DNA from: Eledone cirrhosa
Taxonomy: Eukaryota
Length of the DNA: 64,000 nt
Reading direction: 5' to 3'
NCBI GenBank assembly: GCA_964016885.1
Contig: OZ024742.1
Location: 219,604,001-219,668,000 of the forward strand
In this document: piece by piece, positions 1 through 64,000 of the stretch
Layout: each line of letters opens with the position of its first letter
Position numbering within the stretch: the first letter of the stretch is position 1
The notes under the pieces: model-generated
Seen by the model: the letters and a program-made list of their open reading frames with translations, nothing else
Databases searched by the model: none
Told to the model about the DNA's origin: nothing
Position numbers and translations under genes: made by a program

Positions 1-2305
1 CCACACTAAAACAGGCAAGGCGGTGCTGGTCGAGCTGGCGCGTGAGTCTGTCTGAAGCCAGGCCGCACTGGATGGCATCCCAAATGCTTTGGGGGGACCT
101 CTACTGGGCTAAGTCCCAGCGGATTCCACATCTCACAGGCGGTCTCACGTTCCTTGATCACAGAGGGTTCCATTGTGTTTTGGAGAACCCTGCTGACGAG
201 GATGCGGCATGAGGTTATCAACGAAAGAAACGCCAGCAAAGCCAGTGAGATCAGGGACCGAAGGCCAAGGCCGCCATACCTGACAGGTAAAGTGGCCTGT
301 TGCCATCCAATGTCATCGAACCTGACGTCGCATATCTCCTTGGCTGCTGCTTGGATACAAGTATCGAGGTCAGCGAGGAGAGATGTCTGAGTGTAGCACG
401 GAGTGCTGCAAAGGGTATGGAGGAACTTCGGCTGGGTCGCTGGTGATCAAGCCCAGTCGTTTTGTGAGGGTCTGGAGTTGTTGGAGCCTAGACTAGATGG
501 TGGAGCGGATGGCTGGCGGGTGGATCGGTGACCCAAGGATAAGGACATCCGCTTTGGGGGGGGGGGGGGTCACTGTACCTGGTGGAGAATGGACAGCATG
601 TCCGAGACGGAGGCTGCAAAGCTTTCAGCATCGAGGCTGACATTCACCACCTCCGACCTCAATGTAGCATCATCCAGATACCAAACGTTGAGAGGAGCCG
701 TGATACTCCGGGCGATGTGGTCTATACCAAGGACAGATGGTCCTGGCATATGCAGTTAAAAGCATTCCTCATGTCAAGCTTGACAATGAGGTGCCTGGAG
801 TCCCTGGATGCCGGTTCCAGTGGGCAGCTGGGAAGAACTGCCTGGCTGCATGTGCGAGTCCTTCACAGCCATCGAACACGCCGACACCCAGTTCAGGTGT
901 TATGAACCTGCAGACCATCTTGGCAGCCAACCTCCAGAAGACATTGCCCACAGCGATGGGGCGTATGCCACCCTCTTTCTTCCTGAGAGCAGTCAGACTA
1001 ACCAAAAAAAAAAAGAGGCCTCGGGCATAAGGGTCCAGGGCGCCATGGATAAGCCTATTGGTGAGTGCCATAATTGCACTCAGAAGGCGGCGCCTGGCCT
1101 CAGCGGAGAGGGGGGGATAGCAACACCTTGTGGCTTGGTCGGAGACCATCAGCACCTCTGCTGCTGCTAGCTGGGAAGGACTTGATGACGGATATTATGT
1201 CTGCATCGGAAGCCACAAGGAGCAAGTGGGGATTGGTTGGGGATATGGGTCTGAGGTCAGCGGGTGGCTCAGGGTGCTTGAGTTGCAGGGTAGCCAGGAC
1301 CTCATTGGTGTGTTGGAGGACAGTGTCCTCTGAGGCGACCACTCTGACTGCGGCCGAGACATCACCCATGGTTAATTTAGTGTTTACGCAGTCATGCAAA
1401 TGCTTGGTGCTGGCCTCAGGGGTGGAGGATTGGGGTCACCCGAGAGTGGGGATGTGGCATCCTTAGGCACACTTGGAATGGGCGCTTGCCCATAGGACGA
1501 AACATTGGCCTTGACAAAGGCTGCTGTCGACCGGTCGCCTCGGTCAGTGCTAGAGCTGGGGAGGCCGAGAGCGAGTGGGGCGAAATAGAAGAGTTGCTCC
1601 CAGTTGTTGGCTCAATTGGAGTCCAGGGCGCTCTCAATGAGAAAGTGAGGGCATCGGCTACCAGCACCTGGGCCGCTCTCGGGATCCTGAGTGGGATCTT
1701 CCGGAGCCGCTTGAGCCAAGCGATGTTGACCAGCGAGGCTTGGGCGTCAGGCAAGCTCGCTGTCTCTTCTGGTGGTGTGCCAGACGGCTGTGGCTGGGCA
1801 GACGAGTGGAAGAGACAGTTTCTGCATCTCCCCGATGCGAGGGCACTGGAGGCTCGATGCATGAAGCCAACACAGGTGAGATGGTGGAAGCGGCTGCACC
1901 CCGAACAGTTCCGGCCCCTCTTCCATCTGTTCGTGGTGCTGCAAGCAGCATCAGGTGTGAGTGGCTGGTTGTCACCAGCCTAAGTGCTAGGCACAACCGT
2001 GTGTGGGTGGAATGGAAAGTGCTGATAAGAGGGCCTCATAGCTCACCTACATCAGATATGGAGGAGTCAGAAGGCAAGAGAGAAAAGAGGGGGTGCATGG
2101 AGGGGGACACACAAGAAGGTAGAATGTTAGCAAATAAATAAATGAATGGATGAATGTACAAAAAAGAAAACAAGGGGTTGTTCCCAGCGGAAAGACCCAG
2201 AGTGCAGCACGCACACATGCGAGCATGGTAGCAGTTAATCCATAGAACCTTGTGGCTAAAGGTGAGTCTTTCAATCCTAAAAAGATATGTTGTTGTTATT
2301 GTCAC
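1..2305 (-). mobile_element. CRE-clade (restriction-like endonuclease) non-LTR retrotransposon copy A, degenerate; 3' part outside the window
   Basis: Frameshifted RT pieces: RIPRAAQVLVADAL, SFPASSSRGADGLRPSH, LTALRKKEGGIRPIAVGNVFWRLAAK, GVGVFDGCEGLAHAAR. These motifs are typical of CRE-clade RT. Confidence 0.85.
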
Positions 2306-3384
2306 TGGCTTAGGTCTAAGGTTTCCGTTTTCCAGGAAAAAATGTCATTTGCGAGCATCTAAAAGGTTAGATTAGTTGATAGCACACGAAATTAAACGAA
2401 GAAAAATAACTATTTCTCAACAATGCGAAAAAAAGAAAAACGAAGTAAAATTTTTCTTTTTTCAAATGAAAGCGAAGGGGCGTGGTGTTTTATAAATTTA
2501 CCAAACTTTTTCCTACTGAAATTGAGGTGGTGTACAATATATTTATCGTCCTATTTGAAAATGGTAGAATAAGGTAATTTGGCTACTATTTCTAGCGGAC
2601 CGAGCAAGTACGTAAAGGCGCCTCCGTCTCCTATAATTGTTTATTTGTTTAGTCATTGTCAACGTCAACAATGCCTCTGCAACAGACATAACTCCCAAGC
2701 CGCAACTATTTGATTTACTACCAAACATTTGTTTGCCACCTAGAATATTTATTTATCCAGTTCTCACGGCTGAGGTTTGTAACTGAAAATTCCAGTTAAC
2801 TATCACGGTAAAGGTCGATTAATTTTTGATGCACACTGTACATTACGTGAGTATTTAAATATCGACACGAATTCACAAAGGTCCATAACTACAGAAACTT
2901 GTTTACTTAATTCCACGATCGCAAGGTTAGTAGAATTAAGTTCATATTTCGTATATCTTACTGATATATGATTACATTGAGTTGGGTTCATATTTTAAAT
3001 AACTTACTACTTTTATAACTTCGTTGATGATTAAATAAATATTATCTTTATAACATTATTAAAGTAGTTTATGGTTAGTGTATCATAAATAGATTAATTA
3101 TACTTAATGGGCGTTACCCCTCATCAGGCAGGCAAAATTAGTTTAATTCTTCAATTTTTAAATATATTTTCAATTTTCGGCACTACAACGCTATTAGCTG
3201 TCAGTCGTGAAAGCAGGCGAAGTGGAGTTTCACGCGTTTTTTATTTTTTTTATTAAAGCATATCGATGTAAGTGGAGTTACTTACATGAAAATATAGGTG
3301 GCCCTTAAAAGGGCCAAATTAGAAAACAAATTTAAGTTAATTAGAAAACAAGTCATGGTTATCAAATAAATTGGATTTAATCAT

Positions 3385-3590
3385 TTATATTTTCATAGTC
3401 ATAGTTATCAATGTAGAAAACAAGTCATTTTCGCCAACAGTGGAATTACTTCTGAACCATATGACTGGTTTAGTTCTAGTTCTTATCCTCGATTTATTTG
3501 ACGTATGGGTGTTTGAATTATAATTATTAGAGTTTCTCTTATATAAGTTATTATTTTTACCAAGATTAATACTTGGATTATTATTAATAT
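3385..3590 (-). mobile_element. Penelope-like (Naiad-type) RT-to-endonuclease linker fragment
   Basis: Asn-rich stretch followed by RIRTRTKPVIWF, resembling the R.R..IWFNPP motif of AT-rich PLEs. Paralog at about 39371-39580. Confidence 0.5.
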
Positions 3591-3595
3591 TCTAT

Positions 3596-4594
3596 ACCAG
3601 ATAGAAAAATGCGTACAGCAAAAAAAAGTAATATTGTTGGAATATAAACCTTAAAAATACAGGACAAGAAACTAAAATAAAGCTTTAAAAGAATAGGACA
3701 AGAAACTAAGATAAATCTTTAAAGAATTGGACAAGAAATAAAAAATTTTACAATAATATTAGTGGCAAAATTTTTATTGGTAAAAAATCGAGTTCCACAT
3801 TCATAGGCTCTCGGTTCCACATTCAGAGGTCGTCGTCAGACCGAGGGGATCATTTGATCCTGGTTTGAACACCAATTGGGCCATAACCATACCCCTATTT
3901 CATCATTCGGCGACACGCCTCATGTGTCATGCATAATGTGAATTGACCCATGGGCCCATGAGCACAGATATTGAGCAGCAGTGGACGGTCTTGTCGTCCC
4001 GCTCATCCTTGATCTTGACCAACCCGTCCATCTTCTTCTTGCATCTTGTCCTTGAGTTCAAGTCCGGCAGTCCAGATGAATGCGTGCCACAGCTTTCTGG
4101 TACAGGAAGGGGGAGCAGGAGGACTGGAGGGTTGACGAGACAGATGGAGGGAGGACCGGTGGTTGAGGGAGGTGCCGTAGTCGGTGGTCAGAGTCGACAT
4201 CTTGTCCCGGTCGTCTTCTCCATCTTCGTCTGGTGTTGGGGGACCAGAAGTGCATTCTTGGAAGAGACCTGCAGCTGCATCGGCCAATTCTTCTTGCACT
4301 GGTCATTCTGACGGAGCAGAACTGCTCAGCCAACCAACCCCAACCAGAACCAACCGCCCAGGGGCAACGCACAATGAGAGCATGACAATTATTATGCACT
4401 AATCAAGAAGATACTGGGGCATAGCACAGGAAACGAATAACAAAATTTTGCCACTAATATTATTGCAAAATTTTTTATTTCTTGTCCAATTCTTTAAAGT
4501 TTTATCTTAGTTTCTTGTCCTATTCTTTTAAAGTTTTATTTTAGTTTCTTGTCCTGTATTTTTAAGGTTTATATTCCAACAATATTACTTTTTT
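3596..4594. mobile_element. Non-autonomous TIR element with about 180-bp inverted repeats and a GC-rich core; right end deleted in copy A
   Basis: 3596-3774 is the reverse complement of 4443-4594. Arms contain 3x GGACAAGAAA subrepeats. Complete in unit B. Confidence 0.8.
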
Positions 4595-5164
4595 ATAATT
4601 GCAATCTAGTTGAGGCAACTGGCTTAATGACAAAGCTAGTAAATCATGAATGCATTTGAGATGATTAGTGCATAATAGTGAATTGGTGAAACTTGTGCAT
4701 TTCAATGGTGTTACGGATAAAAACTGATACTGCTGTCTACGACCTTTATATAGGATTGTCATGTTTCTCTGTATCTGCAATGTGGGTATACAAAATAAGA
4801 ATTATGATATTAACTTTTATTTAAAATCCCCAAAAATGCTGTGCATGAAAACTCCAAAAAGTAATTCTATTTCTATTGATGACCTCTTAGTTGCTCATAC
4901 TAATTTTGTAAAAGATTTCAAGCCAATAATCAGAATGATCTGGTATAATTTTTATGCAGATACATGACTAATTAGTATAAAGGGCCATCCAGATATCATG
5001 TGGACACCGCGAACCAAAAATGGTCACATGATATCTGGATGGCTCCTAAGCATCCCCTCCACATGGCGGGGACATGGGTCATCATCGTAGAGCACTCACC
5101 TATTTTTAAAATATTAGACTATGATAAATGAATTTAGTTAAAAATACAATTTGAAATATATTAG

Positions 5165-5224
5165 ATTACCTCCCCTTGTAATTACCTCCCCTTGTAATTA
5201 CCTCCCCTTGTAATTACCTCCCCT
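5165..5224 (+). repeat. 16-bp minisatellite (attacctccccttgta) x about 3.7
   Basis: Read directly. Only one partial unit at the paralogous site 41281. Confidence 0.9.
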
Positions 5225-5479
5225 CGCGTCACGCTTACTACTCACTCACTTGAACACAAGATTTATCAGCAAACTTTTATTATAAACTTTTTCCCGCTGG
5301 ACCAAATTTCTAGATTTTTAAGGCAAAAGATGCGTAATGATCTACTGTTCATGCTCATATAAGTTTTATCTCAGTTAAATAAAGCAGAGCCGCGCTGTAC
5401 TGTCGTAAACAGACGATTGCCAACGAAAACACGACCACAACAATATTACTAAACGGACTACCGTCCGTTTAGGATTATT

Positions 5480-5824
5480 CACATATCCTGCTCTTTTTAA
5501 CGCGTTGTTGTAGTATTCAGCGTTTTCATCGAATATAGCTTTATTGGCTGATATTTTATTAATTCGTTTTTGCACACTATTTACTATAGCTTTTTTTTTT
5601 TTTTTTACAGATTTAGGGTGATTGGAATGGTTACTAACATAGTTTAAGTTTTCATTGGGCTTATGAAAAGGGTAATAGAAGCCAGTGTTTAAGTTAAACG
5701 TAACGTCTAGGAAATTAACTATTTTGGTACCATTTTCTACTTCTAACTTAAGGTCGTACATTTTAAAGAATTCTATTATACTTTTCTTTACTCTATTTAG
5801 TTCTATATTTTTGTGTTTGACCAC
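5480..5824 (-). mobile_element. Penelope-like element RT C-terminal/thumb fragment (Naiad-type)
   Basis: IVNFLDVTFNLNTGFYYPFHKPNENLNYVSNHSNHP...KRINKIS...YYNNALKRAGY, the characteristic PLE RT C-terminal motifs. Confidence 0.85.
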
Positions 5825-5843
5825 CGTAAATAAAATATATATA

Positions 5844-5871
5844 CTAGACCACCCGTGACCCGTTGGGTCAC
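5844..5871 (-). mobile_element. Helitron 3' terminus (hairpin + CTAG)
   Basis: Minus strand reads gtgaccc-aac-gggtcac gggtggtCTAG|t. Paralog at 41912-41939. Confidence 0.6.
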
Positions 5872-6046
5872 ATTCACTTCAAAATATAAAAAAAAAATAA
5901 TGTTCACTTAAAAATAATTTCTAAATAGTTAAAATATACACAGACATGTATATAATGTGAAATGAAACTGGAGGCTCATATATATCTATATATGTGTGTG
6001 TGTGTATACATGTATATATATAAATGTGTGTGTGTGTATACATGTA

Positions 6047-6946
6047 TCATCATCATAATCTATAAAGCTCAGTGTGTGGTCATGCTCCTTCTTTATAGAA
6101 ATCTACGATATAGAATTTCTTCAATTGAAATTTACAATTCAGTATTCGAAATAGTTTCGATTGCGTCTTGACGCAGATAATTTTTTCAATTTCACCCACA
6201 ATTACGCAAAAAATAGATAAAACTCAATATTTTACGATTTTTCTCTCTCTCATTTAAACTGCTGAACCCTTTCTACTACCATTCAAAATCTATACAACTT
6301 CATACTTTCTGCTACTTTCTCTTTCCAAGCTTGATGGTGATACTGTCCGTTCACTCCACTTCCTACTATCTTAGAAAACACATATCCTCTATGAGGTTAC
6401 TAAACCTGCTAGAAACAGCAGCTAACTCTCCCCCATATCACACCCCTCCTTACTGTCTTAAATTTAGAAAACATATCTTCTATGAGGTCACTAAACCTGC
6501 TAGAAACAGCAGCTAACTCTCCCCCATATCACACCACTCCCTACTGTCTTAAATTTAGGAAACACATATCCTCTATGAGGTCACTAAACCTGCTAGAAAC
6601 AACAGCTAACTCTCCCTCATATCACAACCCTCCCTACTGTCTTAAATTTAGAAAACACACAGACAACTATGCAGATCAACTCCATCGCAGCTCTGTTGTT
6701 CGGCTGGCATCGTCTACGCGCGTGTTGCGCAAGTACTGTGAAACAATAAATTTCAACACTTTTTTGCACAGAGATAATATCCATAGGCGAAACTACAATT
6801 GTCACTGCTGGCGCAGCTCATGCTTCCAGGTCTGCAATTCATTCACCAAGTGCCTGGCAGACAGAAAAGTGCTGCCATAAAATGGGTGGTGCAACCTAAC
6901 TTTTGGTAACTTAATGACCCCGAGCAACGCCGGGCTTTAATGCTAG
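6047..6946 (+). mobile_element. Non-autonomous Helitron H1 with 3 internal units of about 92 bp
   Basis: A|TC start, subterminal hairpin cccgagcaacgccggg, CTAG|T end, no TSD. Absent from unit B. Confidence 0.85.
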
Positions 6947-7301
6947 TATATATATATATAATATAAATATTTACACATACACCAATTAAACAAAGTCGGA
7001 TTTCGTGATTTAGTCCTGGTATGTATATAAGCATTTCTAACATTAATTTTTACCTAATTATGTATGGTTGACCGTGTATTTAATTAATTTCCACGTGCTG
7101 TCGAAATGTTGGGTAAAATATTCTATAGCGGTTGCACGCGAAGACGCCACGATGGAGTATTTATTTACTGTTTCTTCGTAGATGCCTTTTATTCTTATAG
7201 CCTGGTCTAATTGATTTTTTGTGTGGTTAATTGTGCTGATTGAGAGTAGAGATGATGTATATATATTATGAAATAATTCTCTGGACATGCTTTACTCTAT
7301 A

Positions 7302-7347
<46 letters not shown>

Positions 7348-7400
7348 AAATAAAATAATAAGTCAAATATTTAAAATTTGGCTTCGTTTATTAAAGATGT

Positions 7401-7455
7401 ACTGCTATATATATTTCGCTGACAGCCATCATTGGCTGTGACCTTTACAGGCAGG
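7401..7455 (-). ncRNA. Degenerate type I hammerhead ribozyme (inverted partner)
   Basis: ctgc-[ctgtaaa]-ggtcacagcca/atga/tggctgtcagc-GAAA-tatata-TA-gcagt on the minus strand. Confidence 0.55.
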
Positions 7456-7619
7456 TCCGAATTGGTGTGGTAGAGACAAGTACACATGTTGGTAAAGTGT
7501 TTTACTCCGTCAATTTCCTCAGAGAAATCACAACCCAACCAGGAGCTGGGCATATCGGAGTACTGACGGAGTAAAACACTTTAACAACATGTGTACCTGT
7601 CTCTACCACACCAATTCGG

Positions 7620-7674
7620 ACTGCTTGGAGAGGTCACAGCCAATGATGGCTGTCACCGAAATATATATAGCAGT
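7620..7674 (+). ncRNA. Degenerate type I hammerhead ribozyme
   Basis: actgc-[ttggaga for CUGANGA]-ggtcacagcca/atga/tggctgtcacc-GAAA-tatata-TA-gcagt. Stems I and II and the palindromic stem III are present; the core is mutated. Confidence 0.6.
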
Positions 7675-7829
7675 ACATCTTTAATAAACGAAGCCAAATT
7701 TTAAATATTTGACTTAATTATTTTATTTTATTTTACATTACTCCGGAGTAACCAAACCAACCCTCGTACTTCGTCGAGTGCTCCAATCTGCATACTGATG
7801 TGTCGGTAAACAATCAACATATACTCAAA

Positions 7830-7893
<64 letters not shown>

Positions 7894-8144
7894 TAAGAAT
7901 AAAGGAACAAAGAGTCAATGCTGCATCATAACTTATCTAATAACATCTTACATATGTTTCACGGTTGATCATCTCGAGGAACGATCTATTATTGGTCGAA
8001 CCTGAATCTTGAATCGAATGATCATCAGATATGCCTCAATATGTAAGCTCGTCTCTGATTTTGTGTGAATATCTCCAATAGCTTGTTATATTTACCACAT
8101 TCCAACAACGTGGTATTCTGCGGTCTTCGCTCATTGGTTCGTTA

Positions 8145-8602
8145 TCTACTTATATATATAACCAGCAATTTCTCTGTCTGTCTGCCCGACAGTGGAAACA
8201 CGTGCGCGCGTGCGAATGTTTTTTGCGCACGCGTAGACAGAGAGTGAGAGTGAAAGAAAGAGACAGACTACGAGAGGGGTATAGCGGGAGGGAGAGAGGG
8301 AGAGAGAGAGAGTGAATAGACGCTAAAACACGTGCGCGCGTGCGAATGTTTTTTGCGCACGCGTAGACAGAGAGTGAGAGTGAAAGAAAGAGACAGACTA
8401 CAAGAGGGGGATAGCGGGAGGGAGAGAGGGGTGAATTGAGGAGTGCTACAGAAACATATATACGTTTCTGTGTGTGTGTAATATATATATATATACACAC
8501 ACAGAAATATATATACATTTCTGCGTGTGTAATATATATATATATACACACAGAAATATATATATATATACACACACAGAAATATATAGATTTCTGTGTG
8601 TG

Positions 8603-8641
<39 letters not shown>

Positions 8642-8953
8642 GAAATATATATACATTTCTGTGTGTGTAATATATATATATATATACACACAGAGAAATA
8701 TATGGGCATTTCTCTGTTTGTCTGTCTGTCTGTCCCTAAAACTCAAATGTAGGTGCTACAGAAATATTACATTCCCCTTCCTTTCTCCACTTTGGTACTA
8801 CCAAGAGAAACACTGTCGCTATAGAAACATTACCTTCCCCTCTCCACTGACTTTGGTCACTGAGGCCGAGGGAATCGCTGGTTGCTATAGAGACACCTTG
8901 CACAAGCCAAAAGTAACCAGTTCGAGGCGGTTCTGACTTGACACCATGCCAAG
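8145..8953 (+). mobile_element. Non-autonomous Helitron-like element H2 with internal duplication and compound microsatellite
   Basis: A|TCtacttatatata start shared with H3, ctgtctgtctg repeats, ends CAAG (variant) immediately before the H3 start. Confidence 0.55.
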
Positions 8954-9432
8954 TCTACTTATATATAATGGGCATTTCTCTGTTTGTTTGTCTGTCTGTC
9001 CGTCTGTAAAAAATACCAAGGAAACAAATAGACGCGGTTTCAAATCTCAATGCTTTTCAAATTCATTACATTAATCTTTATTTATACGTTTCGCTTTACG
9101 AATGTTTCGAGTTACGAGTGTTTCGGCTTATCATTATATATAAACGTTTCTATTTCCATTATTTTATCGTAAACGTTTATATACTTCCATCGTTATATCA
9201 TAACGTTTATATTTCCGTCACTAATCTCTTTTTCTCCTTTTTCGTTTTAACATATATTTATTTCAAAGATTTCACCGTATAGATAACATATATATTTATA
9301 CATGCATAAAAGACACACCGAGAGACGGTGAACATGTGGTGCCGAAAACATTTCTCATCCAAATCTCAACAATATCAGCATATACACTAGATTTGCTAGC
9401 AGAAAACCGCCCACCGGGTGGTTTTCTCCTAG
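8954..9432 (+). mobile_element. Non-autonomous Helitron H3
   Basis: TCtacttatatata start, hairpin agaaaaccgccc-acc-gggtggttttct, then CTAG at 9429-9432. Confidence 0.7.
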
Positions 9433-9842
9433 TCTATATATCTAAAACAGAGAATGTCTGTCTGACTCCCTAAAACTCGAGAACCACCCAATCGCTTTTT
9501 TTCAAACTCTACACGTGTAATACTTGTGGTCGTGTGAGTGTTTTGAGCAAAAAATATTTCAAATTTTCAATGCCCTAGGGACCGCATTAGGCGCCGGTTA
9601 GCGATCTCTCTATCTTTCTTAGTCTGTCTTTTTAGATAGATACATAGCTATAACGTCGCGCCCTTATAATATCTGTCCGCATTACGACATTATGACACTA
9701 TATGTGTATATATATATATATATATAGTGTGTGTGAAACGTTTTTCGAAATATGTACTTCTGCGTTCACAGATTGATTTTTTTAGTTTCAGAAGATCCCG
9801 TTAAGGGTGAAAGTAGCGATTCTTCGCTTAAACTTTAATCTG

Positions 9843-9879
<37 letters not shown>

Positions 9880-10315
9880 TATATTCGTGTACAGATATTT
9901 TTGCATACACAATAACAAAATATAAACAAACGTATTTATTTCAAGAGGTTCGATAAGGATAAATATATATCAAATATATAACAACCCTAGAGCAAATATT
10001 GTTCTCATTTCTGACGAGGCAGAAGGGGATATACACGATTGGCTAAAGAAAGACGAGACTGTGTTAGTAGTACAACCAACGGCTGCTATCACACCAACAG
10101 CAGTAAAAACAACAACAAAAAAGAGAGAGAACGCAATTACATGCTTTTGAAAAACCTTAATGGAAAATTATTTGCCGATTCACCCAAGACGACTTCACTT
10201 TTTATTAGGACTTCTGCATCAATTGGTGAAAATACGACGAAACTGTTTCAGAGAGGAGGGATAAACATGCCAAACTATGTTTAGAATCCCGAGCAACGCC
10301 GGGCCATTCTGCTAG
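9433..10315 (+). mobile_element. Non-autonomous Helitron H4
   Basis: TCtatatatctaaa start directly after the H3 CTAG; ends cccgagcaacgccggg...CTAG (10312-10315). Confidence 0.8.
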
Positions 10316-11313
10316 TAATCTATAAAGCTCAGTGTGTGGTCATGCTCCTTCGTTATAGAAATCTACGACATAGAATTTCTTCAATTGAAATTTACAATTC
10401 AGTAGTCGAAATAGTTTCGATTGCGTCTTGACGCAGATAATTTTTTCAATTTCACCCACAATTACGCAAAAAATAGATAAAACTCAATATTTTACGATTT
10501 TTCTCTCTCTCATTTAAACTGCTGAACCCTTTCTACCATTCAAAATCTATACAACTTCATACTTTCTGCTACTTTCTCTTTCCAAGCTTGATGGTGATAC
10601 TGTCCGTTCACACCACTTCCTACTGTCTTAAATTTAGAAAACAGATATCCTCTATGAGGTTACTAAACCTGCTAGAAACAGCAGCTAACTGTCCCCCATA
10701 TCACACCCCTCCCCACACCACTCCCTACTGTCTTACATTTAGAAAACACATATCCTCTATGAGGTTACTAAACCTGCTAGAAACAGCAGCTAACTCTCCC
10801 CTATATCACACCCCTCCCTACTGTCTTAAATTTAGAAAACATATCTTCTATGAGGTCACTAAACCTGCTAGAAACAGCAGCTAACTCTCCCCCATATTAC
10901 ACCACTCTCTACTGTCTTAAATTTAGAAAACACATATCCTCTATGAGGTCACCAAACCTGCTAGAAACAACAGCTAACTCTCCCTCATATCACAACCCTC
11001 CCTACTGTCTTAAATTTAGAAAACACACAGACAACCATGCAGAACAACTCCATCGCAGCTCTGTTGTTCGGCTGGCATCGTCTACGCGTGTGTTGCGCAA
11101 GTACTGTGAAACAATAAATTTCAACACTTTTTTGCACAGAGATAATATCCATAGGCGAAACTACAATTGTCACTGCTGGCACAGCTCATGCTTCCAGGTC
11201 TGCAATTCATTCACCAAGTGCCTGGCAGACAAAAAAGTGCTGCCATAAAATGGGTGGTGCAACCTAACTTTGGTAACTTAATGACCCCGAGCAACGCCGG
11301 GCTTTAATGCTAG
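10316..11313 (+). mobile_element. Non-autonomous Helitron H5 (same family as H1, 4 internal units of about 92 bp)
   Basis: Near-identical to 6056-6946 with one extra repeat unit; hairpin + CTAG|T end. Confidence 0.85.
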
Positions 11314-11827
11314 TATATTATATATATATGTATGTGTGTATAGTGGGTGTCTTTGATCTATATACAGTAGTTAAGGACACACACACACACATATATACAC
11401 ACAACACCACCACCAGCTCTCTCTCTCTCTCTCTCTTCCATTCTCTCTCACAACCACTATCTCTTTCTCTCTCTCTGTTTATAAAGGTACCTGGAAAAAC
11501 CCCATATCTCGGGAACCCGTGCTCTAATTTACACGAAACTTGTTTTATTTCATTTGTATTCCCATTTCATGGTCAACTTTCTTTCAAAGTATTTTCCCAT
11601 TATGTGCCGTTTTGGCTGTATTACATTACAGACAAGCAAGCAAGCAATCAGAGTTTTAGTGGTAGTAGTAGTAAACGGCTTCCACTGTATTATGTATTTT
11701 TCTCTGAAAGTTCCATCATGATTAATTTACATAACCAGTATTGATATACATGTATCGTTGATGTTCATATTTGTGGTGTTATTCAAAATGGAATGTAAAT
11801 TATTCGATTAATGACTGATATAAATAA

Positions 11828-11990
11828 GAATTGTCTCTAGATTTAGTACAAGGACAGTAATTTGAAGGGAGGGGTAAGTTGATTAAATCGACCCCAGTGT
11901 GTTATTGGTTTAATTTATTTTATCAACCCCGTAGGGATGAAAGGCAAAGCTAACTTCTGCGGGATTTGAACTCAGAACATAAAGGGGCAT
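11828..11990 (-). mobile_element. tRNA-derived SINE (diverged)
   Basis: ...atcaaccccgtagggatgaaaggcaaagc...gggatttgaactcag, the same family as 16775 and 29877. Paralog at about 43198-43360. Confidence 0.65.
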
Positions 11991-13329
11991 AACTACAGCT
12001 GGATGCTCTTCCTAAGACCAACCATTTTAATGAGTGTACTGGATGCATTTTATTTAGGCATCAGTAATTTGTCTATAAAATAGTGATTGATAATAAGAGA
12101 AAAAATATGGATAGGAGGGGTTGAGGGAAAAGAACAAGAGATAAAAAAAACCCAGCAATGTTAAAATGTATGTTGTGGGAATTGTATAGTAGTGGATATA
12201 AAGATAGCCTTGAAAGGTTTGGGCCAACGCCTTATCTAACGTAATAGCACCACTTGGATATAAGTTAATTATAGAAAGAAATGGCTTACATAATGCAATA
12301 GATTGGATATGGAGAGTAATTCTATTGTATTTTTATCTTATAAAATGTATAATTAATTAATGGTGGTGTAATTTGTAATTCTTCAGTAAAAATGTAAGTT
12401 AGTATCAACAGAATGAAATAAGCTCAGAATTCCTGTTGCCTGTTAAGTTTGCTTTTATGATTGAATACAGTCCTGCTTTTCTCAGTGATGTATAAATTAC
12501 AAAAGTTGGAGACTTGATTGTCCCTGTGAGATCAATATGATGGTCATTGTGATGTCAGTATAGTTGTCTCTATACTGTCTCAAAAAGAAAAAGAAAAGAA
12601 AGTCATGTCTAAACCATGCCAGCATAGGTAAAAAATGGATGCAAAAACAATGATAATGTAAAAAGTCTGTCTTGAACTTAGAGGTTCATCAGACTGATGG
12701 TTATCCTGGTTTCCCTGGCATGAAGTGACTGAGATTACATGACTTCCCTATGGACAGGACACCAGTTTATCGCACGGTTAAACACTTGGTTTGTGCTGGT
12801 GGTCATTTTCAGCTGAGTTTACTGGAGCAACATGAAATGATGTGTTTTGTTCAAGAACACAACATACAACTTAGTCCAAGAATCGAACCCATGACATTGA
12901 AGGCCACACATGTTTATAAGAGGCAAATAGTGCAGTGAATTAACCACACTGTATGACTGGTATTTATTTGTCTGACATGGCATAAAAGGAAAATTAAACC
13001 ATAGCAGGATTTGAACTCTGGATGAATCGGGTTAAAATGAAGTATTGTGAGATATTTGGCCCATCAATTTATTATTGTTGTTATGTATTTGCTTCCATAT
13101 TTATTAGAATTTATTATAATAGCTTATTTAAGCTCAAGAGACAGAAATACAGTGTGACATGGAAAGTATAAAAACTATTTGTTTAATACCAACGAAGTAC
13201 ATATTGACAAAGATATCCTTTCCTCTCCTTTGCTATGCCCACATATTCCTGAGAGGGTTGTAAGAGGAGCCTATTGGAGGCAACCATCAAATGATCCAGC
13301 TGGACTCCCAAGTGAGACCATCTGAGATT

Positions 13330-13775
13330 TGGGATGTTATTCAATCATCTTGCTCATGGTCTACTTCTTGGTCAGTTGGTTTTGTACATTAAAGCTGTCC
13401 TATTATTCTTTTCTTAGATAGTCTAACCATTTTCTGTGATCTCTTCATGTGAAGAAGTTGCAGCTCTACCTGGAGTAACTTCTTGATCTCAGAGCTATGC
13501 ACCTTATCAATTAATGTTATTCCAGAGACCCTTCAGAGGACCTCATTTCAGCCACTTGTATTATTTTGGTCTACCTAAGATTCATGACCATCGGTAAGGT
13601 TGGGTATGAATAATGAATTGAAAATAGTGAGTTTGACTTTTACACTTAACTCCTTCCTTCTGATGTCAGAATGCTGAAGCTGGCACATTACTACACCTAC
13701 TTCTACAATTCTTGCATTTAATTCAGCTTCTTTTTTTTCCATCACTTATGAAAACTGCCCTGAAATACTTGACGT
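13330..13775 (-). mobile_element. RTE-clade LINE RT C-terminal fragment, in the putative GST 5'UTR intron
   Basis: Minus-strand translation VKYF..F.SDG..E.ELNARI....VM..L.....RKELS.KVKL.IF.SLFIPNLT.GHE matches the RTE/Expander-type C-terminus. Paralog at about 44680-45130. Confidence 0.65.
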
Positions 13776-13960
13776 TCAAGAAGCCTATCCCTCAGTCTCA
13801 TATTCCTGCAGAACCTTCCACAATAAGTCCTGTGACGTGCACTTTCGAGGTTCACAATATTAGTTAAGATCAAATAAGAATTGATCAATTCTAATTAATT
13901 TAATAATTTACTGTAGTTAAGAATCAATGTCTTCAGAATTGATCAATGGTCTATGAATAT

Positions 13961-13980
13961 TCTTTTTTTTTTTTTTTCAG
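13961..13980 (+). promoter_or_regulatory. Splice acceptor (poly-T tract + CAG) 14 nt before the GST ATG
   Basis: tctttttttttttttttcAG|gtttcatttttaaaATG. The same arrangement ends at 45332 in B. It implies a non-coding first exon upstream, which I did not locate. Confidence 0.8.
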
Positions 13981-13994
13981 GTTTCATTTTTAAA

Positions 13995-14657
13995 ATGTCT
14001 GATTCCACAAGCCTCATCTTTGGAAGTTCCCGGTCCTGTCCATTTTGCCAAAGAGTCTGGATTGCTCTTTTGGAGAAAGTTATTCCTTTTAAATATGAGG
14101 AAATTGATCCTGATAACAAGACAGACCAATATTTAAAATTAAATCCAAGAGGCTCTGTGCCAATAATTATACATGATGGTAAGGTTATATATGAGTCAAG
14201 TATATGTATGGAATACATTGATGATGCTTGGCCACAAAATCCCAAAATGATGATGGAAAAACCTTTTGACAAAGCTCAGGTTCGCATCTGGGGTAACTAT
14301 GCTGCAAATAAAATAATTCCAGTATTTTTTTCCATTCTGAAATCAGATCCTAAAATGCTGGATGAATTAAAGAAATCTTTTGTTGAAAATCTTGGAACTT
14401 TTGTGAAAGCCATGTCCCCAACTGGAAACTTTTTCATGGGGGACACATTTTCATATGTTGAAATGATGCTGTATCCATGGATACAAAGATTACCAGTGTT
14501 AAAACACTATAAAAACTTTGAAATACCATCTGATATTGATTGGTATCCTCGTTTCCAGAAGTGGTCCACTGCTTGTTCTGAGAGGAGAAGTGTGAAGCCT
14601 ACTGTTGTTGATATTAAGGAATTGATCCCAGGTTTTGAAAAATATGTGAAAAAATAA
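13995..14657 (+). CDS. Glutathione S-transferase, Cys-type (omega/DHAR-like, CPFC active site), 220 aa, copy A
   Basis: CPFCQRV, LNPRGSVP (cis-Pro), YESSI..EYIDDAWP and a GST C-terminal domain (FFMGDTFSYVE...PW..RL). The ORF-track start at 13953 lies in the polypyrimidine tract; the likely true ATG is 13995. AATAAA at 14802. Confidence 0.93.
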   Translation: MSDSTSLIFGSSRSCPFCQRVWIALLEKVIPFKYEEIDPDNKTDQYLKLNPRGSVPIIIHDGKVIYESSICMEYIDDAWPQNPKMMMEKPFDKAQVRIWGNYAANKIIPVFFSILKSDPKMLDELKKSFVENLGTFVKAMSPTGNFFMGDTFSYVEMMLYPWIQRLPVLKHYKNFEIPSDIDWYPRFQKWSTACSERRSVKPTVVDIKELIPGFEKYVKK

Positions 14658-16199
14658 GTTGTCAAAGGAATACACTAATGAGAATTTTAAAATCATAATT
14701 CATATTGAACACAATATTTTATGAATTATATTTTTAATAGAACCTTGTATGTTTTATTTTATTTCTTTGCATTTTTTCCAAATTATGTAACTAAAATAGG
14801 AAATAAATATTTGAGAAGTATCTAAAAATTGTTTTGTAAATTTGCAATAAATTTAAAATTTTCCAACTTTGGAACCACCTGGTTCTTAGCTCCATCCCAT
14901 TGCAATTGTTTTCTGCTATAGCCTGGGGACAAATAATGTCTCCAGCATGATAGGTAGAAGCCCATTACATACATATATATATATATATATATATGTGTAT
15001 ATATATATATATGTCTTTCCTGATGATTTCTCATGAATGAAACAATTCTAGTTCCGTAGAAGTAATTTCTATATTAATGTATTGAATATCTTTTTTTAAC
15101 TGTGGTTACCTCCTGTGGATACATCAGGAATCCACCTATGTATATATGTGTGTGTGTGAATTTTGTATATCTCATGATATGCAGTATGTTTTCAAATAAA
15201 CATTTGGAAAGCTTTCTATTGAAAAGCTGACAACTAGCGCCATCTTGCGGATTCCAGCAGAAGTAGTGGGTGACAACTGCCAATGCATTTCTGGCTCTAG
15301 TCATCACAAGGACAGTGCTTCCCCACTCTCTGCTAGAATTTGAACAGGTGAAAATATATAGTCTTTTCACCTATGTAGATGGGCTGATTAGCCTCATTTG
15401 CATATGGAGCTGTACAAGCTGGCTCAGCTTGAAAGTGGAATTTAAGTTTTTGCTCCAACATAACTAATACATACAAATTTGTGAATTTCATAATGATATG
15501 CGGTATGTTTACAAATAAACATTTGGAAAGCCTTCTAGTTATGAATATTGAAAAGCTGACATCTAGTGCTGTCTAGTGGATTCAAACAGAAGTATTCCTA
15601 TCTAGGTGATCTCATCAGCAGCATGAGTGAATGTATCGAAATGTTGTCTTGTTCATATGTTACAATTTTGGGTTTGGTTTTTACGGCTGGATGCCTTTCC
15701 TAATAGCAACCACTTCACAGTGTGTACTGAGAGCATTTTATCATGATTCTGGCACTACCACCTTACAGGGTGGGCTGGGTGCTTTTGTCATGGCACAACT
15801 GCCTTACAGTTAGATCTCGTGCTTTTCATGATGGCACTACCACTTTACAAAGTGAGCTGGGTGCATTTTTGCATTTTTATCATAGAACCATCACGGAAGA
15901 GCTGTTGATATGGGATGGGGGTTATACTGCCATGGAAGAGGAAGTGTCAGGCTATGGAGAGAGAATTGTATCTAGTGGTATATTGTGAGGTGTGCCTGGC
16001 TTTCCATACTAGCATGAGATGGACAAGGAAGTGAATCAGGTATGCAGACATGACTTGTGCCAGGAACATGAATTGGGTATGTGGTAGTGTGGGAGGGGGG
16101 ATTTCTGTCGTCTTTCTGTTTTAACATGAATTAAATAGGGGAAGTGGGGAGGTGAAGAATGTGGATAGGTGGGTTGATTTTGTCTACCTCTCTCTTTGC

Positions 16200-16400
16200 T
16201 TTCATTTCACTATACTTGTCTGGGATGCCAAGTTTTCTGTGATACAGCATGTCTCCAGGTGATTCAATCCTGTGTCATCTCCTTCAATTAGTTTCAGCTT
16301 TGTGAGGTCAGCCTTTACTACATTATCCCAAGTTTCCCTAGGTCTACCTCTTACCCAGTTTGACATCACTACCAAGCCTTGGATATTTTTTACTTGTGCC
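16200..16400 (-). mobile_element. RTE-like LINE 3' end fragment
   Basis: RGRPRETWDNVVKADL motif typical of the RTE ORF C-terminus. Paralog at about 47557-47760. Confidence 0.55.
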
Positions 16401-16774
16401 CATTCTACTGCAAAAATTTGGGCCAGGTTTCTGGTTTGAAGATACCTTTCCCACTCTCTCACACCAGCCTCAGAAGCCCTGGAAAGGGTCTGTGCACTGC
16501 CCTTCCATCTCTGACTAGACAGCCAAAACTGACTTTGGTTCTATGAAACAAAAATATCCATTTTGAAGGGTTTGTATTTAAATTTAAATCTGCCAACATA
16601 ATTTTATAAGTACCATATATTAACTTAGTAATGAATAATGTAATTAGTTAATTAGTTACAGGCTTCCAGTAAAACAATCACTGGATTATTGCACTTCTAA
16701 AAACCAGAATGACAAAGGAGTAACTGTAACTGGATGCAGAAAAATAAAGTATATATTTCTTTTAAATGAAATTA

Positions 16775-16960
16775 ATTGTTTCTACGTTTGGCACAAGGCC
16801 AGCAAATACCCAGTGCATTACTGGTACTTTATTCTATCGACCCCGTAAGGATGAAATGCAAAGTTAACCTCGGCGGGATTTGAACTCAGACGATAAAGGA
16901 CTAACTCTATGCTGCAAAGCATGGTGTCCGACTCTCTACTGATACTGCCAATCCACCGCC
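16775..16960 (-). mobile_element. tRNA-derived SINE
   Basis: B-box-like gagttcaaatccc on the minus strand; multi-copy in the window (29877, 31428, 42023, 48132, 57374, 58924). Confidence 0.8.
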
Positions 16961-17726
16961 CTATCTTTTAAATGAAATTAATAACACAGAGAAATAACTG
17001 TTTAACAAAGGGTGATAACTATAAACAACGTGTTTATTAGACAACTGATGATAGTAATGGAGTACAAGATACCATTGTCATGTGAAAAGTAGCTGTTGTA
17101 TATATTGAAAGGATCCAGGTCAAGTAATTGATACTGTATACTTTGTCCAGATGATGGGTGCACAAAAAGTGTAGTGAGAAATCTATCAAGTTGACTGAAA
17201 AGTAGGGATGTGATAGGTGTACAGGAATAGCTGGTACACTGACAGAGAAGTAGTAGAGATGTGGTAAACATACAGGAGTATGTAACAGAAGGAACACACA
17301 TGAAATAAAAGGATTAACATGTGTCTAGATGAGAGTCTGTACGTATGCATGTATATATGTTAACATACAGACATGCAATATAAGCATACACACACATAGA
17401 TATACATTATATTCCTATTCATTATGAGTGTGTCATATATCATCTCCATTTAACGTCAATTCTTCCATGCTAGCATGGGTTAGATGAGTTGTCCTATTGT
17501 GGGCAATGCCAGGTGAGGTCACCTTGTCTTGCTCATACAGAACTGATTTCGGCTTGATTTCTATATAGGAGTAGTACTAAGCCACATCTCAGGTAATATC
17601 AAAATACAATCACACGAATTCACTATATTACAGTTTGATGACAATCTTTAGTTGTTCCAGGAGTGTTGCAATCCTGAAAATTGTTTCGGCCAAGTAATTC
17701 AGAATTAGCATGAATTAATATATATA

Positions 17727-17865
17727 TGGAGGCACATGGCTTAGTGGTTAGAGCATTGGCTTTGCAATCGAAAGGTTGTGAGTTCAATTCTCAGACCGGG
17801 TGATGTGTTGTTTCCTTGAGCAAGGCACTTTATTTCACATTGCTCCAGTTTACTCAGCTGTAGAA
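17727..17865 (+). mobile_element. tRNA-headed SINE, second family
   Basis: A box tggcttagtgg, B box gagttcaattc, body ccttgagcaaggcactt. Relatives at 34043, 49078, 61540 and about 12800-12950 (-). Confidence 0.7.
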
Positions 17866-18606
17866 ATGAGATGATAGGGATTGGGGTCCCTATCATTCCA
17901 CTGGAAAGTGGTCGTGGAGGTGCCACGGCTAAAAAGCACCCAGCGCTCACTGTAAATGAGGTTGATGTTAGGAAGGGCATCTAGCTGTAGAAATCAAGCC
18001 AGTATCAGTTCCCGTCCCACCCTTGCCAGCAGGGAAAAAGCGGACATAAAATGAAATGATGAATGAAATGATATAAAACGTAAAAAGCACTTAAGATGTG
18101 TGCCTATCCAAGATTTTAGTTACCTCAGTCTAAAACTGCATAGGTTTTTACAATCACTTTTACATATTGAGATACATACATGCATTTATCGCTCCCTTTC
18201 TCTTTCACACACACACATATATATACACATACTCATTAAAACAACATGGATGATTTGCTAACGTTGAGTGCTTTATTTAATTTCTTACATCAGCATTCAA
18301 CAAACCAAACCACCAATTCTACTCATTGATAAACAGCTTAACATAAATTATATATATATTCCATGATTTTTTGTTCACGATCGCCTGTGTCATTACCTTT
18401 ATGATATTTCTATGAATTTTTGTTCACGATCGCCTGTGTTATTACCTTTATGATTTTTTGTCTTTAATTTTCCGGTGTTTACTCCCTCCCTACGTTTTTC
18501 TGGTTCCTTTCCCATCCCCGTCTCTGCCTATCCTTCGCACTTACCCCTTCGTTCACTCCACCCCGCCCTCTCTTCTCCCCCCCCCCGCTTTCACCCAACG
18601 CCCATC

Positions 18607-21409
18607 ATGGCCAACCTGAGATCCTTTCTCCACCAACTCCACAATCGCCTCAAACTTTTCCTCACCCCCCTCCTTCCACCCTGCTATCTCCCCTCCGCCC
18701 TTCAACTCTCCTACCTTCTCTTCGCCAAAACCCGGCACTCCAGCCACATCCATTTCCTCAGCCACTGCCTCCGCCTCCACCTTATCCCCCTTGGCTTCCG
18801 TCTACACTTCCACCCCTCCCCCGCTGCCTCCCCCTCCGCGCAACGTATCCTCACCCGATCCTCACGCCTTCTGATGCGCAACTCCATCCGCGCCTCCCGC
18901 TCCACCCTCCGCCTACTTGACCACCAACTGACCCCCACCCTCCTCCGCCTTTACTCCACCTGCCACCCCCTCCTCGCCCAAGCCATCCTCTCCTTCATCC
19001 ACAACCTCAACCACAACCTCTTCTCGTTCCTCAGCTCCACCAAAGCCCGCAAGCTACACCCCCCCCCCCCCCCCCATCCACCACCACCCGCCCATCCCCA
19101 TACGCCCACCACTCCCCACCTCTCCCCCGACCGCCACCCCCACCCAATCTCCACCCCTCACCACACCCTCCCTTCCCTCCCCTAACACCCAAACCCCACC
19201 CCTTGTTGTCACCATACCCCCTGACCTCCCCCTCTCCGCACCTGAGCGCTCACTCCTTAGTAGAGGCCTTCGCTTCATACCCCACGCTCCGCTCAGCGAC
19301 GAGTTCCGCACCCGAACGGAAGTCGAGCGATTCGTGCGACGCACTAAGCTACAGGCACATTTCGGTCAAACGCCACCGGCTCCGGACGCCCCAGACCCGT
19401 TTCTCGCCCTGGGCCGACGACCATCTTCTTGGACGCCGGCCCCAGGGCAATTTAGCACCCTGGACGCCTTCGTCGATGCCAGCCGTAGCGCAGTAAATCG
19501 TTTCGACTTCCGCCACCGTTCCAAACGGCACAACATCTCACGGTGCGAACTCCTCGCTCTCCGCTCCCTCCGTAGCCGAGATGACATCGTCATCAAACCG
19601 GCGGACAAGGGAGGCGCCGTGGTGGTATGGCGCGCGGACCTCTACAGGGCCGAAGCCCTCAGGCAGCTCTGTAACCCCCTCTTTTACCGCCCTCTACCCT
19701 CCGATCCCACCCCCCTCTACCAACAACAAGTCTCCTCCACCATCAAAGACCTTATCGCCTCCTCCCTCCTCCCCCCACCGCTTCCCACCTCATCGTCCGC
19801 ACACCCCGCACCCCCACCATCTACTTCCTCCCCAAACTCCACAAACCCGACAACCCCGGCCGTCCCATCGTCTCCGCTTGCAACTGCCCCACCGAACTCA
19901 TCTCCGCCTTTCTCGACTCCCTCCTCGCCCCCCTTGTCACCACCCTCCCCTCCCACATCTCTGACACCAACCACGCCCTGCGCCTTTTCGACTCCTTCAC
20001 CTACCTACCCGGCCCTCAGCCATTCCTCTTCACCCTAGACATCAAGTCCCTCTACACCGTCATCCTCCACGCCGACGGCCTTCGCGCCCTCAAACACTAC
20101 CTCGACCTTCGCCCCTCCCCCATTCCCTCCACCCCACCCTCCTTCGCCTCGCCGAGCTGGTCTTCACCCTAAATTGTTTCTCCTTCTCGGGTGAGTTTTA
20201 CCAACAGGTCACGGGGGTAGCCATGGGCACAAGAATGGGCCCGAACTATGCCAACCTTTTTGTTGGCCATGTTGAGGCCCAAATCTTTGCCCAGTACACC
20301 GGCCCCACGCCCGAACTGTACGGTCGTTACATTGACGACTGTATCGGAGCCACGACCCTCACCCGAGTACAGCTCGACTCCTTTCTCTCCTTCTTCTGCT
20401 CCTTCCACCCCTCCCTCCACTTCACCACCTCTATCTCCACCACCCACGTCCACTTCTTGGACATCTCCGTCGCCTTCGACCCCTCCCACCACTCCCTCGT
20501 CACCTCCGCCTTCTTCAAACCCACCGACTCCCACTCTTACCTCGACTTCACCTCTTCCCACCCCAGCCACACTAAACTATCCATTCCCTACTCCCAACTT
20601 CTCAGGATCCGCCGCCTCTGTAGCCGAGATGCTGACTTCGAGTCCCAGGCCCTTTCCCTAGTCAGCCATTTCATCCGCAGAGGTTACCCCCCCCCCCCCC
20701 CCCCTCTCTCGTCCACACCGCTCTCACCCGCGCCCGTGCTATCCCCCGCTCTACCACCCTCACCCCACGCCACCGCACACCCACCCACCGTCTCCCCTTC
20801 CCCATCACCTACCACCCCTCCACCTTACCCCTCCACCGCACCATCCGCCGCCTCTTCCGACACCTCCAGTCCGACCCCTCCACCTCCCACATCTTCCCAA
20901 CCCCACCACTCCCCTCCTTCATACGCGCACGCAATCTCCGCACCCTCCTCGTCCACAGCTCCCTACCCCCCAACCCACGCTCCGTTTCCCCCCCCGGTTC
21001 CTTCCCCTGTTCTAGGCCCCGCTGCAACACCTGTCCCCACATCACCAACACCACCACCTTCCAGGGTCCCAACGGCCACCCTCTCTCGGTCCGGCATGCC
21101 TTCCGCTGCACCTCCTCCAACCTAGTCTACGGACTTCGTTGCACGAGGTGCAGCGCGACTTATGTCGGACAGACGGGACGCCGCCTGGCGGACCGAGTCA
21201 CGGAGCACCTCCGGGACATTCGTCTCGGGGGCAGTTCCCCCATCGCCCGCCACTTTGGTGGCCCTGGACACTCCGCACACCATCTCACAGTCTGTGGCCT
21301 ACTCCAGTGCCACGGAACACCCGCCCATCGCCTCACGGTCGAACAACGTACTATCTTCATCTTACAGACCCACCCCCCCGGCCTGAACTCCCCACCCTTA
21401 TTCCTTTAG
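18607..21409 (+). CDS. PLE polyprotein (RT + GIY-YIG endonuclease), broken by frameshifts at C-runs
   Basis: MANLRSFL..., IKPADKGGAVVVW, LPKLHKPDNPGRPIVS, TLDIKSLYT, GVAMGTRMGPNYANLF, RYIDD, FLDI, CSRPRCNTC, NLVYGLRCTRCSATYVGQTGRRLADRVTEH, GLNSPPLFL*. Confidence 0.85.
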
Positions 21410-21864
21410 CGTTCGACCGCCCCCCTCCCCCACTTATCCCCCACTAACACACCCCTCCTTTTCACCGCCCACCCCACACTAACAATACTAACACCCCCAC
21501 TCCACCCCTCATCTAACCACCCTTCCCCAACTAACATACTAACATCCCTTCCCTCCCCTCTTCCACCCCCCCTCCTTATCACACGCACACACTTACACCA
21601 CCCACCCCACACGCAACTAACATCACTAACACCCTCCAACCCTACGCACACGTACCCACACACCCTCGTACACCACCAACTCTACACACCCTACCCCCAC
21701 TCACACCTGCATTCCACCCCTCCCCACCTCCCGTCTACTAACACCCACTAACACCTCCTCACCAAACTACACACACACCAGTACACCACACTCCCTCCAT
21801 AGAACCACACACACCCTTCTCTCCCCACTCCACACTCACTCATCCCACTAACACCCCTACTAAT

Positions 21865-21895
<31 letters not shown>

Positions 21896-22728
21896 CCTCA
21901 CTCCAACTCTCACACCTACCCATCCTCGCCTCCCTACCATTCCGCTGACTGCTGCTATGCCCTTCCGACCACTGTCTCAGCACCAACTGACCACAGCACT
22001 TCCACTGCTGACCACTTCCTGTTGCGCGCGCACCCCACATCTCTCCTCTTCCGACCACCGCTTCTTGGATTACCCACACGCGTTTTGACTTCCAACCAAA
22101 ATCTCCATACATCCGTGTAACTTACCACTTTTCAACCATCCTCTAACACCATCACCTATATAACTCACCCACACACACATCCCCAAACAAATTTTTTTAT
22201 CCACACGCCACCCACACCCACAACACGCTTAAACCACACACACGTGCTTCCCACCACATATTTACACCCTCAGCCCCCTGATTCCTCTCCCCCCACCCCC
22301 TATGCACACACGCACAGACCCTCCGACACACAAAAACACCCCCCACACACACCTTCCTGAACATGCAACCCCGTTCTTCCCGCAACCCTCACTTTCACAT
22401 ACACACACACACACACACACGCACACCTAACCACACACACCACCTTCAGCCCTCCTCGCTCGGACACCCCGTCTCCCTCTCCCCACTCCACCCGCCTCCA
22501 CCTCTACTCACCCCACACCCTTCCACCACCTGTTTACCCCCCTTTTAATTTCAGTTTATTTTGATCATGCCTTTATTTTTAAATGTTCTCATTCCTTGTA
22601 TTTTGATCATGCTTTATTTTTATTTATTATTTATTATATTTTTGTCTTTATTTGTTAATTTTTCATTCGCACCGTTTCCTTTCGCTATATGTCTCTCCAC
22701 CACTCCCCTACACACCTTTTGAACTCTT

Positions 22729-22760
22729 ACCTGAAGAAGGGCTTATGCCCGAAACGTCGT
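22729..22760 (+). ncRNA. Minimal hammerhead ribozyme in the PLE 3' region
   Basis: ac-CTGAAGA-a-gggc/ttat/gccc-GAAA-cg-TC-gt: intact core, 4-bp stem II, palindromic ACGT stem III. PLE-associated minimal hammerheads are established. Confidence 0.8.
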
Positions 22761-22837
22761 CCCCCACTCTCCTGAGCGTGAATCTAATGAACATTTGTCG
22801 TACTGCCTCTCTGTTCTGTCCCTGTTCAATTTTTTAT

Positions 22838-22885
<48 letters not shown>

Positions 22886-23769
22886 GAATGTTGGAAGATT
22901 AAGGATTTCTATACAAATCGTGTTATTTTGAAAAATAAAGATTTGAAAAAAGCACCTAATTTGTTTTTATTCATTATATATACATGCTCCGTATATAGTA
23001 CACAATGAAAAAATGTTTCATATAAAAAAAGGATAGTTTTTGTACTTAACCAGCTTTTCAAAAGTCTTCGCATGTCTAAGTTTTCATTTGTAACGGGTTT
23101 GTTAAAACAAGGGGCGCAGCTGGTTATATCATTGCCCCATATGTTGAGGAAAACGCAATCCTTCACAAGGGACGTAATACTGCTCTGACCAGGTATTAAA
23201 ATTATGTATGCAAGAGTTCGGCCTAAATTTTATTTATAAAAAACTTTTCTTTGCCAATGCACTTTTCCTCTGATGTCGACTGGCAACATTGGTAGAATGG
23301 GAAGACATTGACATTAGGTAAAGTTTGTGTATGGATGTATTAATGGATGATATCGGTGTGTGTATTTGAGTGTTTATGCATTTATTCGTGTGTGTGTTTA
23401 TGCATGTCTGTGAATAAGCTTGTATCTCTGTGTGTGTATATATACCAAATAACAGATGTATTCACAACTTGTGATCAAAGAGTACAATGGAGTATATCAG
23501 TCAGTTGTCTGTGCTATATCAGGAAGTAGCCAAATCGACAAAGTGGGTGGTGGGATGGAGTATATATTACAGAAAGAGTGGATTAAGGTGTGGAGACACT
23601 GGAGAGGGAAGTAAGAGTGGTTTCAGGGTCACTGTGTTGTGTCTGCAGTGGTGGTTAGTTGATGAAGTTCTTTTTTTGACAGACTGAATTCCATTTTGTA
23701 CATGTAAATACAATTTTTGCAGACCATAATCAGGGACACCCACTGCAAACAGCCACCCCACCTTGCAGG

Positions 23770-24030
23770 GCTCCTCAATTCTACGAAGGTCAGCTGTACA
23801 GAGTCCAAGGACACCTGAGGTTTCAACAGCAATCAATGCAAAGAGGAAGCAGCTGAACAAGCCCCAGTATTTGCTTATTTTCCTGTCCTTTGCGTTACAG
23901 GCAGTGGTAACGAGGTTTGTGGTCAAAGCGATTAAGTTGGAGGTGGCGACCATGTCACGTCCTAGATAAGGGATTTACCTCCCTCAAATGGGAAGAGGAT
24001 AATTCCATCGGGGCGCTTGCCATCTCCACA
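23770..24030 (-). mobile_element. Old CRE-type endonuclease fragment
   Basis: RPDGIILFPFEGGKSLI*DVT...KISKY...IAVETSGVLG. Paralog at about 50640-50900. Confidence 0.65.
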
Positions 24031-24369
24031 CTCAACACTTTCTGGCTCCAGTTGTAATGAGAAACCAGCTGCATCTAGGCTCCTTCTCATTATGTCATTC
24101 TGGTTTACATTAATTAGTCAGTTGAGTTAGTTTAGAAGTGTTAGGTATTTAGCTACATTGGTTTAGTTAATTGACTGTGTTAGTATAGTTAGTTGGTTGT
24201 ATCAGTATAATTAATTAGTCATGTTAGTTTAATTATATTTATGTATCTATGGTCATGTTGGTATAACTAATAAATTAGTTGTGTCGGTGAAAGTAGTCAT
24301 ATGGTGCTGGGAGCAGTGTATGTGTGATGATGTGAGTGTCGATAGGAGGTGGAAAAGAGCTGACTAAAG

Positions 24370-25545
24370 GAAGAGGGGCAGTGCATTTAGGCCATTTCCA
24401 GTAAAGGTTTGAAGAGACAAAGCAATATGCTGTGCTCTCCTGAGATATATGTTTGGGGTTCCGTGGCAAGCAACGAGGCCGAAAACTGAGAGGTGGTAGG
24501 TGGAATGTCCAGCAGAGTGGAAATGTTAGGCAACCGGAGACTGGTTGCCGAGCCAAGTATCCTGAAGATGCTCAGCAAACCTCTCCACTAGTCAACAACC
24601 AGTTTGTCCAATGTATGTGGCCTCATATAACATGCAACACAGCCTGTAGACAAGACTCATTGGGGTGCAGCAGGAGTCCCTAACTAGGAAGAACTGGCCG
24701 TTGGGACCAGTGAGTTGACAGAAGAGAACAGCGGCGAGGAGATGTTGGAAGTTGTGCACGCTTGAAGGAGAGGTTGGGGGGAAAATGGGGTTAGTGGAAG
24801 GGTTTGACAAGAGACGGAGGATCATCTCTAGCGAAGCAAAATGAGGATGGTGGCTCACCAAGTGAACAATCTAGCCATGTAATGAGCCTATGTTTTAAAA
24901 TCATGGGTCCTACTACACAGGCTGTGGAGGTAGAGGAATTGGGAGTAGGGGATGGAGTCGTTGAAGAAAGTGGAGATGAGGGAATGACAAGAAGTGGCAA
25001 TGCAGACAGATATGTACAGGAAATGGATGGAAGTGGTGGAGATAGAGGCAGTGAAGTTGAGGGCAGAGTGGAAGGAGCAGAGAAAAGAGAGGAGTCAAGC
25101 TTCTCCCGAATGAGTGAGGGAACACCAATAGTCTTTAATATTATGGCCATATTGCTCAGGGACGGGGCTCAGTTTACTGGGTAAAGATTTGGGCCTCTAT
25201 GTAGCCAATGAATAAGTTGGGGTTGTTGGGATCTATGGCCACCCCAGCTGTGTTGGTAAAACTCACCCGAGAAAGAAAACCAGTTGAGGGTGAGGACCAG
25301 CTCAGCAAGATGGATGAAGGTCGTGGAAGTGTTAGCGAGCACAGAGGCCTTCAGCATGGAAGAATATATGTCAATTGTGAAAAGGAGATGGGGGGGGGGG
25401 GGGGCAGGAGGGAAGACGAAAAGTTGGTGTCAGATGTGGGAGGGGAGAACAGCTACTAGGTGTGTAAGTATGGAGTTAAGGTAGGTGGAGAGGAGTTTGG
25501 TGGGGCAGCCAGGGGTGTTAGGTTTGTGTATTTTGTGGAGGAAGT
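24370..25545 (-). mobile_element. Degenerate Penelope-like element related to the 18360-22835 family
   Basis: HLAELVLTLNWFSFSGEFYQ, LVYRLCCMLYEATYIGQTG and GLNALPLFL match the young copy, with many stops and frameshifts. Confidence 0.8.
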
Positions 25546-26300
25546 ATTGGCTTTGCTGTGATGACCCGTCTGCTGTCTATACTGAATAAGAAGTAGTGAG
25601 CAGCTCATGTTAGTTCATATTCCCCTTGTAAATAACCATTATGTCATGTTACTGAGTGCCCAAGAACCAACTTTACCTTCTCACAGTTAAGACAAAGTTT
25701 GCTTCTTATCAATCAGATTAAAATACCCAAACAAGACGAAGTCATTGCAAGGAGTGATTTTATTGTGAGAACAAGAACAAACTAAAAATCTAAAAATGAA
25801 TGATAAGGAACCACAATGTTAGGAAAACAAATATTTTCTCCTGTTTAACATGGTTTTTCAATGGAAATAACTTTCCACAAATTTCACATCTATAAAGTTT
25901 TGCATCTATGTTTTTCAGTTATGATTAATGAGATTGTGTTTCTGTAAGAATCTTAATGACAAATAGTGAATAATTTGTCACCAGAGTGTGCATGTGGCTA
26001 CATGGCTAAAGCTCAGAAAATATTTGACACAAATATATTTTTCTCCAGTGTCTACATTAAGTAGATTTACTTCGCATAAAATGATTTTCTCACATAATTC
26101 ACATAGAAATAATTACTTTTTCTCCATGAAACACTTGTTTGAGGGGGTGTTTCTCCTCTGAAGACCTTCTGCTGTCTAGTTCTCCTGAGAGTTTCTTACG
26201 ACTATAAACTGGGATTTCTGACATATTTCATCATGATAAATGTTCTCCAATGTGTACTTGTTAGTGGACAATAAATTTAGATTTGTAAGAGAAAGATTTC

Positions 26301-28346
26301 TTACATTTTATAGTTAAAAAACTTCCCTCCTCTGTGTATTGGTTTGTGTCTTTTTAATCGATTGCTAGTGATAAAAGATTTCCCACAAATTTCACAATAG
26401 GGTCTCTCCCCAGTGTGTCTACGTATGTGAATTACATGACTAGAATTATCAGAAAATGATTTCCCACATGTTTTACAGTGATAGGGCTTTTCTCCAGTGT
26501 GTCTTCGTTTATGGACTACAAGATTACAATTAAATATGAATGACTTCCCACATACTTCACTATGATAGGTTTTTTTTCCAGTGTGTATTCTTTTGTGGTT
26601 TATTAGAGCACTACACGAGACAAAAGATTTCCCACATATTTTACAATGATAAGGTTTTTCACCAGCGTGTGTTCTTTTGTGGGTTATTAAATCACCATTT
26701 GAGACAAAAGATTCTCCACATAATCCACAACTGTAAGGCTTTTCTCCAGTGTGTATTCTTTGGTGTGTTTTTAAAGCACCATTAGAGACAAATGATTTCC
26801 CACATATATCACAACAATATGGCTTTTGTCCTGTGTGCCTACGTCTGTGAACTATAAGATTAGAATTATCTGCAAAAGATTTCCCACATATATCACAATG
26901 AAATGGTCTTTCCCCAGTGTGACTACGTTTATGAACTACAAGACTAGAATGAACAAAGTATAATTTCCCACATATTTCACAATGAAATGGCTTTTCTACA
27001 GTGTGTATTCTTTTGTGTTTTGTTAGGAGACTATTTGCTATAAATAATTTCCCACATATTTCACAATGATATGGTTTTTCTCCAGTGTGTATCCTGATGT
27101 GGTTTGTTAACCGATTATTGAGGATAAATGATTTCCCACATATTTCACAATGATAGGGTTTTTCTCCAGTGTGATAACGCTTATGAAGTACAAGTGCGTA
27201 ATTAACAGAGAATGATTTCCCACATATTTTACAATAATAAGGTTTTCCACCAGTGTGACTACGTTTATGGATATCAAGATTACAGTTATCAGAATACGAT
27301 TTCTCACATATTTCGCAGTAAAGTCGCTTTTCTCCAGTGTGCATTTTTCTATGCTTTGTTAAGACACCATTAGTGATAAATGATTTTTTGCATATTTCAC
27401 ACTGCAAAAGTTTTTCTGCAGTGTGACCATGCATGTGGATGACAAGAGAATTACTATTGAATAATTTCCCACATATTTCACAGTGAAACAAGTTTTCTCC
27501 AGTGTGTATTGCTCTATGTTTTGTTAGTACACTATTTGCCATAAATGATTCTCCACATATTTTACAATGATAGGGCTTTTCTCCAGTGTGTAATCTTTTA
27601 TGAACGACAAGTTTATAATTAGCAGAGAATGATTTCGCACATATTTCACAACCATAGGGTTTTTCTCCACTGTGTATTATTTTGTGTCTTGTTAAAACAC
27701 CATTAGATGTGTAAGATTTCCCACATATTTCACAATCATAAGGCTTTTCTCCAGTGTGTACTATGTTATGTTTTTTTAATTGACTATTAGAGGTAAAAGA
27801 TTTTCCACATATTTCAGTCATAAGGGTTTTCTCCAGTGTGTATTTTTCGTGTCTTATTAAATCAGAATTAATAGGGAATGATTTCTGACATATTTCACAT
27901 CGAAACAGTTTTTCTCCAGTGTGCATTCTTTTGTGTTTTGTTAAATATCTATTACAGGAAAACAATTTCCCACATATTTCACAATGATAAGGTTTTTCTC
28001 CGGTGTGACTACATTTCTGGACAAGAGTCGATTTCTGAGGGAAAGATTTGCCACATATCTCGCAGTGAAACAGTTTTTCTCCAGTGTGTGTTCTTTTGTG
28101 TTTTGTTAAATTACTGTTAGAGACCAAAGATTTGCCACATATTTCACAATAGAAGAGGTTTTTCCTGTTGTGTATTGTTTTGCGCATGAAAAGTTCAGGT
28201 TCAGAAGGGAATCTTTTTGGACAAATCTCACAACTATATTCAGAAGTATTTTTGTGTAATGATTTTTTATTTGTAATTGTTTCATTAAGTAAAAGTCTCT
28301 CACCACCGTATGTCTGTATACCAGAACCTATACTGTCAAAACCAGT
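26301..28346 (-). CDS. Poly-C2H2 zinc-finger protein (about 20 or more fingers), copy A; ORF open but native start deleted, possibly a pseudogene
   Basis: Tandem CxxC-x12-H-x3-H with TGEKPY linkers in a single exon. The ORF-track start at 28358 is a TTG beyond a deletion junction at 28346. Confidence 0.8.
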
Positions 28347-28429
28347 TTTGGGAATCAAAATATTATCCTGAATATAAATGATACTGTGAGGAAATGAATT
28401 TTTCTCCTTCCAATTCTGAAACCGGCTGG

Positions 28430-28800
28430 ATAATCCAGAGTTGATGGGAAGAGCCCAGATGGTCTTACCCTTTGTCTATGGGTAGATATCTCATCTGGGA
28501 CGTCACACTCTTTTGCTCAATGCCACATCCTAGATGCTGAGGGTCACTGCTTCCGTATCGGAGGTGAATACAATTTTAAAGTAGCGGAATTTATCGGTAA
28601 ACCATTTTTTCCAGCCTCTTGGGAACGAGACGTTTGGGGAAGCTGGTTGCTGACAGCGAAGTTTTTGTCATTGTCGTTGTACCGAACTGTCAGGTGATGT
28701 CCGTGAAGGTGCTTGGTTGTTTCAGTGCCCTGAGCTCACCATCACCTGCGGTAATGCTGCGAGCGTGTTTGGCTTGCTTAAAAAAGTTCCGATGTCCTTT
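28430..28800 (+). mobile_element. Old CRE-type 3' endonuclease fragment
   Basis: [11 protein letters not shown]...WDVT...GNAASVFG-like motifs across frames. Paralog at about 55985-56350. Confidence 0.6.
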
Positions 28801-29423
28801 GTGGTGTGTGACCGATTGGCGCACTTAGTCTTCAACTAATGCTTTTTTCCCTATTTTTTTTTCGCTTTGGTTAACTCAACAAATAAATACTTACCAATGT
28901 ACTTATCAAATAACTTGGCCTTCTAATTAATTTTAGGGACAGAGAACAACGTGAAGTGAAGTTAGTGGTTGTTGTGGAAGGGGATGATAAACACGACAAA
29001 CAACAATTTTGGTTAGATATAATACTTTACTTCACTTCAGTTAAAAAGGGGAAAAGAATATGATTACTTCATCTCGCTATTTGCTTGAGCAGGTCAAAGT
29101 GATACTTCTTTTCCGAGTTACCAGAGTTGAATGAGAGAAAGAAAAAACTTATCTCACTTCACCTCAAGCTAACCAGCCAGTCCAGACAAATGACACCAAC
29201 CGAGATAAAGAGAAATAGCAACTATTCAAGGGTCAGAGTGTGTGAAGAGATTTCGCTACAAACGTAGGTTTCGATGGCAATCGACACAAAAAAAAAACAA
29301 GCAGCCAATCCCTGGTATTTAGCTAATTTCTGCTCCATGCATTGCGTGCAGCGTTTCCCAGGTTTGGTGGCCGAAGGGAAAGTGTCATAACATGCAGTCT
29401 CCCAGATGAAGGATTTACCCCTC

Positions 29424-29560
29424 TCAAACGTCTAGAAAGTTCACCACTCTATGATTAGACTTAATAGTTATGGTGAGCCCCAAAGTTTTGAAAAACCTAT
29501 GTAATTGCTTATTAAGATTGTCGATCCTGCGTTGATTATACTTCTTAAAAATAAATAAAA
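29424..29560 (-). mobile_element. Penelope-like RT fragment
   Basis: RRIDNLNKQLHRFFKTLGLTITIKSNHRVVNFLDV. Paralog at 56919-57050. Confidence 0.7.
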
Positions 29561-29876
29561 GCATCGTTTCTATACAAACCACCCCATAGAGCAGGAATCT
29601 CTTCCTTGTGTCTATGTAGTAAATCCCCCATCCTGTGTAAGGTGGGAATTGAATTTCGGATATATTCTGCTTCAATTTAATACGTTTGATTAATCCTCTG
29701 AAGATGGAAAAGTTCAAATATATCTATATCATTTTGTATGTCTAACACGAGACTGTTTGTTATCCTTCCAATGACGGATAATTTTGGAAGTATACCTTTG
29801 ACACGGTGAGTGTCGAGGTAAATATAATCATAATTTAATTTTTATTTCAAATGTTTATAGTGTTTTTACAAAATAA

Positions 29877-30060
29877 TTGTTTCTACTTTAGGCACAAGGC
29901 CAGCAATTATCCAGTACATTACTGGTACTTTATTTTATCGAGCCCGTAAGGATGAAAGGCAAAGTTAACTTCGGAGGGATTTGAACTCAGACTGTAAAGG
30001 GACGTAACTATGCTAGAAAGCATGGTGTCCAACCCTCTACCGATACTGCCAATTCACCGC
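29877..30060 (-). mobile_element. tRNA-derived SINE
   Basis: Same family as 16775. An inverted partial copy lies at 30218-30300. Confidence 0.8.
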
Positions 30061-30467
30061 TACAAAATAATGTTAATTGTAAAGGAACAAGTAATTTAAA
30101 AAAGAGCAAAATATTTACCGGTGGTGTTATTATTTGATACTTTAGCTGATTTATAGTAATGATAGTGATATTTGTATCAACAGAGGTCACCAATATAGCA
30201 GTAAATTAATAGTCACCAGTTAACCGCTGAGGTTAACTTTGCCTTTCATAAAATAAAGTACTGGGTAATTGCTGACCTTGTGCCAAAAGTAGAAACAATT
30301 ATTAAATATTTATAATGTTTTTCTAATTATTTTGTAGTCATTTCTCATTTATTATTTTATTTATCAAATGTTAATTTGATAACATTTCTATTTAAACTAT
30401 CAGTGTTGTAGGAATGCCAAATGCAGAAAATAACTGTAACCACAATCAAATTGTGGAGAATTGAATT

Positions 30468-30562
30468 CAGTAGTAGTAGTAGCAGTAGCAGTTGCAGCAG
30501 CAGCAGCAGCATTAGTGGCGGTGGTGGTGGTGACGGCAACAGCAGTAGTAGTAGTAGCAGTA
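30468..30562. repeat. Compound trinucleotide microsatellite (TAG/CAG/GGT)
   Basis: Read directly. Paralog at 57962-58060 has one more CAG. Confidence 0.85.
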
Positions 30563-31427
30563 GTCTGTCTAGTTTGAGGCAATGAAATAACAGAAATGGT
30601 TAAGTATTGGCCTAAATAGCTTATAGATATAAACATCTTCCAAAGCCAGTGTTTTGAGGTGCAGCTCCCACTAAAAACGAATGAATACAAAATGATTTGT
30701 ATCTTTGCTTCAGTGATGATTAGAAGCCGATTTTGTTTTTTGTGTAACAGAGTGATTCGGATGAGGGTTAGGGTTACTGTAAGATCTTCAAAAAGACCAT
30801 TGTATGTACAACTGTTTATTGGATTTCTATTAACACAAAAAACTTAACAAATGTATGTCCCTGATGACATTAAGTACAAAACATACCTTTTGGTGAAGCC
30901 AGCTCTTTATATATGAGCATTGAAGCAAGTATGAAGACTATTGTAGTAACATTCAAGACAAACCATTCGACCAAGCAAAAATGGATTGGTTCCTTGTTTT
31001 TCCTTTATAATTTAATTTTATTTTTATTCCCTCATAAAGTATTAAAAATTATATTCTTCTTAATAAGTCGAAACAAATATTATTGCAGTATTAAACTTGT
31101 TTCTTTCACAAAAGATGAATGAAACAAATACACACCCACTCATACCCATATGTGTTTGTGTGTATGTACTCAGCATGGTCACACACGGTGTCACTTTATC
31201 CAGAAATAGAGAAGAATTGAGTATATCATCTTCCTATAGAAAATACTAATATGCTACTACAACTGTCCAAAGACATGATAGTACATAGATTGTACTGGTA
31301 AGGTCATGTGATCTATAGTATAGTGTAAAATGTTAGAGGGAAGGTTGTATTGGTAAGGACATATGACTACACACAAAGGATGTCAAATCTACACAAGAAG
31401 AAGACTGAGTAAGATGTTTGATAATAA

Positions 31428-31605
31428 TTCTTTCTACTTTTGGCACAACGCCAGCAATTATCCCAGTGCATTACTGGTGCTTTATTTTATCGACCCCATA
31501 GTGATGAAAGGCAAAGTTAACCTCGGCAGGATTTGAACTAAGACCGTAAAGGGCCATGTCTCTATGCTGCAAAGCATAGCGTCCGACCCTCTACAGATAC
31601 TGCCA
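31428..31605 (-). mobile_element. tRNA-derived SINE
   Basis: Same family as 16775. Paralog at 58924-59101. Confidence 0.78.
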
Positions 31606-31609
31606 TAAT

Positions 31610-33010
31610 GAAATTATTGTGTACAGTGCTCAGGTGCACTACAACTCATCAAAGGTGCATGTATAGGATATAGAATAATGTACAAATGTCAGGAAAGTGA
31701 ACAGTGTATGAGTCATGATATACACACAGATACATGTATGCACGTGTATGGAGGTAGAATATCAGGTGGCGAATTTCGGGAAGCATGGAGGTTTTGAAGG
31801 ATGCAGTGTCCCAACAGCTAACAACTGATGCAGGTAGTATGTTCCATGCTTCAGCAACTCTGAACATGAAAAAATGTTTCCAAAAGTCATGGGAGCTGTC
31901 CTGTTTTCTGATTTGTAGGCATGCCCATGGGTGTTAGACACATGGAATTCAAAAAGGTGCTCAGGGTTAATAATTTTGTTGGTGTTTATTAAGTCAGTTG
32001 CTAAACGTTGGAGCTTCAATGTATCCATGCCCAGGGAAGCAAGGTGTTCAGAGTATGGTAGATACCTGATGGAGGGTATTTGCTTGGTTGCATGTCTCTG
32101 AACAGTTTCCAGGAAATCAATATTCTGAGCAAGATAGGAGTTCCAGACTGGTGATGCAAATTCTAAGTGTGGCCTCATCATAGCTATATATAGCTTTAAA
32201 TAGATAACTGGAGAGTGGCTGACAAAATTCTTACTGAGTGATGCTAAGACACCTTCGGCCTTCTTGACAATTTTAGAGATGTGCTTTGTCCAACGCAAAT
32301 CCAGGTCATATTCACAAGAAGACTTCTTGAGGTTAATGTTGTGGAGGGAGTATGTGACCGCTGGGTTTTTCCTCCCAAAATGCATGGTGGTACACTTGTC
32401 CACAGCCAGCTTGAGTTGCCAGTCTGTGATCCATTGTTGCATTGTGTCCAGGTCTGATTGCAGGAAAGATCTTTAGTGTTCAGGATATGTCCTTTTTATC
32501 TCAATGTCATCTGCATATTTCAGTACTATGGCATTATTTAAGTTGGCATCTATGTCATTAATGTGTGCAACAAACAAAAGGGGACCAAGAACAGATCCCT
32601 GTGGTACACCAGATGACATCTTATAGGGTGAAGACTGCTGTCCTAGAACCATGTCTACCTCTTTTCGACTGAGAACGAAGGACTTCAACCAATTATAAAG
32701 ATCATCTCTCACACCCATTGCAGAGAGTTTTGTCATAAGTCTTTTGTTGGCACAGAATTAAAAGCTTTAGCAAAGTCAAGATAAACAATATCCACACATG
32801 AACCACCATCAGTGATCCAGGTAATGTCTTCAAGAAACTCAATGAGTTGATCACTGCAGCTGGAGTTAAGGATAAATCCAAATTGCAAGGGCTAGATAAG
32901 GCTGTGAGAATTCCAGAAGTTCCAGAGTGTTTCTCTGACACAGAATTCCATCATGAAGTGGTAAAATCTGATCCCTGGATCTCTGGATGCTGAACCTCCA
33001 TACAACCTAT
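31610..33010 (-). mobile_element. CR1-group LINE, 3' RT half, degenerate
   Basis: SGVPQGSVLGPLLF..INDI, KYADD, WQLKLAVDKC, RPHLEFASPVW, ETVQRHATK, RVAEAWNILP. Confidence 0.9.
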
Positions 33011-33409
33011 ATCACACATCCTTCAGGACCAACATGAGCCACTTTACAAGAGTACCTAGTCTCTAAATGTCCCTCCTCACTCATGTTTCTCCTGCTGATG
33101 CTGTTTTACAGATGTTCAGGCTGAACATTAACTGTACAACTCACACCAGTCTGAGAGAGTTTGCTGTGATCATAAGACCTGTTCCTTCTATTTAACTGAC
33201 TAAACAATAAAGACTAAAGTTTACACAATCAATCACAAATACTCAACTTGTGTATATTTTACAAACCACAGTAAGATAAAAGGATTTGAACTTCAATCAT
33301 TTGGACTATTGAATATTCTATACACTTGTATTTTACTAGTGGAACCCCTGCATATTGTTTTGATGCAATCATTTATAGGGCCTTGCTAGCAGAGGGAACT
33401 AACATTAGT

Positions 33410-33449
<40 letters not shown>
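33410..33449. repeat. (GAT)n microsatellite
   Basis: Read directly. Paralog at 60907-60943. Confidence 0.9.
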
Positions 33450-33451
<2 letters not shown>

Positions 33452-34409
33452 CCATAACATTTCACATATGACATGGTTCCTAATAACCACTGTACAAAAT
33501 GTATTTTATCATGGTATTAATACTGGAGAGGTTGTAACGTTCACAAGAAAGACTAAAGTGTCTTTTCTACCTTACATTGTTCCCATTTGATAGGCAACCA
33601 CTTTACAGAGTGTACTGGGTGAGCTTTATTATAGCATTTGCACCATTGAAGATGCTATGATTTCAGTAAGGTTAAAGAATCCTCTTCGCTTAACATTGTC
33701 TCTCTTCATTCAAGTAAAACAGTTATTCAAGGAAAGCAGTTTTAGGAATGAGAGATTAATAATGGAGAAAGCAATGGAAATGAAACAATGATGGTATTAG
33801 TAATTGTGGGCCAATGTCTGTGTGTCTGTGTGTGTCATCAAGACTGTGTGTGTTTGTTAATCAGTGTATGAAAAAATAAATAAAAAAAATTGTGAAGTTA
33901 TTTAAGTTTAACAAACAAACAAAAGGAAAGTTTCTACTTATTTAACGCTTGGACAACGTTTGACAACACTGCTAGTGTAGCTGTAGCTATGTGTGTGTGT
34001 AAATATTGCTGTTGGAAAATTTTGGTCTGGCAGCCCTTGTCAGTGGAGGCACGTAGACTAGTGGTAATGGTGTTGGACTTGCAATCATAATATTGTAGGT
34101 TCGATTCCTGGACTGGTTTGAGTGTTCTGTTCTTGAGCAAAGCACTTAATTTCACATTGCTCCACTATACTTAGTTGAAAATGAGCACTGCCAGCAATAG
34201 TCTTGTAATCTCAGTGATTTCATGCCAGGGAAACTGGGATAAGCACCAGCCTGATCAGACTCTAGGCAATAGACAGACTTTAGAACCATTTCTACAGTGA
34301 TGAAACTCCCAACCTTTCTTCTTCAGGCATATTGTACCTTGGACAATACTATACAAAATGTCTTTTTGGTATTATTATAGACCATCCACTTTGATTTCAG
34401 TGGGGAAAT

Positions 34410-35186
34410 ATTTTTTTCCTTGTTTTTTTCCCACGTGTTATCAACTAATCAGACCACCAAGATGCTCGCAATCACTCTTTTATTCCATTTTTGCATGTTA
34501 TCAACAAATATGATCTCCAAACCAGTTGGAAATGACTGGCTTCGTAGAAAAAGGAGAGGGAAATGGGATGGAAAGACCATCAGTTTCCCAAATCTACATT
34601 CCTCTTGCATTTGATTGGAAATAATTATTTTTCTTCATTTTTTTTTTCAAGTGCATCATCTAATCTGACCTCCAAGATACTCACAATTGACTTTTTTTCC
34701 AGATAAGGGTTAGGGTTTGGTCAGATTAATTGATAGCACACGAAAAAAAAAGAAGAAAAATAATTATTTCCAACCAAATGCAAGACGAGTGTAGATTTGC
34801 GAAACTCCGATGGTCTTTCCGCCCCCTTTCACCCTTCTTTTTCTACAAAGCTAATCGTTTTCGACTAGTTTAGAGGTCATATTCATATATAATATGTGAA
34901 AAAAATGCGCATTGAAAACTCAGCGGAGGGGGTTATCCGGAAAAGGAACACCACCTCCACCCCTCCATTTTCTTGGAAAAAAAAGTCCATTGTGAGCATC
35001 TTGGAGGTTAGATTAGTTGATTGTACACGAAAAAACTGAAAACATTTTTTTTGATATTATTATTATTGAATAATTTTGGGGGAAACATGTCGGAAACTAC
35101 AAGATTTGTAGAAAAAAACGAGAACTCTTAGATGCTCGCATGGACTTTATTCCAGGATTAGGGTTAGATTTAGGGTTACATGGCTT
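34410..35186. mobile_element. Foldback-type repeat with TTAGGG-like loops; continues beyond the CRE insertion (38291-38470, and 2306-2480 in A)
   Basis: The module gagcatct..aggttagattagttgat..cacgaaaa occurs in both orientations around gggttagggtt spacers. Paralog at 61910-62766. Confidence 0.55.
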
Positions 35187-38100
35187 GGAAATAATAAGTG
35201 TTTCACATCTGACTGGTAAAATGACAAGTCAGTCAATCATATTGGTGGCCTCCCCACAGCCCCGGCGGACAGAATGGAGAAGGCGTTTCCCAGAGGACGG
35301 CAAGGGAGACGCGCTGGAAAAGCCATTCCAGCTCGCGAGGCTCACACCTGCGGCTGGCCAGCTCAGCACCTATGGTGGTGCGTAGGGAGGTAGGGCCGAG
35401 GACACCACTGCCAAGGGTACAACTGCAAACCTGTCGGAAAGTGACCGGTATTTGAAGAGTTTCGCCTCCTCAGCCCAATGTGCAGCAGAACCTGGGTTAG
35501 TCGCAGAGTGCACCAGGTTGCGGCTGGAGAAAGTGTCGTGAAAGTGGCATCCCTGACGGGGGGTTTGCCACCGCGGAACGGGAAGATGGTCTTGCCATCT
35601 GGCCTTTGCCATCCCCTCGGTCCAGCTCCACTGGCTCAAGCTGGGACGGGAAGCCTGCAGCTGGCACTGTGGCAACAGGAAAGCAGGTGGAGGCCAAAAG
35701 AGTCCATGGTGGATCCACAACGATATAGGTGTGGCTCGCAGATCCGGAGGCCAAGCCTCAAGGAAACGCCGATATGCAGGCTATTGTTATCCAGCTGCTT
35801 GCCAGTGGAGAAGGAGGGAAGGGCATGGAGCCAGGCACCACTGTGAGCGTTTGGGGGCCACACTAAAACAGGCAAGGCGGTGCTGGTCGAGCTGGCGCGT
35901 GAGTCTGTCTGAAGCCAGGCCGCACTGGATGGCATCCCAAATGCTTTGGGGGGACTTGACGTCAGCAGGGGTGACCTCTACTGGGCTAAGTCCCAGCGGA
36001 TTCCACATCTCACAGGCGGTCTCACGTTCCTTGATCACAGAGGGTTCCATTGTGTTTTGGAGAACCCTGCTGACGAGGATGCGGCATGAGGTTATCAACG
36101 AAAGAAACGCCAGCAAAGCCAGTGAGATCAGGGACCGAAGGCCAAGGCCGCCATACCTGACAGGTAAAGTGGCCTGTTGCCATCCAATGTCGTCGAACCT
36201 GACGTCGCATATCTCCTTGGCTGCTGCTTGGATACAAGTATCGAGGTCAGCGAGGAGAAATGTCTGAGTGTAGCACGGAGTGCTGCAAAGGGTATGGAGG
36301 AGCTTCGGCTGGGTCGCTGGTGATCAAGCCCAGTCGTTTTGTGAGGGTCTGGAGTTGTTGGAGCCTAGACTAGATGGTGGAGTGGATGGCTGGCGGGTGG
36401 ATCGTGGACCAAGGATGAGGACATCCTCTTTGGGGGGGGGGGCGGTCACGGTACCTGGTGGAGAATGGACAGCATGTCCGAGACGGAGGCTGCAAAGCTT
36501 TCAGCATCGAGGCTGACATTCACCACCTCCGACCTGGACGATTTGACCTGGAGGCCGATTCCCGCCAGCGCAGGAACCACCGATTGTAGGTCATGGCAGA
36601 CAGTCTCTACGGGCCCGCTCAATGTAGCATCATCCAGATACCAAACGTTGAGAGGGGCCGTGATACTCCGGGCAATGTGGTCTATACCAAGGACAGATGG
36701 TCCTGGCATATGCAGTTAAAGGCATTCCTCATGTCAAGCTTGACAATGAGGTGCCTGGAGTCCCTGGATGCCGGTTCCAGTGGGCAGCTGTTGAAGAACT
36801 GCCTGGTTGCATGTGCAACCCCCTCACAGCCATCGGTCACGCCGACACCCAGTTGCACTGGACTCCTCACCCAGTTCAGGTGTTATGGACCTGCAGACCA
36901 TCTTGGCAGCCAACCTCCAGAAGACATTGCCCACAGCGATGGGGCGTATGCCACCCTCTTTCTTCCTGAGAGCAGTCAGACTAGCCAAAAAAAAAAGAGG
37001 CCTCGGGCATAAGGGTCCAGGGCGCCATGGATAAGCCTATTGGTGAGTGCCATAATTGCACTCAGAAGGCGGCGCCTAGCCCCAGCAGAGAGGGGGGGAT
37101 AGCAACTCCTTGTGGCTTGGTCGGAGGCCATCAGCACCTCTGCTGCTGCTAGCTGGGAAGGACTTGATGATGGATATTATGTCTGCATCGGAAGCCACAA
37201 GGAGCAAGTGGGGATTGGGTGGGGATATGGGTCTGAGGTCAGCGGGTGGCTCAGGGTGCTTGAGTTGCAGGGTAGCCAGGACCTCCTTGGTGTGTTGGAG
37301 GACAGTGTCCTCTGAGGCAACCACTCTGACTGCGGCCGAGACATCACACATGGTTAATTTAGCGTTTACGTTACGTTCATGCAAATGCTTGGTGCTGGCC
37401 TCAGGGGTGGAGGATTGGGGTCACCCGAGAGTGGGGATGTGGCATCCTTAGGCACACTTGGAATGGGCGCTTGCCCATAGGACGAAACATTGGCCTTGAC
37501 AAAGGCTGCTGTCGACCGGTCGCCTCGGTCAGTGCTAGAGCTGGGGAGGCCGAGAGCGAGTGGGGCGAAATAGAAGAGTTGCTCCCAGTTGTTGGCTCAA
37601 TTGGAGTCCAGGGCGCTCTCAATGAGAAAGTGAGGGCATCGGCTACCAGCACCTGGGCCGCTCTCGGGATCCTGAGTGGGATCTTCCGGAACCGCTTGAG
37701 CCAAGCGATGTTGACCAGCGAGGCTTGGGCGTCAGGCAAGCTCGCTGTCTCTTCTGGTGGTGTGCCAGACGGCTGTGGCTGGGCAGACGAGTGGAAGAGA
37801 CAGTTTCTGCATCTCCCCGATGCGAGGGCACTGGAGGCTCGATGCATGAAGCCAACACAGGTGAGATGGTGGAAGCGGCTGCACCCCGAACAGTTCCGGC
37901 CACTCTTCCATCTGTTCGTGGTGCTGCAAGCAGCATCAGGTGTGAGTGGCTGGTTGTTACCAGCCTAAGTGCTAGGCACAACCGTGTGTGGGTGGAATGG
38001 AAAGTGCTGATAAGAGGGCCTCATAGCTCACCTACATCAGATATGGAGGAGTCAGAAGGCAAGAGTGAACAGAGGGGGTGCATGGAGGGGGACACACAAG

Positions 38101-38290
38101 AAGGTAAAATGTTAGCAAATAAATAAATGAATGGATGAATGTACAAAAAAGAAAACAAGGGGTTGTTCCCAGCGGAAAGACCCAGAGTGCAGCACGCACA
38201 CATGCGAGCATGGTAGCAGTTAATCCATAGAACCTTGTGGCTAAAGGCGAGTCTTTCAATCCTAAAAAGATATGTTGTTGTTATTGTCAC
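35187..38290 (-). mobile_element. CRE-clade non-LTR retrotransposon copy B (about 3.1 kb, internally deleted)
   Basis: RT motifs QLGVGV..GCEG..HA, KLDMRNAFN and NVWYLDD, then AWLHALP..G..LDN..LRLG..C.PH..RCG..D..GLHLLSC zinc knuckle and endonuclease tail (KYRSLSDRFAVVPLAV, GNAFSIL). The RT segment expected to contain QGDP is missing. Candidate TSD TGGCT at 35181 and 38291. Confidence 0.87.
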
Positions 38291-39586
38291 TGGCTCAGGT
38301 CTAAGGTTTCCGTTTTCCAGGAAAAAAAGTCATTTGCGAGCATCTAAAAGGTTAGATTAGTTGATAGCACACGAAATTAAACGAAGAAAAATAACTATTT
38401 CTCAACAATGCGAAAAAAAGGAAAACGAAGTAAAAATATTTTTTTTCCATTGAAATCGAAGGGGCGTGGTGTTTTATAAATTTACCAAACTTTTTCCTAC
38501 TGAAATTGAGGTGGTGTACAATATATTTATCGTCCTATTTGAAAATGGTAGAATAAGGTAATTTGGCTACTATTTCTAGCGGACCAAGCAAGTACGTAAA
38601 GGCGCCTCCGTCTCCTATAATTGTTCATTTGTTTAGTCATTGTCAACGTCAACAATGCCTCTGCAACAGACATAACTCCCAAGCCGCAACTATTTGATTT
38701 ACTACCAAACATTTGTTTGCCACCTAGAATATTTATTTATCCAGTTCTCACGGCTGAGGTTTGTAACTGAAAATTCCAATTAACTATCACGGTAAAGGTC
38801 GATTAATTTTTGATGCACACTGTACATTACGTGAGTATTTAAATATCGACACGAATTCACAAAGGTCCATAACTACGGAAACTTGTTTACTTAATTCCAC
38901 GATCGCAAGGTTAGTAGAATTAAGTTCATATTTCGTATATCTTACTGATATATGATTACATTGAGTTGGGTTCATATTTTAAATAACTTACTACTTTTAT
39001 AACTTCGTTGATGATTAAATAAATATTATCTTTATAACATTATTAAAGTAGTTTATGGTTGGTGTATCATAAATAGATTAATTATACTTAATGGGCGTTA
39101 CCCCTCATCAGGCAGGCAAAATTAGTTTAATTCTTCAATTTTTAAATATATTTTCAATTTTCGGCACTACAACGCTATTAGCTGTCAGTCGTGAAAGCAG
39201 GCGAAGTGGAGTTTCACGCGTTTATTATTTTTTTTTTTTTAAAGCATATCGATGTAAGTGGAGTTACTTAAATGAAAATATAGGTGGCCCTTAAAAGGGC
39301 CAAATTAGAAAACAAATTTAAGTTAATTAGAAAACAAGTCATGGTTATCAAATAAATTGGATTTAATCATTTATATTTTCATAGTCATAGTTATCAATGT
39401 AGAAAACAAGTCATTTTCGCCAACAGTGGAATTACTTCTGAACCATATGACTGGTTTAGTTCTAGTTCTTATCCTCGATTTATTTGACGTATGGGTGTTT
39501 GAATTATAATTATTAGAGTTTCTCTTATATAAGTTATTATTTTTATGAAGATTAATACTTGGATTATTATTATCTACATATTCTAT

Positions 39587-40611
39587 ACCAGATAGAAAAA
39601 TGCGTACAGCAAAAAAAAGTAATATTGTTGGAATATAAACCTTAAAAATACAGGACAAGAAACTAAAATAAAACTTTAAAAGAATAGGACAAGAAACTAA
39701 GATAAATCTTTAAAGAATTGGACAAGAAATAAAAAATTTTACAATAATATTAGTGGCAAAATTTTTATTGGTAAAAAATCGAGTTCCACATTCATAGGCT
39801 CTCGGTTCCACATTCAGAGGTCGTCGTCAGACCGAGGGGATCATTTGATCCTGGTTTGAACACCAATTGGGCCATAACCATACCCCTATTTCATCATTCG
39901 GCGACACGCCTCATGTGTCATGCTTAATGTGAATTGACCCATGGGCCCATGAGCACAGATCTTGAGCAGCAGTGGGCGGTCTTGTCGTCCCGCTCATCCT
40001 TGATCTTGACCAACCCGTCCATCTTCTCCTTGCATCTTGTCCTTGAGTTCAAGTCCGGCAGTCCAGATGAATGCGTGCCACAGCTTTCTGGTACAGGAAG
40101 GGGGAGCAGGAGGACTGGAGGGATGACGAGACAGAGGGAGGGAGGACCGGTGGTTGAGGGAGGTGCCGTAGTCGGTGGTCAGAGTCGACATCTTGTCCCG
40201 GTCGTCTTCTCCATCTTCGTCTGGTGTTGCGGGACCAGAAGTGCATTCTTGGAAGAGACCTGCAGCTGCATCGGCCAATTCTTCTTGCACTGGTCATTCT
40301 GACGGAGCAGAACTGCTCAGCCAACCAACCCCAACCAGAACCAACCGCTCAGGGGCAACGCACAATGAGAGCATGACAATTATTATGCACTAATCAAGAA
40401 GATACTGGGGCATAGCACAGGAAACGAATAACAAAATTTTGCCACTAATATTATTGTAAAATTTTTTATTTCTTGTCCAATTCTTTAAAGTTTTATCTTA
40501 GTTTCTTGTCCTATTCTTTTAAAGTTTTATTTTAGTTTCTTGTCCTGTATTTTTAAGGTTTATATTCCAACAATATTACTTTTTTTTGCTGTACGCATTT
40601 TTCTATCTGGT
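39587..40611. mobile_element. Non-autonomous TIR element, complete copy (about 1025 bp)
   Basis: Begins accagatagaaaaatgcgtacagc and ends gctgtacgcatttttctatctggt. No clear TSD. Confidence 0.85.
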
Positions 40612-41547
40612 CTACTATTTTTTAAGGCAATGCAAGCAACAACTATCTAATAATTAAAAGATCATAGTGAATTACTGACAAGTGATTGACATTTTAAAGT
40701 TCTTTTGAGTATAATTGCAATCTAGTTGAGGCAACTGGCTTAATGACAAAGCTAGTAAATCATGAATGCATTTGAGATGATTAGTGCATAATAGTGAATT
40801 GGTGAAACTTGTGCATTTCAATGGTGTTACGGATAAAAACTGATACTGCTGTCTACGACCTTTATATAGGATTGTCATGTTTCTCTGTATCTGCAATGTG
40901 GGTATACAAAATAAGAATTATGATATTAACTTTTATTTAAAATCCCAAAAAATGCTGTGCATGAAAACTTCAAAAAGTAATTCTATTTCTATTGATGACC
41001 TCTTAGTTGCTCATACTAATTTTGTAAAAGATTTCAAGCCAATAATCAGAATGATCTGGTATAATTTTTATGCAGATAAATGACTAATTAGTATAAAGGG
41101 CCATCCAGATATCATGTGGACACCGCGAACCAAAAATGGTCACATGATATCTGGATGGCTCCTAAGCATCCCCTCCACATGGCGGGGACATGGGTCATCA
41201 TCGTAGAGCACTCACCTATTTTTAAAATATTAGACTATGATAAATGAATTTAGTTAAAAATACAATTTGAAATATATTAGATTACCTCCCCTCGCGTCAC
41301 GCTTACTACTTTCTCACTTGAACACAAGATTTATCAGCAAACTTTGATTATAAACTTTTTCCCGCTGGACCAAATTTCTAGATTTTTAAGCCAAAAGATG
41401 CATAATGATCTACTGTTCATGCTCATATAAGTTTTATCTCAGTTAAATAAAGCAGAGCCGCGCTGTACTGTCGTAAACAGACGATTGCCAACGAAAACAC
41501 GACCACAACAATATTACTAAACGGACTACCGTCCGTTTAGGATTATT

Positions 41548-41892
41548 CACATTTCCTGCTCTTTTTAACGCGTTGTTGTAGTATTCAGCGTTTTCATCGA
41601 ATATAGCTTTATTGGCTGATATTTTATTAATTCGTTTTTGCACACTATTTACTATAGCTTTTTTTTTTTTTTTTACAGATTTAGGGTGATTGGAATGGTT
41701 ACTAACATAGTTTAAGTTTTCATTGGGCTTATGAAAAGGGTAATAGAAGCCAGTGTTTAAGTTAAACGTAACGTCTAGGAAATTAACTATTTTGGTACCA
41801 TTTTCTACTTCTAACTTAAGGTCGTACGTTTTAAAGAATTCTATTATACTTTTCTTTACTCTATTTAGTTCTATATTGTTGTGTTTGACCAC
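41548..41892 (-). mobile_element. Penelope-like RT fragment (unit B paralog)
   Basis: Same translation as 5480-5824. Confidence 0.85.
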
Positions 41893-42022
41893 CGTAAATA
41901 AAATATATATACTAGACCACCCGTGACTCGTTGGGTCACATTCACTTCAAAATAATAAAAAAAAAATAATGTTCACTTAAAAATAATTTCTAAATAGTTA
42001 AAATATACACAGACATGTATAT

Positions 42023-42203
42023 AATTGTTTCTACTTTTGGCACTAGGCCATCAATTACCCAGTACATTACTGGTACTTTATTTTATCGACCCCGTAAGGA
42101 TGAAAGGCAAAGTTAACCTCGGCGGGATTTGAACTCAGACCGTAAAGGGACGTAACTATGCTGGAAAGCATGGCGTCCGACTCTCTACTGATACTACCAA
42201 TCC
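42023..42203 (-). mobile_element. tRNA-derived SINE, private to unit B
   Basis: Empty site in A at about 5953 (tataatgtgaaatg); AAT is duplicated at the junctions. Confidence 0.85.
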
Positions 42204-42293
42204 AATGTGAAATGAAACTGGAAGGCTCATGTATATCTATATATGTGTGTGTGTATGTATATATATAAATGTCTGTGTATACATGTATATATA

Positions 42294-42690
42294 GGCATAC
42301 GTCAAAACGGCCGGTCTCAAAAGTGAAACTAATTTTTGACAGTTACGTACACGTAATAAGAGTTATTTAAATTTATATTTATAAATTAAAGGAGCAAATA
42401 AGAGCATGATATGAAGTCAGTCATGTGTGTGTAAACGAATGTAAAAGTACACACACACATACACACTATAATATATACACGTGTGTGTGTGAAAAATTCT
42501 AGGAAACCTTATCTATGCCCTACATATATTCTTTTACATTCGTTTACACACACACACACATGACTGACTTCATATCATGCTCTTATTTGCTCCTTTATTT
42601 TATATATATAAATTTAAATAACTCTTATAACGTGTACATTACTGTCAAAAATTAGTTTCACTTTTGAGACCGGCCGTTTTGACGTATGCC
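42294..42690. mobile_element. Foldback MITE (almost wholly palindromic), private to unit B
   Basis: ggcatacgtcaaaacggccggtctcaaaagtgaaactaatttttgacagt and its exact reverse complement ending at 42690; flanked by TA repeats. Confidence 0.88.
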
Positions 42691-45346
42691 GTATATATAT
42701 ATATATGTATGTGTGTATAGTGGGTGTCTGTGATCTATATACAGTAGTCAAGGACACACACACACACACACATATATACACAACACCACCACCAGCTCTC
42801 TCTCTCTCTTCCATTCTCTCTCACAACCACTATCTCTTTCTATCTCTTTGTTTATAAAGGTACCTGGAAAAACCCCATATCTCGAACCCGTGCTCTAATT
42901 TACACGAAACTTGTTTTATTCCATTTGTATTCCCATTTCATGGTCAACTTTCTTTCAAAGTATTTTCCCATTATGTGCCGTTTTGGCTGTATTACATTAC
43001 AGACAAGCAAGCAAGCAATCAGAGTTTTAGTGGTAGTAGTAGTAAACGGCTTCCACTGTATTATGTATTTTTCTCTGAAAGTTCCATCATGATTAATTTA
43101 CATAACCAGTATTGATATACATGTATCGTTGATGTTCATATTTGTGGTGTTATTCAAAATGGAATGTAAATTATTCGATTAATGACTGATATAAATAAGA
43201 ATTGTCTCTAGATTTAGTACAAGGACAGTAATTTGAAGGGAGGGGTAAGTTGATTAAATCGACCCCAGTGTGTTATTGGTTTAATTTATTTTATCAACCC
43301 CGTAGGGATGAAAGGCAAAGCTAACTTCTGCGGGATTTGAACTCAGAACATAAAGGGGCATAACTACAGCTGGATGCTCTTCCTAAGACCAACCATTTTA
43401 ATGAGTGTACTGGATGCATTTTATTTAGGCATCAGTAATTTGTCTATAAAATAGTGATTGATAATAAGAGAAAAAATATGGAAAGGAGGGGTTGAGGGAA
43501 AAGAACAAGAGATAAAAAAAAACCAGCAATGTTAAAATGTATGTTGTGGGAATTGTATAGTAGTGGATATAAAGATAGCCTTGAAAGGTTTGGGCCAACG
43601 CCTTATCTAACGTAATAGCACCACTTGGATATAAGTTAATTATAGAAAGAAATGGCTTACATAATGCAATAGATTGGATATGGAGAGTAATTCTATTGTA
43701 TTTTATCTTATAAAATGTATAATTAATTAATGGTGGTGTAATTTGTAATTCTTCAGTAAAAATGTAAGTTAGTATCAACAGAATGAAATAAGCTCAGAAT
43801 TCCTGTTGCCTGTTAAGTTTGCTTTTATGATTGAATACAGTCCTGCTTTTCTCAGTGATGTATAAATTACAAAAGTTGGCGACTTGATTGTCCCTGTGAG
43901 ATCAATATGATGGTCATTGTGATGTCAGTATAGTTGTCTCTATACTGTCTCAAAAAGAAAAAGAAAAGAAAGTCATGTCTAAACCATGCCAGCATAGGTA
44001 AAAAATGGATGCAAAAACAATGATAATGTAAAAAGTCTGTCTTGAACCTAGAGGTTCATCAGACTGATGGTTATCCTGGTTTCCCTGGCATGAAGTGACT
44101 GAGATTACATGACTTCCCTATGGACAGGACACCAGTTTATCGCACGGTTAAACACTTGGTTTGTGCTGGTGGTCATTTTCAGCTGAGTTTACTGGAGCAA
44201 CATGAAATGATGTGTTTTGTTCAAGAACACAACATACAACTTAGTCCAAGAATCGAACCCATGACATTGAAGGCCACACATTTTTATAAGAGGCAAATAG
44301 TGGAGTGAATTAACCACACTGTATGACTGGTATTTATTTGTCTGACATGGCATAAAAGGAAAATTAAACCATAGCAGGATTTGAACTCTGGATGAAGTAT
44401 TGTGAGATATTTGGCCCATCAATTTATTATTGTTGTTATGTATTTGCTTCCATGTTTATTAGAATTTATTATAATAGCTTATTTAAGCTCAAGAGACAGA
44501 AATACAGTGTGACATGGACAGTATAAAAACTATTTGTTTAATACCAACGAAGTACATATTGACAAAGATATCCTTTCCTCTCCTTTGCTATGCCCACATA
44601 TTCCTGAGAGGGTTGTAAGAGGAGCCTATTGGAGGCAACCATCAAATGATCCAGCTGGACTCCCAAGTGAGACCATCTGAGATTTGGGATGTTATTCAAT
44701 CATCTTGCTCATGGTCTACTTCTTGGTCAGTTGGTTTTGTACATTAAAGCTGTCCTATTATTCTTTTCTTAGATAGTCTAACCATTTTCTGTGATCTCTT
44801 CATGTGAAGAAGTTGCAGCTCTACCTGGAGTAACTTCTTGATCTCAGAGCTATGCACCTTATCAATTAATGTTATTCCAGAGACCCTTCAGAGGACCTCA
44901 TTTCAGCCACTTGTATTATTTTGGTCTACCTAAGATTCATGACCATCGGTAAGGTTGGGTATGAATAATGAATTGAAAATAGTGAGTTTGACTTTTACAC
45001 TTAACTCCTTCCTTCTGATGTCAGAATGCTGAAGCTGGCACATTACTACACCTACTTCTACAATTCTTGCATTTAATTCAGTTTCTTTTTTCCATCACTT
45101 ATGAAAACTGCCCTGAAATACTTGACGTTCAAGAAGCCTATCCCTCAGTCTCATATTCCTGCAGAACCTTCCACAATAAGTCCTGTGACATGCACTTTCG
45201 AGGTTCACAATATTAGCTAAGATCAAATAAGAATTGATCAATTCTAATTAATTTAATAATTTACTGTAGTTAAGACTCAATGTCTTCAGAATTTATCAAT
45301 GGTCTATGAATATTCTTTTTTTTTTTTTTCAGGTTTCATTTTTAAA

Positions 45347-46009
45347 ATGTCTGATTCCACAAGCCTCACCTTTGCAAGTTCCCGGTCCTGTCCATTTTGC
45401 CAAAGAGTCTGGATTGCTCTTTTGGAGAAAGGTATTCCTTTTAAATATGATGAAATTGATCCTGATAACAAGACTGACCAATATTTAAAATTAAATCCAA
45501 GAGGCTCTGTGCCAATGATGATACATGATGGTAAGGTTATATATGAGTCAAGTATATGTATGGAATACATTGATGATGCTTGGCCAAAAAATCCCAAAAT
45601 TATGATGGAAAAACCTTTTGACAAAGCTCAGGTTCGCATCTGGGGTAACTATGCTGCAAATAAAATAATTCCAATATTTTTTTCCATTCTGAAATCAGAT
45701 CCTAAAACGCTGGATGAATTAAAGAAATCTTTTGTTGAAAATCTTGGAACTTTTGTGAAAGCCATGTCCCCAACTGGAAACTTTTTCATGGGGGACACAT
45801 TTTCATATGTTGAAATGATGCTGTATCCATGGATACAAAGATTACCAGTGTTAAAACGCTATAAAAACTTTGAAATACCATCTGATATTGATTGGTATCC
45901 TCGTTTACAGAAGTGGTCCACTGCTTGTTCTGAGAGGAGAAGTGTGAAGCCTACTGTTGTTGATATTGAGAAATTGATCCCAGGTTTTCGAAAATATGTG
46001 AAAAAATAA
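45347..46009 (+). CDS. Glutathione S-transferase, Cys-type (omega/DHAR-like), 220 aa, copy B
   Basis: Intact paralog with 15 aa differences from copy A. Acceptor AG at 45331-45332; AATAAA at 46157. Confidence 0.93.
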   Translation: MSDSTSLTFASSRSCPFCQRVWIALLEKGIPFKYDEIDPDNKTDQYLKLNPRGSVPMMIHDGKVIYESSICMEYIDDAWPKNPKIMMEKPFDKAQVRIWGNYAANKIIPIFFSILKSDPKTLDELKKSFVENLGTFVKAMSPTGNFFMGDTFSYVEMMLYPWIQRLPVLKRYKNFEIPSDIDWYPRLQKWSTACSERRSVKPTVVDIEKLIPGFRKYVKK

Positions 46010-49000
46010 GTTGTCAAAGGAATACACTAATGAGAATTTTAAAATCATAATTCATATTATTGAACACAATATTTTATGAATTATATTTTTAATAGAACCT
46101 TGTATGTTTTATTTTATTTCTTTGCATTTTTTCCAAATTATGTAACTAAAATAGGAAATAAATATTTGAGAAGTATCTAAAAATTGTTTTGTAAATTTGC
46201 AATAAATTTAAAATTTTCCAACTTTGGAACCACCTGGTTCTTAGCTCCATCCCATTGCAATTGTTTTCTGCTATAGCCTGGGGACAAATAATGTCTCCAG
46301 CATGATAGGTAGAAGCCCATTACATACATATATATATATATATATATGTGTATATATATATATATATGTCTTTCCTGATGATTTCTCATGAATGAAACAA
46401 TTCTAGTTCCGTAGAAGTAATTTCTATATTAATGTATTGAATATCTTTTTTTAACTGTGGTTACCTCCTGTGGATACATCAGGAATCCACCTATGTATAT
46501 ATGTGTGTGTGTGAATTTTGTATATCTAATGATATGCAGTATGTTTTCAAATAAACACTTGGAAAGCCTTCTATTGAAAAGCTGACAACTAGCGCCATCT
46601 AGCGGATTCCAGCAGAAGTAGTGGGTGACAACTGCCAATGCATTTCTGGCTCTAGTCATCACAAGGACAGTTCTTCCCCACTCTCTGCTAGAATTTGAAC
46701 AGGTGAAAATATATAGTCTTTTCACCTATGTAGATGGGCTGATTAGCCTCATTTGCATATGGAGCTGTACAAGCTGGCTCAGCTTGAAGGTAGAATTTAA
46801 GTTTTTGCTCCAACATAACTAATACATACAAATTTGTGAATTTCATAATGATATGCGGTATGTTTACAAATAAACATTTGGAAAGCCTTCTAGTTATGAA
46901 TATTGAAAAGCTGACATCTAGTGCTGTCTAGTGGATTCAAACAGAAGTATTCCTATCTAGGTGATCTCATCAGCAGCATGAGTGAATGTATCGAAATGTT
47001 GTCTTGTTCATATGTTACAATTTTGGGTTTGGATTTCACGGCTGGATGCCTTTCCTAATAGCAACCACTTCACAGTGTGTACTGAGAGCATTTTATCATG
47101 ATTCTGGCACTACCACCTTACAGGGTGGGCTGGGTGCTCTTGTCATGGCACAACTGCCTTACAGTTAGATCTCGTGCTTTTCATGATGGCACTACCACTT
47201 TACAAAGTGAGCTGGGTGCATTTTTGCATTTTTATCATAGAACCATCACGGAAGAGCTGTTGATATGGGATGGGGGTTATACTGCCATGGAAGAGGAAGT
47301 GTCAGGCTATGAAGAGAGAGAATTATATCTAGTGGTATATTGTGAGGTGTGCCTGGTTTTCCATACTAGCATGAGATGGACAAGGAAGTGAATCAGGTAT
47401 GCAGACATGACTTGTGCCAGGAACATGAATTGGGTATGAGGTAGTGTGAGAGGGGGGATTTCTGTCGTCTTTCTGTTTTAACATGAATTAAATAGGGGAA
47501 GTGGGGAGGTGAAGAATGTGGATAGGTGGGTTGGTTTTGTCTACCTCTCTCTTTGCTTTCATTTCACTCTACTTGTCTGGGATGCCAAGTTTTCTGTGAT
47601 ACAACATGTCTCCAGATGATTCAATCCTGTGTCATCTCCTTCAATTAGTTTCAGCTTTGTAAGGTCAGCCTTTACTACATTATCCCAAGTTTCCCTAGGT
47701 CTACCTCTTACCCAGTTTGACATCACTACCAAGCCTTGGATATTTTTTACTTGTGCCCATTCTACTGCAAAAATTTGGGCCAGGTTTCTGATTTGAAGAT
47801 ACCTTTCCCACTCTCTCACACCAGCCTCAGAAGCCCTGGAAAGGGTCTGTGCACTGCCCTTCCATCTCTGACTAGACAGCCAAAACTGACTTTGGTTCTA
47901 TGAAACAAAAATATCCATTTTGAAGGGTTTGTATTTAAATTTAAATCTGCCAACATAATTTTATAAGTACCATATATTAACTTAGTAATGAATAATGTAA
48001 TTAGTTAATTAGTTACAGGCTTCCAGTAAAACAATCACTGGATTATTGCACTTCTAAAAACCAGAATGACAAAGGAGTAACTGTAACTGGATGCAGAAAA
48101 ATAAAGTATATATTTCTTTTAAATGAAATTAATTGTTTCTACGTTTGGCACAAGGCCAGCAAATACCCAGTGCATTACTGGTACTTTATTCTATCGACCC
48201 CGTAAGGATGAAATGCAAAGTTAACCTCGGCGGGATTTGAACTCAGACGATAAAGGACTAACTCTATGCTGCAAAGCATGGTGTCCGACTCTCTACTGAT
48301 ACTGCCAATCCACCGCCCTATCTTTTAAATGAAATTAATAACACAGAGAAATAACTGTTTAACAAAGGGTGATAACTATAAACAACGTGTTTATTAGACA
48401 ACTGATGATAGTAATGGAGTACAAGATACCATTGTCATGTGAAAAGTAGCTGTTGTATATATTGAAAGGATCCAGGTCAACTGTATACTTTGTCCAGATG
48501 ATGGGTGCACAAAAAGTGTAGTGAGAAATCTATCAAGTTGACTGAAAAGTAGGGATGTGATAGGTGTACAGGAATAGCTGGTACACTGACAGAGAAGTAG
48601 TAGAGATGTGGTAAACATACAGGAGTATGTAACAGAAGGAACACACATGAAATAAAAGGATTAACATGTGTCTAGATGAGAGTCTGTACGTATGCATGTA
48701 TATATGTTAACATACAGACATGCAATATAAGCATACACACACATAGATATACATTATATTCCTATTCATTATGAGTGTGTCATATATCATCATCACCATT
48801 TTATGTCAATTCTTCCATGCTAGCATGGGTTAGATGAGTTGTCCTATTGTGGGCAATGCCAGGTGAGGTCACCTTGTCTTGCTCATACAGAACTGATTTC
48901 GGCTTGATTTCTATATAGGAGTAGTACTAAGCCACATCTCAGGTAATATCAAAATACAATCACACGAATTCACTATATTACAGTTTGATGACAATCTTTA

Positions 49001-49685
49001 GTTGTTCCAGGAGTGTTGCAATCCTGAAAATTGTTTCGGCCAAGTAATTCAGAATTAGCATGAATTAATATATATATGGAGGCACATGGCTTAGTGGTTA
49101 GAGCATTGGCTTTGCAATTGAAAGGTTGTGAGTTCAATTCTCAGACCGGGTGATGTGTTGTTTCCTTGAGCAAGACACTTTATTTCACATTGCTCCAGTT
49201 TACTCAGCTGTAGAAATGAGATGATAGGGATTGGGGTCCCTTTCATTCCACTGGAAAGTGGTCGTGGAGGTGCCACGGCTAAAAAGCACCCAGCACTCAC
49301 TGTAAATGAGGTTGATGTTAAGAAGGGCATCCAGCTGTAGAAATCAAGCCAGTATCAGTTCCCGTCCCACCAGGGAAAAAGCGGACATAAAATGAAATGA
49401 TGAGTGAAATGATATAAAACGTAAAAAGCACTTAAGATGTGTGCCTATCCAAGATTTTAGTTACCTCAGTCTAAAACTGCATAGGTTTTTACAATCACTT
49501 TTACATATTAAGATACATACATGCATTTATCGCTCCCTTTCTCTTTCACACACACACATATATATATACACATACTCATTAAAACAACATGGATGATTTG
49601 CTAACGTTGAGTGCTTTATTTAATTTCTTACATCAGCATTCAACAAACCAAACCACTAATTCTACCCATTGATAAACAGCTTAAC

Positions 49686-49749
<64 letters not shown>

Positions 49750-51235
49750 ATTTTGGAAGATTAAGGATTTCTATACAAATCGTGTTATTTTGGAAAAATG
49801 AAGATTTGAAAAAAGCACCTAATTTGTTTTTATTCATTATATATACATGCTCCGTATATAGTACACAATGAAAAATGTTTCATATAAAAAAAAGGATAGT
49901 TTTTGTACTTAACCAGCTTTTCAAAAATTCGCATGTCTAAGTTTTCATTTGTAACGGGTTTGTTAAAACAAGGGGCGCAGCTGGTTATATCATTGCCCCT
50001 TATGTTGAGGAAAACGCAATCCTTCACAAGGGACGTAATTCTGCTCTGACCAGGTATTAAAATTATGTATGCAAGAGTTCGGCCTAAATTTTATTTATAA
50101 AAAACTTTTCTTTGCCAATGCACTTTTCCTCTGATGTCGACTGGCAACATTGGTAGAATGGGAAGACATTGACATTAGGTAAAGTTTGTACATGGATGTA
50201 TTAATGGGTGATATCAGTGTGTGTATTTGAGTGTTTATGCATTTATTCGTGTGTGTGTTTATGCATGTCTGTAAATAAGCTTGCATCTCTGTGTGTGTAT
50301 ATATACCAAATAACAGATGTATTCACAACTTGTGATCAAAGAGTACAATGGAGTATATCAGTCAGTTGTCTGTGCTATATCAGGAAGTAGCCAAATAGAC
50401 AAAGTGGGTGGTGGGATGGAGTATATATTACAGAAAGAGTGGATTAAGGTGTGGAGACACTGGAGGGGGAAGTAAGAGTAGTTTCAGGGTCACTGTGTTG
50501 TGTCTGCAGTGGTGGTTAGTTGATGAAGTTCTTTTTTTGACAGACTGAATTCCATTTTGTACATGTAAATACAATTTTTGCAGACCATGATCAGGGACAC
50601 CCACTGCAAACAGCCACCCCACCCCACCTTGCAGGGCTCCTCAATTCTACAAAGGTCAGCTGTACAGAGTCCAAGGACACCTGAGGTTTCAACAGCAATC
50701 AATGCAAAGAGGAAGCAGCTGAACAAGCCCCAGTATTTGCTTATTTTCCTGTCCTTTGCGTTACAGGCAGTGGTAACGAGGTTTGTGGTCAAAGCGATTA
50801 AGTTGGAGGTGGCGACCATGTCACGTCCTAGATAAGGGATTTACCTCCCTCAAATGGGAAGAGGATAATTCCATCGGGGCGCTTGCCATCTCCACACTCA
50901 ACACTTTCTGGCTCCAGTTGTAATGAGAAACCAGCTGCATCTAGGCTCCTTCTCATTATGTCATTCTGGTTTACATTAATTAGTCAGTTGAGTTAGTTTA
51001 GAAGTGTTAGGTATTTAGCTACATTGGTTTAGTTAATTGACTGTGTTAGTATAGTTAGTTGGTTGTATCAGTATAATTAATTAGTCATGTTAGTTTAATT
51101 ATATTTATGTATCTATGGTCATGTTGGTATAACTAATAAATTAGTTGTGTCGGTGAAAGTAGTCATATGGTGCTGGGAGCAGTGTATGTGTGATGATGTG
51201 AGTGTCGATAGGAGGTGGAAAAGAGCTGACTAAAG

Positions 51236-52180
51236 GAAGAGGGGCAGTGCATTTAGGCCATTTCCAGTAAAGGTTTGAAGAGACAAAGCAATATGCTGTG
51301 CTCTCCTGAGATATATGTTTGGGGTTCTGCAGCAAGCAACGAGGCCGAAAACTGAGAGGTGGTAGGTGGAATGTCCAGCAGAGTGGAAATGTTGGGCAAC
51401 CGGAGACTGGTTGCCGAGCCAAGTATCCTGAAGATGCTCAGCAAACCTCTTCACTAGTCAACAACCAGTTTGTCCAATGTATGTGGCCTCATATAACATG
51501 CAACACAGCCTGTAGACGAGACTCATTGGGGTGCAGCAGGAGTCCCTAACTAGGAAGAACTGGCCGTTGGGACCAGTGAGATCTGGGTGAGGGAATGACA
51601 AGAAGTGGCAATGCAGACAGATATGTACAGGAAATGGATGGAAGTGGTGGAGATAGAGGGAGTGAAGTTGAGGGCAGAGTGGAAGGAGCAGAGAAAAGAG
51701 AGAAAGGAGTCAAGCTTCTCCCGAATGAGTGAGGGAACACCAATAGTCTTTAATATTATGGCCATATTGCTCAGGGACGGGGCTCAGTTTACTGGGTAAA
51801 GATTTGGGCCTCTATGTAGCCAATGAATAAGTTGGGGTTGTTGGGATCTATGGCCACCCCAGCTGTGTTGGTAAAACTCACCCGAGAAGGAAAACCAGTT
51901 GAGGGTGAGGACCAGCTCAGCAAGGTGGATGAAGGTCATGGAAGTGTTAGCGAGCACAGAGGCCTTCAGCATGGAAGAATATATGTCAATCGTGAAAAGG
52001 AGGTGGGAGGAGGGGCAGGAGGGAAGACGAAAAGTTGGTGTCAGATGTTGGAGGGGAGAACAGCTACTAGGTGTGTAAGTATGGAGTTAAGGTAGGTGGA
52101 GAGGAGTTTGGTGGGGCAGTCACAGGCAGAGACGATGGGGCAGCCAAGGGTGTTAGGTTTGTGTATTTTGTGGAGGAAGT
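51236..52180 (-). mobile_element. Degenerate Penelope-like element (unit B paralog, with an extra deletion of about 260 bp)
   Basis: Paralog of 24370-25545; lacks the segment at about A:24715-24975. Confidence 0.8.
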
Positions 52181-52915
52181 ATTGGCTTTGCTGTGATGAC
52201 CCGTCTGCTGTCTATACTGAATAAGAAGTAGTGAGCAGCTCATGTTAGTTCATATTCCCCTTGTAAATAATCATTATGTCATGTTACTGAGTGCCCAAGA
52301 ACCAACTTTACCTTCTCACAGTTAAGACAAAGTTTGCTTCTTATCAATCAGATTAAAATACCCAAACAAGACGAAGTCATTGCAAGGAGTGATTTTATTG
52401 TGAGAACAAGAACAAACTAAAAATCTAAAAATGAATGATAAGGAACCACAATGTTAGGAAAACAAATATTTTCTCCTGTTTAACATGGTTTTTCAATAGA
52501 TATAACTTTCCACAAATTTTACATTTATGTTTTTCAGTTATGATTAATGAGATTGTGTTTCTGTACGAATCTTAATGACAAATAGTGAATAATTTGTCAC
52601 CAGAGTGTGCATGTGGCTACATGGCTAAAGCTCAGAAAATATTTGACACAAATATATTTTTCTCCAGTGTCTACATTAAGTAGATTTACTTCACATAAAA
52701 TGATTTTCTCACATAATTCACATAGAAATAATTACTTTTTCTCCATGAAACACTTGTTTGAGGGGGTGTTTCTCCTCTGAAGACCTGCTGTCTAGCTCTC
52801 CTGAGAGTTTCTTACACTATAAACTGGGATTTCTGACATATTTCATCATGATAAATGCTCTCCAATGTCTACTTGTTAGTGGACAATAAATTTAGATTTG
52901 TAAGAGAAAGATTTC

Positions 52916-55245
52916 TTACATTTTATAGTTAAAAAACTTCCCTCCTCTGTGTATTGGTTTGTGTCTTTTTAATCGATTGCTAGTGATAAAAGATTTCCCA
53001 CAAATTTCACAATAGGGTCTCTCCCCAGTGTGTCTACGTATGTGAATTACATGACTAGAATTATCAGAAAATGATTTCCCACATATTTCACAGTGATAGG
53101 GCTTTTCTCCAGTGTGTCTTCGTTTATGGACTACAAGATTACAATTAAATATGAATGACTTCCCACATACTTCACAATGATAGGGTTTTTTTCCAGTGTG
53201 TATTCTTTTGTGGTTTATTAGAGCACTACACGAGACAAAAGATTTCCCACATATTTTACAATGATAAGGTTTTTCTGCAGTGTGTATTCTCTTGTGGTTT
53301 GTTAAAACACCATTAGAGACAAAAGATTTTCCACATACTTCACAGACAGGGTTTTTTTCCAGTGTGTATTCTTTTGTGGGTTATTAAAGCACTACTAGAA
53401 CAAAAGATTCTCCACAGATTTCACAATGGTAGGGTTTTTCACCAGCGTGTATTCTTTTGTGGGTTATTAAATCACCATTTGACACAAAAGATTCTCCACA
53501 TATTTCACAATGGTAGGGTTTTTCACCAGCGTGTATTCTTTTGTGGGTTATTAAATCACCATTTGAGACAAAAGATTCTCCACATAATCCACAACTGTAA
53601 GGCTTTTCTCCAGTGTGTATTCTTTGGTGTTTTTTTAAAGCACCATTAGAGACAAATGATTTCCCACATATATCACAACAATATGGCTTTTGTCCTGTGT
53701 GCCTACGTCTGTGAACTATAAGATTAGAATTATCTGCAAAAGATTTCCCACATATATCACAATGAAATGGTCTTTCCCCAGTGTGACTACGTTTATGAAC
53801 TACAAGACTAGAATGAACAAAGTATGATTTCCTACATATTTCACAATGAAATGGCTTTTCTACAGTGTGTATTCTTTTGTGTTTTGTTAGGAGACTATTT
53901 GCTATAAATAATTTCCCACATATTTCACAATGATATGGTTTTTCTCCAGTGTGTATCCTGATGTGGTTTGTTAACCGATTATTGAGGATAAATGATTTCC
54001 CACATATTTCACAATGATAGGGTTTTTCTCCAGTGTGATAACGCTTATGAAGTACAAGTGCGTAATTAACAGAGAATGATTTCCCACATATTTTACAATA
54101 AGGTTTTCCACCAGTGTGACTACGTTTATGGATATCAAGATTACAGTTATCAGAATACGATTTCTCACATATTTCGCAGTAAAGTCGCTTTTCTCCAGTG
54201 TGCATTTGTCTATGCTTTGTTAAGACACCATTAGTGATAAATGATTTTTTGCATATTTCACACTGGAAAGGTTTTTCTCCAGTGTGACTACGAATGTGGA
54301 TGACAAGAGAATTACTATTGAATAATTTCCCACATATTTCACAGTGAAACAAGTTTTCTCCAGTGTGTATTGCTCTATGTTTTGTTAGTACACTATTTGC
54401 CATAAATGATTCTCCACATATTTTACAATGATAGGGCTTTTCTCCAGTGTGTAATCTTTTCTGAACTACAAGTTTATAATTAGCAGAGAATGATTTCCCA
54501 CATATTTCACAACCATAGGGTTTTTCTCCACTGTGTATTATTTTGTGTCTTGTTAAAACACCATTAGATGTGTAAGATTTCCCACATATTTCACAATCAT
54601 AAGGCTTTTCTCCAGTGTCTACTATGTTATGTTTTTTTAATTGACTATTAGAGGTAAAAGATTTTCCACATATTTCACAGTCATAAGGGTTTTCTCCAGT
54701 GTGTATTTTTCGTGTCTTATTAAATCAGAATTAATAGGGAATGATTTCTGACATATTTCACATCGAAACAGTTTTTCTCCAGTGTGCATTCTTTTGTGTT
54801 TTGTTAAATATCTATTACAGGAAAACAATTTCCCACATATTTCACAATGATAAGGTTTTTCTCCGGTGTGACTACATTTCTGGACAAGAGTCCATTTCTG
54901 AGGGAAAGATTTGCCACATATCTCGCAGTGAAACAGTTTTTCTCCAGTGTGTGTTCTTTTGTGTTTTGTTAAATTACTGTTAGAGACCAAAGATTTGCCA
55001 CATATTTCACAATAGAAGAGGTTTTTCCTGTTGTGTATTGTTTTGCGCATGAAAAGTTCAGGTTCAGAAGGGAATCTTTTTGGACAAATCTCACAACTAT
55101 ATTCAGAAGTATTTTTGTGTAATGATTTTTGATTTGTAATTGTTTCATTAAGTAAAAGTCTCTCACCACCGTATGTCTGTAGACCAGAACCTATACTGTC
55201 AAAACCAGTAGTGTTAGAAATGTCCAAATGATTAATGCCATCCAT
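52916..55245 (-). pseudogene. Poly-C2H2 zinc-finger gene copy B, frameshifted
   Basis: ATG at 55245 (MDGINHLDISNTT); frameshift near 54708 (stop at 54637) and another near 53400; His-ligand losses; 3 more fingers than A. Confidence 0.82.
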
Positions 55246-58200
55246 ATTTATCCTCGAGGATTTCTTCAAAGTTGGAGGAAGAGAAAAGATGCAATAATGG
55301 GATCATAAAAATGTGAGTTCCTGAATTATCGAAACGAATAAGTAAATGTTCCAAAATAAACTAAGCAACCCTTCTTTTCCTTCGAAACGCTTTTCAGTTC
55401 TGTTTTGAACATCTTGAGAAAAATTTATTATTATTATATAGTGTCAGGTTTTGTACGAGTGACATACACACACACGTGTGTGTGAAGAAGCCTAACTAAC
55501 AAGTAAACTATTAAAAACTATACAAAAATGTTAAGTAGCATGTGTATAATTTACCTATTTGAAGCATTCATTTATCCCATTTAGTAATTTAGGAAAGTCA
55601 AGTCAGATTCCAAGATTGTTAGAGTATAATCTTGTAGTATTAAATTTCTCGTCTTAGAAATCACAGGCATCTATTATAATTGGTATTAGAAATCAATTAT
55701 AACAGTTATAACGGAATTAGTTGATGTTAATAATGAGTAGACGGTGTTTTTGAAAATGTTTCCCTCCCCTGAATAATACCGGTGACATGTTCTGAAACGA
55801 TCCCCTATTTTCCGTTAACATTTTTTGATATTTCCATGTATCTCATGTAAAAGTCGACCTTAGTTCAGGATAAAATCTTGATTCACAAATGCTGATCAAC
55901 ATTTGTGAATCAAAATATTATCCTGAATATAAATGATACTGTGAGGAAATGAATTTTTCTCCTTCCAATTCTGAAACCGGCTGGATAATCCAGAGTTGAT
56001 GGGAAGAGCCCAGATGGTCTTACCCTTTGTCTATGGGTAGATATCTCATCTGGGACGTCACACTCTTTTGCTCAATGCCACATCCTAGATGCTGAGGGTC
56101 ACTGCTTCCGTATCGGAGGTGAATACAATTTTAAAGTAGCGGAATTTATCGGTAAACCATTTTTTCCAGCCTCTTGGGAACGAGACGTTTGGGGAAGCTG
56201 GTTGCTGACAGCGAAGTTTTTGTCATTGTCGTTGTACCGAACTGTCAGGTGATGTCCGTTAAGGTGCTTGGTTGTTTCAGTGCCCTGAGCTCACCATCAC
56301 CTGCGGTAATGCTGCGAGCGTGTTTGGCTTGCTTAAAAAAGTTCCGATGTCCTTTGTGGTGTGTGACCGATTGGCGCACTTAGTCTTCAACTAATGCTTT
56401 TTTCCCTATTTTTTTTTCGCTTTGGTTAACTCAACAAATAAATACTTACCAATGTACTTATCAAATAACTTGGCCTTCTAATTAATTTTAGGGACAGAGA
56501 ACAACGTGAAGTGAAGTTAGTGGTTGTTGTGGAAGGGGATGATAAACACGACAAACAACAATTTTGGTTAGATATAATACTTTACTTCACTTCAGTTAAA
56601 AAGGGGAAAAGAATATGATTACTTCGAATCATAAAAATACAGTTTGATGGTAGCACTCACAAATGAATACAGTGTTAAAAAGCAAAGCTTCTGTTTGTCT
56701 ATATGAAGACGCAGATGATTGTCTGTGGCTGAAGTGCTGAGATTTCGCTACAAACGTAGGTTTCGATGGCAATCGACACAAACAAAAAAAAACAAGCAGC
56801 CAATCCCTGGTATTTAGTTAATTTCTGCTCCATGCATTACGTGCAGCGTTTCCCAGGTTTGGTGGCCGAAGAGAAAGTGTCATAACATGCAGTCTCCCAG
56901 ATGAAGGATTTACCCCTCTCAAACGTCTAGAAAGTTCACCACTCTATGATTAGACTTAATATTTACGGTGAGCCCCAAAGTTTTGAAAAACCTATGTAAT
57001 TGCTTATTAAGATTTTCGATCCTGCGTTGATTATACTTCTTAAAAATAAATAAAAGCATCGTTTCTATAGAAACCACCCCATAGAGCAGGAATCTCTTCC
57101 TTGTGTCTATGTAGTAAATCCCCCATCCTGTGTAAGGTGGGAATTGAATTTCGGATATATTCTGCTTCAATTTAATACGTTTGATTAATCCTCTGAAGAT
57201 GGAAAAGTTCAAATATATCTATATCATTTTGTATGTCTAACACTAGACTGTTTGTTATCCTTCCAATGACGGATAATTTTGGAAGTATACCTTTGACACG
57301 GTGAGTGTCGAGGTAAATATAATTATCATAATTTAATTTTTATTTCAAATGTTTATAGTGTTTTTACAAAATAATTGTTTCTACTTTAGGCACAAGGCCA
57401 GCAATTATCCAGTACATTACTGGTACTTTATTTTATCGAGCCCGTAAGGATGAAAGGCGGGATTTGAACTCAGACTGTAAAAGGGACGTAACTATGCTAG
57501 AAAGCATGGTGTCCAACCCTCTACCGATACTGCCAATTCACCGCTACAAAATAATGTTAATTGAAAGGAACAAGTAATTTAAAAAAGAGCAAAATATTTA
57601 CCGGTGGTGTTATTATTTGATACTTTAGCTGATTTATAGTAATGATAGTGATATTTGTATCAACAGAGGTCACCAATATAGCAGTAAATTAATAGTCACC
57701 AGTTAACTGCTGAGGTTAACTTTGCCTTTCATAAAATAAAGTACAAGTAATGTACTGGGTAATTGCTGACCTTGTGCCAAAAGTAGAAACAATTATTAAA
57801 TATTTATAATGTTTTTCTAATTATTTTGTAGTCATTTCTCATTTATTATTTTATTTATCAGATGTTAATTTGATAACATTTCTATATAAACTATCAGTGT
57901 TGTAGGAATGCCAAATGCAGAAAATAACTGTAACCACAATCAAATTGTGGAGAATTGAATTCAGTAGTAGTAGTAGCAGTAGCAGTTGCAGCAGCAGCAG
58001 CAGCAGCATTAGTGGCGGCGGTGGTGGTGACGGCAACAGCAGTAGTAGTAGTAGCAGTAGTCTGTCTAGTTTGAGGCAATGAAATAACAGAAATGGTTAA
58101 GTATTGGCCTAAATAGCTTATAGATATAAACATCTTCCAAAGCCAGTGTTTTGAGGTGCAGCTCCCACTAAAAACGAATGAATACAAAATGATTTGTATT

Positions 58201-59104
58201 TTTGCTTCAGTGATGATTAGAAGCCGATTTTGTTTTTTGTGTAACAGAGTGATTCGGATGAGGGTTAGGGTTACTGTAAGATCTTCAAAAAGACCATTGT
58301 ATGTACAACTGTTTATTGGATTTCTATTAACACAAAAAACTTAACAAATGTATGTACCTGATGACATTAAGTACAAAACATACCTTTTGGTGAAGCCAGC
58401 TCTTTATATATGAGCATTGAAGTAAGTATGAAGACTATTGTAGTAACATTCAAGACAAACCATTCGACCAAGCAAAAATGGATTGGTTCCTTGTTTTTCC
58501 TTTATAATTTAATTTTATTTTTATTCTCTCATAAAGTATTAAAAATTATATTCTTCTTAATAAGTAGAAACAAATATTATTGCAGTATTAAATTTGTTTC
58601 TTTCACAAAAGATGAATGAAACAAATACACACCCACTCATACCCATATGTGTTTGTGTGTATGTACTCAGCATGGTCACACACAGTGTCACTTTATCCAG
58701 AAATAGAGAAGAATTGAGTATATCATCTTCCTATAGAAAATACTAATATGCTACTACAACTGTCCAAAGACATGATAGTACATAGATTGTACTGGTAAGG
58801 TCATGTGATCTATAGTATAGTGTAAAATGTTAGAGGGAAGGTTGTATTGGTAAGGACATATGACTACACACAAAGGATGTCAAATCTACACAAGAAGAAG
58901 ACTGAGTAAGATGTTTGATAATAATTGTTTCTACTTTTGGCACAACGCCAGCAATTATCCCAGTGCATTACTGGTGCTTTATTTTATCGACCCCATAGTG
59001 ATGAAAGGCAAAGTTAACCTCGGCAGGATTTGAACTAAGACCGTAAAGGGCCATGTCTCTATGCTGCAAAGCATAGCGTCCGACCCTCTACAGATACTGC
59101 CATA

Positions 59105-60510
59105 ATGAAATTATTGTGTACAGTGCTCAGGTGCACTACAACTCATCAAAGGTGCATGTATAGGATATAGAATAATGTACAAATGTCAGGAAAGTGAACA
59201 GTGTATGAGTCATGATATACACACAGATACATGTATGCACGTGTATGGAGGTAGAATATCAGGTGGCGAATTTCGGGAAGCATGGAGGTTTTGAAGGATG
59301 CAGTGTCCCAACAGCTAACAACTGATGCAGGTAGTATGTTCCATGCTTCAGCAACTCTGAACATGAAAAAATGTTTCCAAAAGTCATGGGAGCTGTCCTA
59401 TTTTCTGATTTGTAGGCATGCCCATGGGCGTTAGACACATGGAATTCAAAAAGGTGCTCAGGGTTAATAATTTTGTTGGTGTTTATTAAGTCAGTTGCTA
59501 AACGTCAGAGCTTCAATGTATACATGCCCAGGGAAGCAAGGTGTTCAGAGTATGGTAGATACCTGATGGAGGGTATTTGCTTGGTTGCATGTCTCTGAAC
59601 AGTTTCCAGGAAATCAATATTCTGAGCAAGATAGGAGTTCCAGACTGGTGATGCAAATTCTAAGTGTGGCTTCATCATAGCTATATATAGCTTTAAATAG
59701 ATAACTGGAGAGTGGCTGACAAAATTCTTACTGAGTGATGCTAAGACACCTTCGGCCTTCTTGACAATTTTAGAGATGTGCTTTGTCCAACGCAAATCCA
59801 GGTCATATTCACAAGAAGATTTCTTGAGGTTAATGTTGTGGAGGGAGTATGTGACCGCTGGGTTTTTCCTCCCAAAATGCATGGTGGTACACTTGTCCAC
59901 AGCCAGCTTGAGTTGCCAGTCTGTGATCCATTGTTGCATTGTGTCCAGGTCTGATTGCAGGAAAGATCTTCAGTGTTCAGGATATGTCCTTTTTATCTCA
60001 ATGTCATCTGCATATTTCAGTACTATGGCATTATTTAAGTTGGCATCTATGTCATTAATGTGTGCAACAAACAAAAGGGGACCAAGAACAGATCCCTGTG
60101 CTACACCAGATGACATCTCATAGGGTGAAGACTGCTGTCCTAGAACCATGTCTACCTCTTTTCGACTGAGAATGAAGGACTTCAACCAATTATAAAGATC
60201 ATCTCTCACACCCATTGCAGAGAGTTTTGTCATAAGTCTTTTGTTGGCACAGAATTAAAAGCTTTAGCAAAGTCAAGATAAACAATATCCACACATGAAC
60301 CACCATCAGTGATCCAGGTAATGTCTTCAAGAAACTCAATGAGTTGATCACTGCAGCTGGAGTTAAGGATAAATCCAAATTGCAAGGGCTAGATAAGGCT
60401 GTGAGAATTCCAGAAGTTCCAGAGTGTTTCTCTGACACAGAATTCCATCATGAAGTGGTAAAATCTGATCCCTGGATCTCTGGATGCTGAACCTCCATAC
60501 AACCTATATC
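59105..60510 (-). mobile_element. CR1-group LINE fragment (unit B paralog)
   Basis: Paralog of 31610-33010 with an extra stop. Confidence 0.9.
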
Positions 60511-60906
60511 ACACATCCTTCAGGACCAACATGAGCCACTTTACAAGAGTACCTAGTCTCTAAATGTCCCTCCTCACTCACGTTTCTCCTGCTGATGCTG
60601 TTTTACAGATGTTCAGGCTGAACATTAACTGTACAACTCACACCAGTCTGAGAGAGTTTGCTGTGATCATAAGACCTGTTCCTTCTATTTAACTGACTAA
60701 ACAATAAAGACTAAAGTTTACACAATCAATCACAAATACTCAACTTGTGTATATTTTACAAACCACAGTAAGATAAAAGGATTTGAACTTCAATCATTTG
60801 GACTATTGAATATTCTATACACTTGTATTTTACTAGTGGAACCCCTGCATATTGTTTTGATGCAATCATTTATAGGGCCTTGCTAGCAGAGGGAACTAAC
60901 ATTAGT

Positions 60907-60945
<39 letters not shown>

Positions 60946-62766
60946 CCATAACATTTCACATATGACATGGTTCCTAATAACCACTGTACAAAATGTATTT
61001 TATCATGGTATTAATACTGGAGAGGTTGTAACGTTCACAAGAAAGACTAAAGTGTCTTTTCTACCTTACATTGTTCCCATTTGATAGGCAACCACTTTAC
61101 AGAGTGTACTGGGTGAGCTTTATTATAGCATTTGCACCATTGAAGATGCTATGATTTCAGTAAGGTTAAAGAATCCTCTTCGCTTAACATTGTCTCTCTT
61201 CATTCAAGGAAAACAGTTATTCAAGGAAAGCAGTTTTAGGAATGAGAGATTAATAATGGAGAAAGCAATGGAAATGAAACAATGATGGTATTAGTAATTG
61301 TGGGCCAATGTCTGTGTGTCTGTGTGTGTCATCAAGACTGTGTGTGTTTGTTAATCAGTGTATGTGAAAAAATAAATTAAAAAAATTGTGAAGTTATTTA
61401 AGTTTAACAAACAAACAAAAGGAAAGTTTTTACTTATTTAACGCTTGGACAACGTTTGACAACACTGCTAGTGTAGCTGTAGCTATGTGTGTGTGTAAAT
61501 ATTGCTGTTGGAAAATTTTGGTCTGGCAGCCCTTGTCAGTGGAGGCACGTAGACTAGTGGTAATGGTGTTGGACTTGCAATCATAATATTGTAGGTTCGA
61601 TTCCTGGACTGGTTTGAGTGTTCTGTTCTTGAGCAAAGCACTTAATTTCACATTGCTCCACTATACTTAGTTGAAAATGAGCACTGCCAGCAATAGTCTT
61701 GTAATCTCAGTGATTTCATGCCAGGGAAACTGGGATAAGCACCAGCCTGATCAGACTCTAGGCAATAGACAGACTTTAGAACCATTTCTACAGTGATGAA
61801 ACTCCCAACCTTTCTTCTTCAGGCATATTGTACCTTGGACAATACTATACAAAATGTCTTTTTGGTATTATTATAGAACATCCACTTTGATTTCAGTGGG
61901 GAAATATTTTTTTCCTTATATTTTTCCCACGTGTTTTCAACTAATCAGACCACCAAGATGCTCGCAATCACTCTTTTATTCCATTTTTGCATGTTATCAA
62001 CAAATATGATCTCCAAACCAGTTGGAAATGACTGGCTTCGTAGAAAAAAGAGAGGGAAATGGGATGGAAAGACCATCAGTTTCCCAAATCTACATTCCTC
62101 TTGCATTTGATTGGAAATAATTATTTTTCTTCATTTTTTTTTCAAGTGCATCATCTAATCTGACCTCCAAGATACTCACAATTGACTTTTTTTCCAGATA
62201 AGGGTTAGGGTTTGGTCAGATTAATTGATAGCACACGAAAAAAAAAGAAGAAAAATAATTATTTCCAACCAAATGCAAGACGAGTGTAGATTTGCGAAAC
62301 TCCGATGGTCTTTCCGCCCCCTTCACCCTTCTTTTTCTACAAAGCTAATCGTTTTCGACTAGTTTAGAGGTCATATTCATATATAATATGTGAAAAAAAT
62401 GCGCATTGAAAACTCAGCAGAGGGGGTTATCCGGAAAAGGAACACCACCTCCACCCCTCCATTTTCTTGGAAAAAAAAGTCCATTGTGAGCATCTTGGAG
62501 GTTAGATTAGTTGATTGTACACGAAAAAACGGAAAAATTTTTTTTTGATATTATTATTATTGAATAATTTTTGGGGAAACATGTCGGAAACTACAAGATT
62601 TGTAGAAAAAAACGAGAATGAAAAGGGCATAAAGACCTTTGGAGTTTCGCAGATCTACACATTTGGAGGGAAATAATTATTTTTCCTCGATTTTTTTCCT
62701 AGACCTCTTAGATGCTCGCATGGACTTTATTCCAGTCTTAGGGTTAGATTTAGGGTTACATGGCTT

Positions 62767-64000
62767 GGAAATAATAAGTGTTTCACATCTGACTGGTAAA
62801 ATGACAAGTCAGTCAATCATATTGGTGGCCTCCCCACAGCCCCGGCGGACAGAATGGAGAAGGCGTTTCCCAGAGGACGGCAAGGGAGACGCGCTGCAAA
62901 AGCCATTCCAGCTCGCGAGGCTCACACCTGCGGCTGGCCAGCTCAGCACCTATGGTGGTGCGTAGGGAGGTCGGGCCGAGGACACCACTGGATGGCATCC
63001 CAAATGCTTTGGGGGGACTTGACGTCAGCAGGGGTGACCTCTACTGGGCTAAGTCCCAGCGGATTCCACATCTCACAGGCGGTCTCACGTTCGTTGATCA
63101 CAGAGGGTTCCATTGTGTTTTGGAGAACCCTGCTGACGAGGATGCGGCATGAGGTTATCAACGAAAGAAACGCCAGCAAAGCCAGTGAGATCAGGGACCG
63201 AAGGCCAAGGCCGCCATACCTGACAGGTAAAGTGGCCTGTTGCCATCCAATGTCATCGAACCTGACGTCGCATATCTCCTTGGCTGCTGCTTGGATACAA
63301 GTATCGAGGTCAGCGAGGAGAGATGTCTGAGTGTAGCACGGAGCGCTGCAAAGGTATGGAGGAGCTTTGGCATGGCGAAGCAGTTCCTTGACAGAAAGAG
63401 GGCTGGGTGGCTGGTGATCAAGCCCAGTCGTTTTGTGAGGGTCTGGAGTTGTTGGAGCCTAGACTAGATGGTGGAGTGGATGGCTGGCGGGTGGATCGGT
63501 GACCCAAGGATGAGGACATCCTCTTGGGGGGGGGGGCGGTCACTGTACCTGGTGGAGAATGGACAGCATGTCCGAGACGGAGGCTGCAAAGCTTTCAGCA
63601 TCGAGGCTGACATTCACCACCTCCGACCTGGACGATTTGACCTGGAGGCCGATTCCCGCCAGCGCAGGAACCACCGATTGTAGGTCATGGCAGACAGTCT
63701 CTACGGGCCCGCTCAATGTAGCATCATCCAGATACCAAACGTTGAGAGGGGCCGTGATACTCCGGGCAATGTGGTCTATACCAAGGACAGATGGTCCTGG
63801 CATATGCAGTTAAAGGCATTCCTCATGTCAAGCTTGACAATGAGGTGCCTGGAGTCCCTGGATGCCGGTTCCAGTGGGCAGCTGTTGAAGAACTGCCTGG
63901 TTGCATGTGCAACCCCCTCACAGCCATCGGTCACGCCGACACCCAGTTGCACTGGACTCCTCACCCAGTTCAGGTGTTATGGACCTGCAGACCATCTTGC
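62767..64000 (-). mobile_element. CRE-clade retrotransposon copy C, marking the start of duplication unit C (runs off the window)
   Basis: Same element as 35187-38290: KLDMRNAFN, NVWYLDD, LQRVSLAVL. Retains an RNCFAMPK segment absent in A and B and lacks about 515 bp of the endonuclease region. Confidence 0.9.

Follow-up and report, generated by a model that had tools for sequence, protein, structure and literature searches.

Amino-acid-specific divergence between two tandem copies of a cysteinyl omega-like GST in the octopod Eledone cirrhosa

The window analysed here is a stretch of 64,000 nucleotides from Eledone cirrhosa (GCA_964016885.1, contig OZ024742.1, positions 219,604,001 to 219,668,000 of the forward strand). 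It carries an octopod tandem array with three or more duplicated units, about 1.1% apart (Table 1). Unit A has extra sequence at 5957-11312 and 18360-22827. The third unit, C, is nearer to B than to A: over 854 columns, 17 differences are found in A only, 5 in B only and 4 in C only. Units A and B each contain a GST and a zinc-finger reading frame. The GST pair was chosen by eye during a scan; tblastn found no further GST copy within the 64-kb window, and five repeat-derived open reading frames matched no Pfam family at cut-off.

Table 1. Features of the window
Feature	Position	Strand	Basis and remarks
Tandem unit A	1..35410		self-BLAST, block alignments; start lies outside the window
Raised A/B divergence tract	13721..14657		22 substitutions in 934 columns; begins about 270 nt before the CDS
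Predicted splice acceptor, copy A	13960..13980	+	polypyrimidine tract and AG, 14 nt upstream of the ATG
GST copy A	13995..14657	+	single-exon CDS, 220 aa, CPFC cysteinyl omega-like GST
C2H2 zinc-finger ORF, unit A	26301..28187	-	628 aa; internal control
Tandem unit B	35858..62985		self-BLAST, block alignments; about 1.1% from unit A
Predicted splice acceptor, copy B	45313..45332	+	sequence: polypyrimidine tract and AG as in copy A
GST copy B	45347..46009	+	single-exon CDS, 220 aa
Zinc-finger copy, unit B	53073..55245	-	2-bp insertion near 54677 causing a frameshift; 249 extra bp
Unit C (third), start	62986..64000		self-BLAST

The predicted splice acceptor of copy A matches in position the FFKM/FFLKM site of outgroup isoforms. 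Upstream of it, outside repeats, the contig depth falls from 132 to 0-5 in run X4, which is called RNA-like from its depth pattern alone; none of the listed sequencing runs with this sequence is recorded as RNA. A search for the 5' exon with the N-terminal extensions of the outgroup isoforms gave chance hits only. An upstream exon could lengthen the N-terminus in some isoforms.

The sequences and the predicted fold place both proteins in the cytosolic GST superfamily. Pfam GST_N_2, GST_N_3 and GST_C score above cut-off in the GST copies. The AF2 model of copy B (pLDDT 95.5, superseding one of pLDDT 63 made from only 14 sequences) has a thioredoxin-like N-domain and an all-helical C-domain and matches solved GSTs in Foldseek with TM-scores of 0.87-0.89. 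The G-site residues Lys, V/I-cisPro and Glu-Ser, whose roles are described in PMC6315187 and PMC9412104, are present in the sequences of A and B, the cis form of the Pro being presumed; by alignment, K42, V55-P56 and E67-S68 correspond to K40, I54-P55 and E66-S67 of 5AGY. Both copies keep the glutathione-binding core (C15, P16, F17, K42, V55-P56, E67 and S68) and the loop C15-P16-F17-C18, which is of the CPF(A/C/Y) type that carries the catalytic Cys in omega and cysteinyl GSTs (PMC3621891). The N-capping motif of helix 6 has a quasi-invariant Asp in GSTs, according to PMC9412104. This residue is Asp in all 147 of 147 homologs and in paralog D, and Glu (E156) in A and B.

As to a possible orthology with human GSTO1/2, profile searches gave E values of 1e-79 for the fungal Omega 3C, 1e-57 for the tau class and 1e-47 for GSTO1. 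Omega and cysteinyl GSTs have an N-terminal extension before strand 1. The extension is absent here: strand 1 starts at residue 7 in the AF2 model, and residue 26 of GSTO1 aligns to residue 9. The catalytic Ser of the tau class is lacking, Cys15 being aligned to Ser13 of 5AGY. No sigma GST or S-crystallin occurs among the best 60 PDB hits listed or among the named hits of the homolog searches. Fungal and plant proteins head the PDB hits, but molluscan homologs from bivalves and gastropods (Haliotis, Lottia, Pinctada, Aplysia and others) outrank the fungal ones, and recent horizontal transfer into octopods is therefore rejected. By family likeness, A and B would act as deglutathionylases or thioltransferases.

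Among known proteins, A and B resemble the octopod "GST U19-like" and "U20-like" proteins, which UniRef calls GST omega: XP_014789603 (O. bimaculoides), XP_029638876 (O. sinensis), CAI9725932-36 (O. vulgaris) and GAB1608439 (Argonauta hians). These are 65-78% identical, 220-221 aa long, carry the CPF motif and occur in several copies per genome with neighbouring accession numbers. A and B differ from them in having R13-S14 for W-Y/F, D40 for Y, S54 for L and E156 for D, and in net charge, which is +3 in A and +7 in B against -3 to 0 in seven relatives. The residue changes (W13R, F/Y14S, Y40D, L54S and D156E) lie on the stem shared by A and B; 5 of the 22 stem changes fall within one residue of a ligand site, which is not a significant enrichment (p 0.28). 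The window lineage is faster in 16 of 16 relative-rate tests, significantly so in 9; with the safer Argonauta outgroups only 1 of 8 is significant, and its acceleration is thus suggestive only. Trametes versicolor Omega 3C (6SRB), the top PDB sequence hit (E 3e-35, TM-score 0.88), shares the CP(F/Y) cysteine motif but is only 33% identical to A and B. Its Cys is still preceded by W-F, its N-cap Asp is retained, and it has a C-terminal extension missing from the octopod proteins. The plant tau-class GSTs GmGSTU4-4 and AtGSTU25 are the top Foldseek matches and the source of the automatic U19/U20-like names; they differ in having Ser13 in place of Cys15 and are about 30% identical.

The two coding sequences, 663 nt each and free of stops and indels, differ by 17 substitutions (2.56%). 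The only synonymous one is ACA/ACT in codon 43. The other 16 change 15 amino acids between A and B: I8T, G10A, V29G, E35D, I57M, I58M, Q81K, M85I, V110I, M121T, H171R, F187L, K208E, E209K and E215R (2 nt). This recount agrees exactly with the numbers and the two intact reading frames given in the preliminary description. Under neutrality, with a base- and CpG-aware spectrum taken from the non-coding differences of the unit, 4.9 non-synonymous and 1.6 synonymous changes would be expected. The non-synonymous excess is 3.3-fold (Poisson p 6e-5; p 0.004-0.017 with gamma-distributed local rates), and the synonymous count is normal, which speaks against both a mutation hotspot and an old tract brought in by conversion. 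GC bias is rejected as the source of the synonymous deficit, since base- and CpG-conditional rates leave the expected synonymous share at 0.24.

The point estimate of omega is 5.2 with a one-sided 95% lower bound of 0.97, so that omega = 1 stands unless the flank baseline is used. Values of 0.3 and 0.5 are rejected (p 8e-5 and 0.0025). In a patchy-rate model omega > 1 is favoured over omega = 1 by a Bayes factor of 13-51, and the absence of stops and frameshifts lowers the likelihood of full neutrality another 4-5-fold. Ordinary purifying selection (omega of at most 0.3) is excluded and an amino-acid-specific excess between A and B is supported; omega > 1 for the pair is borderline and not formally shown.

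The zinc-finger neighbour, used as a control, has 19 non-synonymous changes to 1 synonymous (p 0.025), or 13:1 (p 0.10) after removal of one cluster of six changes. Copying of this cluster from another finger of the same gene is rejected, the nearest finger having 8-12 mismatches. Given this skew, the N:S ratio by itself is weak evidence at the GST, where the exact binomial test gives p 0.056; the ratio had been called borderline from the start. The non-synonymous excess is larger in the GST than in the control (p 0.009).

The flanks were first described as nearly identical. This is true of 13141-13700, with 1 substitution against its paralog, and of 14658-14960, with none and one 3-bp indel, but does not extend to the GST block. 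The 271 columns directly upstream of the ATG (13721-13994) contain 5 substitutions (1.85%) along with 2 indels, and 14961-16450 diverges by 1.48%. Outside the CDS, 55 of 6337 columns of the block differ (0.87%), compared with 260 of 24340 (1.07%) for the whole unit. The divergence between A and B is patchy and ranges from 0 to 2.6%, with tracts of 0%, 0.37%, 1.4-1.9% and 2.6% alternating in the block. With such flanks the excess of the CDS, also claimed earlier, is real but limited to 2.4-3-fold (Fisher p 3e-4 locally, 1.8e-3 unit-wide; p 0.025-0.033 after correction for patchiness), and at least 17 differences are also reached by 2 of 31 non-overlapping windows of equal length (663 columns) taken outside the CDS.

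Outgroups and contigs of a third paralog allow the changes to be polarized. The derived residues are I8, V29, E35, I57, M85 and E209 in A, and K81, R171, L187, R215 and probably M58 and A10 in B, which amounts to about 6 derived non-synonymous changes in A and 5-7 in B. Hence they are found on both copies; changes confined to one unexpressed copy had been named beforehand as contrary to selection. The third paralog, D, is a GST of 90-94% identity known from sequencing contigs. Among the matches listed (40 of 82), its 26 specific letters divide into 23.5 non-synonymous and 2.5 synonymous (p 0.03-0.09 by themselves, 0.003-0.011 when pooled with A/B); counting every unlisted letter of the two D segments with the best coverage as synonymous would put omega at about 1.07.

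It had also been proposed that several of the changes lie at positions lining the substrate sites. None of the 15 changed residues coincides with any of 16 literature-mapped G- and H-site positions, 1 lies within one residue and 3 within two (p 0.71), the mapping being by alignment to tau GSTs and not by 3D distances. At the level of sequence, pocket-directed selection between A and B is not supported. Only one of the 15 changes touches the 48 columns with the strongest conservation (p 0.11). Seven of the 15 changes, and 107 of all 220 sites, belong to columns without variation in 10 octopod relatives, the same share; among these changes are G29V and K209E of copy A and H171R and Q81K of copy B.

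These observations are best explained, with a probability of roughly 0.6, by episodic positive selection driving amino-acid divergence in both copies of a young octopod array. The original proposal of diversifying selection on a young array thus keeps its amino-acid-specific excess and its changes on both copies, while omega > 1 is borderline and the pocket is not the target. It is possible to sketch how such divergence might proceed. Surplus copies would free the GST from ordinary purifying selection, after the stem had remodelled the pocket entrance (W13R, F/Y14S, Y40D, L54S) and the N-cap Asp. New amino-acid variants would then reach fixation more quickly than neutral variants and would probably withstand homogenization by gene conversion, giving rise to a local divergence peak. 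As the A/B changes adjoin or avoid ligand contacts and shift the charge, their effect would be to adjust electrostatics, stability or the binding of partners, and not to remake the pocket.

Relaxed constraint, with omega near 1, is unlikely but carries serious weight. The CDS would by chance occupy an older tract of a conversion mosaic, and the array would be drifting, with some copies destined to decay. The alternating tracts, the start of the raised tract well before the ATG and the two equally divergent control windows are consistent with this. So are the changes that do not avoid octopod-invariant sites, the skew of a zinc-finger pair in which one copy is frameshifted, and the loss on the stem of an otherwise universal Asp. 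Drift would however have to combine a local rate raised 2.6-fold, too few synonymous changes (1 against about 4) and an absence of stops and frameshifts, with a joint p of about 0.001 under fitted rate heterogeneity, and it is 13-51-fold less likely than omega > 1. The catalytic core is unchanged, D is similarly skewed among the matches listed, and B-like sequence is abundant in the RNA-like run, where B-like and D-like contigs have a depth of 92-188 and unique intron sequence 0-5.

It is doubtful, though conceivable, that the stem repurposed an omega-like GST, its aromatic entrance becoming charged or polar and the protein basic, and that selection now diversifies surface charge among the copies, and not the pocket, for a new anionic ligand or a non-enzymatic binding or structural role. 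This might be a second cephalopod recruitment of a GST class besides the sigma-derived S-crystallins.

Short-tract gene conversion of one or both CDSs from a distant unseen paralog is improbable. D mixes A-type and B-type letters, agreeing with A at G10 and with B at T8, G29, D35 and the letters of codons 43 and 57, and is near-identical to A/B across 14169-14273, so that short exchanges inside the family are plausible; E35 of A and A10 of B equal the outgroup residues. However, a tract copied from a donor should have left synonymous differences behind, of which just 1 is found, and the differences are spread along the whole CDS and over both copies. D has the ancestral letter at every readable A/B site and is therefore no donor of the derived letters.

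An assembly artefact, in which A and B are two haplotypes set in tandem or contain consensus errors, is more improbable still. Two haplotypes may plausibly look like this, with about 1% divergence and insertions that differ, and A-type letters are hardly present in contigs: one occurs at 14165 in run X2 (depth about 6), and no A-type transcript letters are found among the contig matches listed, which is no sign of silence as contigs drop variants. Against this, a distinct third unit follows B, contigs carry B-type letters at 14017, 14023, 14080, 14099, 14123 and 14165, and contigs of the unique flanks are 2-3 times as deep as D contigs (19-41 against 12-13), a weak hint because depth is not copy number. 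Consensus errors would neither prefer non-synonymous sites nor keep the frame, and 16:1 between two alleles would still want an explanation. A retrocopy derived by RNA editing is rejected, as only 6 of the 17 differences are A/G and 8 are transitions.

Insects and plants already offer well-known examples of positive selection on tandem GSTs; no paper on this divergence pattern in octopods was found. Anopheles GSTE5 (positive selection in a tandem GST cluster; PMC3242777) and opsins (divergence peaks maintained against gene conversion; PMC3924837) resemble the present case in having tandem paralogs, a divergence peak at the coding region and excess amino-acid change. As described there, their selected codons lie at the catalytic or functional site, whereas here the A/B changes fall outside the ligand positions mapped, and the case for omega > 1 is borderline.

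As the pattern is known, the gain lies in a further case and a clean system for tests and not in a new principle. If episodic positive selection is the correct reading, duplicate divergence would have been caught at about 1% background distance, and with just 15 residues between two intact enzymes every change is open to individual testing. Attention would also be drawn to a little-studied type of cysteinyl GST, found in molluscs and fungi, that is tandemly amplified in octopods and whose pocket has been remodelled in this lineage.

The 663-nt coding sequences (CDS) of the tandem GST copies A and B differ at 17 positions, 16 non-synonymous (N) and one synonymous (S), changing 15 amino acids, exactly as counted in the preliminary description; both frames are unbroken, as it had stated. 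Its claim of near-identical flanks holds only for the stretches it had chosen, block divergence outside the CDS ranging from 0 to 1.85%. There, 55 of 6337 columns differ in the GST block and 260 of 24340 across all aligned blocks. Such patchiness would be expected from gene conversion between tandem units. Among 31 non-overlapping windows of 663 columns taken outside the CDS, 2 contain at least 17 differences, so the total CDS divergence alone has a p of about 0.03.

Features of the array, with A/B divergence of aligned blocks (window positions, unless residues are indicated)
Feature	Position	Divergence	Source
Unit A	start outside window to about 35410		self-BLAST
Unit B	35858-62985		self-BLAST
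Unit C, start only	from 62986		self-BLAST
GST copy A	13995-14657 (+)		
GST copy B	45347-46009 (+)		
Block	11563-13720	0.37%	
Block	13721-13994	1.85%	
Block	CDS	2.56%	
Block	14658-14960	0%	
Block	14961-16450	1.48%	
Block	16451-17400	0%	
Block	17401-18359	1.37%	
Zinc-finger paralogs	26301-28187 (-); 53073-55245 (-)		
C-rich insertion	18360-22827		
ORF in insertion	20223-21125		
Upstream A/B difference	5957-11312; 42026-42690		
Repeat within unit A	6056-6960; 10316-11328		
GC-rich stretch	660-1400; 36620-37380		
Mapped ligand positions (residues)	14, 15, 17, 39, 42, 54, 55, 67, 68, 108, 112, 116, 213, 214, 216, 217		alignment to 5AGY

Most of the window is a tandem segmental duplication (self-BLAST), and every full unit has a GST gene and a C2H2 zinc-finger gene, each in one copy. 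Of the differences in 854 columns aligned across all three units, 17 are private to A, 5 to B and 4 to C, so units B and C are closer. The 4.5-kb C-rich insertion, found in unit A only and flanked by TA repeats, lies 3.7 kb downstream of GST A; its ORF has a motif suggestive of a retroelement reverse transcriptase, but Pfam gave no hit. Another difference of several kb between the units lies 2.7 kb before the start of the GST; it may affect the promoter or a putative 5' exon of one of the copies, and unit A contains an internal repeat there. The A/B divergence of the unit peaks in a GC-rich, repeat-derived stretch (26 substitutions, of which 7 lie at CpG; most are specific to A in comparison with B and C).

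Base- and CpG-conditional rates taken from the non-coding differences of the unit give a neutral expectation for the GST CDS of 4.9 N, 1.6 S and 0.3 stops. The observed N is 3.3-fold above this (Poisson p 6e-5; p 0.004-0.017 with three levels of rate heterogeneity), and the observed S is 0.63 of expectation. We suggest, with a probability of roughly 60%, that redundancy freed the GST from ordinary purifying selection and that positive selection fixed amino-acid changes on both copies. The main rival, relaxed constraint together with an older conversion tract, is conceivable though rather unlikely. It could accommodate the one-sided 95% lower bound of 0.97 on omega (dN/dS; estimate about 5.2, exact N:S test p 0.056); omega of 0.3 and 0.5 is rejected (p 8e-5 and 0.0025). 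Against it, a model with gamma-distributed local rates prefers omega>1 to omega=1 by a Bayes factor of 13-51, and the neutral likelihood drops another 4-5-fold once the absence of a stop or frameshift is required, these selection figures hinging on the chosen rate model and on flat priors on omega. Conversion of the CDS from an unseen paralog is improbable.

The neighbouring zinc-finger paralogs served as a control. Their 20 differing codons comprise 19 N and 1 S (binomial p 0.025) at an N count close to the background (1.35-fold, p 0.12); a skewed N:S ratio can thus arise here even where N is not in excess. The N density is higher in the GST than in the zinc finger (p 0.009), and it is this density, not the N:S ratio, that is specific to the GST. 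Six of the 19 N changes fall within 30 nt (codons 252-261), and without them the ratio is 13:1 (p 0.10). This cluster degrades the linker consensus in A and matches no other finger of the gene among the fingers compared. The B copy is frameshifted by 2 bp, lacks 3 bp and carries 249 additional bp, equivalent to about three fingers.

The changes were polarized with 10 octopod relatives and D, a more distant GST paralog seen in contigs of sequencing runs. T8I, G29V, D35E, M57I, I85M, K209E and the silent site are A-derived, and Q81K, H171R, F187L and E215R (2 nt) are B-derived; I58M and G10A are probably also B-derived, judging by counts of unlisted letters or by D alone. The polarization covers all changed residues but 110, 121 and 208. 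Confinement of all changes to one copy, which the preliminary description named, for an unexpressed copy, as evidence against selection, is not observed: A and B both carry derived changes.

Over three stretches of 288, 179 and 182 nt, paralog D differs from A at 16, 17 and 18 positions, respectively. D letters were taken from 40 of 82 difference rows, which almost wholly omit the middle segment; 14 of the 40, being flank or A/B sites, were dropped, and the 26 D-specific letters left divide 23.5 N to 2.5 S (p 0.03-0.09 by itself and 0.003-0.011 when combined with A/B), with phasing uncertain because contigs can be chimeric. Counting all unlisted letters of the two best-covered segments as synonymous gives omega 1.07, and 0.3 is still rejected (p 0.004). 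The D contigs aligned over 14432-14613 (1488-1926 nt long) end matching at 14613, codon 207, so the C-terminal helix or 3' end of D is far more divergent than the rest.

An assembly artefact is the least probable explanation. The other copies were read from contigs of four sequencing runs of one study (X1-X4), and B-type letters appear at 14017, 14023, 14080, 14099, 14123 and 14165. X4 holds D-like and B-like contigs, including the TAT insertion of B at 14702; its depth per contig, 92-188 over the CDS and 3' end and 0-5 over unique upstream sequence, looks like RNA, though the run is not on record as such. In X1-X3, unique flank contigs are 2-3 times deeper than D contigs, a weak hint of a real multi-copy state.

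A structure model built on a 149-sequence alignment (pLDDT 95.5) predicts a canonical GST fold, with TM 0.87-0.89 to tau GSTs and Trametes Omega 3C. Ligand sites described in the accessible parts of PMC6315187 and PMC9412104 were carried over by alignment to 5AGY. Several changes had been placed at substrate sites; none of the 15 A/B sites falls on the 16 mapped positions, although a mapping from another class can miss contacts. One is adjacent and three lie within two residues (p 0.71). Seven of the 15 do not vary among the 10 relatives, compared with 107 of all 220 residues, and one is among the 48 deepest-conserved columns (p 0.11).

Changes common to A and B, on the stem leading to both, are W13R, F/Y14S, Y40D, L54S, D101N and D156E. 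Among 147 homologs the ancestral residue is kept by 132 at W13, 130 at Y40, 122 at L54 and 147 at D156; D retains Y40, L54 and D156 and has F12 and V14. These shared changes, older than the A/B differences, would represent the larger functional shift. The 22 stem-type sites are not significantly enriched at the ligand positions (p 0.28-0.49). Net charge is +3 in A (pI 8.5), +7 in B (pI 9.1) and -3 to 0 in seven relatives (pI 5.7-6.8). The stem is long (0.21) in a tree that does not resolve the octopod node. Of 16 relative-rate comparisons, 9 reach significance; among those that use Argonauta as outgroup, it is only 1 of 8.

Among named proteins, the nearest come from octopods, with identities of 78% in O. 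bimaculoides, 70% in O. sinensis and 65-68% in Argonauta; the family is labelled GST U19/U20-like or omega in other octopods. Judged by these identities, the window comes from an octopod that is probably none of these species. More than one copy is present in these species, and in O. vulgaris and O. bimaculoides the accession numbers of the copies are adjacent; the 448-aa O. vulgaris annotation CAI9725932 joins two tandem GST copies and is either a real double-domain protein or the product of a fused gene model. The family is spread across molluscs, with fungal and algal relatives. Unlike tau GSTs, which use a catalytic Ser, the window copies have Cys, and they show no affinity to the sigma GSTs and S-crystallins expanded in cephalopods (PMC9068888, in part). 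The excerpted O. vulgaris ink proteome table has a 'GST omega' entry whose peptide matches U20-like paralogs (PMC10142993); the available portion of PMC11431876 holds nothing specific. For Anopheles, a cluster of tandem GST genes has already been published as being under positive selection (PMC3242777, in part). In listings and the opening parts of abstracts, mostly from outside subscription journals, no paper was found on selection in the octopod omega-like family.

On the reading of positive selection after redundancy, the extra copies would release the gene from ordinary purifying selection, and selection would then fix amino-acid changes in A and in B, probably also limiting conversion across the CDS, as in the divergence-peak pattern (PMC3924837, in part). 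With the catalytic Cys and glutathione-binding residues retained, both enzymes would keep their ability to bind glutathione and, if they behave like omega GSTs (PMC3621891, in part), would remove it from substrates; the differences between A and B would adjust charge, stability or the binding of partners. In a profile search human GSTO1 is more distant from the family than are fungal Omega 3C and plant tau GSTs; its named members are from molluscs, fungi and algae, all of which, apart from the octopod ones, have a C-terminal extension of roughly 15 residues. The A/B pair is moderately supported as a real case of a known process, in what may be a distinct, under-described class of cysteinyl GSTs.
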